DNA of 64,000 bases from Haplodiscus bocki (lineage: Eukaryota). The stretch's first letter is position 1. Every line of letters begins with the position of its first letter. The notes under the pieces were generated by a model. It was given only the letters and a program-made list of their open reading frames with translations. It did no database searches and was not told where the DNA came from. Shown here piece by piece: positions 1 through 64,000 of this stretch. The stretch covers positions 86,304,001-86,368,000 of the forward strand of contig OZ296654.1 in the NCBI GenBank assembly GCA_965655095.1, written 5' to 3'. Both the position numbers and the translations under genes were made by a program.

Positions 1-185
1 AACACTGATTCTCAAGCGGCAATGGCAGTCAGCAGATCATAGAACTGATGCGAGTTGTGAGCGGATCGAAAAAAATGCAGAAGCCTGATACAACACTTGC
101 TAGCAGGAAGTGTGATTAGAAATCGAAAGTAACAAGAGACAATTCGACAGCAGATTAACTATGAACATTTGATAGTGTAGCTAAC

Positions 186-309
186 TTTTTGAGAACAGAG
201 AGGACAGCTTTGGAGACTCCTGCCTGGACCCATGACTTGATTGGTTTGGGACAATTGGCACCCTTCACTTTTGTGCCATCCAACTCATTTTCACGGTATG
301 TTGTCACAT
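186..309 (-). CDS. DDX46: DDX46/Prp5 coding exon 8 (gene continues beyond the window start)
   Basis: tttcag acceptor, GTTAGC donor; encodes (D)VTTYRENELDGTKVKGANCPKPIKSWVQAGVSKAVLSVLK, matching the DDX46 segment just before the Q motif; phase 1 start fits the previous exon. Confidence 0.92.
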
Positions 310-1273
310 CTGAAACAGAAGACACGTGCAGTATTCAATTTGGAAGAAAACTGGCGATCACCTAAATTTGCAAAAAAATACATGTTCCTTTCAATTATGC
401 TATACTGCATTCAATGTAAGTTCTGGGTCTGTAAGACGGTAAATACCGCATTTAATCGAACTAAAGCTGCAATCGAATTGAGATCGCAGAAAAAGTCGTT
501 GGAAGCAGTTAGAGGCCGCAACCAAAATTGGATTCTGTCAAAAGTTGAATTCTGCCTCTCGGTCTTGATTACTTGTCATAAAAATGAAAGATTGGAACGT
601 GAAATCGCAACTAAGGTAATTAGTAGTAAATTCAACGTAGTCAAAACGGAGTAGTTTAGCCCAAAAGATATTTTCTATGAGGCGGACTAGGTAACTCCTC
701 TAGCCTTTTCCGACTGGCTGTCTATGAATTGGAGCTGCATTTGAATTGAGGACGCAAAATTTAGCTCCAAAAAATGCTACAAGCCGAGGCTACCATTCGC
801 TTAAATACAGTATTCTAAATCAGGAGTTTACTCATACACTATAAATTCTTCGCCAAACATGTCAAGCATAATTCAACCTTCAAATTTTTATTACTTGTTT
901 TTGTTTGCCCAAAACCATGAAATCATACTTCCGCCATATTCATAATATGGAAAGAAAATCTTTCTTCCGCGCAAACTTGCCAATTGCACGACTCTGGAAA
1001 TTTTCATGATTTTGGCCTCCAAAATCTTCAACCACTAAATTGTAGCAAATTTACCGCAGAATACTAAAAATGCATCATTTTACAGTTGATCGAATTTACA
1101 AGTATTCAGGGACCAGATTTCAGATTTTTAGCGTTTTCACCTATTCAACTTTTGGCACTTACACCTATTTTGCGTTTTCAATGCAAAGTTCAGTGGCGGG
1201 AGATATTCCGGAGCTAAATGTGCGTCTCGCTTATTTTCCTCGTCAGAAAGATAGAACTAGGGTTTAAACTAAC

Positions 1274-1439
1274 CGGCTTTGGTCATGCGAGATATTTCGG
1301 GCACTTCAACGTAGAAGCTCTTTCTGAATGGTTGGTAATCTATCTTGGAATGATCCACTAGAACGAGTTTCAGCCTCTTGTGGTCTGTGGCAGCTGACAA
1401 TTCCGACATACTCGGACCCCCTTCTTCCTCTGAGGAATA
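1274..1439 (-). CDS. DDX46: DDX46/Prp5 coding exon 7
   Basis: ttatag acceptor, GTTAGT donor; encodes YSSEEEGGPSMSELSAATDHKRLKLVLVDHSKIDYQPFRKSFYVEVPEISRMTKA, containing the conserved DHxKIxYxPFRKxFYVEVPE motif. Confidence 0.95.
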
Positions 1440-4401
1440 CTATAAGCCAAATAACACAAATGATAAGTCACTCTAAAGGCATTACAAGTTTATTTATAGC
1501 AACCGCTTATGAAAAACAAATGTGGTCACTTAATCGCATCCCTGTAAAAGATTTTGATATCAAGCAGTCAAAAATATTTGATGCTGTTTTCTAAACCTTC
1601 TGGGGCAGAATTTTTGTTTCCTGTGAGGTCTCAAAAATTCGAACACGATATCCAATAAGTACCATTTCAAGCCAAATTCAGTTTTCTCAACGAACGAGAC
1701 TTGGCAGAAGAGAGAACCAAAAACACCAGCAGAAAAGAACGTATTCTTACAATACCGAGTCAGCAATTAGCATACAGCCCGAAATCGTGCGTGGAGGAAG
1801 GCGAGTCCCATGTTCTCGCATTTTCCCCTTTTTCAGGCTGAAACCCAGGAGTCTTTACGGATCGGAGTCTGGGCACACTTGGGGCTAGAAATTAGACACC
1901 AGAACGTAAACTGCCATTTTGTGGTGTTGATTTGTTGTATTTAAGCGATATGAAGAGGAGAATTTAATGTGTACGTGTACTTGCTTTTCATTTCAGTAAT
2001 GCACCAGCGGTTTTCTATTATAACCATCAGGGTCAGGCAGCCGCAAGTTTTTATGGGAAGGCGTTTAGGTTCAAGTGTGTCAGCCATGCTTAAGCTTTAA
2101 ATTATGGAAATGCACAATGTAACCTTCCCTCGCCTCCCAGAACACGACACGGAATCAAAATTGCAGTCAGACGCATCGGTAATTTTCCGTTCTTTCGCAC
2201 CTTGTCGCCTGTTGCCCCACGTCAACCATGTATGGCGCCTGCATAATAATTCCATTACATCAAAATACATAAAAACCCAAAGAGGGATTGGAAAGGAGCT
2301 GTGTGCTGAAGCGATGTTAATTGTAACTTTGGATTTCAGCCCAACAGTAATGGTGCCTGCTGCCGGAGAATGTATTTTCCGGGAGTTTTTTCAGATCTTG
2401 AGGGCATTGAAACCCTCTAGACTACTTCACTGCTTGATTCCTGATGGTTACAATACAAATTTCATTGAGTTTCCAGATTACTTTTTGGATTATCGGTCTA
2501 AATTTGGTATTTACAATGTCAACGTAGAATTTTATTATTTATTAGTCCCCGCTTATCCCGACGGTTCTTCTGCTCTATTCCAGCCTATTTTGTTATATAA
2601 ACGATTGAATCAGAAACTTAGCCCAGAAAGTCCAAATATACCCGCAAAATAACCCATTTTTGGCAATTTTAGTTTTGTAAAGAATCGTTCCTAGTGAGCA
2701 TAATCTCGGAATAGCAATCCCCGAGCTCCTAATCCATCGAGAGTGTTTCGGAAGGGAGTCTTTAGGGAGACCTAATTAGGATTCTTAGATTCTGTCGCAT
2801 TACTAGGTTTCATCACGTGTGTTTAGTCTGGTGCTTTGCACACTGGGTAGGATTATGTTAAGCGTCCAATTAGGCTCAATTGTGTTTTTCAAATCGTTCC
2901 AGAACAATTTGCGAGCTTTACAACAACAAAACGCAAGACGAAAAAACGAAAATTGAAGGGTGAAGAGTCTTTGGTGAAGGAACCACGTAATATCCCGACT
3001 AACCCGGTGAAACCTTCGCTGGAAAGTCCCGGAAAGAAACAAGCAGAAAAATGAGCCGGAAAATCTAGTTTGAGAGTGAATTTTGCTCAAAAGCTGAATG
3101 TTCCGCGCTTTTTGCCACTTTCTTATGACAGTTTTGCGTTTGGGATCTAGACCGAGTCGCCGGACCAACTGTTTCCAGTTCTTCCCAACCCCCAGGAGCT
3201 GTAAATAGCCGGAGCCTCGCTCAGGAATCGCTTCAAGCTACTCACTGAAGCGCAGAAACAGACGAAATTAGCTTGTTCCGGAGAAAAATTCAACAAGAAA
3301 ACATCAAAGAAAGCAGCATTTTGACCATTATGAGCATTTGAATAATTGCAGTCGACCGGCAGGCAGTCTCGCAGAAAAATCCAGCCTGATTGGACCATTC
3401 GTCTGGAAGATATAGCTGCAAACGTGAGAAATCAATTTCAGGAAAAGGAAAAATTTCACTACTGAACTGAATATATTCCTTTCGATTTTTTTTCGACCGA
3501 ATATAAAAAGCATCTTCAAAAACCCCGCATTAGATTTCTCTTACTTATGAAAATTTGAAACCCTAAAATACAAGTTCCTCGATCCAAGGACCGGACCAGT
3601 TACTTCCATCAATGATTGAAAAAAACCACAAAGACCTATGTGAAAATCATTAAAGCAGATAATCAAAACCTGGCCAGTCAAAAACTTACGAATCACGCTA
3701 AAACAATTGTCATTTACACGCTTCGAACGCATAATTTCCAGAAAAATGGACACTTGCTCATGAAATCAAATGAAAAATATGAGTTTTTTTTGTGGATGTG
3801 TGGAAACAAAAAAATCGAAATATTTTCGTCAACTTTCGATCCAGACAAAACGACAGCTTTGCGATTCAAAAATATATTTACTTGGAATTATTTTACCGAA
3901 ACCAGGAACAAAAAGGCGTTTTTCCCCGAACATCGAATAAGCGCTAGTTACACAAATTTGCACCGGTCATTTACACGCTATTTTGCGCGGAAATACACGC
4001 CGTGAATTATTGACAGCCCTGATCAAAACGCATCATTGGTACCCAAATTGAATTTAATACAAAGGCGAGACATACATATACTCGGACCGGCAAAAGTATC
4101 TCCTAGTCTGTAGTTGGTACAACTGAACTTCGCAGTTAAAAAGTATTCAAACGAAAGACCAACTTTGAAACGAAATATACCAAAATAAACACATTCTGAT
4201 ATTCTTGTCGCTGGAGATTACATGTAATGCTGTGGCTTACTAGATACCCAAGGATTGTAGTATCACAGAATGCGTTGTCTCCTTCACCGAACACCATTAG
4301 CTTTTTCTTAATTCTGGAGTGAAGCTGTACCGAGTTCACAATGTTGAATTTTTTCATTAGTGATATTAAAATGGACTTCGTATGAGTGCATGACAACCAA
4401 C

Positions 4402-4749
4402 CTCTAGAGCATCTTGGCCCTGTTCCATGACGATTCCTCGTTTCTTCTCCACTTCACTCAACTCCTTGGTAGGTCTCACACGACCATTCGACGAAGATGA
4501 CTTGATTGAAGAGGACGCAGCACCACTTCCATTCTGTCCAGTAGCTCCACCCCCAGAAGCAGTAGACGTACTCCCTGTAGTGACAGAGGAGGCGGTGCCA
4601 GCGGCCGCGACAGCTGAAACAACAGTTTTCTTCACGACCACCTTCTTCACAATAGAAGTGGTGATTGAGGGGCCGCCGTTCGAAGAGGAGGAAGTAGAAG
4701 TCGAGGAGACAGAGACTTGCGAGCCTCCTTGTGAAGTCACCAAATCTCT
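4402..4749 (-). CDS. DDX46: DDX46/Prp5 coding exon 6 (Ser/Thr/Gly-rich)
   Basis: tttag acceptor, GTTGGT donor, 348 nt, phase 0/0; ends KKRGIVMEQGQDALE, which joins YSSEEE of exon 7 as in other DDX46 proteins. Confidence 0.88.
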
Positions 4750-5607
4750 CTAAACACAAGCAGTTAGTACACAAGGCAAAAAGCACGATTCTTATTATTT
4801 CCCACATGCTTCGCTAGTTTCGTTTTAAACTTTTTCTTTCTGTTTTTTTTCATACTCCTCCATTCCTTTTTCCTGTTCGAGGCGCAGATGTAGTTCCATC
4901 AATAGCATCTGCGAAATCTGCCCAGCAGATATTTAGAAAATGAATACTTCAAGGTGATAATATCGCTAAGTGTCTTCAATGATAAGTTGCGATTTTCGCC
5001 AGCTTTCAAACTCACCTTCCCCAAAATTGGAAGGACTATCAGCCTTACAGATTATATCCAATTTCATGATTGAGGAAGATCTTGTTTGGGCTCTACAATT
5101 TGTTCAAACGTGGATTTCACATTGCTACTTTTTTTATGAACAGCATTTGCTATATTGCACAAAAACTTTCTCCACATTCGGTGTTGAAATCGTTTATTTT
5201 ACAATAATTAAGGTATTAAGAGACTCAGTCGCAAGAACACTTTCTTTTCTTCGTTAGTCGGAGCTGCACCAGCTAAAAAATAAGTTGGACGATAATAATA
5301 ACTGGTATTTGATATATCTACGGCAGTTTCTATGAACAATACAAAATATCTTGGATATCCGATTCATTTGATACCTTAACAGGGCTGATATTACCATTCA
5401 AGGCATGGTTAGCGAAAAACAAAGTTCTGCTTAATGCATTGAACTGAACATGACATAAAAAATGAACAAAGCTACCAAAAAAGTTGTATCAGTTTTGAAT
5501 GGAAATTTAGGCAATTGCTTTTTCAAACGCATATCACTGACATGATGTTGTTGATACATCCACGTCAAGTTGTTTAACTAAATAGAAGTTATCACTGGTT
5601 TATTAAC

Positions 5608-5712
5608 CTTAGGTCTAACGCTTTTGTCGATTTCCATCATGAACTGATCCAGCGGGTCAATCTCTTCTTCTTGCGGTTCTTCCTTTACTTCCTCCTTCTT
5701 CACGTCAGATTT
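5608..5712 (-). CDS. DDX46: DDX46/Prp5 coding exon 5 (DPLD motif)
   Basis: ggcag acceptor; encodes KSDVKKEEVKEEPQEEEIDPLDQFMMEIDKSVRPK with the Prp5 DPLD motif; donor GTTAAT is the likeliest, exact 3' boundary less certain. Confidence 0.85.
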
Positions 5713-6790
5713 CTGCCAACAAAATTGAAATCATTAATTTGCTTGATCAATGATTAGGCGTGAAAAATTGAATATATAAAGCGAATGCAAAACATTAAGT
5801 TTTTATGCATTACGGGTATATTTTAAACACACTCTTGGTTCCAAGCATGATCGACCTTTCCGAATGAAACGAGGGGATTCTAAACATGGACATCTGTGAA
5901 CATACTTTCCTGAAATAAAAGAGCAGTCCATTGAACACTTAATACAGTGGTGTTAGAAAGAAATTGCCCTTCACAGCATTCAACAACTTTAATTAGCCAA
6001 AGAAAAATGTTATTTGCTTTCTATCTGAAATTTAATTCCTTGGTAATCATCAACTTTGAATATTTTTCGATTTTTTTTTGCAAATCTCACCCGAGTTCAG
6101 GAAAGTTTTCGATAATTTTTGTTCCCAAATAAATCACCCGAATCCGCTGATATATTTCGATAGTGCAAATATCGGCATTATAAAACTTGAAAATGCGTAA
6201 ACATGTAAATACACTAGTGTCGTCATTAAAGTATCGATCAGTTTCCAATTCGAATATTTTACTGAAATCAAATTACATCAGTAGAAAGGCTGGGGAACCG
6301 CTTGAGTAAAAAAATTTACTGATGGTCGTCAAACATTGAAAAACATTTTATTTGAAATGGCAGTTCTTCATTTCTACAATATTGGTCGGACAAATTTCAA
6401 ACGAAATCCATTGTAAACTAGATGAAAATTCAAGAAACTTGCTACTATTTTTTTAAAAAAAACCGTGTGCTTTGATAACTTGATAACTCTGAAAATGCTC
6501 AGGAGGACAATTTCTTTTTAACAATACCTTAGAGTTAATGCACATCTATCAGTATTTTCGGCGAGTCGAGGACCGCCAGACTGATTTTCATGTCACAGGC
6601 ATCTGAAAGGGACACTGCAGTCAAAATACGTTTATCTATTAGAGCGTCATATTTGCCCTTAATCAATCAGAATTCATTTTGGTATATCAAGTTCGCCGTA
6701 TGTCTCTTCAGTGCATTCAGTCATTCATCAAACTCTATTGGACGTGAGTTGAGTGTCTAGAACACTTTGTACCATTAAAGAGTTAATTAC

Positions 6791-7181
6791 CTGTTCAGAT
6801 TTCTCGTTACTTTCATTTTCACTAGTTGCATCATCATCATCGTCGTCTTCATCGTTTTCCAAAGACCATCCCTGTTGTTGAGCGGAATCCCCCCCTTCGT
6901 CTTCTGTATTTTCACTTTTGATAATTATGTCTTCCTCGGACTTGGAGCCATTTTGAGTTTCCCCGTTAGGCGAATCATCAGAAGCAGTTTTTGATGATAG
7001 CACGTCCTTTTCGTTTTCCTTCTTATTAGCAGACCTCCAGAGCGCAACCTTCTCTCGCCTTTTCTGCATTTCCCGCTCGAGGTCTTTCTGGATGTCTTCT
7101 TGGCTTTTACCAGAAGAAAGAATTTGCGCGACTTTGTCCCCGCCTTCCTGTTTCACCTTCACGTCAGAGTCACGGTCTCTG
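6791..7181 (-). CDS. DDX46: DDX46/Prp5 coding exon 4
   Basis: ttag acceptor, GTAATT donor; encodes LEREMQKRREKVALWR and GWSLENDEDDDD, both typical of the DDX46 N-terminus. Confidence 0.88.
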
Positions 7182-7509
7182 CTAACATTGAAGCAAATTC
7201 ACCTACGTGACACTCATGTATCGATGAGGGTTTCGACGCTTTGATTAAATATTCAATTTGAGCTCGGAATTCGAGTCAGCAAACTTCAAAGCTCACGACT
7301 TTTTTCGACGTATCTTCCAATATTCAATTCCCAAATTATCACAATATGATATCATTAGAATAGAGTACACAAAATTTATAAGCCTCCAACCAAATAGCTC
7401 TAGTAACATCGGACAGTTCACTTAATCCCACTAATTCGAGCCACAATTTATTTTTGAACAAGGATTTTCATAAGCTACTTTTTTTGAATGAGCAAAATTG
7501 ATAACTGAC

Positions 7510-7695
7510 CGACTGAGTTTGTCATCCTGACGTTCTTTCGATTTTTTCTTCTTGTCTCTTGATCGTCTTCTTTCACGATGTTTATCACCGCGATCTTTGG
7601 ATCTAGATCGTTTCCTACTTTTACTGTCTGCAGCGGAAGAGCTCGACGTTTTTGATTTCGTTTTGTCGTCATATGGACTGCGAGACTTCGATCTC
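7510..7695 (-). CDS. DDX46: DDX46/Prp5 coding exon 3 (RS/RD-rich)
   Basis: tgcag acceptor, GTCAGT donor, phase 2/2; encodes RSKSRSPYDDK...KRSRSKDRGDKHRERRRSRDKKKK. Confidence 0.82.
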
Positions 7696-8244
7696 CTGCA
7701 ATCACAATTGATCTAGTACATTAATACAGAAAATTTGGTATTTGTGGATGGAACTTTAACTTGAGCGAAAGTGAATACCCGAAAAGGGTTAAAAGAAATC
7801 CTGTTTCTTTCTTTTGAAACTGAAGGAAAAGTTCGGTATCAGAATTGCTTCAGGAAGAAGAAGTTAATTTACTAATGTGCTTTGGTTCATACAGCATCAT
7901 ATACAATTTTAAAAAAACATATTAGAGGAACCCTCCAAAAGCTCAAGTTGGCTTGTTGAAGGAGGACCATCAAACAAGTCATTAGAAATGGAGTACATTA
8001 ACAGAATATTATGTCGGCAATTATTTGACACGAGAATTTGTTTCTCAGTACAATATTTTCGACAAGTATAAGGAGACATAGTATTGACTTTAACAATAGT
8101 TTCCTCATTGGCAATCAAAAAATTGAGTAATCGAGCACCACGTGTACTTTGTGAATTTTTCTGAATCCTGAAAGAGGAGACAATGAATGAGATTATGCAA
8201 ATACAAAGGAACAGCATCGGATGGTAGGCACATTGGATGCTAAC

Positions 8245-8361
8245 CTGGATTTTCTGTCTTTTTCTGCTTTCCGATCTTTTTCAGATTTCTTCTTCTTTTT
8301 CTTCCTTTCGGGGGACGAATCTCTATCAGAAGAGGCGCTTCGGTCTCTGTCACGGTAGTGT
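8245..8361 (-). CDS. DDX46: DDX46/Prp5 coding exon 2
   Basis: tttcag acceptor, GTTAGC donor, phase 2/2; encodes RHYRDRDRSASSDRDSSPERKKKKK, like the RHYR start of DDX46. Confidence 0.82.
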
Positions 8362-8566
8362 CTGAAAGATTCCAATAGATATATTCTCAACAACAAAACA
8401 AGCGCAAATTGCGTTGCCTATGTGCTTCGAGTCAAAGGTCGAAAAAAGCACTGTATATTACGCTATTTTGGGGCGGGTACAGTTACCTTAAAGAGGTACA
8501 TTCAAGGTGCATTCTCCTCAAAAATAAAACTCAAATCTTCAAAATTTCAAAGAAAAAATTGATTAC

Positions 8567-8586
8567 CGTTTCTTCGTATCGGGCAT
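8567..8586 (-). CDS. DDX46: DDX46/Prp5 probable first coding exon (MPDTKKR)
   Basis: ATG at 8586, CG|GTAATC donor, phase 2 matches exon 2; all eight exons splice into one open frame. Confidence 0.7.
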
Positions 8587-9659
8587 TCTGAGAGATATAC
8601 ATCTACATCTGAAAAAAAAAATATTTTTTTTCCAACAAAAAGATCATCTGGTTTTCGTCCAAAAGAAATACCTACAAGGCAGTAACAGCGAAAAGTAAAC
8701 TCATGGTCAACAATAGCGGCGACAGCCATCTTTTCCAAACAAAATAAGCGACCAGCAACGATTGCTCTTGGTCGTTTTCCAGAAAATCAGAGCCTTTAGA
8801 CCACCCAAGAAAGCTATGTCCGTTCTACCCATCGATCTCAAAAATGCAATGCTGCGCAAAATTTTGGTATTCTTCTCTATCTTCCCCCGCTATCCAGCAA
8901 TTACTCCATACCGACCTCAGATGTAGTCTCCTTCATATCAAAAGCTGTATCCTCCACTCTGACAAACTATTCAGTAGAACTTTTCGCCACTGAGATTATC
9001 TTACTGGGTGATTTTAATCTCCCATTTACGGACTGGACCAAAATGTGTAGTACCTCGAAACGAGAAATGGCTCTGCTAGAAATCTTCACATCAATGGGAC
9101 TTTTCGCGTTGATCACAGATGAGCCCACTCATTATCGAGGACACACACTCGACAATATTCTAATCAACAATGAGTCCCCAAACTTGTCCCACTGCATACT
9201 TGATCAACATACTGCACTATCGGATCATTTCCCAATCAAAATCACCCTACACGTCAATCAAATAGTCTCTACTAACCCTAATAAGGTTATCTACTCCTTC
9301 AATAATGCAGCTGACATTCAGTCCCTCGGAAACTCGTGGGAAACTTTTCCTTTCCACTTGGACTCAGCATCTGAGATTGTTGATGCGTTTTACTCCCACA
9401 TACAACTATCGATTCCACTGTGCTTCCCCAAAAAACGATCAAAGCGTATCCAACAGCCATTTTACCAGGGAATTCAATACTTGAGATTTTTGGTACTGGT
9501 ATTGAGCACTTTTGGTATTGGAATTGGTATTGGTATTGAGTCAATACCTGGGTTAGTGAATGGTATTGACCCAATCGTGAACTGGTATTGAAAATACGCA
9601 TGTACATCAAAAATGGTCTTATCTTACCCCTAATGAAGGATTTGTGCTCTAAACAGCCA

Positions 9660-9930
9660 AAATAAGCATGAACATGAAAAAATGAGTAAAATCGATTTTT
9701 ATTAAAATTTTTTGCTGATTACGATAGAAATAAGCATGTGCATCAAAAAGTGACCTGTATCGATTTTTATTAAATTTTTTACTGATTACGATGGAAATAA
9801 GCATGTACATGAAAAATTGACTTGTATCGATTTTAATTAAAATTTTTCAGTGATTACGATGGAAATAAGCATGTACATCAAAAATTGACTTGTATCGATT
9901 TTACTTAAAATTTTTCACTGATTACGACCA
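9660..9930. repeat. ~68-bp tandem repeat, 4 copies, inside the hAT element
   Basis: AAATAAGCATG...ATCGATTTT...TGATTACGA recurs at ~9660, 9728, 9795 and 9863. Confidence 0.9.
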
Positions 9931-10096
9931 AACGAAGCGTGTATCGCCAAAATGACCTAAAATGTTATTTAATCGAAATTTTACGCTGAATATGAAGAAA
10001 ATATCTTTTGTTCAGAATTTTTTGGTGAATGTAACGCAAATGCTTAGAGCTTCAAACTTCCCACTGCTGAAAAGATATTTATGCTTAAACATTCAA

Positions 10097-11062
10097 TTAG
10101 AGAAACTTTTCATTTTTCTTCAAGAAAACGTTTCTGGCGTGATGTGCAGCAGTCATACGACATTGTAAATAATTCTTAGAATATCTACACAATGAAAATA
10201 GGCGTTCTGGGTCAACACTGGCGGGTTTAAATATAATCATATAGGCTTCAACTCTAAAGTCATCTGCACATATTCGACGTTCAAAATCAGCTAATGTTAT
10301 TTCTGTCCCAAGATTGTAACCATGATCGTTTTGAGCGTTCTCTTCGTATATAAATTTCTCCTTTACCTTGTCGAAGAAACTTCCACGCTTCTTCAGAAGA
10401 GCAATTTCTTCCGCTCCACAGAAGTGTTTATAAGGAATTAAACCAAGACAAATGTCGTGCAAATCAACGTATAAATATACACCAATAAACTTCTTCCCAT
10501 CCTGTGAGGTCCACTTGTCAAACGTAATTGTTAAAAGCTGTTCCTTGTTTCGCGACTCAATAATTGATTTCAATTTTGAAACAATGCAATGATATTTCTC
10601 ATCTAATGCTTTGTTCATAGAGTGATAAGTAACGCTTCCAAATCCTAATTCACGAAACATACTTTGTAAAGCTTCGCTTTTGGCAACAGCTGTAATAGGA
10701 ATGTTGTCCTTATACACAAGCTTAGAAACAGTGTCCATTCCTTTAGGCAAATTAAGCTTGGGACATTTTTTAAAACCAATCTTGGGCTGATTTGTAGGTG
10801 CTTTCCGCTTATTGGATTTTGCACAGGAATCCGCATGTTTTGAAAGACCACTTGTTCCGGAATTCGGGGCCTTGACCAAAGCATCACATTTAATGCATTT
10901 TCGCCACTCAGTCTGTACATCGTCCTTAAATTCCAGCAAAAATAACTTGCACACATTGCTTGAAGTCTTCTTATTGACTCTATATTCAACGACTGGAAGT
11001 TTTGGATTTTCAATTACCGTAATTTCATCAGAAATCGATTGAACGCTAGTACTGGAACTCAT
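10097..11062 (-). CDS. Shortened hAT transposase (BED finger, first catalytic Asp region, C-terminal dimerisation domain)
   Basis: BED zinc finger CIKC...SGTSGLSKH..SC; TFDKWTS; PASVDPERLFS...RM; ATG at 11062, 321 aa, much shorter than a complete hAT transposase. Confidence 0.85.
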   Translation of the reverse strand: MSSSTSVQSISDEITVIENPKLPVVEYRVNKKTSSNVCKLFLLEFKDDVQTEWRKCIKCDALVKAPNSGTSGLSKHADSCAKSNKRKAPTNQPKIGFKKCPKLNLPKGMDTVSKLVYKDNIPITAVAKSEALQSMFRELGFGSVTYHSMNKALDEKYHCIVSKLKSIIESRNKEQLLTITFDKWTSQDGKKFIGVYLYVDLHDICLGLIPYKHFCGAEEIALLKKRGSFFDKVKEKFIYEENAQNDHGYNLGTEITLADFERRICADDFRVEAYMIIFKPASVDPERLFSLCRYSKNYLQCRMTAAHHARNVFLKKNEKFL

Positions 11063-11228
11063 CAAAACTCATCTAAAACGCAAAAAATATTAATTTTCCA
11101 AAGTAGAATTTGGTTTTAAAATCAAGCAAAATAAAATAAAATCTAAAAATATTTTTTATTTTCGTAAAATCAGCTTCGAAAATTTGTAATGCGGAGTTTG
11201 AAAAATTCAAATTCAATACCACTTTTGT

Positions 11229-11372
11229 GGTATTGAGCCCTCTGGTATTGGTATTGAGGGGTCTAGGTATTGGTATTGGTATTGAGGGTCAAAATTTTGA
11301 TAGTATTGGTATTGGTATTGGTATTGAGGGCCCAAGTATTGACTTTTGGTATTGGTATTGGTATTGGTATTG
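11229..11372. repeat. GGTATT subterminal hexamer repeats of the hAT element (also ~9490-9590)
   Basis: Runs of GGTATT next to both TIRs; short subterminal repeats are known transposase-binding sites in hAT elements. Confidence 0.8.
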
Positions 11373-13379
11373 CAATCCCTGCATTTTACTACAGCTCACA
11401 CTCGATGCATTGCTTGAACAAAATGAATACACTCGTTCGTATCTGCTCCAAAAATCCGCGTGCCAATAATCTTGCCAAACTCAAGCGTGCCCGTGAGGAT
11501 TTTGCACAGTCTGTTGAAATGGACAAAATACTTCTTTTTCAAGGATCGTCCACAACTTCACTCACTGATTGCTTTTCGCTCCTCAGAAAACTCAAAGGAT
11601 CGTCTTATCCCACTATAATGTACCTCAATAACAGCACACTGCAGACTGAAATTGACATTGCAAATGGTTTCAACTCCTTCTCCGCTGAAAACTTCAACTC
11701 TACCTCCTTCTCATATCTGCCATCAAATAGTGACAGCTCGATTAGGCTGACTGACCTTAATCATAGCTTTCATCCAAACACCCTGCTCGAACTTCTCACT
11801 AAAGTGAAACCTTCTAGCAATCAAACATTTGACCAAATCCCGACTGCGCTACTACTGTCATGCCCTTGTCTATTCGCGGAACTACTGTGTCTTGTCTTCC
11901 ATAGAATCATTGAATCCGGTAACTTTCCCAATATCTGGAAGGTTGCAATTGTCATGCCACTACACAAGAAAGGTTCTATCAACTTCTTCAAAAGCTATCG
12001 TCCCATCAGTTTACTACCCAAAGTATCCCTTATCCTCGAAAGAATTTTATTTACCTTTCTCTACTGCAAAACTTCCTCGAAGCTTCACCCGAAACAATTC
12101 GGATTCCAAGCCAAAAAAAGTGCCATCATTCAGCTTGTTGACTTCCTCGAATGTGTCCACAGCCAGAAATGTTGCGACATATCTTATTCAATCCACCTTC
12201 CACCTTGATTATGAAAAAGCTTTCGACAAAGTTCCCCATAATGTTTTGCTCTCAAAACTAGAAAAATTTGGTTTGGACAAAGACTTTATCAACTTCCTCC
12301 GAAGCTATTTGTACAATCGCTCTCAAGTGGTGAATAAAGCAGGACACCTTTCAAATGCTCTCCCAGTACCCAGCGGTGTAGCACAAGGATCAGTACTTGC
12401 TCCCCTGCTGTTTCTTATTTTTATTAACGACCTCCCTAGTATTTTCCTAGATTGCATTCCTTGGGCATTCGCCGATGACTTGAAACTACTATTCTCATCC
12501 CTGAACTTTGCTGATGATCTCATCCGCCTCAACAATTGGAAAATTGCTAATGGCATGTTGGTCAACGCCTCTAAAAGCAAATGTCTCTACTATCACGGCA
12601 AACAAAAGCTGCTGCTCTCAATCTCAGACGAACATATTGAATGTGTCGCTCTACATCAAGATCTTGGCCTTCTTATCAATAATTCCTTGAGATGGAACAG
12701 TCGCACATCACTGAAAATTTCGAAAGCACTGCGAAGTTCCTTCCTATTGAAAAGCAACATCCCATGGAACACACCCTCCAAAGTGAAAATCAACCTATTG
12801 AGATCGATGGTTTTCTCAATCATGTTGTACGGAATACCAGCCTTCCTGCCAAACTTGACACAACTCAAGGAATTAGAAAACTTCCAAAAACACTGCCTCA
12901 AATGGGCCCTGGGCTCATTACTACCTTATGAAGACTCCCTCAAAAAATATGCTTTTCTCCCCGTCTGTTATTTCATCGAACTTCAAATCTTCACATTATT
13001 TGCCAAAATGAAAAATGAATCCGTGAAATTCGACTTCGAAGCCATTGTGTCTACAAAACCAGCTACCTCTCTCCGACAATGCTCCATCAACCCTCTCTAT
13101 TGCAAGACTCACAGTAAAGCGCATGACTCTTCATTCTTCCCCCGAGCAGTAGCAATGTCAAACTATTTTTTGCGTCATAGAATCATAAACGAGTTCTTTG
13201 ATAACGACATAAACTCAGTGAAACATTATCTAATTGAAAAACGGTTTAACATGAAGTTAAGCTGTTCATTTTTCATTAACTGTGCTTGTACGATCTGTAG
13301 TGAATCAAGAAGCTTCTCTTAATAGTTGCTCTATTTAAGTTTTTCTTGTTTTTATGTTATATACTTTTTTGGTTTCTCT

Positions 13380-13515
13380 NNNNNNNNNNNNNNNNNNNNN
13401 NNNNNNNNNNNNNNNNNNNNNNNNNNNNNNNNNNNNNNNNNNNNNNNNNNNNNNNNNNNNNNNNNNNNNNNNNNNNNNNNNNNNNNNNNNNNNNNNNNNN
13501 NNNNNNNNNNNNNNN
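13380..13515. other. Assembly gap (136 N)
   Basis: Run of N between the 3' ends of two converging LINEs. Confidence 1.
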
Positions 13516-16500
13516 TAACACATGAACAAATGAAAATCCAAGTACAGGGATTGTTTTCAGTCCAATGTCTATTAAAATACATCCACATATATTCAATCAG
13601 TTTCTTCTTCAGATTCTCCGGGTTGAAGAAATCAAGAGATCTTTGCACGCCGTTTATTCTGAAACCAGTCCTGTACCAAAAGTTTTGCCTCTTTATTTCA
13701 TATCTAGTGTCTGGAAGCACACCACGTCTTCTACCGCTGTTAGTGATTTTGAATTCTTTCGAAAAATTCACATCGTATCTTCCTTCCAAGATGTTACTGA
13801 AGAGTAAAAGGTCTTTAAGCACTTTAAAATAGAGTGGTGGTAATAAATTTGATTGGACCAAAGCATCCTTATAATCCAAATTTCCACACATCTACTTTGG
13901 AACCTTTTTGTTAAATTTTTCAATGATTTTGAAACTCGTATTTCTTAGTTCCCAGCATTCGGATGCAAAAAGTAACGACGTTGTTATTATTGATCGGTAA
14001 AGATGGGCTTCAGTCCGGGTGCAAATGATCGGCATGGTACTTCTTCCTAACTGTTTTGTGGATCAGGAGATGGCGTTCGAGTGGTTGAAACAGGAAGCAT
14101 CCGAAATTCAAGTGACATGTAGGTTTCGTCAGAATTTCACTTGCCGCTTATACAAAGTTAATGTCAAATTTTTAATCCAAATGCCTTTTTTTTCACACTG
14201 AGTAAACTTAAATGGTAATGCTTTCTTGTCGCTCAAGAATAAAGTCTTTTAATAATAATAATAATAACAGAAAGAACGATTTTGTTGCCTTTTCAACTAT
14301 TACTTTCACATGCTCATTCCAGTTTAGTGATTCATCTTTGAACAGGCGGACGTCACGAACAAGGTTTTTGTGGTTTAAATTTCGACCCTCCATAATAAAA
14401 CAAACTCCTTCGAGAGTGTCCTTATCTCTATCGTACTGAAATTCGCTGGTTGAACACTTTTTCAAATTGAATAGTAGATGATTTTGCATACTCCAGTTGT
14501 GAAGGGCTTGTAAGTCGATTTGGAGTTCTTCTAAGGATTCTTGTTCAGCTCTCCCATTGAAAATCAGTTTTAAATCATCGGCAAGTAGTAAAGCCATCGA
14601 TGAGAAAACAACAGTGGGGAGATCGTTTATGTAGATCGAGAAGGGTAATGGTCCCAATACCGATCCTTGTGGTACTCCAGATGTTACAGTCCGCTCATTC
14701 AATAACTGGTCACCTATTCTCACTTTCTGTTTTCTTCCTAATAAGTAGTCTTGAAAGAGTTCGAATAAAGCCTTGGAGATGGGAATTTGAAGTAACTTTT
14801 TGTAACTTTTTCATCAGGATACTTTGCTTTATTTTGTCAAACGCTTTAGAGAAATCAAATAAACCAAATAAATTATCAGTCTCTCGAGTTCAAGTGTGTT
14901 CAGATATGAGTTAAACTGTATAGTAATTGCAGTACAACTGAACGTCTTGGCCTAAAACCAAATTGGAAATTGCTCATACAATCAGCAAACGCAGTGTAAA
15001 TTGGTGCAAAGATGAATTTTTCAAATGATTTTGAAATTATATTTAAAAGAATAACTGGCCTACAGTTCGAAACTTCTCCTCTGTCACCATCTTTGTATAT
15101 CGGACTGACAATTCTAGTCTTCCCTGCAGATGGAATTTTGCGCAATCGCTTGATATTACTGAACAAGTTTCGAAGTGACGTAGCGATTGATCCCCTGCAT
15201 TTTTTAAACAATATGGGTGGTATCGAATCGTGACCTGTGCTCTTCGAGATGTTAAGTGACTTTAGCTCTGCTTTTAATAAATCTTCCGATATTATGATGT
15301 CATTTTCCCCAAAATTTTGCTGTTCGCTTGGTTCGAAGTATTCATATTCGCCATCAGTCACTACCGTAGCAAAGTAATTATTAAAAAGGTTTGCTTTCTC
15401 GAGGTCTGTGCTAGCTTCTCCTTTCAACCTTTCAGATTTTATGACTGGCGGTAGACTGTCTTTTTTCAGGCTTTTCAAATATTTGAAGATTCGTCCTTTA
15501 TTCGGCTGGCAAAAAGCCTTTGTTCGTAATCGACTCTATCATTTGTTTGCAATTGATCACATTCTTCGATTAAGTTTTTTTTCAATTTTTCAGACGTACA
15601 GAGTCCCTTTTCCGTAATTTTCATTGCTCAGTTTTAATCTTGCTCATGTGATATGATGTCTCAGCAGATACCCATGGTGGCAGTAGTTGTCTGTTTTTAG
15701 TTCGGATAGGAACATGTTTTTCGATCAATTTAAATATCCATTCATACCAGAGATTCGTGTTAACATCCATATTGCTATAGCAGTTTGGTTTAAATGGATT
15801 TGCAATGATATCCTCATTCAATGCATTGAAATCACAATTGCAGTAACTAAAGTATCTCGTTGATTATTTCTCTGCAACTTTACTGTTTATGGGCATGTTG
15901 ATCGTAATGGGAAAATGGTCTGAGAACCAAGACAGATTTCCGTACAGCTTTGTATCCTTGATGATTCACTCTTCATTGCAAAACACAAGATCAAGACAGT
16001 TTTTTTTGTTGTATTGAAATCGATATAGTGTTTTACATCCAAATCGAACAGAAGCGAAGCAATTTGATTTTCATATTCGTTTACAGAATCATAGGTACTC
16101 CAATTTGTGTGAGGCATGTTAAAGTCACCGGTAAAGAGGAGACACTTGGGGCACGTTTCCTCAAGGAAGCGGAATACCTTCTCTAAATCCTCAATAGATA
16201 TCCGGTATTTGCTTCCCGCCGGAGGATTGTAGAGAACTACGATGTACAAAGGTTCTAAGCCAATTAGCTTATTAACGCGAAGTAATGATTGAACTGATAA
16301 GGGTAATTCAGCCACACTAACTTCCTTGGTTTTGATTATTTTCTTCACAGCTATCAATACACCGCCATGGCGCGACGCATCTGATTCAGTTGGTTTATCG
16401 CTTTGCATCTGATTCAGTTAATCTGATTCATTTGGCCTGTCACCTCGTATAATATCATAATCGGGAAGAAACAGTTCTGCACTTTTTATGTCAGTAGTGA

Positions 16501-17640
16501 GCCATGTCTCAGTTAGAAGTAAAACGTCAAAGTCAAGTCTGTAGACATAGTCAGCAATTTTAATTTTTTTGTTCAAGTCGATCAAGCTTCCTACATATTA
16601 TAGCCAGATATTGATTGATTTTAGTCAGAATTCATTTGCAGCAGCGTTTGCAGCTTTTAAATCTGTTTTTCGGCGACGCTTTCAACCTGTAGCTGAGTTG
16701 CTGTTCCCCTAATTGTGTATCTGTAGTTTTAGTCGTCTTCGTCCTTCTTTTTAGCTTCATCAATCATTGAATTTATTTTTTCACGGGTCTGTCTTGAATA
16801 GTCATGAGAAACACTGAAAACACTGATCAGTTGGAATTTTTCAATTTTGCTTCCTTCAAAATTTTCAATGTTCCAAGGATGTTCACTTTACCCATTTTTT
16901 CTTTAAGGAAATTTTATCAGCGGTCTCGGTCTTGGTGTGTCTTCATTGCTAATTTTCCCAATTCGTATAACTTTGTCTATTTGGTTTTCATCCAGTTCAA
17001 TCCTTGAGCCCTTTGCGCAGAATTGATTAAAGACTTGTAGGGCCTCACTTTCTCATCCCTTTGGGGTTTCGAGTTTGCTCTCTGGAACATTTAAGAGTTC
17101 CAGATTGTTCTCCCGTTTCTCATTGTCCTCCTTTTCTTGTTCCTGCTGTTGCTGAGTTTCTTTTCATTATTTTCTTCATGTTAGGTATAGGAGGCGGTGC
17201 ATTGCTTTTTTGACATGATGTCTTAATTTGCTCCGGTATTTTCTGCTATTTTTCAATGACTAAATTGATTTTGTTCTCAAGCTTTTGTTCAATATGCAAT
17301 ATTCATTCTTCAATGAACTTCTGCACTGTTTTCAAGCTTATTCTCATTCAGTTAACTGCCTTTGTATGCAGTCTAACTTACTGCCGATTTCATTAATATC
17401 ATCTGGTCTATTTCTGAGAAGTTTTTTTACCACTCTCTTCGCAGTTTTTACACAGCCAAATAAGTCCTGAATTTTTTTGCAGACATCTAAGGACACTTGG
17501 AGCAATGCCGGAACATTCAGCGGCGTGGTACCAGCAAACACATTAAAAAAAGAAACTGATCCATCTTTGCATTCAAGATTACAGGTACCGCATGGGTACT
17601 TCGCTGATTGAGTTCTAGCTTTATCTCCCATTCTCAAAGA
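13516..17640 (-). mobile_element. LINE-B: near full-length decayed CR1/L2-group LINE (PHD ORF1, endonuclease, RT)
   Basis: ORF1 YPCGTCNLEC...WYH..EC...WLCKNC (frameshifted); endonuclease LTETWL, HGGVLIA, YNPP, GDFNMP; RT QFGFRP, SGVPQGSVLGP, LADDLK; C-terminal NPCTWIFICSC; many stops and frameshifts. Confidence 0.93.
14052..14264 (+). mobile_element. ~213-bp 3'-end fragment of a non-LTR element or SINE inserted in LINE-B
   Basis: AATAAA followed by an (AAT)n tail; flanked by TAAC; the LINE-B frame (KSFFL|LGRSTMP) resumes on both sides. Confidence 0.65.
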
Positions 17641-17849
17641 GTACAAGGAGTACAAGCCCCTTCCTACCAGTTAAGGTTGCGAAGGCACTTGTACTTATAA
17701 CAAGAGATAAACAGATCGAATAACTGTATTATTTAGAAATCGTTTGATTTCGTTTGACGTTTGAGCCCTTTCCTACCAGTTAGGGTTGCGAAGGCACTCT
17801 AAACAAAATCAAACGACACAATCAAGCTTTACCTATTTAGCTGATTCTT

Positions 17850-18463
17850 TCATCCGTTTCGCTCTTTCTCTTTCTTTGATGGCTTGTTCTTCTTCTTTGG
17901 CTTGCATGGTTTCGACTTCTTCTTGTTACTCTTATAAAGGTTTTTTAAGTTCTTTCTGTGCCTCCAAACAGTTGAAAGCAATAAGGCTTCGAGTTCAGTG
18001 GATGGGTGGGTTTGTTTCAGGTCGTGCAGCACTATGAAATCTTTACTCTTGCGATGGGATATAAGGTTTGATTTAAGGTCTAGTATGGTAGTTTTGCTCT
18101 GCAACAATTTGCTAAAAATGTCAGGGCTCCTTCACGTCTACAATATACTACGGCTTCGATTATATGACTGAAGTAACGCAGAATTTGGAGTGACTTTTCA
18201 ACACTTATGGCCCTGTAGTTGTTGCTTCGATGTTTGCTAATCGAATTGTTTATAATGTCGTACCAAATTATCACTTTATACTTTTTGGCAAGTATACTTT
18301 TTCCTGTCAGTAGATTTTGTAACACCTTCAATGGGTTTTCAACGTTCCAGTTGAAGCTGAGCCCTCCAAGGCTGTAACTTCTGCCAAATAATTCTCTTCT
18401 GAATTTGTAGGGTACCCTTCCGATTGTAGCGTTCAGCGAACTTTCTCCAATTATATGAACCAT
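17850..18463 (-). pseudogene. Frameshifted SGNH/GDSL-hydrolase-like ORF with basic C-terminal tail, probably TE-borne
   Basis: HIIGESSL (block I-like), GGLS (block II-like), IIWYDIINNS (block III-like), late DLKQTHP (DxxH-like); split over ORFs 18080-18463 and 17850-18107. Confidence 0.5.
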
Positions 18464-19519
18464 AAATGCCGGCCTCTAAAATGCCTTTCACGTAAGGGCT
18501 CTCCAGTATCCGGTCTTTTCAATCAAGCACTATTTAATAAGTATGAAGTATAAGTATGAAGTGATACCTGAAGATCGCACTACACATTCCGCAGAGGACA
18601 CCTCAATGGACATCAAAGACCTACACGTTAAAGATGAAAGAGGTCAAACAGTTCTGGAAACTGCATCTATTTACCTACGCCATATGAAGTTGGGAAGTGA
18701 TTGATTCTACCGATCAGTACGAAACGTTTCAACCCAGTGGACTTGATGAAAACCAACCAAATGATCATCTCTTTTGTTCTCAGGTACCGTCCGGATCCTC
18801 AAACAGTGCAACAACGGTATCATCTGTAGCGGTTGCACCAATATTCGACCACTTGGATAATGTAGACTTTTTCAGCATGTAAAAGAATAAAAGAAACAAG
18901 TTTTCAGCAACTCTCGTCTTCGCGACTTTTGATGAAACTAATGTGAATCCGGATAAGCACTCTCTGTTGGCCGGCACTTCCCGGTCTATCCCTCCCTTGG
19001 TGATCAAGGTTTTTGTAGAGACTTCCTTTGTATCAACTCGACCTTTATGACTGATTGAAGATAGACAGGATTGTGAAGGAGCAAGTGAAGTAAAGAACAC
19101 AGTGACAGTACCCACTACTGAAAAAATATGAAAGAGCAGATGCTACTAGAACAACCAAAGAGTCCGCCCAGGCCGCCAGGGGTGAATATGAATATTCATT
19201 TTCAAGTGACTGGATGTTGACGTGGTGAAGTCACCTGCGTGCACAGTGGATCGACCAATTCAGACGTAAGATCAACATCAGTAAAAAGAGTTTCTTCTGT
19301 GACTGCTCTCCGGTAGCAATGGTTAAATCTCACTTCACGGTAAATCGAATGACTAAAACCATGGATTTAGTACACCTATTCAAGTAGACGAAGTACATTC
19401 CCATGAGGTTCAATTTCAAAAGGTCGCAAAAACGTGAAAAAGTACCGCCGGTCCACCTGCCCAACCGAAGAGACAAAAAAGTCGTTTTGGTATTTGTGGA
19501 CGCCTTCGTTGGTCTTGAT

Positions 19520-22330
19520 AAAAAAGAAGAAAGAAGAAGAAGAAAAACTTTTATTCAAAAACAGATACAGCATCCATTTTCACTAGGAAACATAAACATT
19601 ATATCTGATAAAAACGCAGTATACGAGAGGGAAATAGTCTTAGTTCGTGTTCAAATTTGGTTGCCTCAATTGGTGGTCTTTTTTTCGTAAACCGGACGTT
19701 CCTGTGGCTCTTTTCGGCAGTATTTCGTGGAGGACATGATTCTCCCCTTGGTCAAGGATCTGTCTGTATAGTTTTTCATCGGAGATACGAATGATGTCTG
19801 AGGTACACATCGGGAGATTTCTTTGAAGATTTCCGAATGTTGAATAGTGTCGAAGGCCTTTGACATGTCCAGTGTAATAAGTCGAATATAGTTGTAATTT
19901 TTCGCAGAGACTACACGTCATGAAGTAGGTTAATAGGGGCGCTGCACGTTGAACTATTCTGTCGAAACCCAAATTGTTTTGAGGAAATATACGTGTTATA
20001 GGGCTTCTTTATGTTTTTATCGTATAGCATGCATTCAAATAACCTCGATAATATTGGAGTGACTGCGATTGGTCGAAAATGATTCGGAAGTGTTGGTCGA
20101 GCGACTTTTGGAAAAGGTCTGATATTAGATATCTTGAAAAGGTCAGGGACAGTGCGTGAGAGTAAGATAAGATTAAACAACGAGCAAATGGGTTCGGCTA
20201 AAGTTTCAGCTGCGTAAGTAAATATCCAAAAGCAGGACCACTAGATTCGTGTGACGTCTGTTTTTGTTTCTTCAGATAATGATAAACCTCTAGAGGGTAA
20301 AAACGGAATTTCCCCTGTTGGAAATTCATTTTTCTCCAATTGTGGCTGGCTGTTAGGGTCATTTGAAAACGAATTGAAAAACCAATTAAAGTTAATCACA
20401 TCAACGTTGACAGGCAAAGCATGTTGTTTATCTTTCGAAAGACTATTGATATGTGTCCACCAGTTGCGGGAGCCAACTTTATCGAGAATTTGGCAGTTCT
20501 TCTGTACAAGTTTTTGAATACGTTCGTTGAAGTCTTTAACTTTAGCTGCATTTTGTTTGCGTAATTGTTTGTTTCGCTGTTTTATTAGCAGTTTGACGGC
20601 AGGGGTAACGTAGATCGGATCTCGATCACGGACAGTCACTTGGCGAGTTGGACAGGAGATGTGAAATGCGGAATACATGATAGAATTTAGTTGACACAGA
20701 GCTTCGTTGGGATCCATTCATCTGTACACACAGTTATAATTCGCATCACGAAGAAGTTTGTAACACATTTGGCGGCAACTTTCACGTTGGTCTCTGAAAT
20801 TGAAGACTTTTTTCCATTCTTGGGAATCTGCAAAGAATATAATACTGAATCGTGGTCTGTTGAAACAGTCGGAATAACGGTTTGAACTGTCGATATATTC
20901 CATGGGCAAGAAACGAAAAATTTGTCGGGAACTTTGTTGTTATGTGTGGGTTCAAAATTGATCTGCGTCAGGTTGCACTCAGCAATGACATTGTCGGTGC
21001 ACAAATCATTGAAATCGCCACACATAATAAACTACCAGTAGTTTTTTGCCAGGCAGAGATGTTCGTAAGCCTGAATCAATAATGCACACAGATATTTGTC
21101 ATAATGGCAAAGGGGTGGGTAGTAGACCTCACAAATAAGAGTACAGAGACTCATAATATCGATTTCAAACCACACTACTTCGAATTGCTCATTGTCTTGA
21201 GGGTATATCTGGGTACATAAGAAATTGCTCCGAACATAGGAACATACCCCACCTTCATGGTTCTTTTTTGAGTTTTTTGCGGATCTGTCAAAGCGAAAGA
21301 GATTGTAATTTGGAATTGAGATGAAAATATTGTCGATATCAGAATTTAGCCACGATTCCGTGACAAAACACCAGTCTATAGATTTTGCAGCAAGATCAGT
21401 GGATAATTGGAAAACAGCGTTGGGTTTCTTAACTGAGCGAGCGTTAATCAACATCAAATTGCAGAATGTTGGTTGTCATAAATTTGCCGGTTGCTCATTT
21501 CCATCAACATAAAGTTTCAAGTTACAAATTCTGATAGACGTCCGTTTTGTTCCATTTTCAATGAGATCGTGACGCTTCTTAAGGAGATTTTTTCTATTAT
21601 ACGCTCTTCGTGTGTTAATTCACGTGATATAAAAGCACGGTAATTAGCTGAATACTCTTTGATATGGTGAGAATTTGCCAGAATTTTTCGTGTCGTCCAA
21701 ATATTTGAGAGCTTCACGATGATGCCTCTTCGCTTGGTTTCGTCATATTAACCAATTCGGAAACAGTCGGAAATAGTGGGTTCTTCGCCAATTGTATGTT
21801 TCAAAATAGCCATGACCTGCTTCATGTCGTGCCAAAGCCTCTGCGCTGATTTTTGTGTTGTAATTTCCGGGACGTTTTGAATTCGAATGCCGGTACTACA
21901 GTCTTGTGAATGTTCTTTGCGTACGTTTTCGTGAGTCTTCACTTCACTTTCATTCACTTCTTCTGGACGAATTGAAGTGCTTTTTCGACTTTCTTTTCAA
22001 GAGACGACAAAATGTTCTTTACTTCTGCGCATTGCAATGTGGCATTGAGAGTTGTCTTCGGGAAACAATAGTCACAAAAGTATCTGAAGTTTGGAAACTT
22101 CTTCAGCGTTTGGTACTCATCTGCTGTCATAGACATACACTCTGCGTGGGTCCAGGAGTCGCAGGCATCGCATTGAAACCAGCAGCCACCGCTCTTTTTC
22201 TTGCATTTGACACAGTTGTCCTCCGATACGGAGCCACCACGGCGGCACCTCGAAGCTGCCATCAGATATGAAACACTATTTAATTAGTTTATCAAAATAT
22301 CACAACAAATAAACTCCCTCACATTGCAAG
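19520..22330 (-). mobile_element. LINE-C: decayed L2/Crack-like LINE with PHD ORF1 and a deletion of the RT core
   Basis: PHD CVKC...WFQCDACDSWTHAEC...YFCDYC; endonuclease INARS, VTESWL, GGVC, CGDFN, TDH; RT FRPIAVTP, QFGFR, DMSKAFD; 3' AATAAA plus (TTC)n tail at ~19520-19556. Confidence 0.9.
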
Positions 22331-22849
22331 ATACCATCTGTTAACAGAACGACCACCTAAATTTTTTGACTGACCGTACACCATGAGGTTGTTTGCTCCA
22401 ATTGTCCGGAACGGTCTTTTGACCCTTCATCTTCATTTTTTAAAAATTGAGCTCACACACTGCTTCTCCAATAAGTCTTGAAAACATGAACGAGAACCGT
22501 ATATTTGGCCTGGATTTTTTGCATGGCTGTGATGGATTGTATAAAACAAGACCAATCTCGACGGCAACGACCTGACCGTAGACGGCGTCGTGATCTCGAA
22601 CTTGTCACGTGCAGTGCAACGTATTGACTTCCGCGCACACAACCTACTCTCAAATACAAAGTCTACGGATTCTTTCTTCTACAAGTCACTTTCGAGGTCG
22701 TGGTTCATGTCATCTGAATTGTTGATTTTGATAAAAGGTTCTTGAACGAATTAAAAATTCTTCACCACCAATTTTCCTATCAGGGGCAACAACCCATTCA
22801 ATCGAAATACCGCAAACAAGTTAAACCCGTGTGGGATTGGTCCTGAATT

Positions 22850-24210
22850 TCACGCTCAAACGACTATTACGTTGAAAGTTTTTTTTTGTTCGGATGGACT
22901 GTGAACTTGAGCACAATTCCAGCCACAGCGACCAGACAAACTGTGGTGATCCAAATTTCGGTTAAACTGAGGGCGACCTTGACGTTTGTTGTCGGTCTCT
23001 AGTTCAGAGCGTTCCATTCTCAGCGTCACGTGCTTTCTCGCGGCATTCCGCTTGCTTCCGACCGAGCTTGTCACAGTAGAAACACTTCCCTTCGAATCTC
23101 TTCGTGTCTGGCATTTGTTGGTTGTGGTGTCGTTTTTGGTTTTCCATCACTTTTGGATGGAATGGTTGCGGCCTTGTCATTTGCGTGAAATGGTTGTACA
23201 GTTGACGTCTGTGCAGGAAGGCCTTGATTTCGTCGGAGCTAGCATCCTCCTTGTTGCTGTTCATGATATCCTGCTGGATCGATATTGGCAGCTTTCTAAA
23301 GAGGAAAGATCGTATGCACTGGCCCGCCTTCTCGGAATGCTTGTTCGGCGATGATATCTGGGCGCTGTGAGAAGTATGAAATGTTTCTGCGGTGGGATCG
23401 GATTTGGTTTGATCCCATTGAAAGCGCGCTTTTTCTTTGAGATCGTCTTTTGTAAATTTCTTTCGGAATTTCGTTAGGACGTCGTTTAAGTTCGTCCCCG
23501 TTGTCATCCTTAGTGCTTGATATAACTCAATTGCTTCCTTTCTGAGGAGACTTCGGAAGTACTGGAAATCACCTTCTTCCGGTAGTCTGTGGTTCAAGCG
23601 TCGCCAGCAGTTTTTTAGCAGGTGCTCGAACTTGTTGAAACTGCGCTTCGTTTCGCGGAACGTTGTCAATTGAGTCTGTAGTAATCTGGGGTTGTTCGTG
23701 TAAATTCTGCTTGGTAAGGTTGTAATGGCGTTGAGGTGGTGTTCCTACGAGGCTGCACTTTCGAGTGGCGTTGCGGGTCGAAAAAGTTGGTCGTAGTCTG
23801 GGTATGTCGCTTCTTCGTCTGTGTGGGGGCTGGTCATTGATCGTCTTCTCTGCCGGGTACGTTGAACTCCTGTCACCATGTCGGACTAAGGCATGGCCGT
23901 ACCGGAAATGGTACCAAGATCAGTCCTAGGGTATGGATTTGGACGCCAAGATGTGGTCTTTCTCTGTACCAGCCGAGTCAACTCTTCCATCTGGCTAGTT
24001 GGAGGAGCAATAAACCCTCCAATGTGTTCGCTGACGGCGTCTTGCGTCAGCTTTTGAAACCCTGGAACTTCTCCTTTGAAATTTTCCAATATAATTCTTT
24101 TCGCGATTTCTTCAGTACTACCGCCTTGGTTCATTATGCGTTCGTCTGACGTTTGATAGCATTTTCCGTTTCCAAGTTCTCTGTAGTCGGTGGAATGAAG
24201 CACGCAATTT
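22850..24210 (-). mobile_element. Ty3/Gypsy-like gag remnant and adjacent upstream ORF fragment
   Basis: Retrotransposon-gag-like QYFRSLLRKEAIELY...LTKFRKKF and a degenerate zinc knuckle CFYCDKLGRKQAEC; no LTR identified. Confidence 0.7.
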
Positions 24211-25859
24211 TCGAGACTTGAATTGTATTTCGATACTTTGATAAATCAGTGATTTTCAAAAGTTGCAAAAATTTGGCGAGTCTTAAAACACTGGTGTTGG
24301 AAAGCAATTTGAGGTAATTATCGTTCAGGTCTAGATCAAAAAAGCAACACTTTCTCAAAACGTAGTAATCCAGGCAAGCGCGAGCGTTGTTACAGATTGC
24401 GTTCATCGTATGTCGGTGCTCGGTGGATTCGCTTGGTCACGTGACCCTCTGGTGAGACTAATTCTTACCATTGGAGTTTTCTCACTGGTTTATTCTCAAT
24501 ATAAGTATTTAGTTAATGAAGTTGCGAAACGCAATTCAACCGCAACCGTGTGGGCTACCTTCACATGGCATGGCATCTATGCAAAATGATTGAAATAATC
24601 TTGCACAAATTGAATTTGGCTGAATAGATACGTAAAAGAACTAAAACAATTGAAAATGAAAGATTCAGCACAACTCTCACCGTTTTGGTAAGGTCTCAAT
24701 TTAAGCTCAGCTTTAAGAACAAGTTATTTCAATTTTCACAGGACATGATCGTTTCGTCTATATCTACATGTTTATCCGTATTTTAAAGTCAACTAGGTCC
24801 TGTTTCCAATGAATTCCAGTTTTCTTTGCTAAAGTGAGTATCAGAGCTCTATAAATAGTTGAGCTAGGTTAATACTGCAAGAATTCGATGGACGACTACG
24901 AAATTTTTTTTTGTCATTACAAACTGTTATCTATCAGTGACGTTGGCTCACGGTTTTCACCTTGTTGACGAAAACAGACGTACTTTTGCACAAACTGTCA
25001 GTCTATACGAGAGGTTTTCATCATTCGGATGGAAACTGAAGAACACTGAAATGCTTTTAAATCGCATAGTAGGAGGTTTACAGGTGTCGGATGTAAGCCG
25101 ATAAAGTTTGTTATCTCATTAAATCAATCCGTTGCTACTTACAACCTCGTAAAGCGACAGTACTTGTTCTCTGGTCTGTTGCATTCTACTCTGCGTTTTG
25201 TTTGGAATGAATTAAAGGAAGGTAACTTCCCTCAGACGTTTTTCGATGAAAAAAGTCATCCATCTCTTTTATTAGCCTTTTACTTTTGCCACTATAGAGC
25301 TACTTGTAGTGGCTTAGATTGTTCCCGTTGGAGCCTTCCGGTGTTTTTTTATGCTAGTTTTAGTTTTGTTGAGCCTTCATTGGAATTTGTCATTTTTCAT
25401 TGATTTTTTATAGCACTTTGTATATCGATGCATAGTGATGCTTTTATATGCTGAACGATACTTTCTACATAACACATATTATTGTTTACATATTACATAA
25501 ATCGCTGTCACAACGGGGAGAAAGGAAGTAATATAACAAACTCGAGTTTTTAGATCTTTGGCTACAGAAATGCATTGAGATCTTATTAAAGATTATGGCT
25601 TCATACCTAAAAAACATAACGTAAGTTTAAGGATATGTAGATGTGTCATCTTTCCTTAATGCGGGGCATGACACCAGTAGTAGCAGTAGCAGTTTTTGGC
25701 ATTTGGCCAGAGTCTTCTGGCGCAGAGATCTTCTAACTTTGTCGTCGCGTTCTTGAAAGCTGGCTAACTACGTTCTCCACATAGCACTGAGGAGCTCATT
25801 GTACTTGTCGCTGAAGTACGACCAAAAAATACGAAGTAGACGTTACTTTAGACCAGTAG

Positions 25860-26460
25860 GGTTAGTGTTGTCAATGGTTGTCGGCGGCGTTTTCACAGGG
25901 GCACCTGCACGACAGAATTTTTGTTCGTACTGGTGTTTTCGGGGTTAGGGATAGTCGTATCTCAACTCAATAGAGGATTGATTTTCCCGAGGGAAGTTTC
26001 TCAAACGAAGTTATCGATTACAATCGTAGTTATTAGAACCCGCCATACACTTAGAGAGAGTGGGCAGTTCTTGTAATTGCATGTCTACAGAGAGGGGGAA
26101 TTTTCTACTTCTGACAAAAAAACTTCTATACGTGTTGTTTTGGGCCGAGTGGACCCTTTTCAGCGATTATTTCTGGACCTTTGCAAAGTTTTTAAACTGT
26201 CGATATTAGCATACCAACAAGTGCTTCTGTAAAGTATGACGGGAATACTCATCAATTTGAATGGTTTTAACTTTGCCGGGAATCGTACGCAGGCAAGAAC
26301 TTAGTTTCAACAAAAAGAGAACACTGAGTGCTTTGCTGCAAGCTGACTTTTTTATGATCAGCTCGCTTTCGTCCATAAGGGATCAGCAAACTTAAGTCTC
26401 TTTGCAAAACTTGTTTCTCTTTTTTTCTCGTTGCCGGAGAAGAAAAACATTTTGTCGCTA
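25860..26460 (-). mobile_element. LINE-D 3' part (post-RT region and C-terminus), left flank of the array
   Basis: QRDLSLLI, IPVILYRSTCWY, PLS, and terminal ILSCRCPC at ~25895-25918 are collinear with the C-termini of LINE-A and LINE-B. Confidence 0.78.
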
Positions 26461-29400
26461 CTGCCAAAGTCAAATGCGGGCATTTTTCTATGTTCAGTGA
26501 TAAAATGTTTCGGTAGCTCGATCTTTCATCTTTTATTACGTGTTAAGTCTATCTGGAATTGCAGAGTAGATTTATTAATAGAAAGTTTTTTTGCAAACTG
26601 AGGGCATAACAATGGTCCGCACGTCTTCCAGTTGATTTGCAGGTCGATGATGTAAACAACAAAGAGTAGACTGACAAAAAAAGACCTTTAGGGTATGCCA
26701 ATTGTAACTAGCACTTCTTGTGAAAAGATTCCATGAACACCAACACGTTGTGTTCTCGTGTTCAGTTGGCTAAGTAGAAGCGTGACTATGTCAATTTTTT
26801 TCATTGAACACCCCTTCTGTAGAACTTTGCCAGCAGATTGCCGTGATTGACATTATCAAGAGCTTTTTCGTAATCTGTGTATTTTACATGAATTCATGAA
26901 TTTCGTCGTCAAAATTTAGGGAATTGTGCACTTGGTCGAGAAAAATTAGTAAGTGAGTAGCACAAAAACGTTGTTTTCGAAGTTAAAAAACGGGAATTCA
27001 CTGAACTATGGCTTTAGAAAAATGTACAAGTTTTTGAAAAGACAAAGGTCAAGATTTTTCGATATGATGCTCAAGAGGGAGCCTTGTCTTCAATTCTGTA
27101 TATGCGAGTTGAACTACTTTCTGAAAGTTGGACTAACAATAGAGATCATTCGATTAGTAGAAAAAACACCTGATTGCTTCATTTTGCATAAAAAATTGCC
27201 CAATGATTTGCTGAGATTTCTTGGACATCGTTTAAATAAGTTAGCGGGTAACTCATCCGGACCATTGCGTTACTTAATATCAAGACTCTCACATTTATGC
27301 CGAACTTGCTTTCAGAGGCGTTAAAATCGAGCAGGCAATTCTCAGAAATGCATTTTCCATTAGGATGAAATCTGTAGATACGGCAAAAAAAGACGCAAAG
27401 AGTTTAGAGAACAGGTCACTTTCCGACAATTTTTCAATCGCCTGATCATTTCTGTAAATTATAAAAACAGAAAAACGAGTTGGAGGAGCAATAATCCTTC
27501 TAATGTGTTCGTTGACGGCTAATTGAAAGGCGCAAAAACGTTGTTGTCGAAGTCAAAACGGGAATTCAGTGAACTATGGATTTAGAAAAAAGTACAGGTG
27601 AATAAAAAGACAACGCTCAAGAACTTTGAATATAATGCTCAAAAGATAGACTTGTCAATAATTCTCTACGTTCGAATGCAAACCTTTTCTGAAAGCTGAG
27701 CTAACAATAAAGTTCTTCCGACAAGTAGGGAAGACACCTTTTTGAATAATTTTGTATATTCAAGTGCCCAATGATTTGCTGAGAGTTCTTGCACATCCTT
27801 TGAATAAGTTAGCGGGTTACTCATCTGGAGCAGTGCCTTTCCCATTATCAAGACTCTCACATATTGGCTGAATTTGCTCTTCAGAGACGCTAAAATCGAG
27901 CAAAAACTTTTCAGAATTGTATTTTTATTTTAGGATGAAGTCTGTAGAAACGGCAAAAAAATCAAAGAATTTAGAGAACAGGTCATTTTGCGACATTAAA
28001 TCAATCGCAATTTCAAGTCCGTAAACTATTGAAATGGGAATGCGAGTTACCTTGTTAGCTACTGCCAAAGTCAAGAGCCGGTGTTTTCTTTTGTTCACTG
28101 ATGAATTTTTTTGGTCAGTCCATCTTTCATCTCTTTTTACGTGTTAAAACTATCTGGAATTGCCAAGTAGATTTCTTATTCAAAAAAACTTTTACAAACT
28201 CAGCGCATAACAATGGTCGGCAAGTCTTACAGTTGATTCGCATGTCGTTGGTGAAAACAACGAAGAGTAGACTGACAAAGATAGACCCTTGTTGTACGCC
28301 ACTTGTAACTAGCACTTCTTGTGAAAAGATTCCATGAACCCCAACATGCTGTGTTCTGGTGTTCAGTTGAGTAAAAGCGACCGTAACTAATGGAATACTT
28401 TTCCCCGAACACCCCTTCTGTGGAGCTTTTGCAGCAGAATGCCGTGATTGCTTTTGTCAAGAGCTTTTTCGTAGTCTGTGTAAACTACATGAAGTTCGTC
28501 GTCAAAATTCATGGGAATGTGCAATTGGTCGAGAGAAATTAGTAATTGAAAAGCGCAGGAACGTTGTTTTGAAGTCAAAACGGGACTTCATTGAACTATG
28601 GCTTTAAAAAAGTGTTCAGATTAATGAACAGACAACGCTCAAACTTTTTCGATATCATGCTCAAGAAAGAGACTTGTCTTTAATTCTCCACATTCAAGTT
28701 CAACAATTTTTTGAAAGTTGGACTAACAATGGAATGCTTCCTACAAAAAGGTGAGGCACATGTTTGTTTAATTTTGCAAAATAAATTGAACAATGATTTG
28801 CTGAGAGTTCTTGGACTTCGTTGAAATAAGTTACCGTGTAACTCATCTAGACCAGTGCCTTTCTTAATAACGAAACTCACAAATATATGCTGAATTTGCT
28901 CTTCAGAGACGTTAAAATCGAGCAAAAACTTCTCAGCAATGCATTTTTTGTTGGGATGAAGTCTGTAGATACGGACAAAATAGAAGCAGAAAATTTAGAG
29001 AACAGGTCATTTTGCGGCATTAAATCACTCGCAATTTCAATTCCGTAAACTAATGAAATCGGAAAACGAGTTAATTGGTCGCTACTGCCAAAGTCAAGTG
29101 CGGGCGTTTTTTTTGTTCAGTGATAAACTGTTTCGGTCGCTCCAGCTTTCATCTTTTGTTACGTGTTAAGTCTATCTGGAATTGCAAGGTAGAATTTTTA
29201 ATCGAAATAGTTTTTCCAGATTCAGCGCATAACACTGGTCGGCACGTCTTACAAATGATTCGCATGTCGTTGATATAAGCAACGATTAGTAGAGTGACAA
29301 AGATAGACTTTTTATTGTACGCCAGTTGTAACTAGCACTTCTTGTGAAAAGTTTCCATGAACCCTAACACGCTGTGTTCTGGTGTTCAGCTGGCTAAGTA

Positions 29401-32400
29401 GGCGCGTAAATATTTGAATACGTCTCCCCGAACACCCATTCTGTAGAGCGTTTCCAGCAGAACAACGCCGTGATTGACATTATCAAGGGCGTTTTCGCAG
29501 TCTGTGTAATTTACATGAATTCATGAATTTCGTCGTCAAAATTTAGGGAATTGTGCACTTGGTCGAGAAAAATTAGTAAGTGAATAGCACAAAAACGTTG
29601 TTTTCGAAGTCAAAACGGGAATTCACTGAACTATGGCTTTAGAAAAATGTACAAGTTTTTGAAAAGACAAAGGTCAAGATTTTCCGATATGATGCTCAAG
29701 AAGGAGCCTTGTCTTCAATTCTGTATATGCGAGTTGAACTACTTTCTGAAAGTTGGACTAACAATAGAGATCATTCGATTAGTAGAAAAGACACCTGATT
29801 GTTTCATTTTGCATAAAAAATTTCCCAATGATTTGCTGAGATTTCTTGGACATCGTTTAAATAAGTTAGCGGGTAACTCATCCGGACCATTGCCTTACTT
29901 AATATCAAGACTCTCACATTTATGCCGAACTTGCTTTCAGAGGCGTTAAAATCGAGCAGGCAATTCTCAGAAATGCATTTTCCATTAGGATGAAATCTGT
30001 AGATACGGCAAAAAAAGACGCAAAGAGTTTAGAGAACAGGTCACTTTCCGACAATATTTCAATCGCCTGATCAATTCTGTAAATTATAAAAATGGAAAAA
30101 CGAGTTGGAGGAGCAATAAACCTTCTAATGTGTTCGTTGACGGCTAATTGTATAGCGCAAAAACGTTGTTGTCGAAGTCAAAACGGGAATTCAGTGAACT
30201 ATGGATTTAGAAAAAAGTACAGGTGAATAAAAAGACAACGCTCAAGAACTTTGAATATAATGCTCAAAAGATAGACTTGTCAATAATTCTCTACGTTCGA
30301 ATGCAAACCTTTTCTGAAAGCTGAGCTAACAATAAAGTTCTTCCGACAAGTAGGGAAGACACCTTTTTGAATAATTTTGTATATTCAAGTGCCCAATGAT
30401 TTGCTGAGAGTTCTTGCACATCCTTTGAATAAGTTAGCGGGTTACTCATCTGGAGCAGTGCCTTTCCCATTATCAAGACTCTCACATATTGGCTGAATTT
30501 GCTCTTCAGAGACGCTAAAATCGAGCAAAAACTTTTCAGAATTGTATTTTTATTTTAGGATGAAGTCTGTAGAAACGGCAAAAAAATCAAAGAATTTAGA
30601 GAACAGGTCATTTTGCGACATTAAATCAATCGCAATTTCAAGTCCGTAAACTATTGAAATGGGAATGCGAGTTACCTTGTTAGCTACTGCCAAAGTCAAG
30701 AGCCGGTGTTTTCTTTTGTTCACTGATGAATTTTTTTGGTCAGTCCATCTTTCATCTCTTTTTACGTGTTAAAACTATCTGGAATTGCCAAGTAGATTTC
30801 TTATTCAAAAAAAATTTACAAACTCAGCGCATAACAATGGTCGGCAGGTCTTACAGTTGATTCGCATGTCGTTGATGAAACCAACGAAGAGTAGACTGAC
30901 AAAGATAGACCCTTGTTGTACGCCACTTGTAACTAGCACTTCTTGTGAAAAGATTCCATGAACCCCAACATGTTGTGTTCTCGTGTTCAGTTGGCTAAGT
31001 AGGAGCGTCACTATTGGAATACTTTTCCCCGGAAAACCCCATCTGTAGAGCTTTTCCGGCAGAATGCCGCGATTAGTATTATCAAAACCCTTTTCGTAGT
31101 CTGTGTAAACTACATGAAGTTCGTCGTCAAAATTCATAGAAATGTGCAATTGGTCGAGAAAAATTAGTAATTGAAAAGCGCAGGAACGTTGTTTTGAAGT
31201 CAAAACGGACTTCATTGAACTATGGCTTTAGAAAAGTGTTCAGATTAATGAAAAGACAACGCTCAAAGTTTTTTGATATCATGCTCAAGAGAGAGACTTG
31301 TCTTTAATTCTCCACATTCAAGTTCAACAATTTTCTGAAAACTGGACTAACAATGGAATTCTTCCTACAAGTAGGTGAGGCACATGTTTGTTTAATTTTG
31401 CAAAATAAATTGCACAATGATTTGCTGAGAGTTCTTGGACTTCGTTGAAATAAGTTACCGTGTAACTCATCTGGACCAGTGCCTTTCTTAATAACGAAAC
31501 TCACAATCATATGCTGAATTTGCTCTTCAGAGACGTTAAAATCGAGCAAAAACTTCTCAGCAATGCATTTTTTGTTGGGATGAAGTTTGTAGATACGGAA
31601 AAAAAAGAAGCAGAAAATTTAGAGAACAGGTCATTTTGCGGCATTAAATCACTCGCAATTTCAATTCCGTAAACTATTGAAATCGGAAAACGAGTTAATT
31701 GGTCGCTACTGCCAAAGTCAAGTGCGGGCGTTTTTTTTGTTCAGTGATAAACTGTTTCGGTCGCTCCAGCTTTCATCTTTTGTTACGTGTTAAGTCTATC
31801 TGGAATTGCAAGGTAGAATTTTTAATCGAAATAGTTTTTCCAGATTCAGCGCATAACACTGGTCGGCACGTGTTACAAATGATTCGCATGTCGTTGATAT
31901 AAGCAACGATTAGTAGAGTGACAAAGATAGACTTTTTATTGTACGCCAGTTGTAACTAGCACTTCTTGTGAAAAGTTTCCATGAACCCTAACACGCTGTG
32001 TTCTGGTGTTCAGCTGGCTAAGTAGGCGCGTAAATATTTGAATACGTCTCCCCGAACACCCATTCTGTAGAGCGTTTCCAGCAGAACAACGCCGTGATCG
32101 ACATTATCAAGGGCTTTTTCGCAGTCTGTGTAATTTACATGAATTCATGAATTTCGTCGTCAAAATTTAGGGAATTGTGCACTTGGTCGAGAAAAATTAG
32201 TAAGTGAATAGCACAAAAACGTTGTTTTCGAAGTCAAAACGGGAATTCACTGAACTATGGCTTTAGAAAAATGTACAAGTTTTTGAAAAGACAAAGGTCA
32301 AGATTTTTCGATATGATGCTCAAGAGGGAGCCTTGTCTTCAATTCTGTATATGCGAGTTGAACTACTTTCTGAAAGTTGGACTAACAATAGAGATCATTC

Positions 32401-35400
32401 GATTAGTAGAAAAAACACCTGATTGCTTCATTTTGCATAAAAAATTGCCCAATGATTTGCTGAGATTTCTTGGACATCGTTTAAATAAGTTAGCGGGTAA
32501 CTCATCCGGACCATTGCGTTACTTAATATCAAGACTCTCACATTTATGCCGAACTTGCTTTCAGAGGCGTTAAAATCGAGCAGGCAATTCTCAGAAATGC
32601 ATTTTCCATTAGGATGAAATCTGTAGATACGGCAAAAAAAGACGCAAAGAGTTTAGAGAACAGGTCACTTTCCGACAATTTTTCAATCGCCTGATCATTT
32701 CTGTAAATTATAAAAACGGAAAAACGAGTTGGAGGAGCAATAATCCTTCTAATGTGTTCGTTGACGGCTAATTGAAAGGCGCAAAAACGTTGTTGTCGAA
32801 GTCAAAACGGGAATTCGGTGAACTATGGATTTAGGAAAAAGTACAGGTGAATGAAAAGACAACGCTCAAGAATTTTCAATATAATGCTGAAAAGATAGAC
32901 TTGTCAATAATTCTCTACATTCGAGTGCAAAACTTTTCTGAAAGTTGAGCTAACAATAAAGTTCATCCGACAAGTAGGGAAGACACCTATTTGATTAATT
33001 TTGTATATTGAAGTGCCCAATGATTTGCTGAGAGTTTTGCACATCCTTTGAATAAGTTAGCGGGTTACTCATCTGGACCAGTGCCTTTCCCATTATCAAG
33101 ACTCTCACATATTGGCTGAATTTGCTCTTCAGAGACGCTAAAATCGAGCAAAAACTTTTCAGAATTGTATTTTTATTTTAGGATGAAGTCTGTAGAAACG
33201 GCAAAAAAATCAAAGAATTTAGAGAACAGGTCATTTTGCGACATTAAATCACTCGCAATTTCAATTCCGTAAACTATTGAAATGGGAATGCGAGTTAACT
33301 TGTTAGCTACTGCCAAAGTCAAGAGCCGGCGTTTTCTTTTGTTCACTGATGAATTGTTTTGGTCAGTCCATCTTTCATCTCTTTTTACGTGTTAAGACTA
33401 TCTGGAATTGCCAAGTAGATTTTTTATTCAAAAAAAATTTTACAAACTCAGCGCATAATATTGGTCGGCAGGTCTTACAGTTGATTCGCATGTCGTTGAT
33501 GAAACCAACGAAGAGTAGACTGACAAAGATAGACCTTTGTTGTACGCCACTTGTAACTAGCACTTCTTGTGAAAAGATTCCATGAACCCCAACATGCTGT
33601 GTTCTCGTGTTCAGTTGGCTAAGTAGGAGCGTCACTATTGGAATACTTTTCCCCGGAAAACCCCATCTGTAGAGCTTTTCCGGCAGAATGCCGCGATTAA
33701 TATCATCAAAACCCTTTTCTTAGTCTGTGTAAACTACATGGAGTTCGTCGTCAAAATTCATGGAAATGTGCAATTGGTCGAGAGAGATTAGTAATGGAAA
33801 AGCGCAGGAACGTTGTTTTGAAGTCAAAACGGGACTTCCTTAAACTATGGCTTTAGAAAAGTGTTCAGATTCATGAAAAGACAACGCTCAAAGTTTTTCG
33901 ATATCATGCTCAAGAAAGAGACTTGTCTTTAATTCTCCACATTCAAGTTCAACAATTTTCTGAAAGTTGGACTAACAATGGAATTCTTCCTACAAGTAGG
34001 TGAGGCACATGTTTGTTTAATTTTGCAAAAATAAATTGCACAATGATTTGCTGAGAGTTCTTGGACTTCGTTGAAATAAGTTACCGTGTAACTCATCTGG
34101 ACCAGTGCCTTTCTTAATAACGAAACTCACAAAGATATGCTGAATTTGCTCTTCAGAGACGTTAAAATCGAGCAAAAACTTCTCAGCAATGCATTTTTTG
34201 TAGGGATGAAGTCTGTAGATACGGACAAAATAGAAGCAGAAAATTTAGAGAACAGGTCATTTTGCGGCAAGAAATCACTCGCAATTTCAATTCCGTAAAC
34301 TATTGAAATCGGAAATCGAGTTAATTGGTCGCTACTGCCAAAGTCAAGTGCGGGCGTTTTTTTTGTTCAGTGATAAACTGTTTCGGTCGCTCGAGCTTTC
34401 ATTTTTTGTTACGTGTTAAGTCTATCTGGAATTGCAAGGTAGATTTTTTAATCGAAAGAATTTTTCCAGATTCAGCGCCTAACACTGTTCGGCACGTCTT
34501 ACAAATGATTCGCATGTCGTTGATATAAACAACGATTAGTAGAGTGACAAAGATAGACTTTTTATTGTACGCCAGTTGTAACTAGCACTTCTTGTGAAAA
34601 GTTTCCATGAACCCTAACACGCTGTGTTCTGGTGTTCAGCTGGCTAAGTAGGCGCGTAAATATTTGAATACGTCTCCCCGAACACCCATTCTGTAGAGCG
34701 TTTCCAGCAGAGCAACGCCGTGATTGACATTATCAAGGGCGTTTTCGCAGTCTGTGTAATTTACATGAATTCATGAATTTCGTCGTCAAAATTTAGGGAA
34801 TTGTGCACTTGGTCGAGAAAAATTAGTAATTGAATAGCACAAAAACGTTGTTTTCGAAGTCAAAACGGGAATTCACTGAACTATGGCTTTAGAAAAATGT
34901 ACAGGTTTTTGAAAAGACAAAGGTCAAGATTATTCGATATGATGCTCAAGAGAGAGCCTTGTCTTCATTTCTGTATATTCGAGTTTAACAAATTTCTGAA
35001 AGTTGGACTAACAATAGAGATCATTCGATTAGTAGAAAAGACACTTGATTGTTTCATTTTGCATTAAAAATTGCCCATAGATTTGCTGAAATTTCTTGGA
35101 CATCGTTTAAATAAGTTAGCGGGTAACTCATCCGGACCAGTGCCTTACTTAATATCAAGACTCTCACATATTGGCTGAATTTGCTCTTCAGAGACGCTAA
35201 AATCGAGCAAAAACTTTTCAGATTTGTATTTTTATTCTGGGATGAAGTCTGTAGAAACGGCAAAAAAATCAAAGAATTTAGAGAACAGGTCATTTTGCGA
35301 CATTAAATCACTCGCATTTTCAATTCCGTAAAATATTGAAATGGGAATGCGAGTTAACTTGTTAGCTACTGGCAAAATCAAGAGCCGGCGTTTTCTTTTG

Positions 35401-38400
35401 TTCACTGATGAATTGTTTTGGTCAGTCCGTCTTTCATCTCTTTTTACGTGTTAAATCTATCTGGAATCGCAAGGTAGATTTCCTAATCGAAATAAGTTTT
35501 GCAAATTCAGTGCGTAACACAGGTCAGCACATCTCACAGTTGATTCGCATGTCATTGATATATACAACGAAAAGTAGACTGACAAAGATAGACCCTTGTT
35601 GTACGCCACTTGTAACTAGCACTTCTTGTGAAAAGATTCCATGAACCCCAACATGCTGTGTTCTCGTGTTCAGTTGGCTAAGTAGGAGCGTCACTATTGG
35701 AATACTTTTCCCCCGAAAACCCCATCTGTAGAGCTTTTCCGACAGAATGCCGCGATTATAAATATCAAAACCCTTTTCGTAGTCTGTGTAAACTACATGA
35801 CATTCATCGTCAAAATTCATGGAAACATGCAATTGGTCGAGAAAAATTAGTAATTGAAAAGCGCAAAAGCGTTGTTGTTGAAGTCAAAACGGGAATTCAT
35901 TGAACTACGGCTTTAGAAAAGTGTTCAGATTAATGAAAAGACAACGCTCAAAATGTTTCGATATCATGCTCAAGAAAGAGACTTGTCTTTAATTCTCCAC
36001 ATTCAAGTTCAACAACTTTCTGAAAGTTGGACTAACAACAGAGATCATCCGATTAGTTGAAAAGACACCTGTTTGTTTCATTTTGCATAATAAATTGCCC
36101 AATGATTTGCTGAGAGCTCTTGGACATCGTTTAAATAAGTTAGCGGGTATTTCATTTTGATCAGTGCCTCACCTAATATCAAGACACTCACATATATGTC
36201 GAATTTGCTTTCAGAGACGTTAAAATCGAGCAGACACTTCTCAGAAATGCATTTTTCTTTTGGGATGAAATCTGTAGATACGGCAAAAACAGAAGCAAAG
36301 AACTTAGAGAACAAGTGACTTTGCGACATTAAGTCAGTCGCAATTTCAATTCTGTAAAATATTGAAATGGGAATACGAGTTAATTTGTCGCTACTGCCAA
36401 AGCCAAGGGCGGGCGTTTTCTTTCGTTCACTGATAAATTGTTTCGGTCACTCCATCTTTCATCTTTTACTACGTGTTAAATCTATCTGGAATCGCAAGGT
36501 AGATTTCTTAATCGAAATGAGTTTTGCAAATTTAGTGCGTAACAATGGCCGGCACGTCTTAGAGTTGATTCGCATATCTTTGATATACACAACGAAAAGT
36601 AGACTGACCAGGTTAGACCCTTTTTGTACGCCACTTCTAACTAGCACTTCTTGTGAAAAGATTCCATGAACCCCAACATGCTGTGTTCTCGTGTTCAGTT
36701 GGCTAAGTAGGAGCGTCACTATTGGAATACTTTTCCCCGGAAAACCCCATCTGTAGAGCTTTTCCGGCAGAATGCCGCTATTAGTATTATCAAAACCCTT
36801 TTCGTAGTCTGTGTAAACTACATGAAGTTCGTCGTCAAAATTCATGGGAATGTGCAATTGGTCGAGAGAAATTAGTAATTGAAAAGCGCAGGAACGTTGT
36901 TTTGAAGTCAAAACGGGACTTCATTGAACTATGGCTTTAAAAAAGTGTTCAGATTAAGGAACAGACAACGCTCAAAGTTTTTCGATATCATGCTCAAGAA
37001 AGAGACTTGTCTTTAATTCTCCACATTCAAGTTCAACAATTTTCTGAAAGTTGGACTAACAATGGAATTCTTCCTACAAGTAGGTGAGGCACATGTTTGT
37101 TTAATTTTGCAAAATAAATTGCCCAATAATTTGCTGGAGTTCTTGGACTTCGTTGAAATAAGTTACCGTGTAACTCATCTGGACCAGTGCCTTTCTTAAT
37201 AACGAAACTCACAAATATATGCTGAATTTGCTCTTCAGAGACGTCAAAATCGAGCAGAAACTTCTCAGAAATGCAATTTTCCGTTTGTATGAAGTCTTTA
37301 GGTACGGAAAAAAAGAAAGAATTTACGGAACAGGTCATTTTGCGACAAAAAATCAGTCGCAATTTCAGTTCTGTAAAACATTGAAATGGGAAAACTAGTT
37401 ACTTTGTCCCTACTGCCCCAGTCAAATGCGGGCGTTTTCTTTCGGTCACTGATAAATTGTTTCGGTCACTCCATTTTACACCTTTTACTAGGTGTTACGT
37501 CTATGTATAACTGCTAAGTAGATTTTTTATTCAAAAAAAATTTCACAAACTCAGCGCATAACAATGGTCGGCAGGTCTTACAGTTGATTCGCATGTCGTT
37601 GATGAAAACAACGAAGAGTAGACTGACAAACATAGACCCTTGTTGTACGCCACTTGTAACTTGCACTTCTTGTGAAAAGATTCCATGAACCCCAACAAGC
37701 TGCGTTCTGGTGTTCAGTTGGGTAAAAGCGACCGTAACTAATGGAATATTTTTCCCCGAACACCCCTTCTGTGGAGCTTTTGCAGCAGAATGCCGTGATT
37801 GCTTTTATCAAGAGCTTTTTCGTAGTCTGTGTAAACTACATGACATTCATCGTCAAAATTCATGGAAACGTGCAATTGGTCGAGAAAAATTAGTAATTGA
37901 AAAGCGCAGGAACGTTGTTGTTGAAGTCAAAACGGGAATTCATTGAACTACGGCTTTAGAAAAGTGTTCAGATTAATGAAAAGACAACGCTCAAAATTTT
38001 TCGATATCATGCTCAAGAAAGAGACTTGTCTTTAAATCTCCACATTCAAGTTCAACAATTTTCTGAAAGTTGGACTAACAATAGAGATCATCCGATTAGT
38101 TGAAAAGACACCTGTTTGTTTCATTTTGCATAATAATTTGCCCAATGATTTGCTGAGAGCTCTTGGACATCGTTTAAATAAGTTAGCGGGTATTTCATTT
38201 TGAGCAGTTCCTCACCTAATATCAAGACACTCACATATATGTCGAATTTGCTTTCAGAGACGTTAAAATCGAGCAGACACTTCTCAGAAATGCATTTTTC
38301 CTTTGGGATGAAATCTGTAGATACGGCAAAAACAGAAGCAAAGAACTTAGAGAACAGGTGACTCTGCGACATTAAGTCAGTCGCAATTTCAATTCTGTAA

Positions 38401-41400
38401 AATATTGAAATGGGAATACGAGTTAATTTGTCGCTACTGCCAAAGCCAAGGGCGGGCGTTTTTTTTCGTTCACTGATAAATTGTTTCGGTTTCTCCATCT
38501 TTCATCTTTTACTACGTGTTAAATCTATCTGGAATCGCAAGGTAGATTTCCTAATCGAAATAAGTTTTGTAAATTCAGTGCGTAACAATGGCCGGCACGT
38601 CTTAGAGTTGATTCGCATATCTTTGATATACACAACGAAAAGTAGACTGACCAGGATAGACCCTTTTTGTACGCCACTTCTAACTAACACTTCTTGTGAA
38701 AAGACTCCATGAACCCGAACTTGCTGTGTTCTGGTGTTCAGTTGGCTAAGTAGGAGCGTCACTATTGGAATACGTTTCCCCGGAAAACCCCATCTGTAGA
38801 GCTTTTCCGGCAGAATGCCGCGATTAATATTATCAAAACCCTTTTCGTAGTCTGTGTAAACTACATGAAGTTCGTCGTCAAAATTCATAGAAATGTGCAA
38901 TTGGTCGAGAGAAATTAGTAATTGAAAAGCGTAGGAACGTTGTTTTGAAGTCAAAACGGGACTTCATTGAACTATGGCTTTAGAAAAGTGTTCAGATTAA
39001 TGAAAAGACAACGCTCAAAGTTTTTCGATATCATGCTCAAGAAAGAGACTTGTCTTCAATTCTCCACATTCAAGTTCAACAATTTTCTGAAAGTTGGACT
39101 AACAATGGAATTCTTCCTACAAGTAGGTGAGGCACATGTTTGTTTAATTTTGCAAAATAAATTGCCCAATGATTTGCTGAGAGTTCTTGGACTTCGTTGA
39201 AATAAGTTACCGTGTAACTCATCTGGACCAGTGCCTTTCTTAGAAACGAAACTCACACATATATGCCGAATTTGCACTTCAGAGACGTTAAAATCGAGCA
39301 GAAACTTCTCAGCAATGCATTTTTCATTGGGATGAAGTCTGTAGATACGGAAAGAATAGAAGCAGAAAATTTAGAGAACAGGTCATTTTGCGACATTAAA
39401 TCAGTCGCAATTTCAATTCCGTAAACTTTTGAAATGGGAATACAAGTTAATTGGTCGCTACTGCCAAAGTCAAGTGCGGGCGTTTTTTTTTCTCAGTGAT
39501 AAACTGTTTCGGTCGCTCCAGCTTTCATCTTTTGTTACGTGTTAAGTCTATCTGGAATTGCAAGGTAGATTTTTTAATCGAATAAATTTTTCCAGATTCA
39601 GCCTATAACACTGGTCAGCACATCTCACAGTTGATTCGCATGTCGTACATATATACAACGAAAAGTAGACTGACCAGGATAGACCCTTGTTGTTCGCCAC
39701 TTGTAACTAGCACTTTTTGTGAAAAGATTCCATGAACCCCAACATGCTGTGTTCTGGTGTTCAGTTGGGTAAAAGCGACGTAACTAATGGAAAACTTTTC
39801 CCCGAACACCCCTTCTGTGGAGCTTTTGCAGCAAAAAGCCGTGATTGCTTTTGTCAAGAGCTTTTTCGTAGTCTGTGTAAACTACATGACATTCGTCGTC
39901 AAAATTCATGGAAACGTGCAATTGGTCGAGAAAAATTAGTAACTGAAAAGCGCAAGAACGTTGTTGTTGAAGCCAAAACGGGAATTCATTGAACCACGGC
40001 TTTAGAAAAGTGTTCAGATTAATGAAAAGACAACGCTCAAAATTTTTCGATATCATGCTCAAGAAAGAGACTTGTCTTTAATTCTCCACATTCAAGTTCA
40101 ACAATTTTCTGAAAGTTGGACTAACAATGGAATTCTTCCTACAAGTAAGTGAGGCACATGTTTGTTTAATTTTGCAAAATAAATTGCACAATGATTTGCT
40201 GAGATTTCTTGGACTTCGTTGAAATAAGTTACCGTGTAACTCATCTGGACCAGTGCCTTTCTTAATAACGAAACTCACAAATATATGCTGAATTTGCTCT
40301 TCAGAGACGTCAAAATCGAGCAGAAACTTCTCAGAAAAGCAATTTTCCGTTTGTATGAAGTCTTTAGTTACGGAAAAAAAAGAAAGAATATACGGAACGG
40401 GTCATTTTGCGACAAAAAATCAGTCGCAATTTCAGTTCTGTAAAACATTGAAATGGGAAAACTAGTTACTTTGTCCCTACTGCCCCAGTCAAATGCGGGC
40501 GTTTTCTTTCGGTCACTGATAAATTGTTTCGGTCACTCCATTTTACACCTTTTACTAGGTGTTACGTCTATGTATAACTGCTAAGTAGATTTTTTATTCA
40601 AAAAAAATTTCACAAACTCAGCGCATAACAATGGTCGGCAGGTCTTACAGTTGATTCGCATGTCGTTGATGAAAACAACGAAGAGTAGACTGACAAAGAT
40701 AGACCCTTGTTGTACGCCACTTGTAACTTGCACTTCTTGTGAAAAGATTCCATGAACCCCAACAAGCTGCGTTCTGGTGTTCAGTTGGGTAAAAGCGACC
40801 GTAACTAATGGAATATTTTTCCCCGAACACCCCTTCTGTGGAGCTTTTGCAGCAGAATGCCGTGATTGCTTTTATCAAGAGCTTTTTCGTAGTCTGTGTA
40901 AACTACATGACATTCATCGTCAAAATTCATGGAAACGTGCAATTGGTCGAGAAAAATTAGTAATTGAAAAGCGCAGGAACGTTGTTGTTGAAGTCAAAAC
41001 GGGAATTCATTGAACTACTGCTTTAGAAAAGTGTTCAGATTAATGAAAAGACAACGCTCAAAATTTTTCGATATCATGCTCAAGAAAGAGACTTGTCTTT
41101 AAATCTCCACATTCAAGTTCAACAATTTTCTGAAAGTTGGACTAACAATAGAGATCATCCGATTAGTTGAAAAGACACCTGTTTGTTTCATTTTGCATAA
41201 TAATTTGCCCAATGATTTGCTGAGAGCTCTTGGACATCGTTTAAATAAGTTAGCGGGTATTTCATTTTGAGCAGTTCCTCACCTAATATCAAGACACTCA
41301 CATATATGTCGAATTTGCTTTCAGAGACGTTAAAATCGAGCAGACACTTCTCAGAAATGCATTTTTCCTTTGGGATGAAATCTGTAGATACGGCAAAAAC

Positions 41401-44400
41401 AGAAGCAAAGAACTTAGAGAACAGGTGACTCTGCGACATTAAGTCAGTCGCAATTTCAATTCTGTAAAATATTGAAATGGGAATACGAGTTAATTTGTCG
41501 CTACTGCCAAAGCCAAGGGCGGGCGTTTTTTTTCGTTCACTGATAAATTGTTTCGGTTTCTCCATCTTTCATCTTTTACTACGTGTTAAATCTATCTGGA
41601 ATCGCAAGGTAGATTTCCTAATCGAAATAAGTTTTGCAAATTCAGTGCGTAACAATGGCCGGCACGTCTTAGAGTTGATTCGCATATCTTTGATATACAC
41701 AACGAAAAGTAGACTGACCAGGATAGACCCTTTTTGTACGCCACTTCTAACTAGCACTTCTTGTGAAAAGATTCCATGAACCCCAACATGCTGTGCTCTC
41801 ATGTTCAGTTGGCTAAGTAGGAGCGTCACTATCGGAATACTTTTCCCCGGAAAACCCCATCTGTAGAGCTTTTCCGGCAGAATGCCGCGATTAATATTAT
41901 CAAAACCCTTTTCGTAGTCTGTGTAAACTACATGAAGTTCGTCGTCAAAATTCATAGAAATATGCAATTGGTCGAGAGAAATTAGTAATTGAAAAGTGTA
42001 GGAACGTTGTTTTGAAGTCAAAACGGGACTTCATTGAACTATGGCTTTAGAAAAGTGTTCAGATTATTGAAAAGACAACGCTCAAAGTTTTTCGATATCA
42101 TGCTCAAGAAAGAGACTTGTCTTTAATTCTCCACATTCAAGTTCAACAATTTTCTGAAAGTTGGACTAACAATGGAATTCTTCCTACAAGTAGGTGAGGC
42201 ACATGTTTGTTTAATTTTGCAAAATAAATTGCCCAATGATTTGCTGAGAGTTCTTGGACTTCGTTGAAATAAGTTACCGTGTAACTCATCTGGACCAGTG
42301 CCTTTCTTAGAAACGAAACTCACACATATATGCCGAATTTGCTCTTCAGAGACGTTAAAATCGAGCAGAAACTTCTCAGCAATGCTTTTTTCGTTGGGAT
42401 GAAGTCTGTAGATACGGAAAGAATAGAAGCAGAAAATTTAGAGAACAGGCCATTTTGCGACATTAAATCAGTCGCATATTCAATTCCGTAAACTATTGAA
42501 ATGGGAATGCGAGTTAACTTGTTAGCTACTGCCAAAGTCAAGAGCCGACGTTTTTTTTTTTAATGATGAATTGTTTTGGTCAGTCCATCTTTCATCTCTT
42601 TTTACGTGTTGAAACTATCTGGAATTGCCAAGTAGATTTTTAATCAAAAAAAATTTACAAACTCAGCGCATAACAATGGTCGGCAGGCCTTACAGTTGAT
42701 TCGCATGTCGTTGATGAAAACAACGAAGAGTAGACTGACAAAGATAGACCCTTGCTGTACGCCACTTGTAACTAGCACTTCTTGTGAAAAGATTCCATGA
42801 ACCCCAACATGCTGTGTTCTCATGTTCAGTTGGCTAAGTAGGAGCGTCACTATTGAAATACTTTTCCCCAGAAAACCCCATCTGTAGAGCTTTTCGGGCA
42901 GAATGCCGCGATTAATATTATCAAAACCCTTTTCGTAGTCTGTGTAAACTACATGAAGTTCGTCGTCAAAATTCATGGAAATGTGCAATTGGTCGAGAGA
43001 AATTAGTAATTGAAAAGCGCAGGAACGTTGTTTTGAAGTCAAAACGGGACTTCATTGAACTATGGCTTTAAAAAAGTGTTCAGATTAATGAACAGACAAC
43101 GCTCAAAGTTTTTCGATATCATGCTCAAGAAAGAGGCTTGTCTTTAATTCTCCACATTCAAGTTCAACAATTTTCTGAAAGTTGGACTAACAATGGAATT
43201 CTTCCTACAAGTAGGTGAGGCACATGTTTGTTTAATTTCGCAAACTAAATTGCCCAATGATTTGCTGAGAGTTCTTGGACTTCGTTGAAATAAGTTACCG
43301 TGTAACTCATCTGGACCAGTGCCTTTCTTAATAACGAAACTCACAAAGATATGCTGAATTTGCTCTTCAGAGACGTTAAAATCGAGCAAAAATTTCTCAG
43401 CATTGCATTTTTTGTCGGGATGAAGTCTGTAGATACGGAAAAAATAGAAGCAGAAATTTTAGAGAACAGGTCATTTTGCGACATTAAATCAGTCGCAATT
43501 TCTATTCCGTAAACTTTTGAAATGGGAATACAAGTTAATTGGTCGCTACTGCCAAAGTTAAGTGCGGTCGTTTTTTTTGTTCAGTGATAAACTGTTTCGG
43601 TCGCTCCAGCTTTCATCTTTTGTTACGTGTTAAGTCTATCTGGAATTGCAAGGTAGATTTTTTAATCGAAATAATTTTTCCAGATTCAGCGCATAACACT
43701 GGTCGGCACGTCTTACAAATGATTCGCATGTCGTTGATATAAGCAACGATTAGTAGCGTGACAAAGATAGACTTTTTATTGTACGCCAGTTGTAACTAGC
43801 ACTTCTTGTGAAAAGTTTCCATGAACCCTAACACGCTGTGTTCTGGTGTTCAGCTGGCTAAGTAGGTGCGTAAATATTTGAATACGTCTCCCCGAACACC
43901 CAATCTGTAGAGCGTTTCCAGCAGAACAACGCCGTGATTGACATTATCAAGGGCTTTTTCGCAGTCTGTGTAATTTACATGAATTCATGAATTTCGTCGT
44001 CAAAATTTAGGGAATTGTGCACTTGTTCGAGAAAAATTGGTAATTGAATAGCACTAAAACGTTGTTTTCGAAGTTAAAACGGGAATTCACTGAACTATGG
44101 CATTAGAAAAATGTACAGGTTTTTGAAAAGACAAAGCTCAAGATTTTTCGATATGATGCTCAGGAGAGAGCCTTGTCTTCAATTCTGTATATGCGAGTTC
44201 AACTATTTTCTGAAAGTTGGACTAACAATAGAAATCATTCGATTAGTAGAAAAAACACCTGATTGCTTCATTTTGCATAAAAAATTGCCCAATGATTTGC
44301 TGAGATTTCTTGGACATCGTTTAAATAAGTTAGCGGGTAACTCATCCGGACCAGTGCCTTACTAAATATCAAGACTCTCACATTTAAGCCGAATTTGCTT

Positions 44401-47400
44401 TCAGAGGCGTTAAGATCGAGCAGGCAATTCTCAGAAATGAATTTTCCATTAGGATGAAATCTGTAGATACGGCAAAAAAAGACGCAAAGAGTTTAGAGAA
44501 CAGGTCACTTTCCGACAATATTTCAATCGCCTGATCATTTCTGTAAACTATAGAAATGGGAATACGAGTTGGAGGAGCAATAAACCTTCTAATGTGTTCG
44601 TTGACGGCTAATTGAATAGCGCAAAAACGTTGTTTTCGAAGTCAAAACGGGAATTCAGTGAATTATGGATTTAGAAAAAAGTACAGGTGAATAAAAAGAC
44701 AACGCTCAAGAATTTTCAATATAATGCTCAAAAGATAGACTTGTCAATAATTCTCTACATTCGAGTGCAAACTTTTCTGAAAGTTGAGCTAACAATAAAG
44801 TTCTTCCGACAAGTAGGGAAGACACCTATTTGATTAATTTTGTATTTTGAAGTGCCCAATGATTTGCTGAGAGTTCTTGCACATCCTTTGAAAAAGTTAG
44901 CGGGTTACTCATCTGGACCAGTGCCTTTCCCATTATAAAGACTCTCACATATTGGCTGAATTTGCTCTTCAGAGACGCTAGAAACGAGCAAAAACTTTTC
45001 AGAGTTGTATTTTTATTTTGGGATGAAGTCTGTAGAAACGGCAAAAAATCAAAGAATTTAGAGAACAGGTCATTTTGCGACATTAAATCACTCGCAATTT
45101 CAATTCCGTACACTATTGAAATGGGAAGGTGAGTTAACTTGTTAGCTACTGCCAAAGTCAAGAGCCGGCGTTTTCTTTTGTTCACTGATGAATTGTTTTG
45201 GTCAGTCCATCTTTCATCTCTTTTTACGTGTTAAAACTATCTGGAATTGCCAAGTAGATTTTTATTCAAAAAAATATACAAACTCAGCGCATAACAATGG
45301 TCGGCAGGTCTTACAGTTGATTCGCATGTCAATGATAAAAACAACGAAGAGTAGACTGACAAAGATAGACCCTTGTTGTACGCCACTTGTAACTAGCACT
45401 TCTTGTGAAAAGCTTCCATGAACCCCAACATGCTGTGTTCTGGTGTTCAGTTGGCTAAGTAGGAGCGTCACTATTGGAATACTTTTCCCCCGAAAACCCC
45501 ATCTGTAGAGCTTTGCCGACAGAATGCCGCAATTAATAATATCAAAACCCTTTTCGTAGTCTGTGTAAACTACCTGAATTTCGTCGTCAAAATTCATGGA
45601 AATGTGCAATTGGTCGAGAAAAATTAGTAATTGAAAAGAGCAGGAACGTTGTTTTGAAGTCAAAACGGGACTTCACTGAACTATGGCTTTAGAAATTTGT
45701 ACAGGTTATTGAAAAGACAACGCTCAATAATTTTGGTTATAATGCTCAAGAGAAAGACTTGTCTTTAATTCTCTACATTCGAGTGCAACCCTTTTCAGAA
45801 AGTTGGACAAACAAAAGAGATCTTCCAAATAGTGGAAAAGACACCTGTTTGTTTCATTTTGCATAATAAATTGCCCAATGATTTGCTGAGAGTTCTTGGA
45901 CTTCGTTGAAATAAGTTACCGTGTAACTCATCTGGACCAGTGCCTTTCTTAATAACGAAACTCACAAATATATGCTGAATTTGCTCTTCAGAGACGTTAA
46001 AATCGAGCAAAAACTTCTCAGCAAGGTATTTTTTGTTGGGATGAAGTCTGTAGATACGGAAAAAATAGGAGCAGAAAATTTAGAGAACAGGTCATTTTGC
46101 GACATTAAATCACTCGCAACTTCAATTCCGTAAACTATTGATATCGCAAAACGAGGTAATTGGTCGCTACTGCCAAAGTCAAGTGCGGGCGTTTTTTTGT
46201 TCAGTGATAAACTGTTTCGGTCGCTCCAGCTTTCATCTTTTGTTACGTGTTAAGTCTATCTGGAATTGCAAGGTAGATATTTTAATCGAAATAATTTTTC
46301 CAGATTCAGCGCATAACACTGGTCGGCACGTCTTACAAATGATTCGCATATCGTTGATGTAAGCAACGATTAGTAGAGTGACAAATATAGACTTTTTATT
46401 GTACGCCAGTTGTAACTAGCACTTCTTGTGAAAAGTTTCCATGAACCCTAACACGCTGTGTTCTGGTGTTCAGCTGGCTAAGTAGGCGCGTAAATATTTG
46501 AATACGTCTCCCCGAACACCCATTCTGAAGAACTTTTCCAGCAGAACAACGCCGTGATTGAACTTATCCAGGGCTTTTTCGTAGTCTGTGTAATTTAGCT
46601 GTATTTCGTCGTCAAAATTCATGGAAATGTGCAATTGGTCGAGAAAATTTAGTAATTGAAAAGCGCAAAAACTTTGTTTCTGAAGTTAAAACGGCAATTC
46701 AATGAAATATGGCTTTAGAAAAGTGTACAAGTTAATGAAAAAACAACGTTCAAGGATTTTCGAGTTGATGCTGAAGAGAGGGGCTGGTCTTTCATTCTCC
46801 ACATTCAAGTTCAACCCTTTTCTGAAGGTTGGATTAACAATAGAGTTCATCCGATAATAGACTAGACAACTGTTTATTTAATTATGCACAAATAGTTGTC
46901 CAATGATTTGCGGAGAAATCTTGGACATCATTTAAAAAATATAGCGCGTAGCTCATCTGGACCAGTGCCTTTCCTAATATCAAGACTCTCACATATAGGC
47001 TGAATTTGCTCTTAAGAGACGTCAAAGTCGAGCAGAAACTTCTCATAAATGCATTTTCCCCTGGGGATGAAGTCTGTAGAAACGGCAAAACTAGAAGCAA
47101 AGAATTTAGGGAACATGTCACTGTGCGACATTAAGTCAGTCGCAATTTCAATTCTGTAATGTATTGAAGTGGGAAAACGAGTTAATTTGTTAGCTTCTGC
47201 CAAAGTCAAGGGCGGGCGTTTTCTTTCGTTCACTGATAAATTGTTTCGGTCACTCCATCTTTCATCTTTTACTACGTGTTAAATCTATCTGGAATCGCAA
47301 GGTAGATTTCTTAATCGAAATAAGTTTTGCAAATTTAGTGCGTAACAATGGCCGGCACGTCTTAGAGTTGATTCGCATATCTTTGATATACACAACGAAA

Positions 47401-50400
47401 AGTAGGCTGACCAGGTTAGACCCTTTTTGTACGCCACTTCTAACTAGCACTTCTTGTGAAAAGATTCCATGAACCCCAACATGCTGTGTTCTCGTGTTCA
47501 GTTGGCTAAGTAGGAGCGTCACTATTGGAATACTTTTCCCCGGAAAACCCCATCTGTAGAGCTTTTCCGGCAGAATGCCGCGATTAGTATTATCAAAACC
47601 CTTTTCGTAGTCTGTGTAAACTACATGAAGTTCGTCGTCAAAATTCATGGGAATGTGCAATTAGTCGAGAGAAATTATTAATTGAAAAGCGCAGGAGCGT
47701 TGTTTTGAAGTCAAAACGGGACTTCATTGAACTATGGCTTTAGAAAAGTGTTCAGATTAATGAAAAGACAACGCTCAAAGTTTTTCGATATCATGCTCAA
47801 GAAAGAGACTTGTCTTTAATTCTCCACATTCAAGTTCAACAATTTTCTGAAAGTTGGACTAACAATGGAATTCTTCCTACAAGTAGGTGAGGCACATGTT
47901 TGTTTAATTTCGCAAAATAAATTGCCCAATGATTTGCTGAGAGTTCTTGGACTTCGTTGAAATAAGTTACCGTGTAACTCATCTGGACCAGTGCCTTTCT
48001 TAATAACGAAACTCACAAATATATGCTGAATTTGCTCTTCAGAGACGTCAAAATCGAGCAGAAACTTCTCAGAAATGCAATTTTCCGTTTGTATGAAGTC
48101 TTTAGGTACGGAAAAAAAGAAAGAATTTACGGAACAGGTCATTTTGCGACAAAAAATCAGTCGCAATATCAGTTCTGTAAAACATTGAAATGGGAAAACT
48201 AGTTACTTTGTCCCTACTGCCCCAGTCAAGTGCGGGCGTTTTCTTTCGGTCACTGATAAATTGTTTCGGTCACTCCATCTTACAGCTTTTACTAGGTGTT
48301 ACGTCTATGTATAACAACTAAGTAGATTTTTTGTTCGAATCATCTTCTGCAAATTCAGCGCACAACAATGGTCGACACGAGTTACACTTGATTCGCATGT
48401 TGTTGATATACACAGCTAAGTGTAGACTGACAAAGATTGACCCTTGTTGTACGCCACTTGTAACTAGCACTTCTCGTGAAAAGGTTCAATGAACCCCAAC
48501 ACGCTGTGTTCTGGTGTTCAGTTAGCTAAGTAGGAGCGTCACTATTGGATTACTTTTCCCCCGAAAACCCCTTCTGTAGAGCTTTTCCGGCAGAATGCCG
48601 CGATTAATATTATCAAAACCCTTTTCGTAATCTGTGTAAACTACATGAATTTTTTCGTCAAAAGTTAAGGAAATGTGCCCTTGATCGAGAAAATTCAGTA
48701 ACTGAATAGCGCAAAAACGTTGTTTTTGAAGTTAAAACGGGAATTCAGTGAACGACGCTTTCAGAAAAATTTACAGGTTTTTGAAAAGACAACGCTCAAA
48801 AATTTTCGATATGATGCTCAAGAAAGAGACTTGTCTTTAATTCTCCACATTCAAGATCCACCTTTTTCTGAAAGTTGAGCTAACAACAGAGCTCTTCTGA
48901 CCAGTAAGGAAGACACCTGTTTGTTTAATTTTGTATAATAAAATGCCCAATGATTTGCTGTGAGTACACACACATAGTTTAAATAAATTAGCGGGTTACT
49001 CATCTGAACTAGTGCCTTTCCTAATATGAGAACTATCACATATTGGCTGAATTTGCTTTCACAGACGTTAAAATCGAGCAGACACTTCTCAGAAATGCAT
49101 TTTTCTTTTGGGATGAAATCTGTAGATATGGCTAAAACAGAAGCAAAGAACTTAGAGAACAGGTGACTTTGCGACATTAAGTCAGTCGCAATTTCAATTC
49201 TGTAAAATATTGAAATGGGAATACGAGTTAATTTGTCGCTACTGCCAAAGTCAAGGGCGGGCGTTTTCTTTCGTTCACTGATAAATTGTTTCGGTCACTC
49301 CATCTTTCATTTTTTTCTACGTGTGAAGTTTATCTGGAAATGCAAGGTTGATTTTTTAATCGAAATAAGTTTTACAAACTCAATGCATAACAATGGTCAG
49401 CACATCTCACAGTTGATTCGCATGTCGTTGATATAAACAGCGAAGAGTAGACTGACAAAGATAGACCCTTGTTGTACGCCACTTGTAACTAGCACTTCTC
49501 GTGAAAAGATTCAATGAACCCCAACACGCTGTGTTCTGGAGTTCAGTTGGCTAAGTACGACCGTAACTAATTGAATACTTTTCCCCGAACACCCCTTCTG
49601 TAGAAGTTTTGCAGCAGAATGCCGTGATTGATTTTATCAAGAGCTTTTCGTAATCTGTGTAAACTACATGAATTTCGTCATCAAAAATCAAGAAATTGTG
49701 AACTTGGTTGAGAAAATTTAGAAATTGAATTGCGCAAGAACGTTGTTTTTTAAGTCAAAAGGGGAAATCAATGAACTATGGCTGTGCAAAATTGTACAGG
49801 ATATTGATGAGACAACGCTCGAGAGTTTTCGTTATGATGCTCAAAAGAAACACTTGTATTTATTACTCTACATTCGAGTGCAACCTTTTCTGAAAGTTGA
49901 GCTGACAATAGAGTTCTTCTGACAAGTAAGGAAGACACCTGTTTGTTTAATGTTGTATAATAAATTGCCCAATGATTTGCTGTGACTTCTTACACATCGT
50001 TTATAAAAGTTAACGGGTAACTCATCTGGAACAGTGCCTTGCCTAATATCAAGACTATCACATATATGCTGATATTGCTCTTCAGAAACTTTAAAATTGA
50101 GCAGAAAATTTTCAGAAATGCAATCTTCCATTGAAACGAAGTCTGTAGATACGGCAAAAATTAAAGGAAAGACTTTAGAGGAAAGGTCACTTCGCAACAT
50201 TTAATCAGTCGCAATTTCGATTCTGTAAAATATTGAAGAGGGAATACGAGTTAATTTGTCGCAACTGCCAATGTCAAGTGCGGGCGTTTTTTTTTGTTCA
50301 CTGATAAATTGTTTCAGTCACTCCATCTTCCATTTTTTTTACGTGTTAAGTCTATCTGGAATTGCCAGGTAGATATTTTATTCAAAATAAATTTTACAAA

Positions 50401-53400
50401 CTCAGCGCATAACAATGATTGGCACGTCTTACAGTTGATTCGCATGTCGTTGGTAAAAACAGCGCAGAGTAGACTGACAAAGATAGACCCTTGTTGTACG
50501 GCACTTGTAACTACCACTTCTCGTGATAAGCTTCCGTGAACCCCAGCACGATGTGTTCTGGTCTTCATTTGGCTAAGTAGGACCGTAACCAATCGAATAG
50601 TTTCCCCCCAAAAACCATTTCTGTAGAGATTTTCCCGCAGAATGCCGCGATCGATATTATCAAAACCTTTTTCGTAATCTGTGTAGACAACACGAATTTC
50701 GTCGTCAAAATTTTGGGAATTGTGCACTTGGTCGAAAAAAATTAGTAAATGAATAGCGCAAAAACGTTGTTTTCGGAGTCAAAACGGGAATTCACTGAAC
50801 TAAGGCTTTGGAAAATTGTACAGGTTATTGGAAAGACAACGCTCAACAATTTTCGATATGATGCTCAAGATAGAGACTTGTCTTTAATTCTCCACAATCA
50901 AGTTCAACCCTTTTCTGAAAGTTGGACTAACAATAGAGATCATCCAAGTATTAGAAAAGACACCTGTTTGTTTCATTTTGCATAATAAATGGTCCAATGA
51001 TTTGGTGAGAGCTCTTGCACATCGTTTAAATAAGTTAGCGGGTATTTCATTTTGACCAGTGCCTCACCTAATATCAAGACTCTCACATATATGCCGAATT
51101 TGCTTTCAGAGACGTTAAAATCGAGCAGACACTTCTCAGAAATGCATTTTTCTTTTGGGATGAAATCTGTAGATATGGCTAAAACAGAAGCAAAGAACTT
51201 GGAGAACAGGTGACTTTGCGACATTAAGTCATCGCAATTTCAATTCTGTAAAATATTGAAATGGGAATACGAGTTAATTTGTCGCTACTGCCAAAGTCAA
51301 GGGCGGGCGTTTTCTTTCGTTCACTGATAAATTGTTTCGGTCACTCCATCTTTCATCTTTTACTACGTGTTAAATCTATCTGGAATCGCAAGGTAGATTT
51401 CTTAATCGAAATAAGTTTTGCAAATTCAGTGCATAAAAATGGCCGGCACGTCTTAGAGTTGATTCGCATATCGTTGATATAAACAACGAAGAGTAGACTG
51501 GCAAAGATAGACCCTTGTTGTAGGCCACTTGTAACTAGCACTTCATGTGAAAAGATTCCATCAAACCAACAGGCTGTGTTCTGGTGTTCAGTTGGCTAAG
51601 TACGACCGTAACTAATCGAATTCTTTTCCCTGAACACCCCTTCTGTAGAGCTTTTCCAGCAGAATGCTGTGATTAATGTTATCACGGGTTTCTTCGTAAT
51701 CTGTGTATTTTACATGAATTCATGACTTTTGTCGTCAAAATTTAGGGAATTGTGCACTTGGTCGAGAAAAAATAGTAATTGAAAAGCGCAAAAACGTTGT
51801 TTTTGAAGTCAAAACGGGAATTCACTGAACTATGGCTTTGGAAAAATGTACGGGTTAATAAAACGACAACGCTGAAGAATTTTCAATATGATGCTCAAGA
51901 GAGAGACTTGTCTTCAATTCTCTACATTCGAGTGCAAACCTTTTCTGAAAGATGAACTAACAATGGAATTCTTCCTACAAGTAGGTGAGGCACATGTTTG
52001 TTTAATTTTGCATAATAAATTGGCCAATGATTTGCTGAGAGTTCTTGGACTTCGTTTAATTAAGTTAGCGTGTAACTGATGTGGACCAGTGCCTTTCTTA
52101 GAAACGAAACTCACACATATATGCTGAATTTGCACTTCAGAGACGTTAAAATCGAGCAGATACTTCTCAGCAATGCATTTTTCGTTGGGATCAAGTCTGT
52201 AGATACGGAAAATATAGAAGCAGAAAATTTAGAGAACAGGTCATTTTGCGACATTAAATCAGTCGCAATTTCAATTCCGTAAACTTTTGAAATGGCAATA
52301 CAAGTTAATTGGTCGCTACTGCCAAAGTTAAGTGCGGGCGTTTTTTTTGTTCAGTGATAAACTGTTTCGGTCGCTCCAGCTTTCATCTTTTGTTACGTGT
52401 TAAGTCTATCTGGAATTGCAAGGTAGATTTTTTAATCGAAATAGTTTTTCCAGATTCAGCGCATAACACTGGTCAGCACATCTCACAGTTGATTCGCATG
52501 TCGTTGATATATACAACGAGAAGTAGACTGACCAGGATAGACCCTTGTTGTTCGCCACTTGTAACTAGCAATTCTTGTGAAAAGATTCCATGATTCCCAA
52601 CATGCTGTGTTCTGGTGTTCAGTTGGGTAAAAGCGACCGTAACTAATGGAATACTTTTCCCCGAACAACCTTTCTGTGGAGCTTTTGCAGCAGAATGCCG
52701 TGATTGCTTTTATCAAGAGCTTTTTTGTAGTCTGTGTAAACTACATGACATTCGTCATCAAATTTCATGGAAACGTGCAATTGGTCGAGAAAAAATAGTA
52801 ATTGAAAAGCGCAAGAACGTTGTTGTTGAAGTCAAAAGGGGAATTCATTGAACTACGGCTTTAGAAAAGTGTTTAGATTAATGAAAAGTCAACGCTCAAA
52901 ATTTTTCGATATCATGCTCAAGAAAGAGACTTGTCTTTATTTCTCCACATTCAAGTTCAACAATTTTCTGAAAGTTGGACTAACAATAGAGATCGTCCGA
53001 TTAGTTGAAAAGACACCTGTTTGTTTCATTTTGCATGATAAATTGCCCAAAGATTTGCTGAGAGCTCTTGGACATCGTTTAAATAAGTTAGCGGGTATTT
53101 CATTTTGATCAGTGCCTCACCTAATATCAAGACTGTCACATATATGTCGAATTTGCTTTCAGAGACGTTAAAATCGAGCAGACACTTCTCAGAAATCCAT
53201 TTTTCCTTTGGGATGAATCTGTAGATACGGCAAAAACAGAAGCAAAGAACTTAGAGAACAGGTGACTTTGCGACATTAAGTCAGTCGCAATTTCAATTCT
53301 GTAAAATATTGAAATGGGAATACGAGTTAATTTGTCTCTACTGCCAACGTCAAGTGCGGGCGTTTTCTTTTTTTCACTGATAAATTGTTGCGGTCACTCC

Positions 53401-56400
53401 ATCTTTCATCTTTTACTACGTGTTAAATCTATCTGGAATCGCGAGGTAGATTTCTTAATCGAAATAAGTTTTTCAAATTCAGTGCGTAACAATGACCGGC
53501 ACGTCTTAGAGTTGATTCGCATATCTTTGATATACACAACGAAAAGTAGACTGACCAAGATAGACCCTTCTTGTACGCCACTTCTAACTAACACTTCTTG
53601 TGAAAAGACTCCATGAACCCGAACTTGCTGCGTTCTGGTGTTCAGTTGGCTAAGTACGAGCGTAACTAATGGAATACTTTTACCCGAACACGCTTCTGTA
53701 GAGCTTTTCCAGCAGAATGCTGTGATTGATGTTATCACGGGTTTCTTCGTAATCTGTGTATTTTACATGAATTCATGAATTTTGTCGTCAAAATTTAGGG
53801 AATTGTGCACTTGGTCGAGAAAAAATAGTAATTGAAAAGCGCAAAAACGTTGTTTTCGAAGTGAAACGGGAATTCACTGAACTATGGCATTGGAAAAATG
53901 TACGGGTTAATAAAACGACAACGCTGAAGAATTTTCAATATGATGCTCAAGAGAGAGACTTGTCTTCAATTCTCTACATTCGAGTGCAAACCTTTTCTGA
54001 AAGTTGAACTAACAACGGAATTCTTCCTACAAGTAGGTGAGGCACATGTTTGTTTAATTTTGCATAATAAATTGCTCAATGATTTGCTGAGAGTTCTTGG
54101 ACTTCGTTTAATTAAGTTAGCGTGTAACTGATGTGGACCAGTGCCTTTCTTAGAAACGAAACTCACACATACATGCTGAATTTGCACTTCAGAGACGTTA
54201 AAATCGAGCAGAAACTTCTCAGCAATGCATTTTTCGTTGGGATGAAGTCTGTAGATACGGAAAATATAGAAGCAGAAAATTTAGAGAACAGGTCATTTTG
54301 CGACATTAAATCAGTCGCAATTTCAATTCCGTAAACTTTTGAAATGGGAATACAAGTTAGTTGGTCGCTACTGCCAAAGTTAAGTGCGGGCGTTTTTTTT
54401 GTTCAGTGATAAACTGTTTCGGTCGCTCCAGCTTTCATCTTTTGTTACGTGTTAAGTCTATCTGGAATTGCAAGGTAGATTTTTTAATCGAAATAGTTTT
54501 TCCAGATTCAGCGCATAACACTGGTCAGCACATCTCACAGTTGATTTGCATGTCGTTGATATATACAACGAAAAGTAGACTGACCAGGATAGACCCTTGT
54601 TGTTCGCCACTTGTAACTAGCAATTCTTGTGAAAAGATTCCATGATTCCCAACATGCTGTGTTCTGGTGTTCAGTTGGGTAAAAGCGACCGTAACTAATG
54701 GAAGACTTTTCCCCGAACAACCTTTCTGTGGAGCTTTTGCAGCAGAATGCCGTGATTGCTTTTATCAAGAGCTTTTTTGTAGTCTGTGTAAACTACATGA
54801 CATTCGTCGTCAAATTTCATGGAAACGTGCAATTGGTCGAGAAAAAATAGTAATTGAAAAGCGCAAGAACGTTGTTGTTGAAGTCAAAACGGGAATTCAT
54901 TGAACTACGGCTTTAGAAAAGTGTTTAGATTAATGAAAAGACAACGCTCAAAATTTTTCGATATCATGCTCAAGAAAGAGACTTGTCTTTATTTCTCCAC
55001 ATTCAAGTTCAACAATTTTCTGAAAGTTGGACTAACAATAGAGATCGTCCGATTAGTTGAAAAGGCACCTGTTTGTTTCATTTTGCATAATAAATTGCCC
55101 AAAGATTTGCTGAGAGCTCTTGGACATCGTTTAAATAAGTTAGCGGGTATTTCATTTTGATCAGTGCCTCACCTAATATCAAGACTGTCACATATATGTC
55201 GAATTTGCTTTCAGAGACGTTAAAATCGAGCAGACACTTCTCAGAAATCCATTTTTCCTTTGGGATGAAATCTGTAGATACGGCAAAAACAGAAGCAAAG
55301 AACTTAGAGAACAGGTGACTTTGCGACATTAAGTCAGTCGCAATTTCAATTCTGTAAAATATTGAAATGGGAATACGAGTTAATTTGTCTCTACTGCCAA
55401 CGTCAAGTGCGGGCGTTTTCTTTTTTTCACTGATAAATTGTTGCGGTCACTCCATCTTTCATTTTTTATTACTTGTTAAGTCTATCTGGAACTGCAAGGT
55501 AGACTTTTTATTTGAAGAAAATTTCGCAAAATTAGCGCATAACAATGCTCGGCTTGTCTTACAGTTGGTTCGCATGTCGTTGATATAAACAGCGAAGAGT
55601 AGACTGACAAAAAGAAACCCTTTCTGTACGCCACTTCTAACTAGCACTTCTTGTGAAAAGATTCCATCAACCCAACAGTCTGTGTTCTGGTGTTCAGTTG
55701 GCTAAGTACGACTGTAACTAATCGAATACTTTTCCCCGAACACCCCTTCTGTAGAGTTTTTCCAGCAGAATGCTGTGATTGACGTTATCACGGGCTTTTT
55801 CGTAATCTGTGTATTTTACATGATTTCATGAATTTCGTCGTCAAAATTTAGGGAATTGTGCACTTGGTCGAAAAAAATTAGTAAGTGAATAGCGCAAAAC
55901 CGTTGTTTCCAAAGTCAAAATGGGAATTCAGAGAACTATGGCTTAAGAAAAATGTACAGGGTATTGAAAAGACAACGCTCAAGAAACTTCGATATGATGC
56001 TCAAAAGAGAAGTTTGTCAATATTTCGCTACATTCGAGTGCAACCGTTTTCTGATAGTTGAGCTAACAGTAAAGTTCTTCCGACAAGTAAGGAAGACACC
56101 TGTTTTTTTTTAATTTTGTATAATACATTGCCCAATGATTTGCTGTGAGTTCTTGGACATCGTTTAAATAATTTAGCTGGTAACTCAACTGGACCGGTGC
56201 TTTTCCTAATTTCCAGATTTTCACAAATAGGCTGAATTTGCTCTTCAGAGACGTTAAAATCGAGCAGAAACTTCACAGTAATGCAATTTCCTTTTGGGAT
56301 GAATTCTGTAGATACAGCAAAAACAGAAGCAAAGAATTTAGAGAACAGGTCACTTTGCGACATTAAGTCAGTGGCAGTTTCAATTCTGGAAATTATTGAA

Positions 56401-58470
56401 ATGGGAATACGAGTTAAGTTGTCTCTACTGCCAACGTCAAGTCCGGGCGTTTTCTTTTGTTCACTGATAAATTGTTGCGGTCACTCCATCTTTCATCTTT
56501 TCTTACTTGTTAAGTCTATCTGGAATTGGAAGGTAGACTTTTTAATCGAAAGATATTTCGCAAAGTCAGCGCATGACAATGCTCAGCCTGTCTTACAGTT
56601 GGTTCGCATGTCGTTGATATAAACACCGAAGAGTAGACTGTCAAAAAGAGACCCTTTTTGTACGCCACTTCTAACTAGCACTTCTTGTGAAAAGATTCCA
56701 TGAACCCCAACTTGCTGTGTTCTGGTGTTCAGTTGGCTAAGTACGAGCGTAACTAACTGAATACTTTTCCCCGAACACCTCTTCTGTAGAGCTTTTCCAG
56801 CAAATGCCGTGATTGACAATACCAAGAGCTTTTTCGCAATCTGTGTAACCTACATGATTTTCGTCGTCAAATTTCAAGCAAATGTTCGCTTGGTCGTGAA
56901 AATATAGTGATTGAGTAGCGCAGAAACGTTGTTTTTGAAGTCAAAACGGGATTGCAGTGAACTCGGGCTTTAGAAATTTGTACAGGTTAATGAAAAGACA
57001 ACTCTCAAGAATTTTCGTTATGATGCTCAAGAGAAAGACTTGTCTTTAGTTCCCTACATTCGAGTTCAACCCTTTTCTGCAAGTTGACCTAGCAAAAGAG
57101 TTCTTCCGAGAAAAAAGGAAGACACCTGTTTGTTTAATTTTGCATAATAATTTGCACAATGATTTGCTGAGAGCTCTGGGACATCGTTTAAACAAGTTAG
57201 CGGGTAACTCATCTGAACCAGTGCCTTTCCTAATATCAAAACTCTCACATATACGCTGAATTTGCTCTTCAGAGACGTTAGAATAGTGCAAAAACTTCTG
57301 AGAAATGCACTCCTCCATTGGTATGAAGTCTGTAGATACGGCAAAAACAGAAGCAAACATTTTAGAGATTCGGTCACTTTGCGACGTTAAGTCAGTCGCA
57401 GTTTCAGTTCTGTAAAATATTGGAAAGGGAATATGAGTTAGTTGGTCGCCACTGCCAAAGTCAAGTGCGGGCGTTGTCTTTTGTTCACTGTTAAATTGTT
57501 TCGGTCAATCCATCTTTCAACTTTTTCTGCGTATGAAGTCTATCTGGAATTGCAAGGTAGATTTTTTAATCGAAATAGGTTTTGCACACTCAGTGCATAA
57601 CAATGGTCAGAACGTCTTACAGTTGATTCGCATGTCGTGGATATAAACAGCGAAGAGTAGACTGACAAAGATAGATCCTTGTTGTACGCCACTTGTAACT
57701 AGCACTTCTCGTGAAAAGATTCAATGAACCCCAACCCGCTGTTATGGTGTTCAGTTGGCTAAGAACGACCGTAACTAACGGAATACTTTTCCCCGAACAC
57801 TCCTTCTGTAGAGCTTTTGCAGCAGAATGCCGTGATTGATTTTATCAAGAGCTTTTTCGTAATCTGTGTAAATTACATGAATTTCGTCGTCAAAATTTAG
57901 GGAAATGTGCACTTGGTCGTGAAAATTTAGTGATTGAAAAACGCAAAAACGTTATTTTCGAGGTCAAAACATGAATTCCCTGAACTATGGCTTTACAAAT
58001 GTGTACAGGTTGATAAAAGCACACCGCTCAAGATTTTTCAAGTTGATGCTCAAGAGAGAGGCTGGTCTTCCATTCTCTACGTTCGAGTTCAACCCTTTTC
58101 TGAAAGCTGAACCAACAATAGAGATCATCCGATAAGTAGGAAAGACACCAGTTTGTTTCATTTTGTATACTAAATTGCCGAATGATTTGCTGTGAGCTCT
58201 TGGACATCGTTTAAATAAGTTAGCGGGTAACTCAACTGGACCAGTGCCTTTCCTAATATCCTGACTTTCACATATAGGCTGAATTTGCTCTTCAGAGACG
58301 TTAAAATCGAGCAGAAATTTCTCATAAAATCATTTTCCCCTGGGGATGAAGTCTGTAGATACGGCAAAAACAGAAGCAAAGAATTTAGAGAACAGGTCAC
58401 TTTGCGACATTAAGTAAGTCGCACTTTCAATTCTGTAAAATTTTGAATTGGGATTACGAGTTAATTTGAA
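26460..58470 (-). repeat. ~32-kb tandem array of LINE RT-derived units (29 x ~1.02 kb + 4 x ~0.58 kb)
   Basis: Landmark ACTGCCAAAGTC (or a close variant) recurs at ~26460, 28061, 29084, 30686, 31708, 33309, 34334, 35368, 36393, 37412, 38436, 39460, 40479, 41503, 42528, 43548, 45148, 46169, 47196, 48216, 49241, 50264, 51286, 52318, 53340, 54370, 55393, 56427, 57451; full units carry degenerate KGTGPDEL, YTDYEKA(L/F)D and SGVQQGS...LLF..(F/Y)INDM. Confidence 0.97.
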
Positions 58471-59460
58471 GGTTCAAAAATCCTTGCAAAGCTAACTTGT
58501 AGATCTTGTATGGTTATTAGGTTTCGTTTGTTATTAGGTTGATTGCGTTTGGTTGTTTTTAGACGTTTAATCATATTGGAAGTACTAGGAAAATCCCAAG
58601 TCGACAAATGGGAGCGATGCATCTTCCTACGTGGAATTGTCTGGAGAACGAACAATTTAATCCTACTATATCATTTTTCAATATGAAAGGTTATATTGCT
58701 CCAGCATAGCCCTGAAAAAGGTTTTTCCTGAATTAGGGCATTAAGCCTAACGAAATCCCCATTGCAATAACTGAAGACAGCTGCTGGCTTCCTAGGTCTA
58801 AAATAAAGTGAATTCAAATCCTAATATGCATTTTTAGTTAACATGCTGTAGTGATTGCATAAGGAGTTCATTTGGTTGTGATCAAGCCTGCAAGAAGTAG
58901 CTTAGAGGCCTTCGCTAACGAAGATAAGATCCAATATATCGGTGACTGCGGTGGTTATATCTACTAGACTGTTACTTTTTCCATCCGTTCAAGATACTTT
59001 CCTTCAACTTCTTTTTTCCGCCGATCTGGCAACTTCCATCATGCCCAGGACATAAAGTTTTTTCAAATTGCTTGTCATCTACCCACTCTGCTGTATTGAA
59101 AAAGTATCAGAAGGCCCTGATGAGCCGCTCTGCCAGACAAACCCTTGCCCTACACCTGTTGATCCTTCATAAAGACCATCATCAAAAACAATTACTTCGA
59201 TTGAATTCAAAAATCTGAGTAACAGAAAAACAAATTTAAAACAGCTCAAATTACAACTGAAGCTGTTGGAGCAAGATGAAGCGAAGTGGTTCCCAAGCTC
59301 CACACCGATCAACTTCTCCCGGAACTCCTGGAATGGTTTTGCCACGAGGATCGCAACCTCTGTTCAGAAAAGTCTAGAATCTAGAAGGATTTTCTTTCAC
59401 ATGTGTTTTTCCTCCAGGAAAACCTGATCAAGTTGCTGCTCCTAGCTGGTCATGTTTTCC
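58470..59460 (-). mobile_element. LINE-D 5' part (endonuclease and linker), right flank of the array
   Basis: IPRRKMHRSHLSTW...TSNMIKRL resembles the LINE-B linker VPIRTKNRQLLPPW; TTAVTDILDLIFVS (~58910-58960) and LDHNQ are decayed endonuclease motifs. Confidence 0.72.
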
Positions 59461-60599
59461 GAGATAACAAGGCATTTGAATTTTGACGGTTTTGTCTCCT
59501 GGTTTTCTCTTGTTGGAATTGTCGTGTTGTGTGAAAGTTCCGATTCAGAAATTAGCTGTTTTTTTATTCCGGCTGGCGATTTATGAATGGATGAGTTTTC
59601 GAAATTAGTTGAGTCGCCTGGAGTTTTTTTGAAAGTGCAGTCGCGACATTTTTGTGCCATGATTGCTTGATCAGGCTAAAACTGAAATATGACTGATATG
59701 AATATGTCAAAATGTATTCCGGTTGACTACAGCGTTTTATCGTACACACCGATGGTTTAGTTTGACAGGGTTCTTTGATCGATTATCCCGCTTCCTTGTC
59801 GTTGCAGAACTTTTGCTGTTCGAGGACCCAATGAGTATGTCTTGGTATTTTTTGTCATTTCCAATTCCAGATTTTGAATGTGTTGGCCAATCAAAAGTTG
59901 CATTCAATCTTTTTCTATTACAGTGTGTTCAAGTTGCATAGTGGCAAGTCAAAGATAGATTGGGCTGGGAAGGAGCAGCTTGGCCGAAGTTGTCTTTGTG
60001 ATGAAAATGATAAATCATGTCAGTATTGCGAACAATACTGTTATTATGTGATTTAATTTAACTTCTGTCAATATTCTCAAATCAATTGACAACAGCCGTG
60101 TTCCTGGAAGTAGGGTCTTTCCATTTTGTGCGTTGTTGATGGAAGTGCAACCAAAATGTCGCTGCAAGACAAAAAAAGCTGTTGCAGAACTGATTGACTC
60201 CAGCGACCGAGAGGTTTGTGTGTGCGGATCACCTTAACTTCAGAAACGGTGTTGCCGTTCCGTCCTCGATTTTGTCTGCTCAGTCTCCTGTGTTTGAGGT
60301 TGAGCCATCTTGTGTGGTATTTTGGCTATCACGGTCGGATTGTCGGTAGATGCAGATGTGGAGTCATTACGGCCGGGTTTGAGTTTATTGAGTGTGGCCT
60401 CGCCATCATATCAGGAAATGATTGTTTTGTGTGATCAGAGGATAATTGGCGACGCTTTTGTTGGAATTGAGCTTAACTGTCATATCGGTGCACCAGTGGC
60501 TGTTGCCGTAACGATAAAAGGTAGGTTTTCATCTGAAATTTTTCGTGGGCCTTGTGAAACGTATGTGATTTTAAGTAGTTGAGGTTTATGTAAGACGGA

Positions 60600-63500
60600 T
60601 GTTTTTCTTGAGTTCAACCAACGGGTTTGGATGAACAGGAAGGTTTTAGACCTAATGTTTTATAATTACTGAGTCTCAGCTATGCTAGCTTCTCTCGGTC
60701 GACTCCTGGGTTCCTCGCCAAAATCGAAACAAATCCCCCTATTGCAATCTAAAATTTTGTTCTCTGTGTTTTTTTAATACATGGACTTCAGTCAAAGTTT
60801 TATTACATGACATTAATTTTTAGGTTTTGCTTGTAATTTTTGTTTGTCCGAACCTATTGGTTTTTGTGGGTTTTTGTGTTTTCGTAAAATGTTGAATTCT
60901 GGTTAGATAAGTGATAGGTTAGATAAAAATTCGTTTGGTGGACCCACCTTCCGTTTACCTGATCCTTCTTCCAATTCGGTGGGAAATGTTTTTGCGAGGG
61001 TTTACTTACAGCCAGTAGTTGCGGTTCGGTAGAATGATTATTTCTCAAAAGCCATAAATAGGAAATGCGGGAATTATAATGAGAAAGGAAAACATAAACA
61101 GAAAGAATCATAAGTGTTCGGATATGTTCACGTTGGTACTTGCAGGAAAAGGACCTGCCTGATAAAATACTCTGTCTTGCTTTCCAAGCAGGCAGCAGTA
61201 ATTACAAAATGCAGCAGTTGTGGTTAGAAAAAGGCAACCTTGTGGCGTTTTATGTTGCTTTTGCACGCAGCTACGGGGTTCTCGATGGCTCTGCACGATG
61301 GCGATTGTATGGATTGGACCTGATTGTTTCGAGCCGACAGTGAGTTACATCTTTGTATCATGCTCATGGCCAGAAGCATATGCTAAAAGACTGCTATTGT
61401 GTCACATATAATATGCTTTTGCTGAACGCATAGGGCTCTTAAATATCGCTTCAAGCCGTGGAGTGGCGAACAAAATTTGTTGAAACGAGATTTGTCTCTG
61501 TATTAACAGATCCGATTGAATTGACTTTAGCAGAACCGATTGAAACGGAACTGTCCCTCTGATCTGCTTAAATTGGTGCACTGGTGAGTCAACAAGCAGT
61601 TCTACGACGTCACTGGCATACATTGCGCTGAAATTGAAGTGTGGGAGTAGTAAGGAAGAAACTAAGGCTCCCTCGTTAACCTTGAAGCATGTTTCGACCG
61701 AAACTGAGTCCCTATGTAGACTGGAGATGAGTGGTTAGAAATCTTAGTGGGTATAGTTTTTTGCGCAGGGCTGGTAAATCTTTGTAATTTTCGATTGTAT
61801 TTTCGCTTTACAAATAGTGTTGTTGTGTGTGTCGTGTACAAGCGTGATGGCAGAAGTTCTGTGCTTTTTGGACAACAGTGTATGCAATTGTAGCCTGCAT
61901 TTGCTAGTGAATTGGGTTGATGAGTGTTTTATTACCAGTAGTGCTGACGACTAGCATGTTTTTAACCCGGCTTTGGAAGTTTCCGGAGAAAGTCCTTTTG
62001 GACAATAGCAGATTGTTAAGTGGTTGACGAAACTCGGTCGAAGTGTGCGCAATTTATCTCCTTGTCGATGCGTCAAAGGACGTGCTTCCTCCAAGATTTC
62101 GCAATTTGGTTGGAATTTATTCGTTTCTGGCTAGCGCTGGCTTTTCATGGATTCGGCCTCCATGATCTGAAACCACTTATCTCATGTGCTGGATCATTTG
62201 CCTCTATTGCTGAAGAACTGTTGCCAATTATATATTTTGTCTGATCCAAGTTCAAATGGTTTGTGATGTTGCCGTTGTCTGCAGAAGATCCGATTGTTTT
62301 ATAGGTGTTTCTTAATTAGTTTTTGGTTCTGGTCAGTTTTTTTGGGTTTTAGGCGGTGCTTGAAAATCCGTGATACGTTCATGTACGCTTGAAGTGAGTG
62401 AGTAAAGAAAAAGAGAAAGCAAAGGAAAAGAAATAATAACATAAAAGAGGCAGTCTCTGTCAGGCATCTTCCAAAATGTCATTCTCTGGGGAGTTTTGAT
62501 GAGAAATATTGTCAATTGTGACACGGATTGCTTAGTTTGCAAGACTAAATGTTGATGTGTGTTGTAACTGGTCTATACTCTCAGGAATTTTTAGTGGGTG
62601 TTCCCTTGTTTTGCTGGCGGAGGTGTTGATATAATTTTTTTTCGGGTGTGGCCCCTTTCCTGCAGGCGTTGAATGAGCAGTCTTGTGTTCGTGAGAACGA
62701 TCTTGGGGAAGGCTTAAGAGATCCACCTATGATGGTGTTAGATTTGAGTCCGAAAGTTTTTCGACCTCTGGAACTTTTGGTTCGGATGTATAAGCTTCAC
62801 TTGGTGTCGTGTGTTGCGTTTTTTCTTCTCTATTTTCGTAACGAATTTTTTTTGGTTCAGAATCGATGAAGGTTTTGTTGAAAAGTTCAATAAAGCCTTT
62901 CAAACGGCTTGTCTTTTGGCAACGGGGTTGTTGTTACGTTTTGGTGAAGAATGATTTTGATCAAAGTTGTGGCAGGGAATCAAACAGATGGTATTTTGAC
63001 GTTTTGGAATCTAATTTGTTTCTCTCGGAGAATGCAGCAAAAGAAAAATCGTTTGTCGTTGGTACTGGCCGTATGATGTCCAGGCTTTGGTCCTGCTCCT
63101 TGAGGATGATTTTGAACATTGCTTCGGGAAGACGGTTGCATTAGAGGCTGAACTGGTGCGTTATCGCAACAGTTTTGCAACTCCGGGTGAGGTTTCTGCT
63201 GGTGCTGAGATTTATCTCTTCTTTTCGAAAGTTTCGTTGTTGAGATGTTGACTATGCACGGTCTCCCTGCATTAATTTACAGTTCATTGGCTCCGCTTGC
63301 GCCACGGATGTATGTCCATTTTTGTCCAGGAAATTTGGTTCATCCGTTTCTGCTACTTTGTTCCAGATTACGGGTGAACGGTTGGATCAACAGATAATTG
63401 GAGGAGCAAGTTGCATGGCAGTTTCAGGAAAGTTTTTATTGGCTCTCAGTTGATATGGTTGCTGAAATTTTGGAGTTGGAGTGTGTGGCAGAGATCTAGT

Positions 63501-64000
63501 TTCCTGAGGATGGGCTTCTCTGTGGTGTTGGATTTCTAATGGGACGTCTAACTTCACACAATTCCGGTTGTTTTAGTTACCCTGGGAGACTTTTGGTTGG
63601 GAAATACCTGTGTTCAGTGCAAAACTGTCTCAATGCGAATCCATTTGACTCGTTGTACAAACAGTTTGAAGATTGCGGAATCCTTCCTCCGCGGCAGGTA
63701 TAGAGTTGTCTGAACGATCTGTATGTGCAAATCGAATGAAACCTTGGGAAGTTATGTACAGTGACGAGTGGTTCTCGATCTGTGCTGCCTCCTGCCCGAG
63801 TCTTGGTTGGAGTGAGTTGGAGTTCAATGATTATGATGAGCGCAAAATCCTAGTCCCAAACTCAATTTTCGGTAGTAAATGCATGATCGATCACCAGCTC
63901 CAAATGGTTGAAAACGATGAATTATCTTCGTTTTTGGAAGAGTAGATTGATCTGTTTGGTTTTGATTCTGTCGTATGTATTTAGTTTGTCTCTTTTGTGG
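60600..64000 (-). mobile_element. Heavily decayed LTR-retrotransposon (Ty3/Gypsy-like) pol remnants
   Basis: Only faint motifs: LGLGF (protease-end-like, ~63850), RNase H-like and integrase-like fragments (~61800-63000), in Gypsy order; no long ORF. Confidence 0.4.

What the first reader, a model, noticed from the sequence alone, without database searches (positions are those of the whole stretch)
25860..59460. The array grew inside one LINE copy from a microhomology junction
Seen: the left flank continues as the LINE C-terminus and the right flank as linker plus endonuclease, so collapsing the array to one unit gives one collinear ORF2. The unit junction GAGTTAATTTG|TCGCTACT is a fusion of the right boundary (GAGTTAATTTG AAGG, ~58458) and the left boundary (CATTTTG TCGCTACT, ~26448) through a shared TTTG. 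Inference: a microhomology-mediated tandem duplication or rolling-circle event, and this locus is probably the birthplace of the satellite.
Basis: partly seen in the sequence, partly recalled or inferred. Interest (0 to 1): 0.7.

Follow-up and report, generated by a model that had tools for sequence, protein, structure and literature searches.

The report
Tandem array born inside dead LINE
A 1-kb inner piece (the reverse-transcriptase core) of one long-dead, truncated jumping gene (a LINE) was copied head to tail about 30 times on the spot, giving a 32-kb repeat block found only at this locus; it is a very clean but ordinary example of repeat DNA born from a transposon.

Summary
Window 26455-58468 is a 32,014-bp array of 29 full units of about 1,023 bp and 4 partial units. 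It sits inside one 5'-truncated non-LTR retrotransposon copy on the minus strand (25676 to about 58985).

- **Collinearity:** dispersed copies of the same roughly 3.8-kb family (PHD-like, endonuclease, RT) align without a break over left flank, one unit and right flank.
- **One origin:** units form a 100/100 clade. All share a lost RT catalytic DD motif and two frameshifting insertions, so the copy was already dead before it was amplified. The left half of the leftmost unit is sister to all other units.
- **Same age:** flank branch lengths (0.15-0.20) match array stem plus depth (0.077 + 0.08-0.11).
- **Junction:** both breakpoints carry a pre-existing TTTG (chance of 4 bp or more is about 0.02). 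The junction occurs nowhere else in the 1.5-Gb assembly.
- **Secondary junction:** it carries a 42-bp filler copied from a neighbouring repeat family, with AGTT microhomology.

Corrections: the right flank is mostly linker, with only the last 30-45 residues of the endonuclease. 58986-59460 is unique non-LINE DNA. The "satellite" is a one-locus array.

Tandem duplication versus rolling circle is unresolved. Earlier scan notes, untested here, report many similar arrays elsewhere in this genome. This is a known kind of event, so interest is low to moderate.

The parts
25676..25692 (-). 3' end of the LINE copy: short CTG/CTA-type repeat tail (AGTAGTAGCAGTAGCAG on the + strand)
   Evidence: Homology of all dispersed copies starts at window 25676-25685. 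Sequence read. An unrelated high-copy repeat ends at about 25673-25677.
25676..26454 (-). Left flank: 3' part of the LINE copy (region after the RT core, C-terminus and 3' UTR), single copy
   Evidence: Aligns continuously with dispersed copies into the first unit. Terminal branch 0.20 in a star-like family tree, with nearest relatives L022, L002 and L001.
26451..26454 (.). TTTG at the left breakpoint (one copy of the microhomology)
   Evidence: Also present in the family at this site (CGTTTTG|TCGCTAC).
26455..58468 (-). Tandem array: 29 full units of about 1,023 bp plus 4 partial units. The unit is the RT core of the LINE, about positions 1999-3007 of the roughly 3.8-kb family.
   Evidence: Units are 79-100% identical, mean 85%. 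RVT_1 matches weakly in the units themselves (E 6.5e-4 to 0.035) and clearly in the homologous stretch of dispersed copies (E 3.2e-14). Units form one clade at 100/100.
26455..34328 (.). Three copies of a 2,624-bp higher-order repeat (full unit, 42-bp filler, partial unit, full unit). A fourth, older copy lies at 43543-46163.
   Evidence: Unit start spacing. Identity matrix: u03/u05 99%, u04/u06 97%, u16 96-97% to u03/u05.
27478..27519 (+). 42-bp filler at the secondary junction (unit end | filler | unit position 489). Also at 30103-30144, 32727-32768 and 44567-44608.
   Evidence: 38/42 identical to window 23997-24038, E 6.8e-10 within the window. AGTT is shared by the unit end and the source. 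The source belongs to a repeat family with at least 30 genomic copies at 84-91% identity.
23997..24038 (+). Nearest copy of the filler's source sequence, 2.4 kb left of the array, inside the neighbouring high-copy repeat
58465..58468 (.). TTTG at the right breakpoint (second copy of the microhomology)
   Evidence: Also present in the family at this site (GATTTG|AAGGTTC).
58469..58985 (-). Right flank: LINE linker between endonuclease and RT, plus the last 30-45 residues of the endonuclease domain. The copy is 5'-truncated at about 58955-58985.
   Evidence: DNA collinearity to 58954-58966. tblastn of family endonuclease pieces reaches 58985. Exo_endo_phos_2 matches in the homologous family pieces. 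Terminal branch 0.15.

Best explanation
A non-LTR retrotransposon (LINE) of a roughly 3.8-kb family inserted here on the minus strand as a 5'-truncated copy of about 2.3 kb. The family encodes a PHD-like N-terminus, an APE-type endonuclease and an RT, and ends in a short-repeat 3' tail. The copy sat as single-copy dead DNA and decayed. It lost the RT catalytic Asp-Asp and gained two frameshifting micro-insertions and about 25 fixed substitutions per kb.

A DNA-level event then duplicated an internal 1,024-bp segment (the RT core) head to tail. The new joint formed where the two breakpoints shared TTTG. This fits microhomology-mediated end joining between sister chromatids, or a replicative template switch.

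The dimer then grew by unequal exchange or replication slippage over a long time into 29 full and 4 partial units. Later multi-unit duplications produced higher-order repeats. One further rearrangement joined a unit end to unit position 489 through AGTT microhomology and a 42-bp copied filler.

Shown: the collinearity, the single origin from an already dead copy, the uniqueness of the junction, and the stepwise growth. Inferred: the repair pathway of the first step. The LINE origin is probably incidental, since the process acted on DNA and not through retrotransposition.
For: - **Collinearity.** Dispersed copies L001-L030 align over left flank, one unit and right flank without rearrangement.
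- **Family identity.** RVT_1 E 3.2e-14, Exo_endo_phos_2 E 1.5e-8, PHD-like E 4.6e-5. RT matches to solved LINE-1, R2 and group II RTs.
- **Single origin.** Array units form one clade at 100/100 with stem 0.077. Deep unit lineages are 0.08-0.11 long. The flanks have terminal branches of 0.20 and 0.15, about stem plus depth, and the same nearest relatives L002, L001 and L022.
- **Edge unit.** In the left 450 columns the array is still one clade (stem 0.070). The edge unit u01, physically continuous with the left flank, is sister to all other units (95/84) with a 0.115 terminal branch.
- **Dead before amplification.** All 29 units share loss of the catalytic DD (family CADD, units CAEF/CAES/CANF/CADF), a 7-bp and an 8-bp insertion, and 25 derived substitutions.
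- **Microhomology.** TTTG lies at both breakpoints and in the family at both sites. The chance of 4 bp or more for segment lengths of 900-1100 bp in this copy is 0.021.
- **Unique junction.** 19-mer hits with up to 1 mismatch, 28-mer hits with up to 3 mismatches (18 hits, reversed control 0), and 200-bp junction-spanning hits all fall in C7:86,330,451-86,362,468. Hits elsewhere stop at the junction.
- **Stepwise growth.** Hierarchical tree, four copies of a 2.6-kb higher-order repeat, near-identical unit pairs 2, 3 and 10 units apart, and old un-homogenised units at the right edge.
- **Second junction.** AGTT microhomology and a 42-bp filler.
- **Literature.** Pol theta-dependent tandem duplications of 1 kb and more, with junction microhomology or templated inserts, are documented experimentally (PMC7368036).
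Against: - Four bases of microhomology is only moderately unlikely by chance (about 2%). It may not have been causal.
- Part of the 0.077 stem could be subfamily difference rather than decay after insertion. The shared inactivating changes argue against that being all of it.
- No target-site duplication could be found to prove that both flanks come from one insertion event. The left side abuts another repeat and the right side is unique DNA.
- The right edge unit is not basal in the right-half tree.
- The filler's source cannot be pinned to the neighbouring copy, because other genomic copies match equally well. An insertion followed by deletions could also leave such a remnant.
Confidence: 0.82

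Rival explanations
1. Rolling-circle or eccDNA route. The 1,024-bp segment was excised as a circle closed at the TTTG microhomology, replicated by rolling circle into a concatemer, and reinserted by homologous recombination into its own locus.
For: It gives exactly the same junction and the same collinear flanks. The base of the unit tree is close to a polytomy, with internodes of 0.007-0.036 against tips of 0.08-0.11. That would fit an early burst. Satellite repeats on eccDNA, and reintegration, have been proposed in Drosophila (PMC7403614).
Against: Nothing in the sequence requires it. u01-left is resolved as sister to the rest, and much of the array grew later by multi-unit duplication. A single burst therefore does not explain the present structure. 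No copy landed anywhere else in the genome, although eccDNA reinsertion would be expected to seed other loci at times.
Confidence: 0.1
2. The duplication arose during retrotransposition. The reverse transcriptase switched template, primed by microhomology, back to a downstream position on the RNA, so the copy was inserted already carrying a tandem repeat.
For: RT template jumps use short microhomologies (general knowledge of non-LTR RTs). The junction is internal to the element.
Against: All units share loss of the catalytic DD motif and two frameshifting insertions. An RNA from an active master should not carry these, so they point to a period of decay as a single copy before the duplication. 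The stem of 0.07-0.077 is about 40% of the lineage's total length.
Confidence: 0.03
3. Double insertion or recombination between two separate LINE copies. Two copies of the family landed next to or inside each other, and unequal recombination between them made the array.
For: TE tandem dimers made by double insertion are common starting material for satellites in Drosophila (PMC5932611).
Against: Double insertion joins a 3' end to a 5' end. Here the joint is between two internal positions, with no tail or flank between them. Units, including the edge units, share one set of private mutations. Both flanks meet the array exactly where the family sequence continues.
Confidence: 0.02
4. Assembly artefact. 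The array, or its copy number, was produced by mis-assembly of dispersed LINE copies.
Against: Units differ by up to 21% and form a structured tree distinct from every dispersed copy. The array holds a private junction, private indels and a private filler. There is no N inside the array.
Confidence: 0.03

Closest known systems
LINE ORF2-derived satellites (chicken HinfI/SCR1 from CR1; Phodopus PROsat and Phoca Pvc20 from L1 ORF2), as tabulated in PMC9659126
   Same: Tandem repeat whose monomer is a coding-region fragment of a non-LTR retrotransposon.
   Different: Those are multi-locus or abundant satellites known mainly by sequence similarity. Here the array is confined to one locus and still sits between the rest of its parental copy, with both breakpoints readable.
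TE tandem dimers and arrays made by double insertion (McGurk & Barbash 2018, PMC5932611)
   Same: A transposon sequence becomes the seed of a tandem array that then expands by recombination.
   Different: The junction there is element end to element start and is produced by transposition. Here it joins two internal positions of an already dead copy, so it was produced by DNA repair or replication.
Microhomology-mediated tandem duplications (Pol theta-mediated end joining; FoSTeS/MMBIR)
   Same: Head-to-tail duplication of about 1 kb with no loss at the flanks, short microhomology at the novel joint, and a second joint with a copied filler (PMC7368036; PMC7403614 discusses FoSTeS/MMBIR for satellite junctions).
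   Different: The pathway is inferred from old scars only. The filler (42 bp) comes from a repeat with many copies, and its template lies at least 2.4 kb away.
Other one-locus kb-unit arrays from dead LINE pieces reported by this scan in the same genome (s1-359328, s1-356337, s1-381250, s1-382577, s1-354063)
   Same: The same kind of object: an internal piece of one dead LINE amplified in place (AI notes, not tested here).
   Different: Different LINE segments and loci. None shares this unit or junction, since the unit search found only single dispersed copies.

Membership tests
Non-LTR retrotransposon (APE-type LINE) | Reverse transcriptase domain | tested here: met
   RVT_1 E 3.2e-14 in the homologous stretch of copy L002. 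Weak matches in the window units themselves, E 6.5e-4 to 0.035. RT matches to solved structures.
Non-LTR retrotransposon (APE-type LINE) | Apurinic-type endonuclease N-terminal to the RT | tested here: met
   Exo_endo_phos_2 E 1.5e-8 (L007) and 5.7e-6 (L031) in family copies. The window copy keeps only the last 30-45 residues.
Non-LTR retrotransposon (APE-type LINE) | Common 3' end with a tail and variable 5' truncation | tested here: met
   All copies share the 3' end at window 25676-25685, with a CTG/CTA-type tail. The window copy stops at family position about 1457 of about 3800.
Non-LTR retrotransposon (APE-type LINE) | Target-site duplication flanking the copy | tested here: inconclusive
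   No direct repeat at the two ends. The left side abuts another repeat and the right side is unique DNA.
Non-LTR retrotransposon (APE-type LINE) | Assignment to a named clade (CR1/L2, RTE and others) | not tested
   The word search found only this genome's own predicted proteins. The atlas search gave generic RT clusters. The clade is left open.
TE-derived satellite DNA | Head-to-tail units homologous to part of a transposon | tested here: met
TE-derived satellite DNA | Abundant or multi-locus repeat family | tested here: not met
   The junction and high-identity units occur only at C7:86.33-86.36 Mb. This is a single 32-kb array.
Microhomology-mediated tandem duplication | Novel joint at a short identity shared by the two breakpoints, with flanks intact | tested here: met
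   TTTG at both sites, older than the event. Chance of 4 bp or more is 0.021. No bases lost or gained at either flank.
Microhomology-mediated tandem duplication | Templated insertion at a joint | tested here: inconclusive
   The primary joint has none. The secondary joint has a 42-bp copy of a nearby repeat with AGTT microhomology, but at least 30 other genomic copies match equally well.
Double-insertion TE tandem | Joint between the 3' end and the 5' end of the element | tested here: not met
   The joint links family positions about 1999 and 3007, both internal.
Rolling-circle / eccDNA-derived array | Circular molecules carrying the junction; burst-like star phylogeny | not testable with these tools
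   No eccDNA data. The tree is partly star-like at the base but hierarchical overall.

The most novel reading that the evidence does not exclude
This array is one readable instance of a genome-wide tendency in this species to amplify arbitrary kb-sized segments in place through microhomology-primed template switching or Pol theta-type joining. The primary TTTG joint and the filler-bearing secondary joint would then be its signature. A survey of the many similar arrays reported in this genome would show the same scars and identify the pathway that gives birth to macrosatellites.
Probability: 0.3. Interest if true: 0.55.

Novelty: new member of a known kind. Interest (0 to 1): 0.3.

Why it matters
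Satellites derived from transposons are well known, but the first duplication step is rarely preserved. In this array, both breakpoints, the parental copy, the order of events (insertion, decay, duplication, expansion, higher-order repeats) and a second scarred junction can all be read from one locus. The array therefore works as a worked example, and as one data point for a survey of junctions. It does not change current views on its own. It supports the idea that DNA repair or replication errors can seed kb-unit arrays from dead transposon DNA, without any transposition.

Tried and rejected
1. **Near-matches elsewhere.** I tried to fetch the 19-mer hits with 2 mismatches outside the array, including three at 3.13-kb spacing on C1055 and two on C12. 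I tested them with a longer degenerate 28-mer instead. None matched, and their number is no higher than the reversed-pattern control, so I treat them as chance.
2. **Reads.** I did not try another route.
3. **Target-site duplication.** The search led nowhere. An unrelated high-copy repeat abuts the 3' tail and the 5' side is unique DNA.
4. **LINE clade.** The word-based protein search returned only this genome's own predicted proteins. The atlas search returned generic RT clusters.
5. **Endonuclease beyond 58985.**
6. **TRF.** It missed the array because its period limit is 500.
7. **Consensus.** Comparisons used natural copies only.
Full report
**What is there.** Window 26455-58468 (32,014 bp) is a head-to-tail array. 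TRF missed it because its period limit is 500. The repeat finder and BLAST with a reference unit show 29 full units of 1,017-1,031 bp and 4 partial units covering unit positions 489-1019. The left boundary reads CATTTTG|TCGCTACT at 26454|26455. The right boundary reads GAGTTAATTTG|AAGG at 58468|58469. The unit joint GAGTTAATTTG|TCGCTACT or near variants occurs 21 times, against 0.03 expected. All joints are listed. The array contains no N.

**The unit and both flanks belong to one LINE family and are collinear.** A search of the 1.5-Gb genome with one unit found about 37 dispersed single copies at 65-76% identity. I joined left flank, one unit and right flank in a script and aligned the result to these copies. 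They match without rearrangement from window 25676-25685, through the unit, to window about 58954-58966. Several do so in a single continuous alignment across both boundaries.

A longer copy (L032) shows that the family is about 3.8 kb long. The window holds family positions 23-2345, counted from the 3' end on the window's + strand. Only positions 795-1803 are amplified, and the remaining 5' part is absent from the window.

Stop-free pieces of natural copies give these Pfam matches:

| Domain | E-value | Note |
|---|---|---|
| RVT_1 | 3.2e-14 | reverse transcriptase |
| Exo_endo_phos_2 | 1.5e-8 and 5.7e-6 | endonuclease |
| PHD-like finger | 4.6e-5 | N-terminal, just under Pfam's cut-off |

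The RT piece also matches solved RTs, including LINE-1 ORF2p and R2. Units in the window still give weak RVT_1 matches (E 6.5e-4 to 0.035) and carry the motifs VVYTDYEK.FD and SGV.QGS.

The element therefore lies on the minus strand:
- Its 3' end, with a CTG/CTA-type tail, is at 25676-25692.
- The left flank is its 3' part.
- The unit is the RT core.
- The right flank is the linker between endonuclease and RT.

At protein level, homology to the endonuclease reaches only window 58860-58985, which is the last 30-45 residues of that domain. The DNA alignment decays at 58955-58975. Beyond that point there is no similarity to the family, and the sequence is single-copy in the genome.

**One copy, amplified after it had died.**

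*Tree of units.* In a maximum-likelihood tree of the 29 full units and 13 dispersed copies, the units form one clade with 100/100 support on a stem of 0.077 substitutions per site. The deepest unit lineages are 0.08-0.11 long.

*Age of the flanks.* The two flanks, placed in trees with the dispersed copies, have terminal branches of 0.20 and 0.15. That is about stem plus depth. Their nearest relatives are the same as for the units: L002, L001 and L022.

*Edge unit.* The leftmost unit is a mosaic. Its left 450 bp or so match no other unit better than 81-91%, while its right half is 98-100% identical to another unit. In a tree of the left 450 columns the array is still one clade (stem 0.070). This left half, which is physically continuous with the left flank, is sister to all other units (95/84) with a terminal branch of 0.115. 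This is what growth in place predicts. It argues against an array imported from another copy.

*Shared inactivating changes.* All 29 units share 25 derived substitutions, a 7-bp and an 8-bp insertion, and loss of the catalytic Asp-Asp. The family has CADD, and the units have CAEF, CAES, CANF or CADF. RNA from an active master should not carry these changes. The copy therefore decayed for a substantial time before the first surviving duplication, roughly 40% of its lineage length. Part of the stem could still be subfamily difference.

This timing disfavours a reverse-transcriptase template switch at insertion. The internal-to-internal joint excludes the double-insertion route of McGurk and Barbash (PMC5932611).

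**The junction.** In dispersed copies both breakpoint sites are ordinary continuous family sequence...CGTTTTG|TCGCTACTGCC... and ...ACGAGTTGATTTG|AAGGTTCG.... TTTG therefore stood at both sites before the event, and the joint can be placed anywhere within those 4 bases. No base was lost or added at either flank.

I measured the chance of microhomology over all position pairs 900-1100 bp apart in the collapsed copy. Four or more bases occur with frequency 0.021. This is suggestive rather than proof. Some joints read TTGG or other variants, but the deep lineages and the right boundary read TTTG.

**Uniqueness.**
- The 19-mer joint with up to 1 mismatch occurs only in this array. The 2-mismatch hits elsewhere are no more numerous than for the reversed control pattern (45 against 66).
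- A 200-bp query centred on a joint gives 28 full-length matches, all in C7:86,330,451-86,362,468. Matches elsewhere stop at the joint.
- A degenerate 28-mer with up to 3 mismatches gives 18 hits, all in the array, against 0 for the control. This removes the suspicious 2-mismatch sites on C1055 and C12, which I could not fetch.

The repeat is therefore a one-locus array in this assembly, not a dispersed satellite. 'Birthplace' is correct but nearly trivial.

**How it grew.** Units are 79-100% identical, with a mean of 85%. The tree is close to a polytomy at its base and hierarchical above it.
- The left 7.9 kb is three copies of a 2,624-bp higher-order repeat (full unit, 42-bp filler, partial unit, full unit).
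- A fourth, older copy of that repeat lies at 43543-46163.
- Near-identical pairs lie 2, 3 and 10 units apart: u24/u26, u10/u13, u11/u14 and u9/u19.
- The right-hand units are old and not homogenised.

This is the pattern of long-continued unequal exchange or slippage with multi-unit steps, after an early phase of rapid increase.

**A second scarred joint.** There a unit end ...ACGAGTT is followed by 42 bp and then unit position 489. The 42 bp match window 23997-24038 at 38/42 (E 6.8e-10 within the window). AGTT is shared between the unit end and the source.

The source belongs to the high-copy repeat that abuts the LINE's 3' tail. At least 30 other genomic copies match the filler equally well, at 84-91%. 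The neighbouring copy, 2.4 kb from the array, is the simplest template but is not proven to be the source. An insertion followed by deletions remains possible.

Microhomology plus a copied filler is the known scar of Pol theta-mediated end joining or replicative template switching. Pol theta-dependent tandem duplications of 1 kb and more have been shown experimentally (PMC7368036). FoSTeS/MMBIR has been invoked for satellite junctions (PMC7403614).

**Comparison with what is known.** Satellites derived from LINE coding regions are on record: chicken HinfI/SCR1 from CR1, and Phodopus PROsat and Phoca Pvc20 from L1 ORF2 (PMC9659126). Reviews already propose microhomology-mediated joining between sister chromatids as a source of the first duplication (PMC9659126; PMC12628747).

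This case is a new member of that kind. What stands out is only that the parental copy, both breakpoints and the order of events are all preserved.

Earlier notes of this scan report many similar one-locus arrays made from dead LINE pieces elsewhere in this genome. I did not test them. None shares this unit, because the unit search found only single dispersed copies. If those notes hold, the LINE origin is incidental, and the interesting question is why this genome amplifies kb-sized segments so often.

**Limits.**
- The LINE clade was not resolved.
- No target-site duplication was found.
- Tandem duplication and rolling-circle reinsertion cannot be told apart from this sequence.
- The N run at 13380-13515 was left untouched.

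Noticed in passing
window 23997-25675: A high-copy repeat (over 1,300 first-look candidates genome-wide, 77-85% identity) ends at about 25673-25677, directly against the LINE's 3' tail. The 42-bp filler inside the array belongs to this repeat family.
   Followed up: partly
window 21954-22262 (-): A 102-aa ORF with a PHD finger (PF00628, E 9.5e-7). It is weakly similar (29% identity, E 2e-4) to the PHD-like N-terminus of the LINE family, but it lies beyond the LINE's 3' end, so it belongs to another element or gene.
   Followed up: partly
window 23004-23669 (-): A 221-aa ORF with a weak DUF1759 (gag-like) match, E 1.4e-3, and a CCHC-like knuckle. It is probably part of the neighbouring repeat.
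   Followed up: no
window 15669-16492 (-): Remnant of a second, distantly related LINE endonuclease (tblastn, 23-33% identity to this family's endonuclease pieces).
   Followed up: no
window 58510-58570: Just right of the array, about 60 bp of the LINE linker is replaced by a locally duplicated GGTTATTAGGTT...-type stretch not seen in other family copies. This causes the small gap in all BLAST alignments.
   Followed up: partly
window 9660-9927: A small tandem repeat of 68 bp x 4 (or 135 bp x 2), 86-88% matches.
   Followed up: no
window 60000-64000: A marked composition shift to the right of the locus: GC skew +0.18 to +0.22 and AT skew -0.14 to -0.22, against about 0.03 in the array.
   Followed up: no
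G000:C1055:16633-22911: Three 2-mismatch matches to the 19-mer joint at 3.13-kb spacing on an unplaced contig. They do not match the longer 28-mer, so this is probably an unrelated tandem repeat. The contig could not be fetched.
   Followed up: partly
window 13380-13515: A run of 136 N (gap or masked). It was left untouched.
   Followed up: no

What the first reader, a model, noticed from the sequence alone, without database searches (positions are those of the whole stretch)
27478..27519. Array units carry a 42-bp piece matching the neighbouring gag element
Seen: the four short units begin with AGTTGGAGGAGCAATAAWCCTTCTAATGTGTTCGTTGACGGC (27478, 30103, 32727, 44567), which replaces ~480 bp of the unit. 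The 30103 copy matches 23997-24038 at 39/42 bases, same orientation, all differences C to T, with AGTT microhomology at the left join. Inference: one templated insertion (template switch or polymerase-theta-type repair) from an unrelated element ~3.5 kb away, later amplified. It shows the array can take up and multiply foreign TE sequence, but it is a single event.
Basis: partly seen in the sequence, partly recalled or inferred. Interest (0 to 1): 0.72.

Follow-up and report, generated by a model that had tools for sequence, protein, structure and literature searches.

The report
Repair filler copied from neighbouring LTR
A 42-base scrap of a nearby retrotransposon's long terminal repeat was copied into one broken-and-rejoined spot of a LINE-derived tandem array and then multiplied to four copies as the array grew; it is a clean fossil of a well-known kind of DNA repair scar, not a new system.

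Summary
The 42-mer sits at 27478, 30103, 32727 and 44567 and matches 23997-24038 at 38-39 of 42 bases in the same orientation. No such match is expected by chance.

- The array (26451-58466, about 31 units of ~1,024 bp) is an in-situ tandem amplification of an internal segment of one 5'-truncated LINE-like element.
- The donor stretch is not gag coding sequence. It lies in the 1,795-bp 5' LTR (23879-25673, minus strand) of a decayed LTR retrotransposon that directly abuts the LINE's tail.

Raw mismatch counts tie the neighbouring LTR with four distant copies. Two variants (G5, G28) settle it: G28 occurs in none of 96 other genomic copies.

The junction has 4 bp of microhomology (AGTT) on the left and a blunt join on the right, and about 495 bp of a unit is missing. 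This fits microhomology-primed copying of 38 nt from a template at least 3.4 kb away during break or fork repair. The junction later spread by array dynamics; the four copies differ by 2.9-5.8%.

Polarised against other copies, two of the three "C to T" differences are probably T to C changes in the donor.

There is no second insert, no other array of this unit and no RNA data. This is a single ordinary event.

The parts
27478..27519 (+). Insert copy 1 (T at position 18). The first 4 nt, AGTT, are shared with the array unit, so 38-42 nt are foreign.
30103..30144 (+). Insert copy 2 (A at position 18; 39/42 to the donor)
32727..32768 (+). Insert copy 3 (T at position 18)
44567..44608 (+). Insert copy 4 (A at position 18), 11.8 kb from copy 3, in a different unit context: [6][6][5']f[3][6][9]
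23997..24038 (+). Donor tract inside the LTR. It is the only genomic copy sharing G5 and G28 with the array inserts.
23879..25673 (-). 5' LTR (1,795 bp) of a decayed LTR retrotransposon. It reads TGTC...GACA. Solo copies elsewhere are flanked by 5-bp target-site duplications. There is no second LTR in the window.
23861..23878 (-). PBS-like sequence starting TGG immediately inside the LTR
   Evidence: anatomy only; no tRNA match was tested
23004..23669 (-). Degenerate gag-like ORF with a CX2CX4(R)X4C knuckle remnant and a weak DUF1759 hit. It is contiguous with the LTR in many other copies.
25674..26450 (-). Left arm (3' part, with a TAG-type microsatellite tail at 25674-25692) of the LINE-like parent element that hosts the array
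26451..58466 (+). Tandem array of about 31 units of ~1,024 bp, made from a 1,023-bp internal segment of the parent element. The unit-unit junction shows TTTG microhomology. It is the only such array in the assembly.
58467..58966 (-). Right arm of the parent element. Other copies continue further right, so this copy is 5'-truncated.
29577..30102 (+). Truncated (526-bp) type-5 unit preceding an insert. Equivalents lie at about 26960-27477, 32201-32726 and 44041-44566. They are 95-98% identical to each other and 88.5% identical to the nearest full unit (34827-35850).
27478..35350 (+). Three tandem copies of the 2,625-bp higher-order repeat (insert + 2 full units + half unit). The last copy ends in a full type-5 unit.

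Best explanation
The insert is a single microhomology-primed templated ('filler') insertion made while a break or collapsed fork inside the tandem array was repaired. A 3' end of the top strand ending ...CGAGTT annealed by its last 4 nt (AGTT) to the complementary AGTT in the LTR that lies a few kb upstream on the same chromosome. A polymerase copied 38 nt. The end then dissociated and was joined without microhomology to another array end at the start of a unit. The net result was either loss of about 0.5 unit or a tandem duplication of 2.5 units carrying the filler at its joint. Unequal exchange, conversion or segmental duplication within the array then multiplied the junction to four copies. 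Shown here: the junction anatomy, the donor identity, the single origin and the later amplification. Inferred: the order of strand events, the polymerase, and deletion versus duplication.
For: The match is 39/42 with 0 expected by chance. Homology ends sharply on both sides, and the tract is foreign both to the unit and to 30 parent-element copies. There is 4-bp microhomology on the left only; the chance of 4 bp or more at a random join is 0.016. This asymmetry fits priming from the left end followed by end joining on the right. Among 101 genomic matches to the 33-nt core, G at position 28 is found only in the neighbouring LTR and the four inserts, and G5 in about 9 others. So the donor is the nearest of at least 1,486 candidate family copies, in the same orientation, which points to a proximity-dependent DNA-level copy. 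All four junctions are identical, and the flanking blocks differ by 2.9-5.8% against 12-20% between unit types and 7% (3/42, 95% CI 1.5-19.5%) between insert and donor. This gives a coherent order: array, then event, then amplification. The junction is present in contigs of 4 runs from 2 samples.
Against: Classic Pol-theta/SD-MMEJ templates lie within about 20 bp of the break (PMC2943611), whereas here the template is 3.4-20.5 kb away in present coordinates. MMBIR-type switching usually shows microhomology at each switch, and the right join has none. A two-step history gives the same sequence. The left breakpoint lies only 2-6 bp from the array's founding unit-unit junction (about 1.3% by chance); the model does not predict this. 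The element's missing 3' LTR, or a lost twin copy, could have been the template instead of this LTR.
Confidence: 0.65

Rival explanations
1. A two-step rearrangement. First, a tandem duplication of a segment running from LTR position 23997 to the breakpoint in an array unit, joined at AGTT. Later, a blunt deletion from 24039 to the start of a unit removed everything except 42 bp.
For: This gives exactly the observed junctions: 4-bp microhomology on one side and a blunt join on the other. It also gives the same donor identity, orientation and proximity. Arrays of this kind rearrange often.
Against: It needs two independent events whose end points happen to leave only 42 bp. No intermediate is seen in the assembly: the 42-mer occurs only at the four identical junctions. 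Contigs from the two samples show no intermediate either.
Confidence: 0.15
2. A retroelement-derived fragment. Either a new family copy or solo LTR inserted in the array and was later whittled down to 42 bp, or a cDNA fragment (for example strong-stop DNA covering R-U5 of the LTR) was captured at a break.
For: The tract lies 119-160 nt upstream of the PBS edge of the LTR, a region expected in early reverse-transcription products (established retroviral/LTR biology; my knowledge). The family is very abundant.
Against: The insert carries G28, seen in no other genomic copy, and G5, seen in about 9 of 96, so it derives from this particular decayed copy. A diffusible cDNA or a new transposition landing within 3.4-20 kb of its own source in a 1.5-Gb genome would be a large coincidence. 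The tree of 33 LTRs is star-like with long end branches, and nearly all sampled copies lack open frames, which indicates an old burst. No TSD or LTR end is present at the junction.
Confidence: 0.1
3. Systematic capture: the array, or its junction site, repeatedly takes up foreign TE pieces and amplifies them, for example as a source of small RNAs.
For: One foreign TE piece was taken up and multiplied four-fold. The breakpoint sits at an inverted repeat created by the unit-unit junction, which could be a recurrent weak point.
Against: All other units are 1,018-1,035 bp long with no indel above 8 bp. All four inserts descend from a single event. This is the only array of the unit in the assembly. 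No RNA run holds the region.
Confidence: 0.03
4. Chance similarity or an assembly artefact.
For: None found.
Against: None of 100 shuffles gave a match. The four copies sit in flanks that have diverged 3-6%. Independent contigs from 2 samples contain the junction.
Confidence: 0.01

Closest known systems
Templated insertions of alternative end joining (SD-MMEJ / polymerase-theta-mediated end joining; PMC2943611, PMC4912351, PMC7165422)
   Same: A short tract copied from an existing sequence, primed by a few bases of microhomology, combined with a deletion, and with an apparent blunt join on the other side.
   Different: Templates in those studies lie within about 20 bp of the break and tracts are mostly under 30 nt. 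Here 38 nt were copied from at least 3.4 kb away. The enzyme is unknown.
MMBIR / FoSTeS template switching (PMC8421209; Hastings et al. 2009 and Lee et al. 2007 from my own knowledge)
   Same: A switch to a nearby template in cis, in direct orientation, over kb-scale distance, giving a short templated insertion at a deletion or duplication joint.
   Different: Microhomology is seen at only one of the two switches, and there is no further complexity.
Filler DNA at plant NHEJ and T-DNA junctions (PMC10923293, PMC5217109; Gorbunova & Levy 1997 from my own knowledge)
   Same: Fillers of tens of bases copied from sequences up to kb away on the same molecule, with microhomology at the priming end.
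   Different: Those are experimental or somatic events. Here the scar is germ-line fixed and then amplified by array dynamics.
TE-derived satellites and higher-order repeats (review PMC12628747; PMC7403614)
   Same: A tandem array born from an internal TE segment with a microhomology junction (TTTG), later organised into higher-order repeats by unequal exchange.
   Different: It is a single 32-kb locus, not a dispersed satellite family. One higher-order variant is marked by a foreign filler.
Capture of retrotransposon cDNA at chromosome breaks (Teng et al. 1996; Moore & Haber 1996; from my own knowledge)
   Same: A short piece of LTR-retrotransposon sequence sits at a repaired break.
   Different: The donor is the adjacent decayed copy, identified by its rare variants. 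This argues for copying from chromosomal DNA in cis rather than from a diffusible cDNA.

Membership tests
Templated (filler) insertion at a non-homologous junction | The inserted tract matches a sequence elsewhere in the genome far beyond chance | tested here: met
   39/42; 0 matches in 100 shuffles
Templated (filler) insertion at a non-homologous junction | Homology to the template ends abruptly at both joins, and the tract is foreign to the recipient | tested here: met
Templated (filler) insertion at a non-homologous junction | Microhomology at the priming join | tested here: met
   AGTT, 4 bp; P(4 bp or more) = 0.016 at a random join
Templated (filler) insertion at a non-homologous junction | An identifiable template copy, in cis | tested here: met
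   G28 is unique to the neighbour and the inserts among 101 matches. The neighbour is the nearest of at least 1,486 candidate family copies.
SD-MMEJ / Pol-theta end joining in the strict sense | Template within a few tens of bp of the break | tested here: not met
   Template at least 3,440 bp from the nearest junction
SD-MMEJ / Pol-theta end joining in the strict sense | Dependence on polymerase theta | not testable with these tools
   Needs genetics in the organism
MMBIR / FoSTeS | Microhomology at every template switch | tested here: inconclusive
   Left 4 bp, right 0 bp
LTR retrotransposon (donor element) | LTR with TG...CA ends and short terminal inverted repeat | tested here: met
   TGTC...GACA
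LTR retrotransposon (donor element) | Target-site duplications around copies | tested here: met
   5-bp TSDs around at least 9 solo copies
LTR retrotransposon (donor element) | PBS next to the 5' LTR, with gag/pol inside | tested here: inconclusive
   A TGG-starting sequence lies next to the LTR. Gag-like evidence is sub-threshold only: DUF1759 E = 0.0014, zf-CCHC E = 0.0044. No pol domain was found, and no second LTR is in the window.
Non-LTR (LINE-like) retrotransposon (array's parent) | Conserved 3' end with a simple-repeat tail and variable 5' truncation | tested here: met
   A TAG-type tail at the left end in the window and in other copies. Truncations fall on the other side.
Non-LTR (LINE-like) retrotransposon (array's parent) | Reverse transcriptase / endonuclease ORF in full-length members | not tested
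piRNA-cluster-like TE trap | Many independent TE fragments captured, and small RNAs produced | tested here: not met
   One event only. No RNA data exist, so the RNA part is untestable.

The most novel reading that the evidence does not exclude
The inverted repeat that every unit-unit junction creates (GCGACATTAA...TTAATTTGTCGC) is a recurrent fragile site. It caused both the array's founding duplication and the later break. The three same-strand C/T differences are a deamination footprint of the single-stranded repair intermediate. The locus would then be a natural fossil of break-induced, error-prone synthesis, and the array a device that amplifies whatever filler it captures.
Probability: 0.06. 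Interest if true: 0.55.

Novelty: new member of a known kind. Interest (0 to 1): 0.25.

Why it matters
This is a tidy, datable natural example of a long-range (at least 3.4 kb) templated filler insertion. The exact donor copy can be identified among more than a thousand relatives, and the scar has been multiplied by tandem-array dynamics. It is useful in three ways. It marks the history of the array: one origin, then three local copies and one distal copy. It shows that raw mismatch counts can mislead about the donor and about the direction of mutation unless they are polarised against other family copies. It is one data point on how far templates can lie from a break in germ-line repair. It reveals no new mechanism or function.

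Tried and rejected
1. 5'-truncated retrotransposed unit with an RT template jump. I considered this when the dispersed copies appeared to start at the insert's position. I rejected it for three reasons. The conserved flanks show that the unit is an internal segment of a larger element. The element is minus-oriented, with its tail on the left. The units arose by DNA-level tandem duplication.
2. Gag element and array parent as one composite TE. Rejected: the parent's left terminus is at about 25676 in many loci, which have unrelated upstream DNA.
3. Donor tract as gag coding sequence. Rejected: the family boundary is at 23879, the element has TG...CA ends, and solo copies have TSDs. ORF 23886-24203 has no Pfam hit.
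4. CpG deamination or RIP-like decay as the cause of the C/T differences. None of the three sites is a CpG. CpG observed/expected is about 1.0 in the array and the LTR.
5. Simple one-step tandem duplication of 2.5 units as the sole origin of the left cluster. The last copy's full type-5 unit is only 88.5% identical to the truncated ones, whereas its other two units are about 96-97% identical to theirs. Extra exchange steps are therefore needed.
6. TRF did not see the array, because its period limit is 500.
7. A fuzzy-regex script timed out.
9. The search of earlier findings returned nothing for this place.
10. Hairpins near the breakpoints are only moderately better than shuffles (z = -2.3 and -2.2). 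I treat them as a curiosity.

Full report
**1. Observation**

The 42-mer occurs at 27478, 30103, 32727 and 44567 on the + strand. A 39/42 match lies at 23997-24038 in the same orientation. No match was found in 100 shuffles of the window. The copies at 27478 and 32727 have T at insert position 18, and the other two copies and the donor have A. Genome-wide (1.5 Gb; the window is C7:86304001-86368000), the 42-mer with up to 3 mismatches occurs only at these five places and in four distant copies of the same repeat family.

**2. What the array is**

- A self-comparison shows a base period of about 1,024 bp from 26451 to 58466, about 31 units.
- Elsewhere in the genome the unit occurs only as single copies with sharp, recurrent ends. 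Their flanks are conserved between loci and match the window on both sides of the array, at 25676-26450 and 58467-58966.
- The array is therefore an in-situ tandem amplification of a 1,023-bp internal segment of one copy of a dispersed element. The founding unit-unit joint (...GAGTTAATTTG|TCGC...) shows TTTG microhomology.
- That parent element carries a TAG-type microsatellite tail at its left end. Its copies usually keep that end and lose the other, and other copies run on beyond 58966.
- The diagnostic unit-unit junction occurs 16 times in the genome at up to 3 mismatches, all inside this array. There is no other array to compare.

**3. What the donor is**

- The family that contains the 42-mer matches the window only from 23879 to 25673/4.
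- In the element's sense (minus strand) this 1,795-bp unit reads TGTC...GACA and is followed at once by a TGG-starting PBS-like sequence.
- At least nine separate copies elsewhere are flanked by 5-bp target-site duplications.
- In many other copies it is contiguous with the gag-like region 22956-23878.
- It is therefore the 5' LTR of a minus-strand LTR retrotransposon. The far more numerous LTR-only copies are solo LTRs (at least 1,486 first-look candidates).
- The donor tract is LTR positions 119-160 counted from the internal edge. ORF 23886-24203, which overlaps it, has no family match.
- The 'gag' label rests on weak evidence: DUF1759 at E = 0.0014, zf-CCHC at E = 0.0044 in a relative, and a visible knuckle remnant.
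- No second LTR is in the window.
- Only one of the 29 sampled copies has an open frame of 200 aa or more. A tree of 33 LTRs is star-like with long end branches, and the neighbour has the longest, 0.18 against a median of 0.088. This is an old, decayed family.
- The LTR's outer end (25673) directly abuts the LINE-like element's tail (25674).
- I built no consensus and repaired no frame.

**4. Which copy was the template**

By raw mismatches the neighbour (3) ties with four distant copies (3 each). Site by site, across 33 aligned LTRs and 96 further matches to the 33-nt core:

| Insert position | Array | Neighbour | Other copies |
|---|---|---|---|
| 5 | G | G | G in about 9 of 96 |
| 28 | G | G | G in none of 96 |
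| 24 | T | C | T in nearly all |
| 35 | T | C | T in nearly all |
| 21 | T | C | C in most |

- The neighbour, or a lost twin such as the element's missing 3' LTR, is therefore the template lineage.
- It is also the nearest family copy to the array, out of more than a thousand. This argues for a proximity-dependent copy from chromosomal DNA.
- The most parsimonious polarity is two T>C changes in the donor after the event and one C>T in the array before the four copies split.
- The alternative is three C>T changes in the insert, for instance deamination of a single-stranded intermediate. It requires two of the three hits among the tract's 10 cytosines to restore the family-majority base by coincidence (8/120 = 6.7%). 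I give this alternative roughly 30%.
- It gains some weight from the fact that three same-strand C/T differences are mildly unusual. C/T is 16% of differences among the junction blocks, transitions are 51%, and the chance that all three are transitions is 0.13.
- CpG observed/expected is about 1.0 and none of the three sites is a CpG, so methylation decay is not involved.

**5. Junction anatomy**

- Left join: intact units read ...CGAGTTAAT... and the donor reads ...CTAGTTGGA..., giving 4 bp of microhomology. The chance of 4 bp or more at a random join is 0.016.
- Right join: units read ...ATTAG|TAATTG and the donor continues GGC|GTCTTG, so there is no microhomology.
- About 495-498 bp of a unit is absent.
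- The asymmetry fits priming by the top-strand 3' end on the left, synthesis of 38 nt rightwards, and end joining on the right.
- Because the recipient is periodic, the same joint can be read as a loss of about 0.5 unit or as the joint of a 2.5-unit tandem duplication.
- Unit typing gives the pattern (3, 6, 5'-filler) x3 then (3, 6, 5-full). That last full type-5 unit is only 88.5% identical to the truncated ones, while the truncated ones are 95-98% identical to each other. The junction therefore arose once, in an array that already had 3-unit higher-order structure, and then spread.
- The fourth copy sits in a different context, [6][6][5']f[3][6][9].
- Blocks of 1.6 kb around the four junctions differ by 2.9-5.8%. 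The insert differs from the donor by 7% (95% CI 1.5-19.5%). Unit types differ by 12-20%.
- This gives the order: array formation, then the filler event, then amplification.

**6. Independent data**

Four public runs (two samples, one study) hold the stretch. Their short contigs bridge the left junction in both samples, and the second sample shows both position-18 variants. The first sample may be the one the assembly was made from. No RNA run holds the stretch, so expression and small RNAs could not be assessed.

**7. Comparison with what is known**

- The event belongs to the well-described class of templated filler insertions at non-homologous joints.
- It departs from the SD-MMEJ / Pol-theta picture, where templates lie within about 20 bp of the break (PMC2943611; PMC4912351; PMC7165422). 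Here the template is 3.4-20.5 kb away in present coordinates.
- It departs from textbook MMBIR (PMC8421209) in having one blunt join.
- It resembles plant 'filler DNA' and kb-range template switches.
- The array itself is a standard TE-derived tandem array with higher-order repeats (PMC12628747, PMC7403614).
- Nothing indicates systematic capture. No other unit has an indel above 8 bp and there is no other array.

**8. Unexplained**

- The left breakpoint lies 2-6 bp from the founding unit-unit joint, which has about a 1.3% chance of happening at random.
- That joint creates an inverted repeat whose 3' arm contains the breakpoint. The DNA fold is moderately better than shuffles (z = -2.3, 3 of 200).
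- The copied tract ends 2 nt past the first arm of a 7-bp-stem inverted repeat in the donor (z = -2.2).
- Both are suggestive of structure-prone sites but are not established.

**Verdict**

This is a single, ordinary repair scar that has been nicely preserved and amplified.

Noticed in passing
window 25673/25674: The outer end of the LTR (…GACA in + coordinates) directly abuts the microsatellite tail of the LINE-like element that hosts the array. Two unrelated minus-strand retroelements lie end to end with no spacer. Which inserted first is unknown.
   Followed up: partly
window 36323-36391 (and every unit-unit junction): The tandem joint creates an inverted repeat, GCGACATTAA ... TTAATTTGTCGC. 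The filler's left breakpoint falls inside its 3' arm, 2-6 bp from the founding joint (DNA fold z = -2.3).
   Followed up: partly
window 24030-24058: The donor has a 7-bp-stem inverted repeat, GCTGACG-N8-CGTCAGC. The copied tract stops 2 nt after its first arm. The neighbour-specific C at insert position 35 completes the stem.
   Followed up: partly
window 22951-22956: Homology of the gag-like internal region to other family copies stops sharply here (query 52-57). The local element is interrupted or truncated at this point. No pol domains were found further left.
   Followed up: no
window 21954-22262 (-): A 102-aa ORF has a PHD-finger match (E = 9.5e-7, above the Pfam cutoff). It lies inside the stretch I first took for retroelement interior.
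   Followed up: no
window 11829-13322 (+) and 14900-15478 (-): Reverse-transcriptase (RVT_1) ORFs of other retroelements lie here. An N run at 13380-13515 sits between them and was left untouched.
   Followed up: no
window 27495, 30120, 32744, 44584: Insert position 18 alternates T, A, T, A along the array, although the flanking blocks do not pair up the same way (2.9-3.8% among the first three). This hints at exchange in a two-repeat register, at conversion, or at a parallel change.
   Followed up: no
window 9660-9927: A small 68/135-bp tandem repeat (4 and 2 copies, 86-88% matches), unrelated to the finding.
   Followed up: no
array 26451-58466: The substitution spectrum among the four junction blocks is strand-asymmetric (A/G 40 versus C/T 19 of 116 biallelic sites). 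CpG observed/expected is about 1.0 throughout, so there is no sign of methylation-driven decay in this TE-rich region.
   Followed up: no
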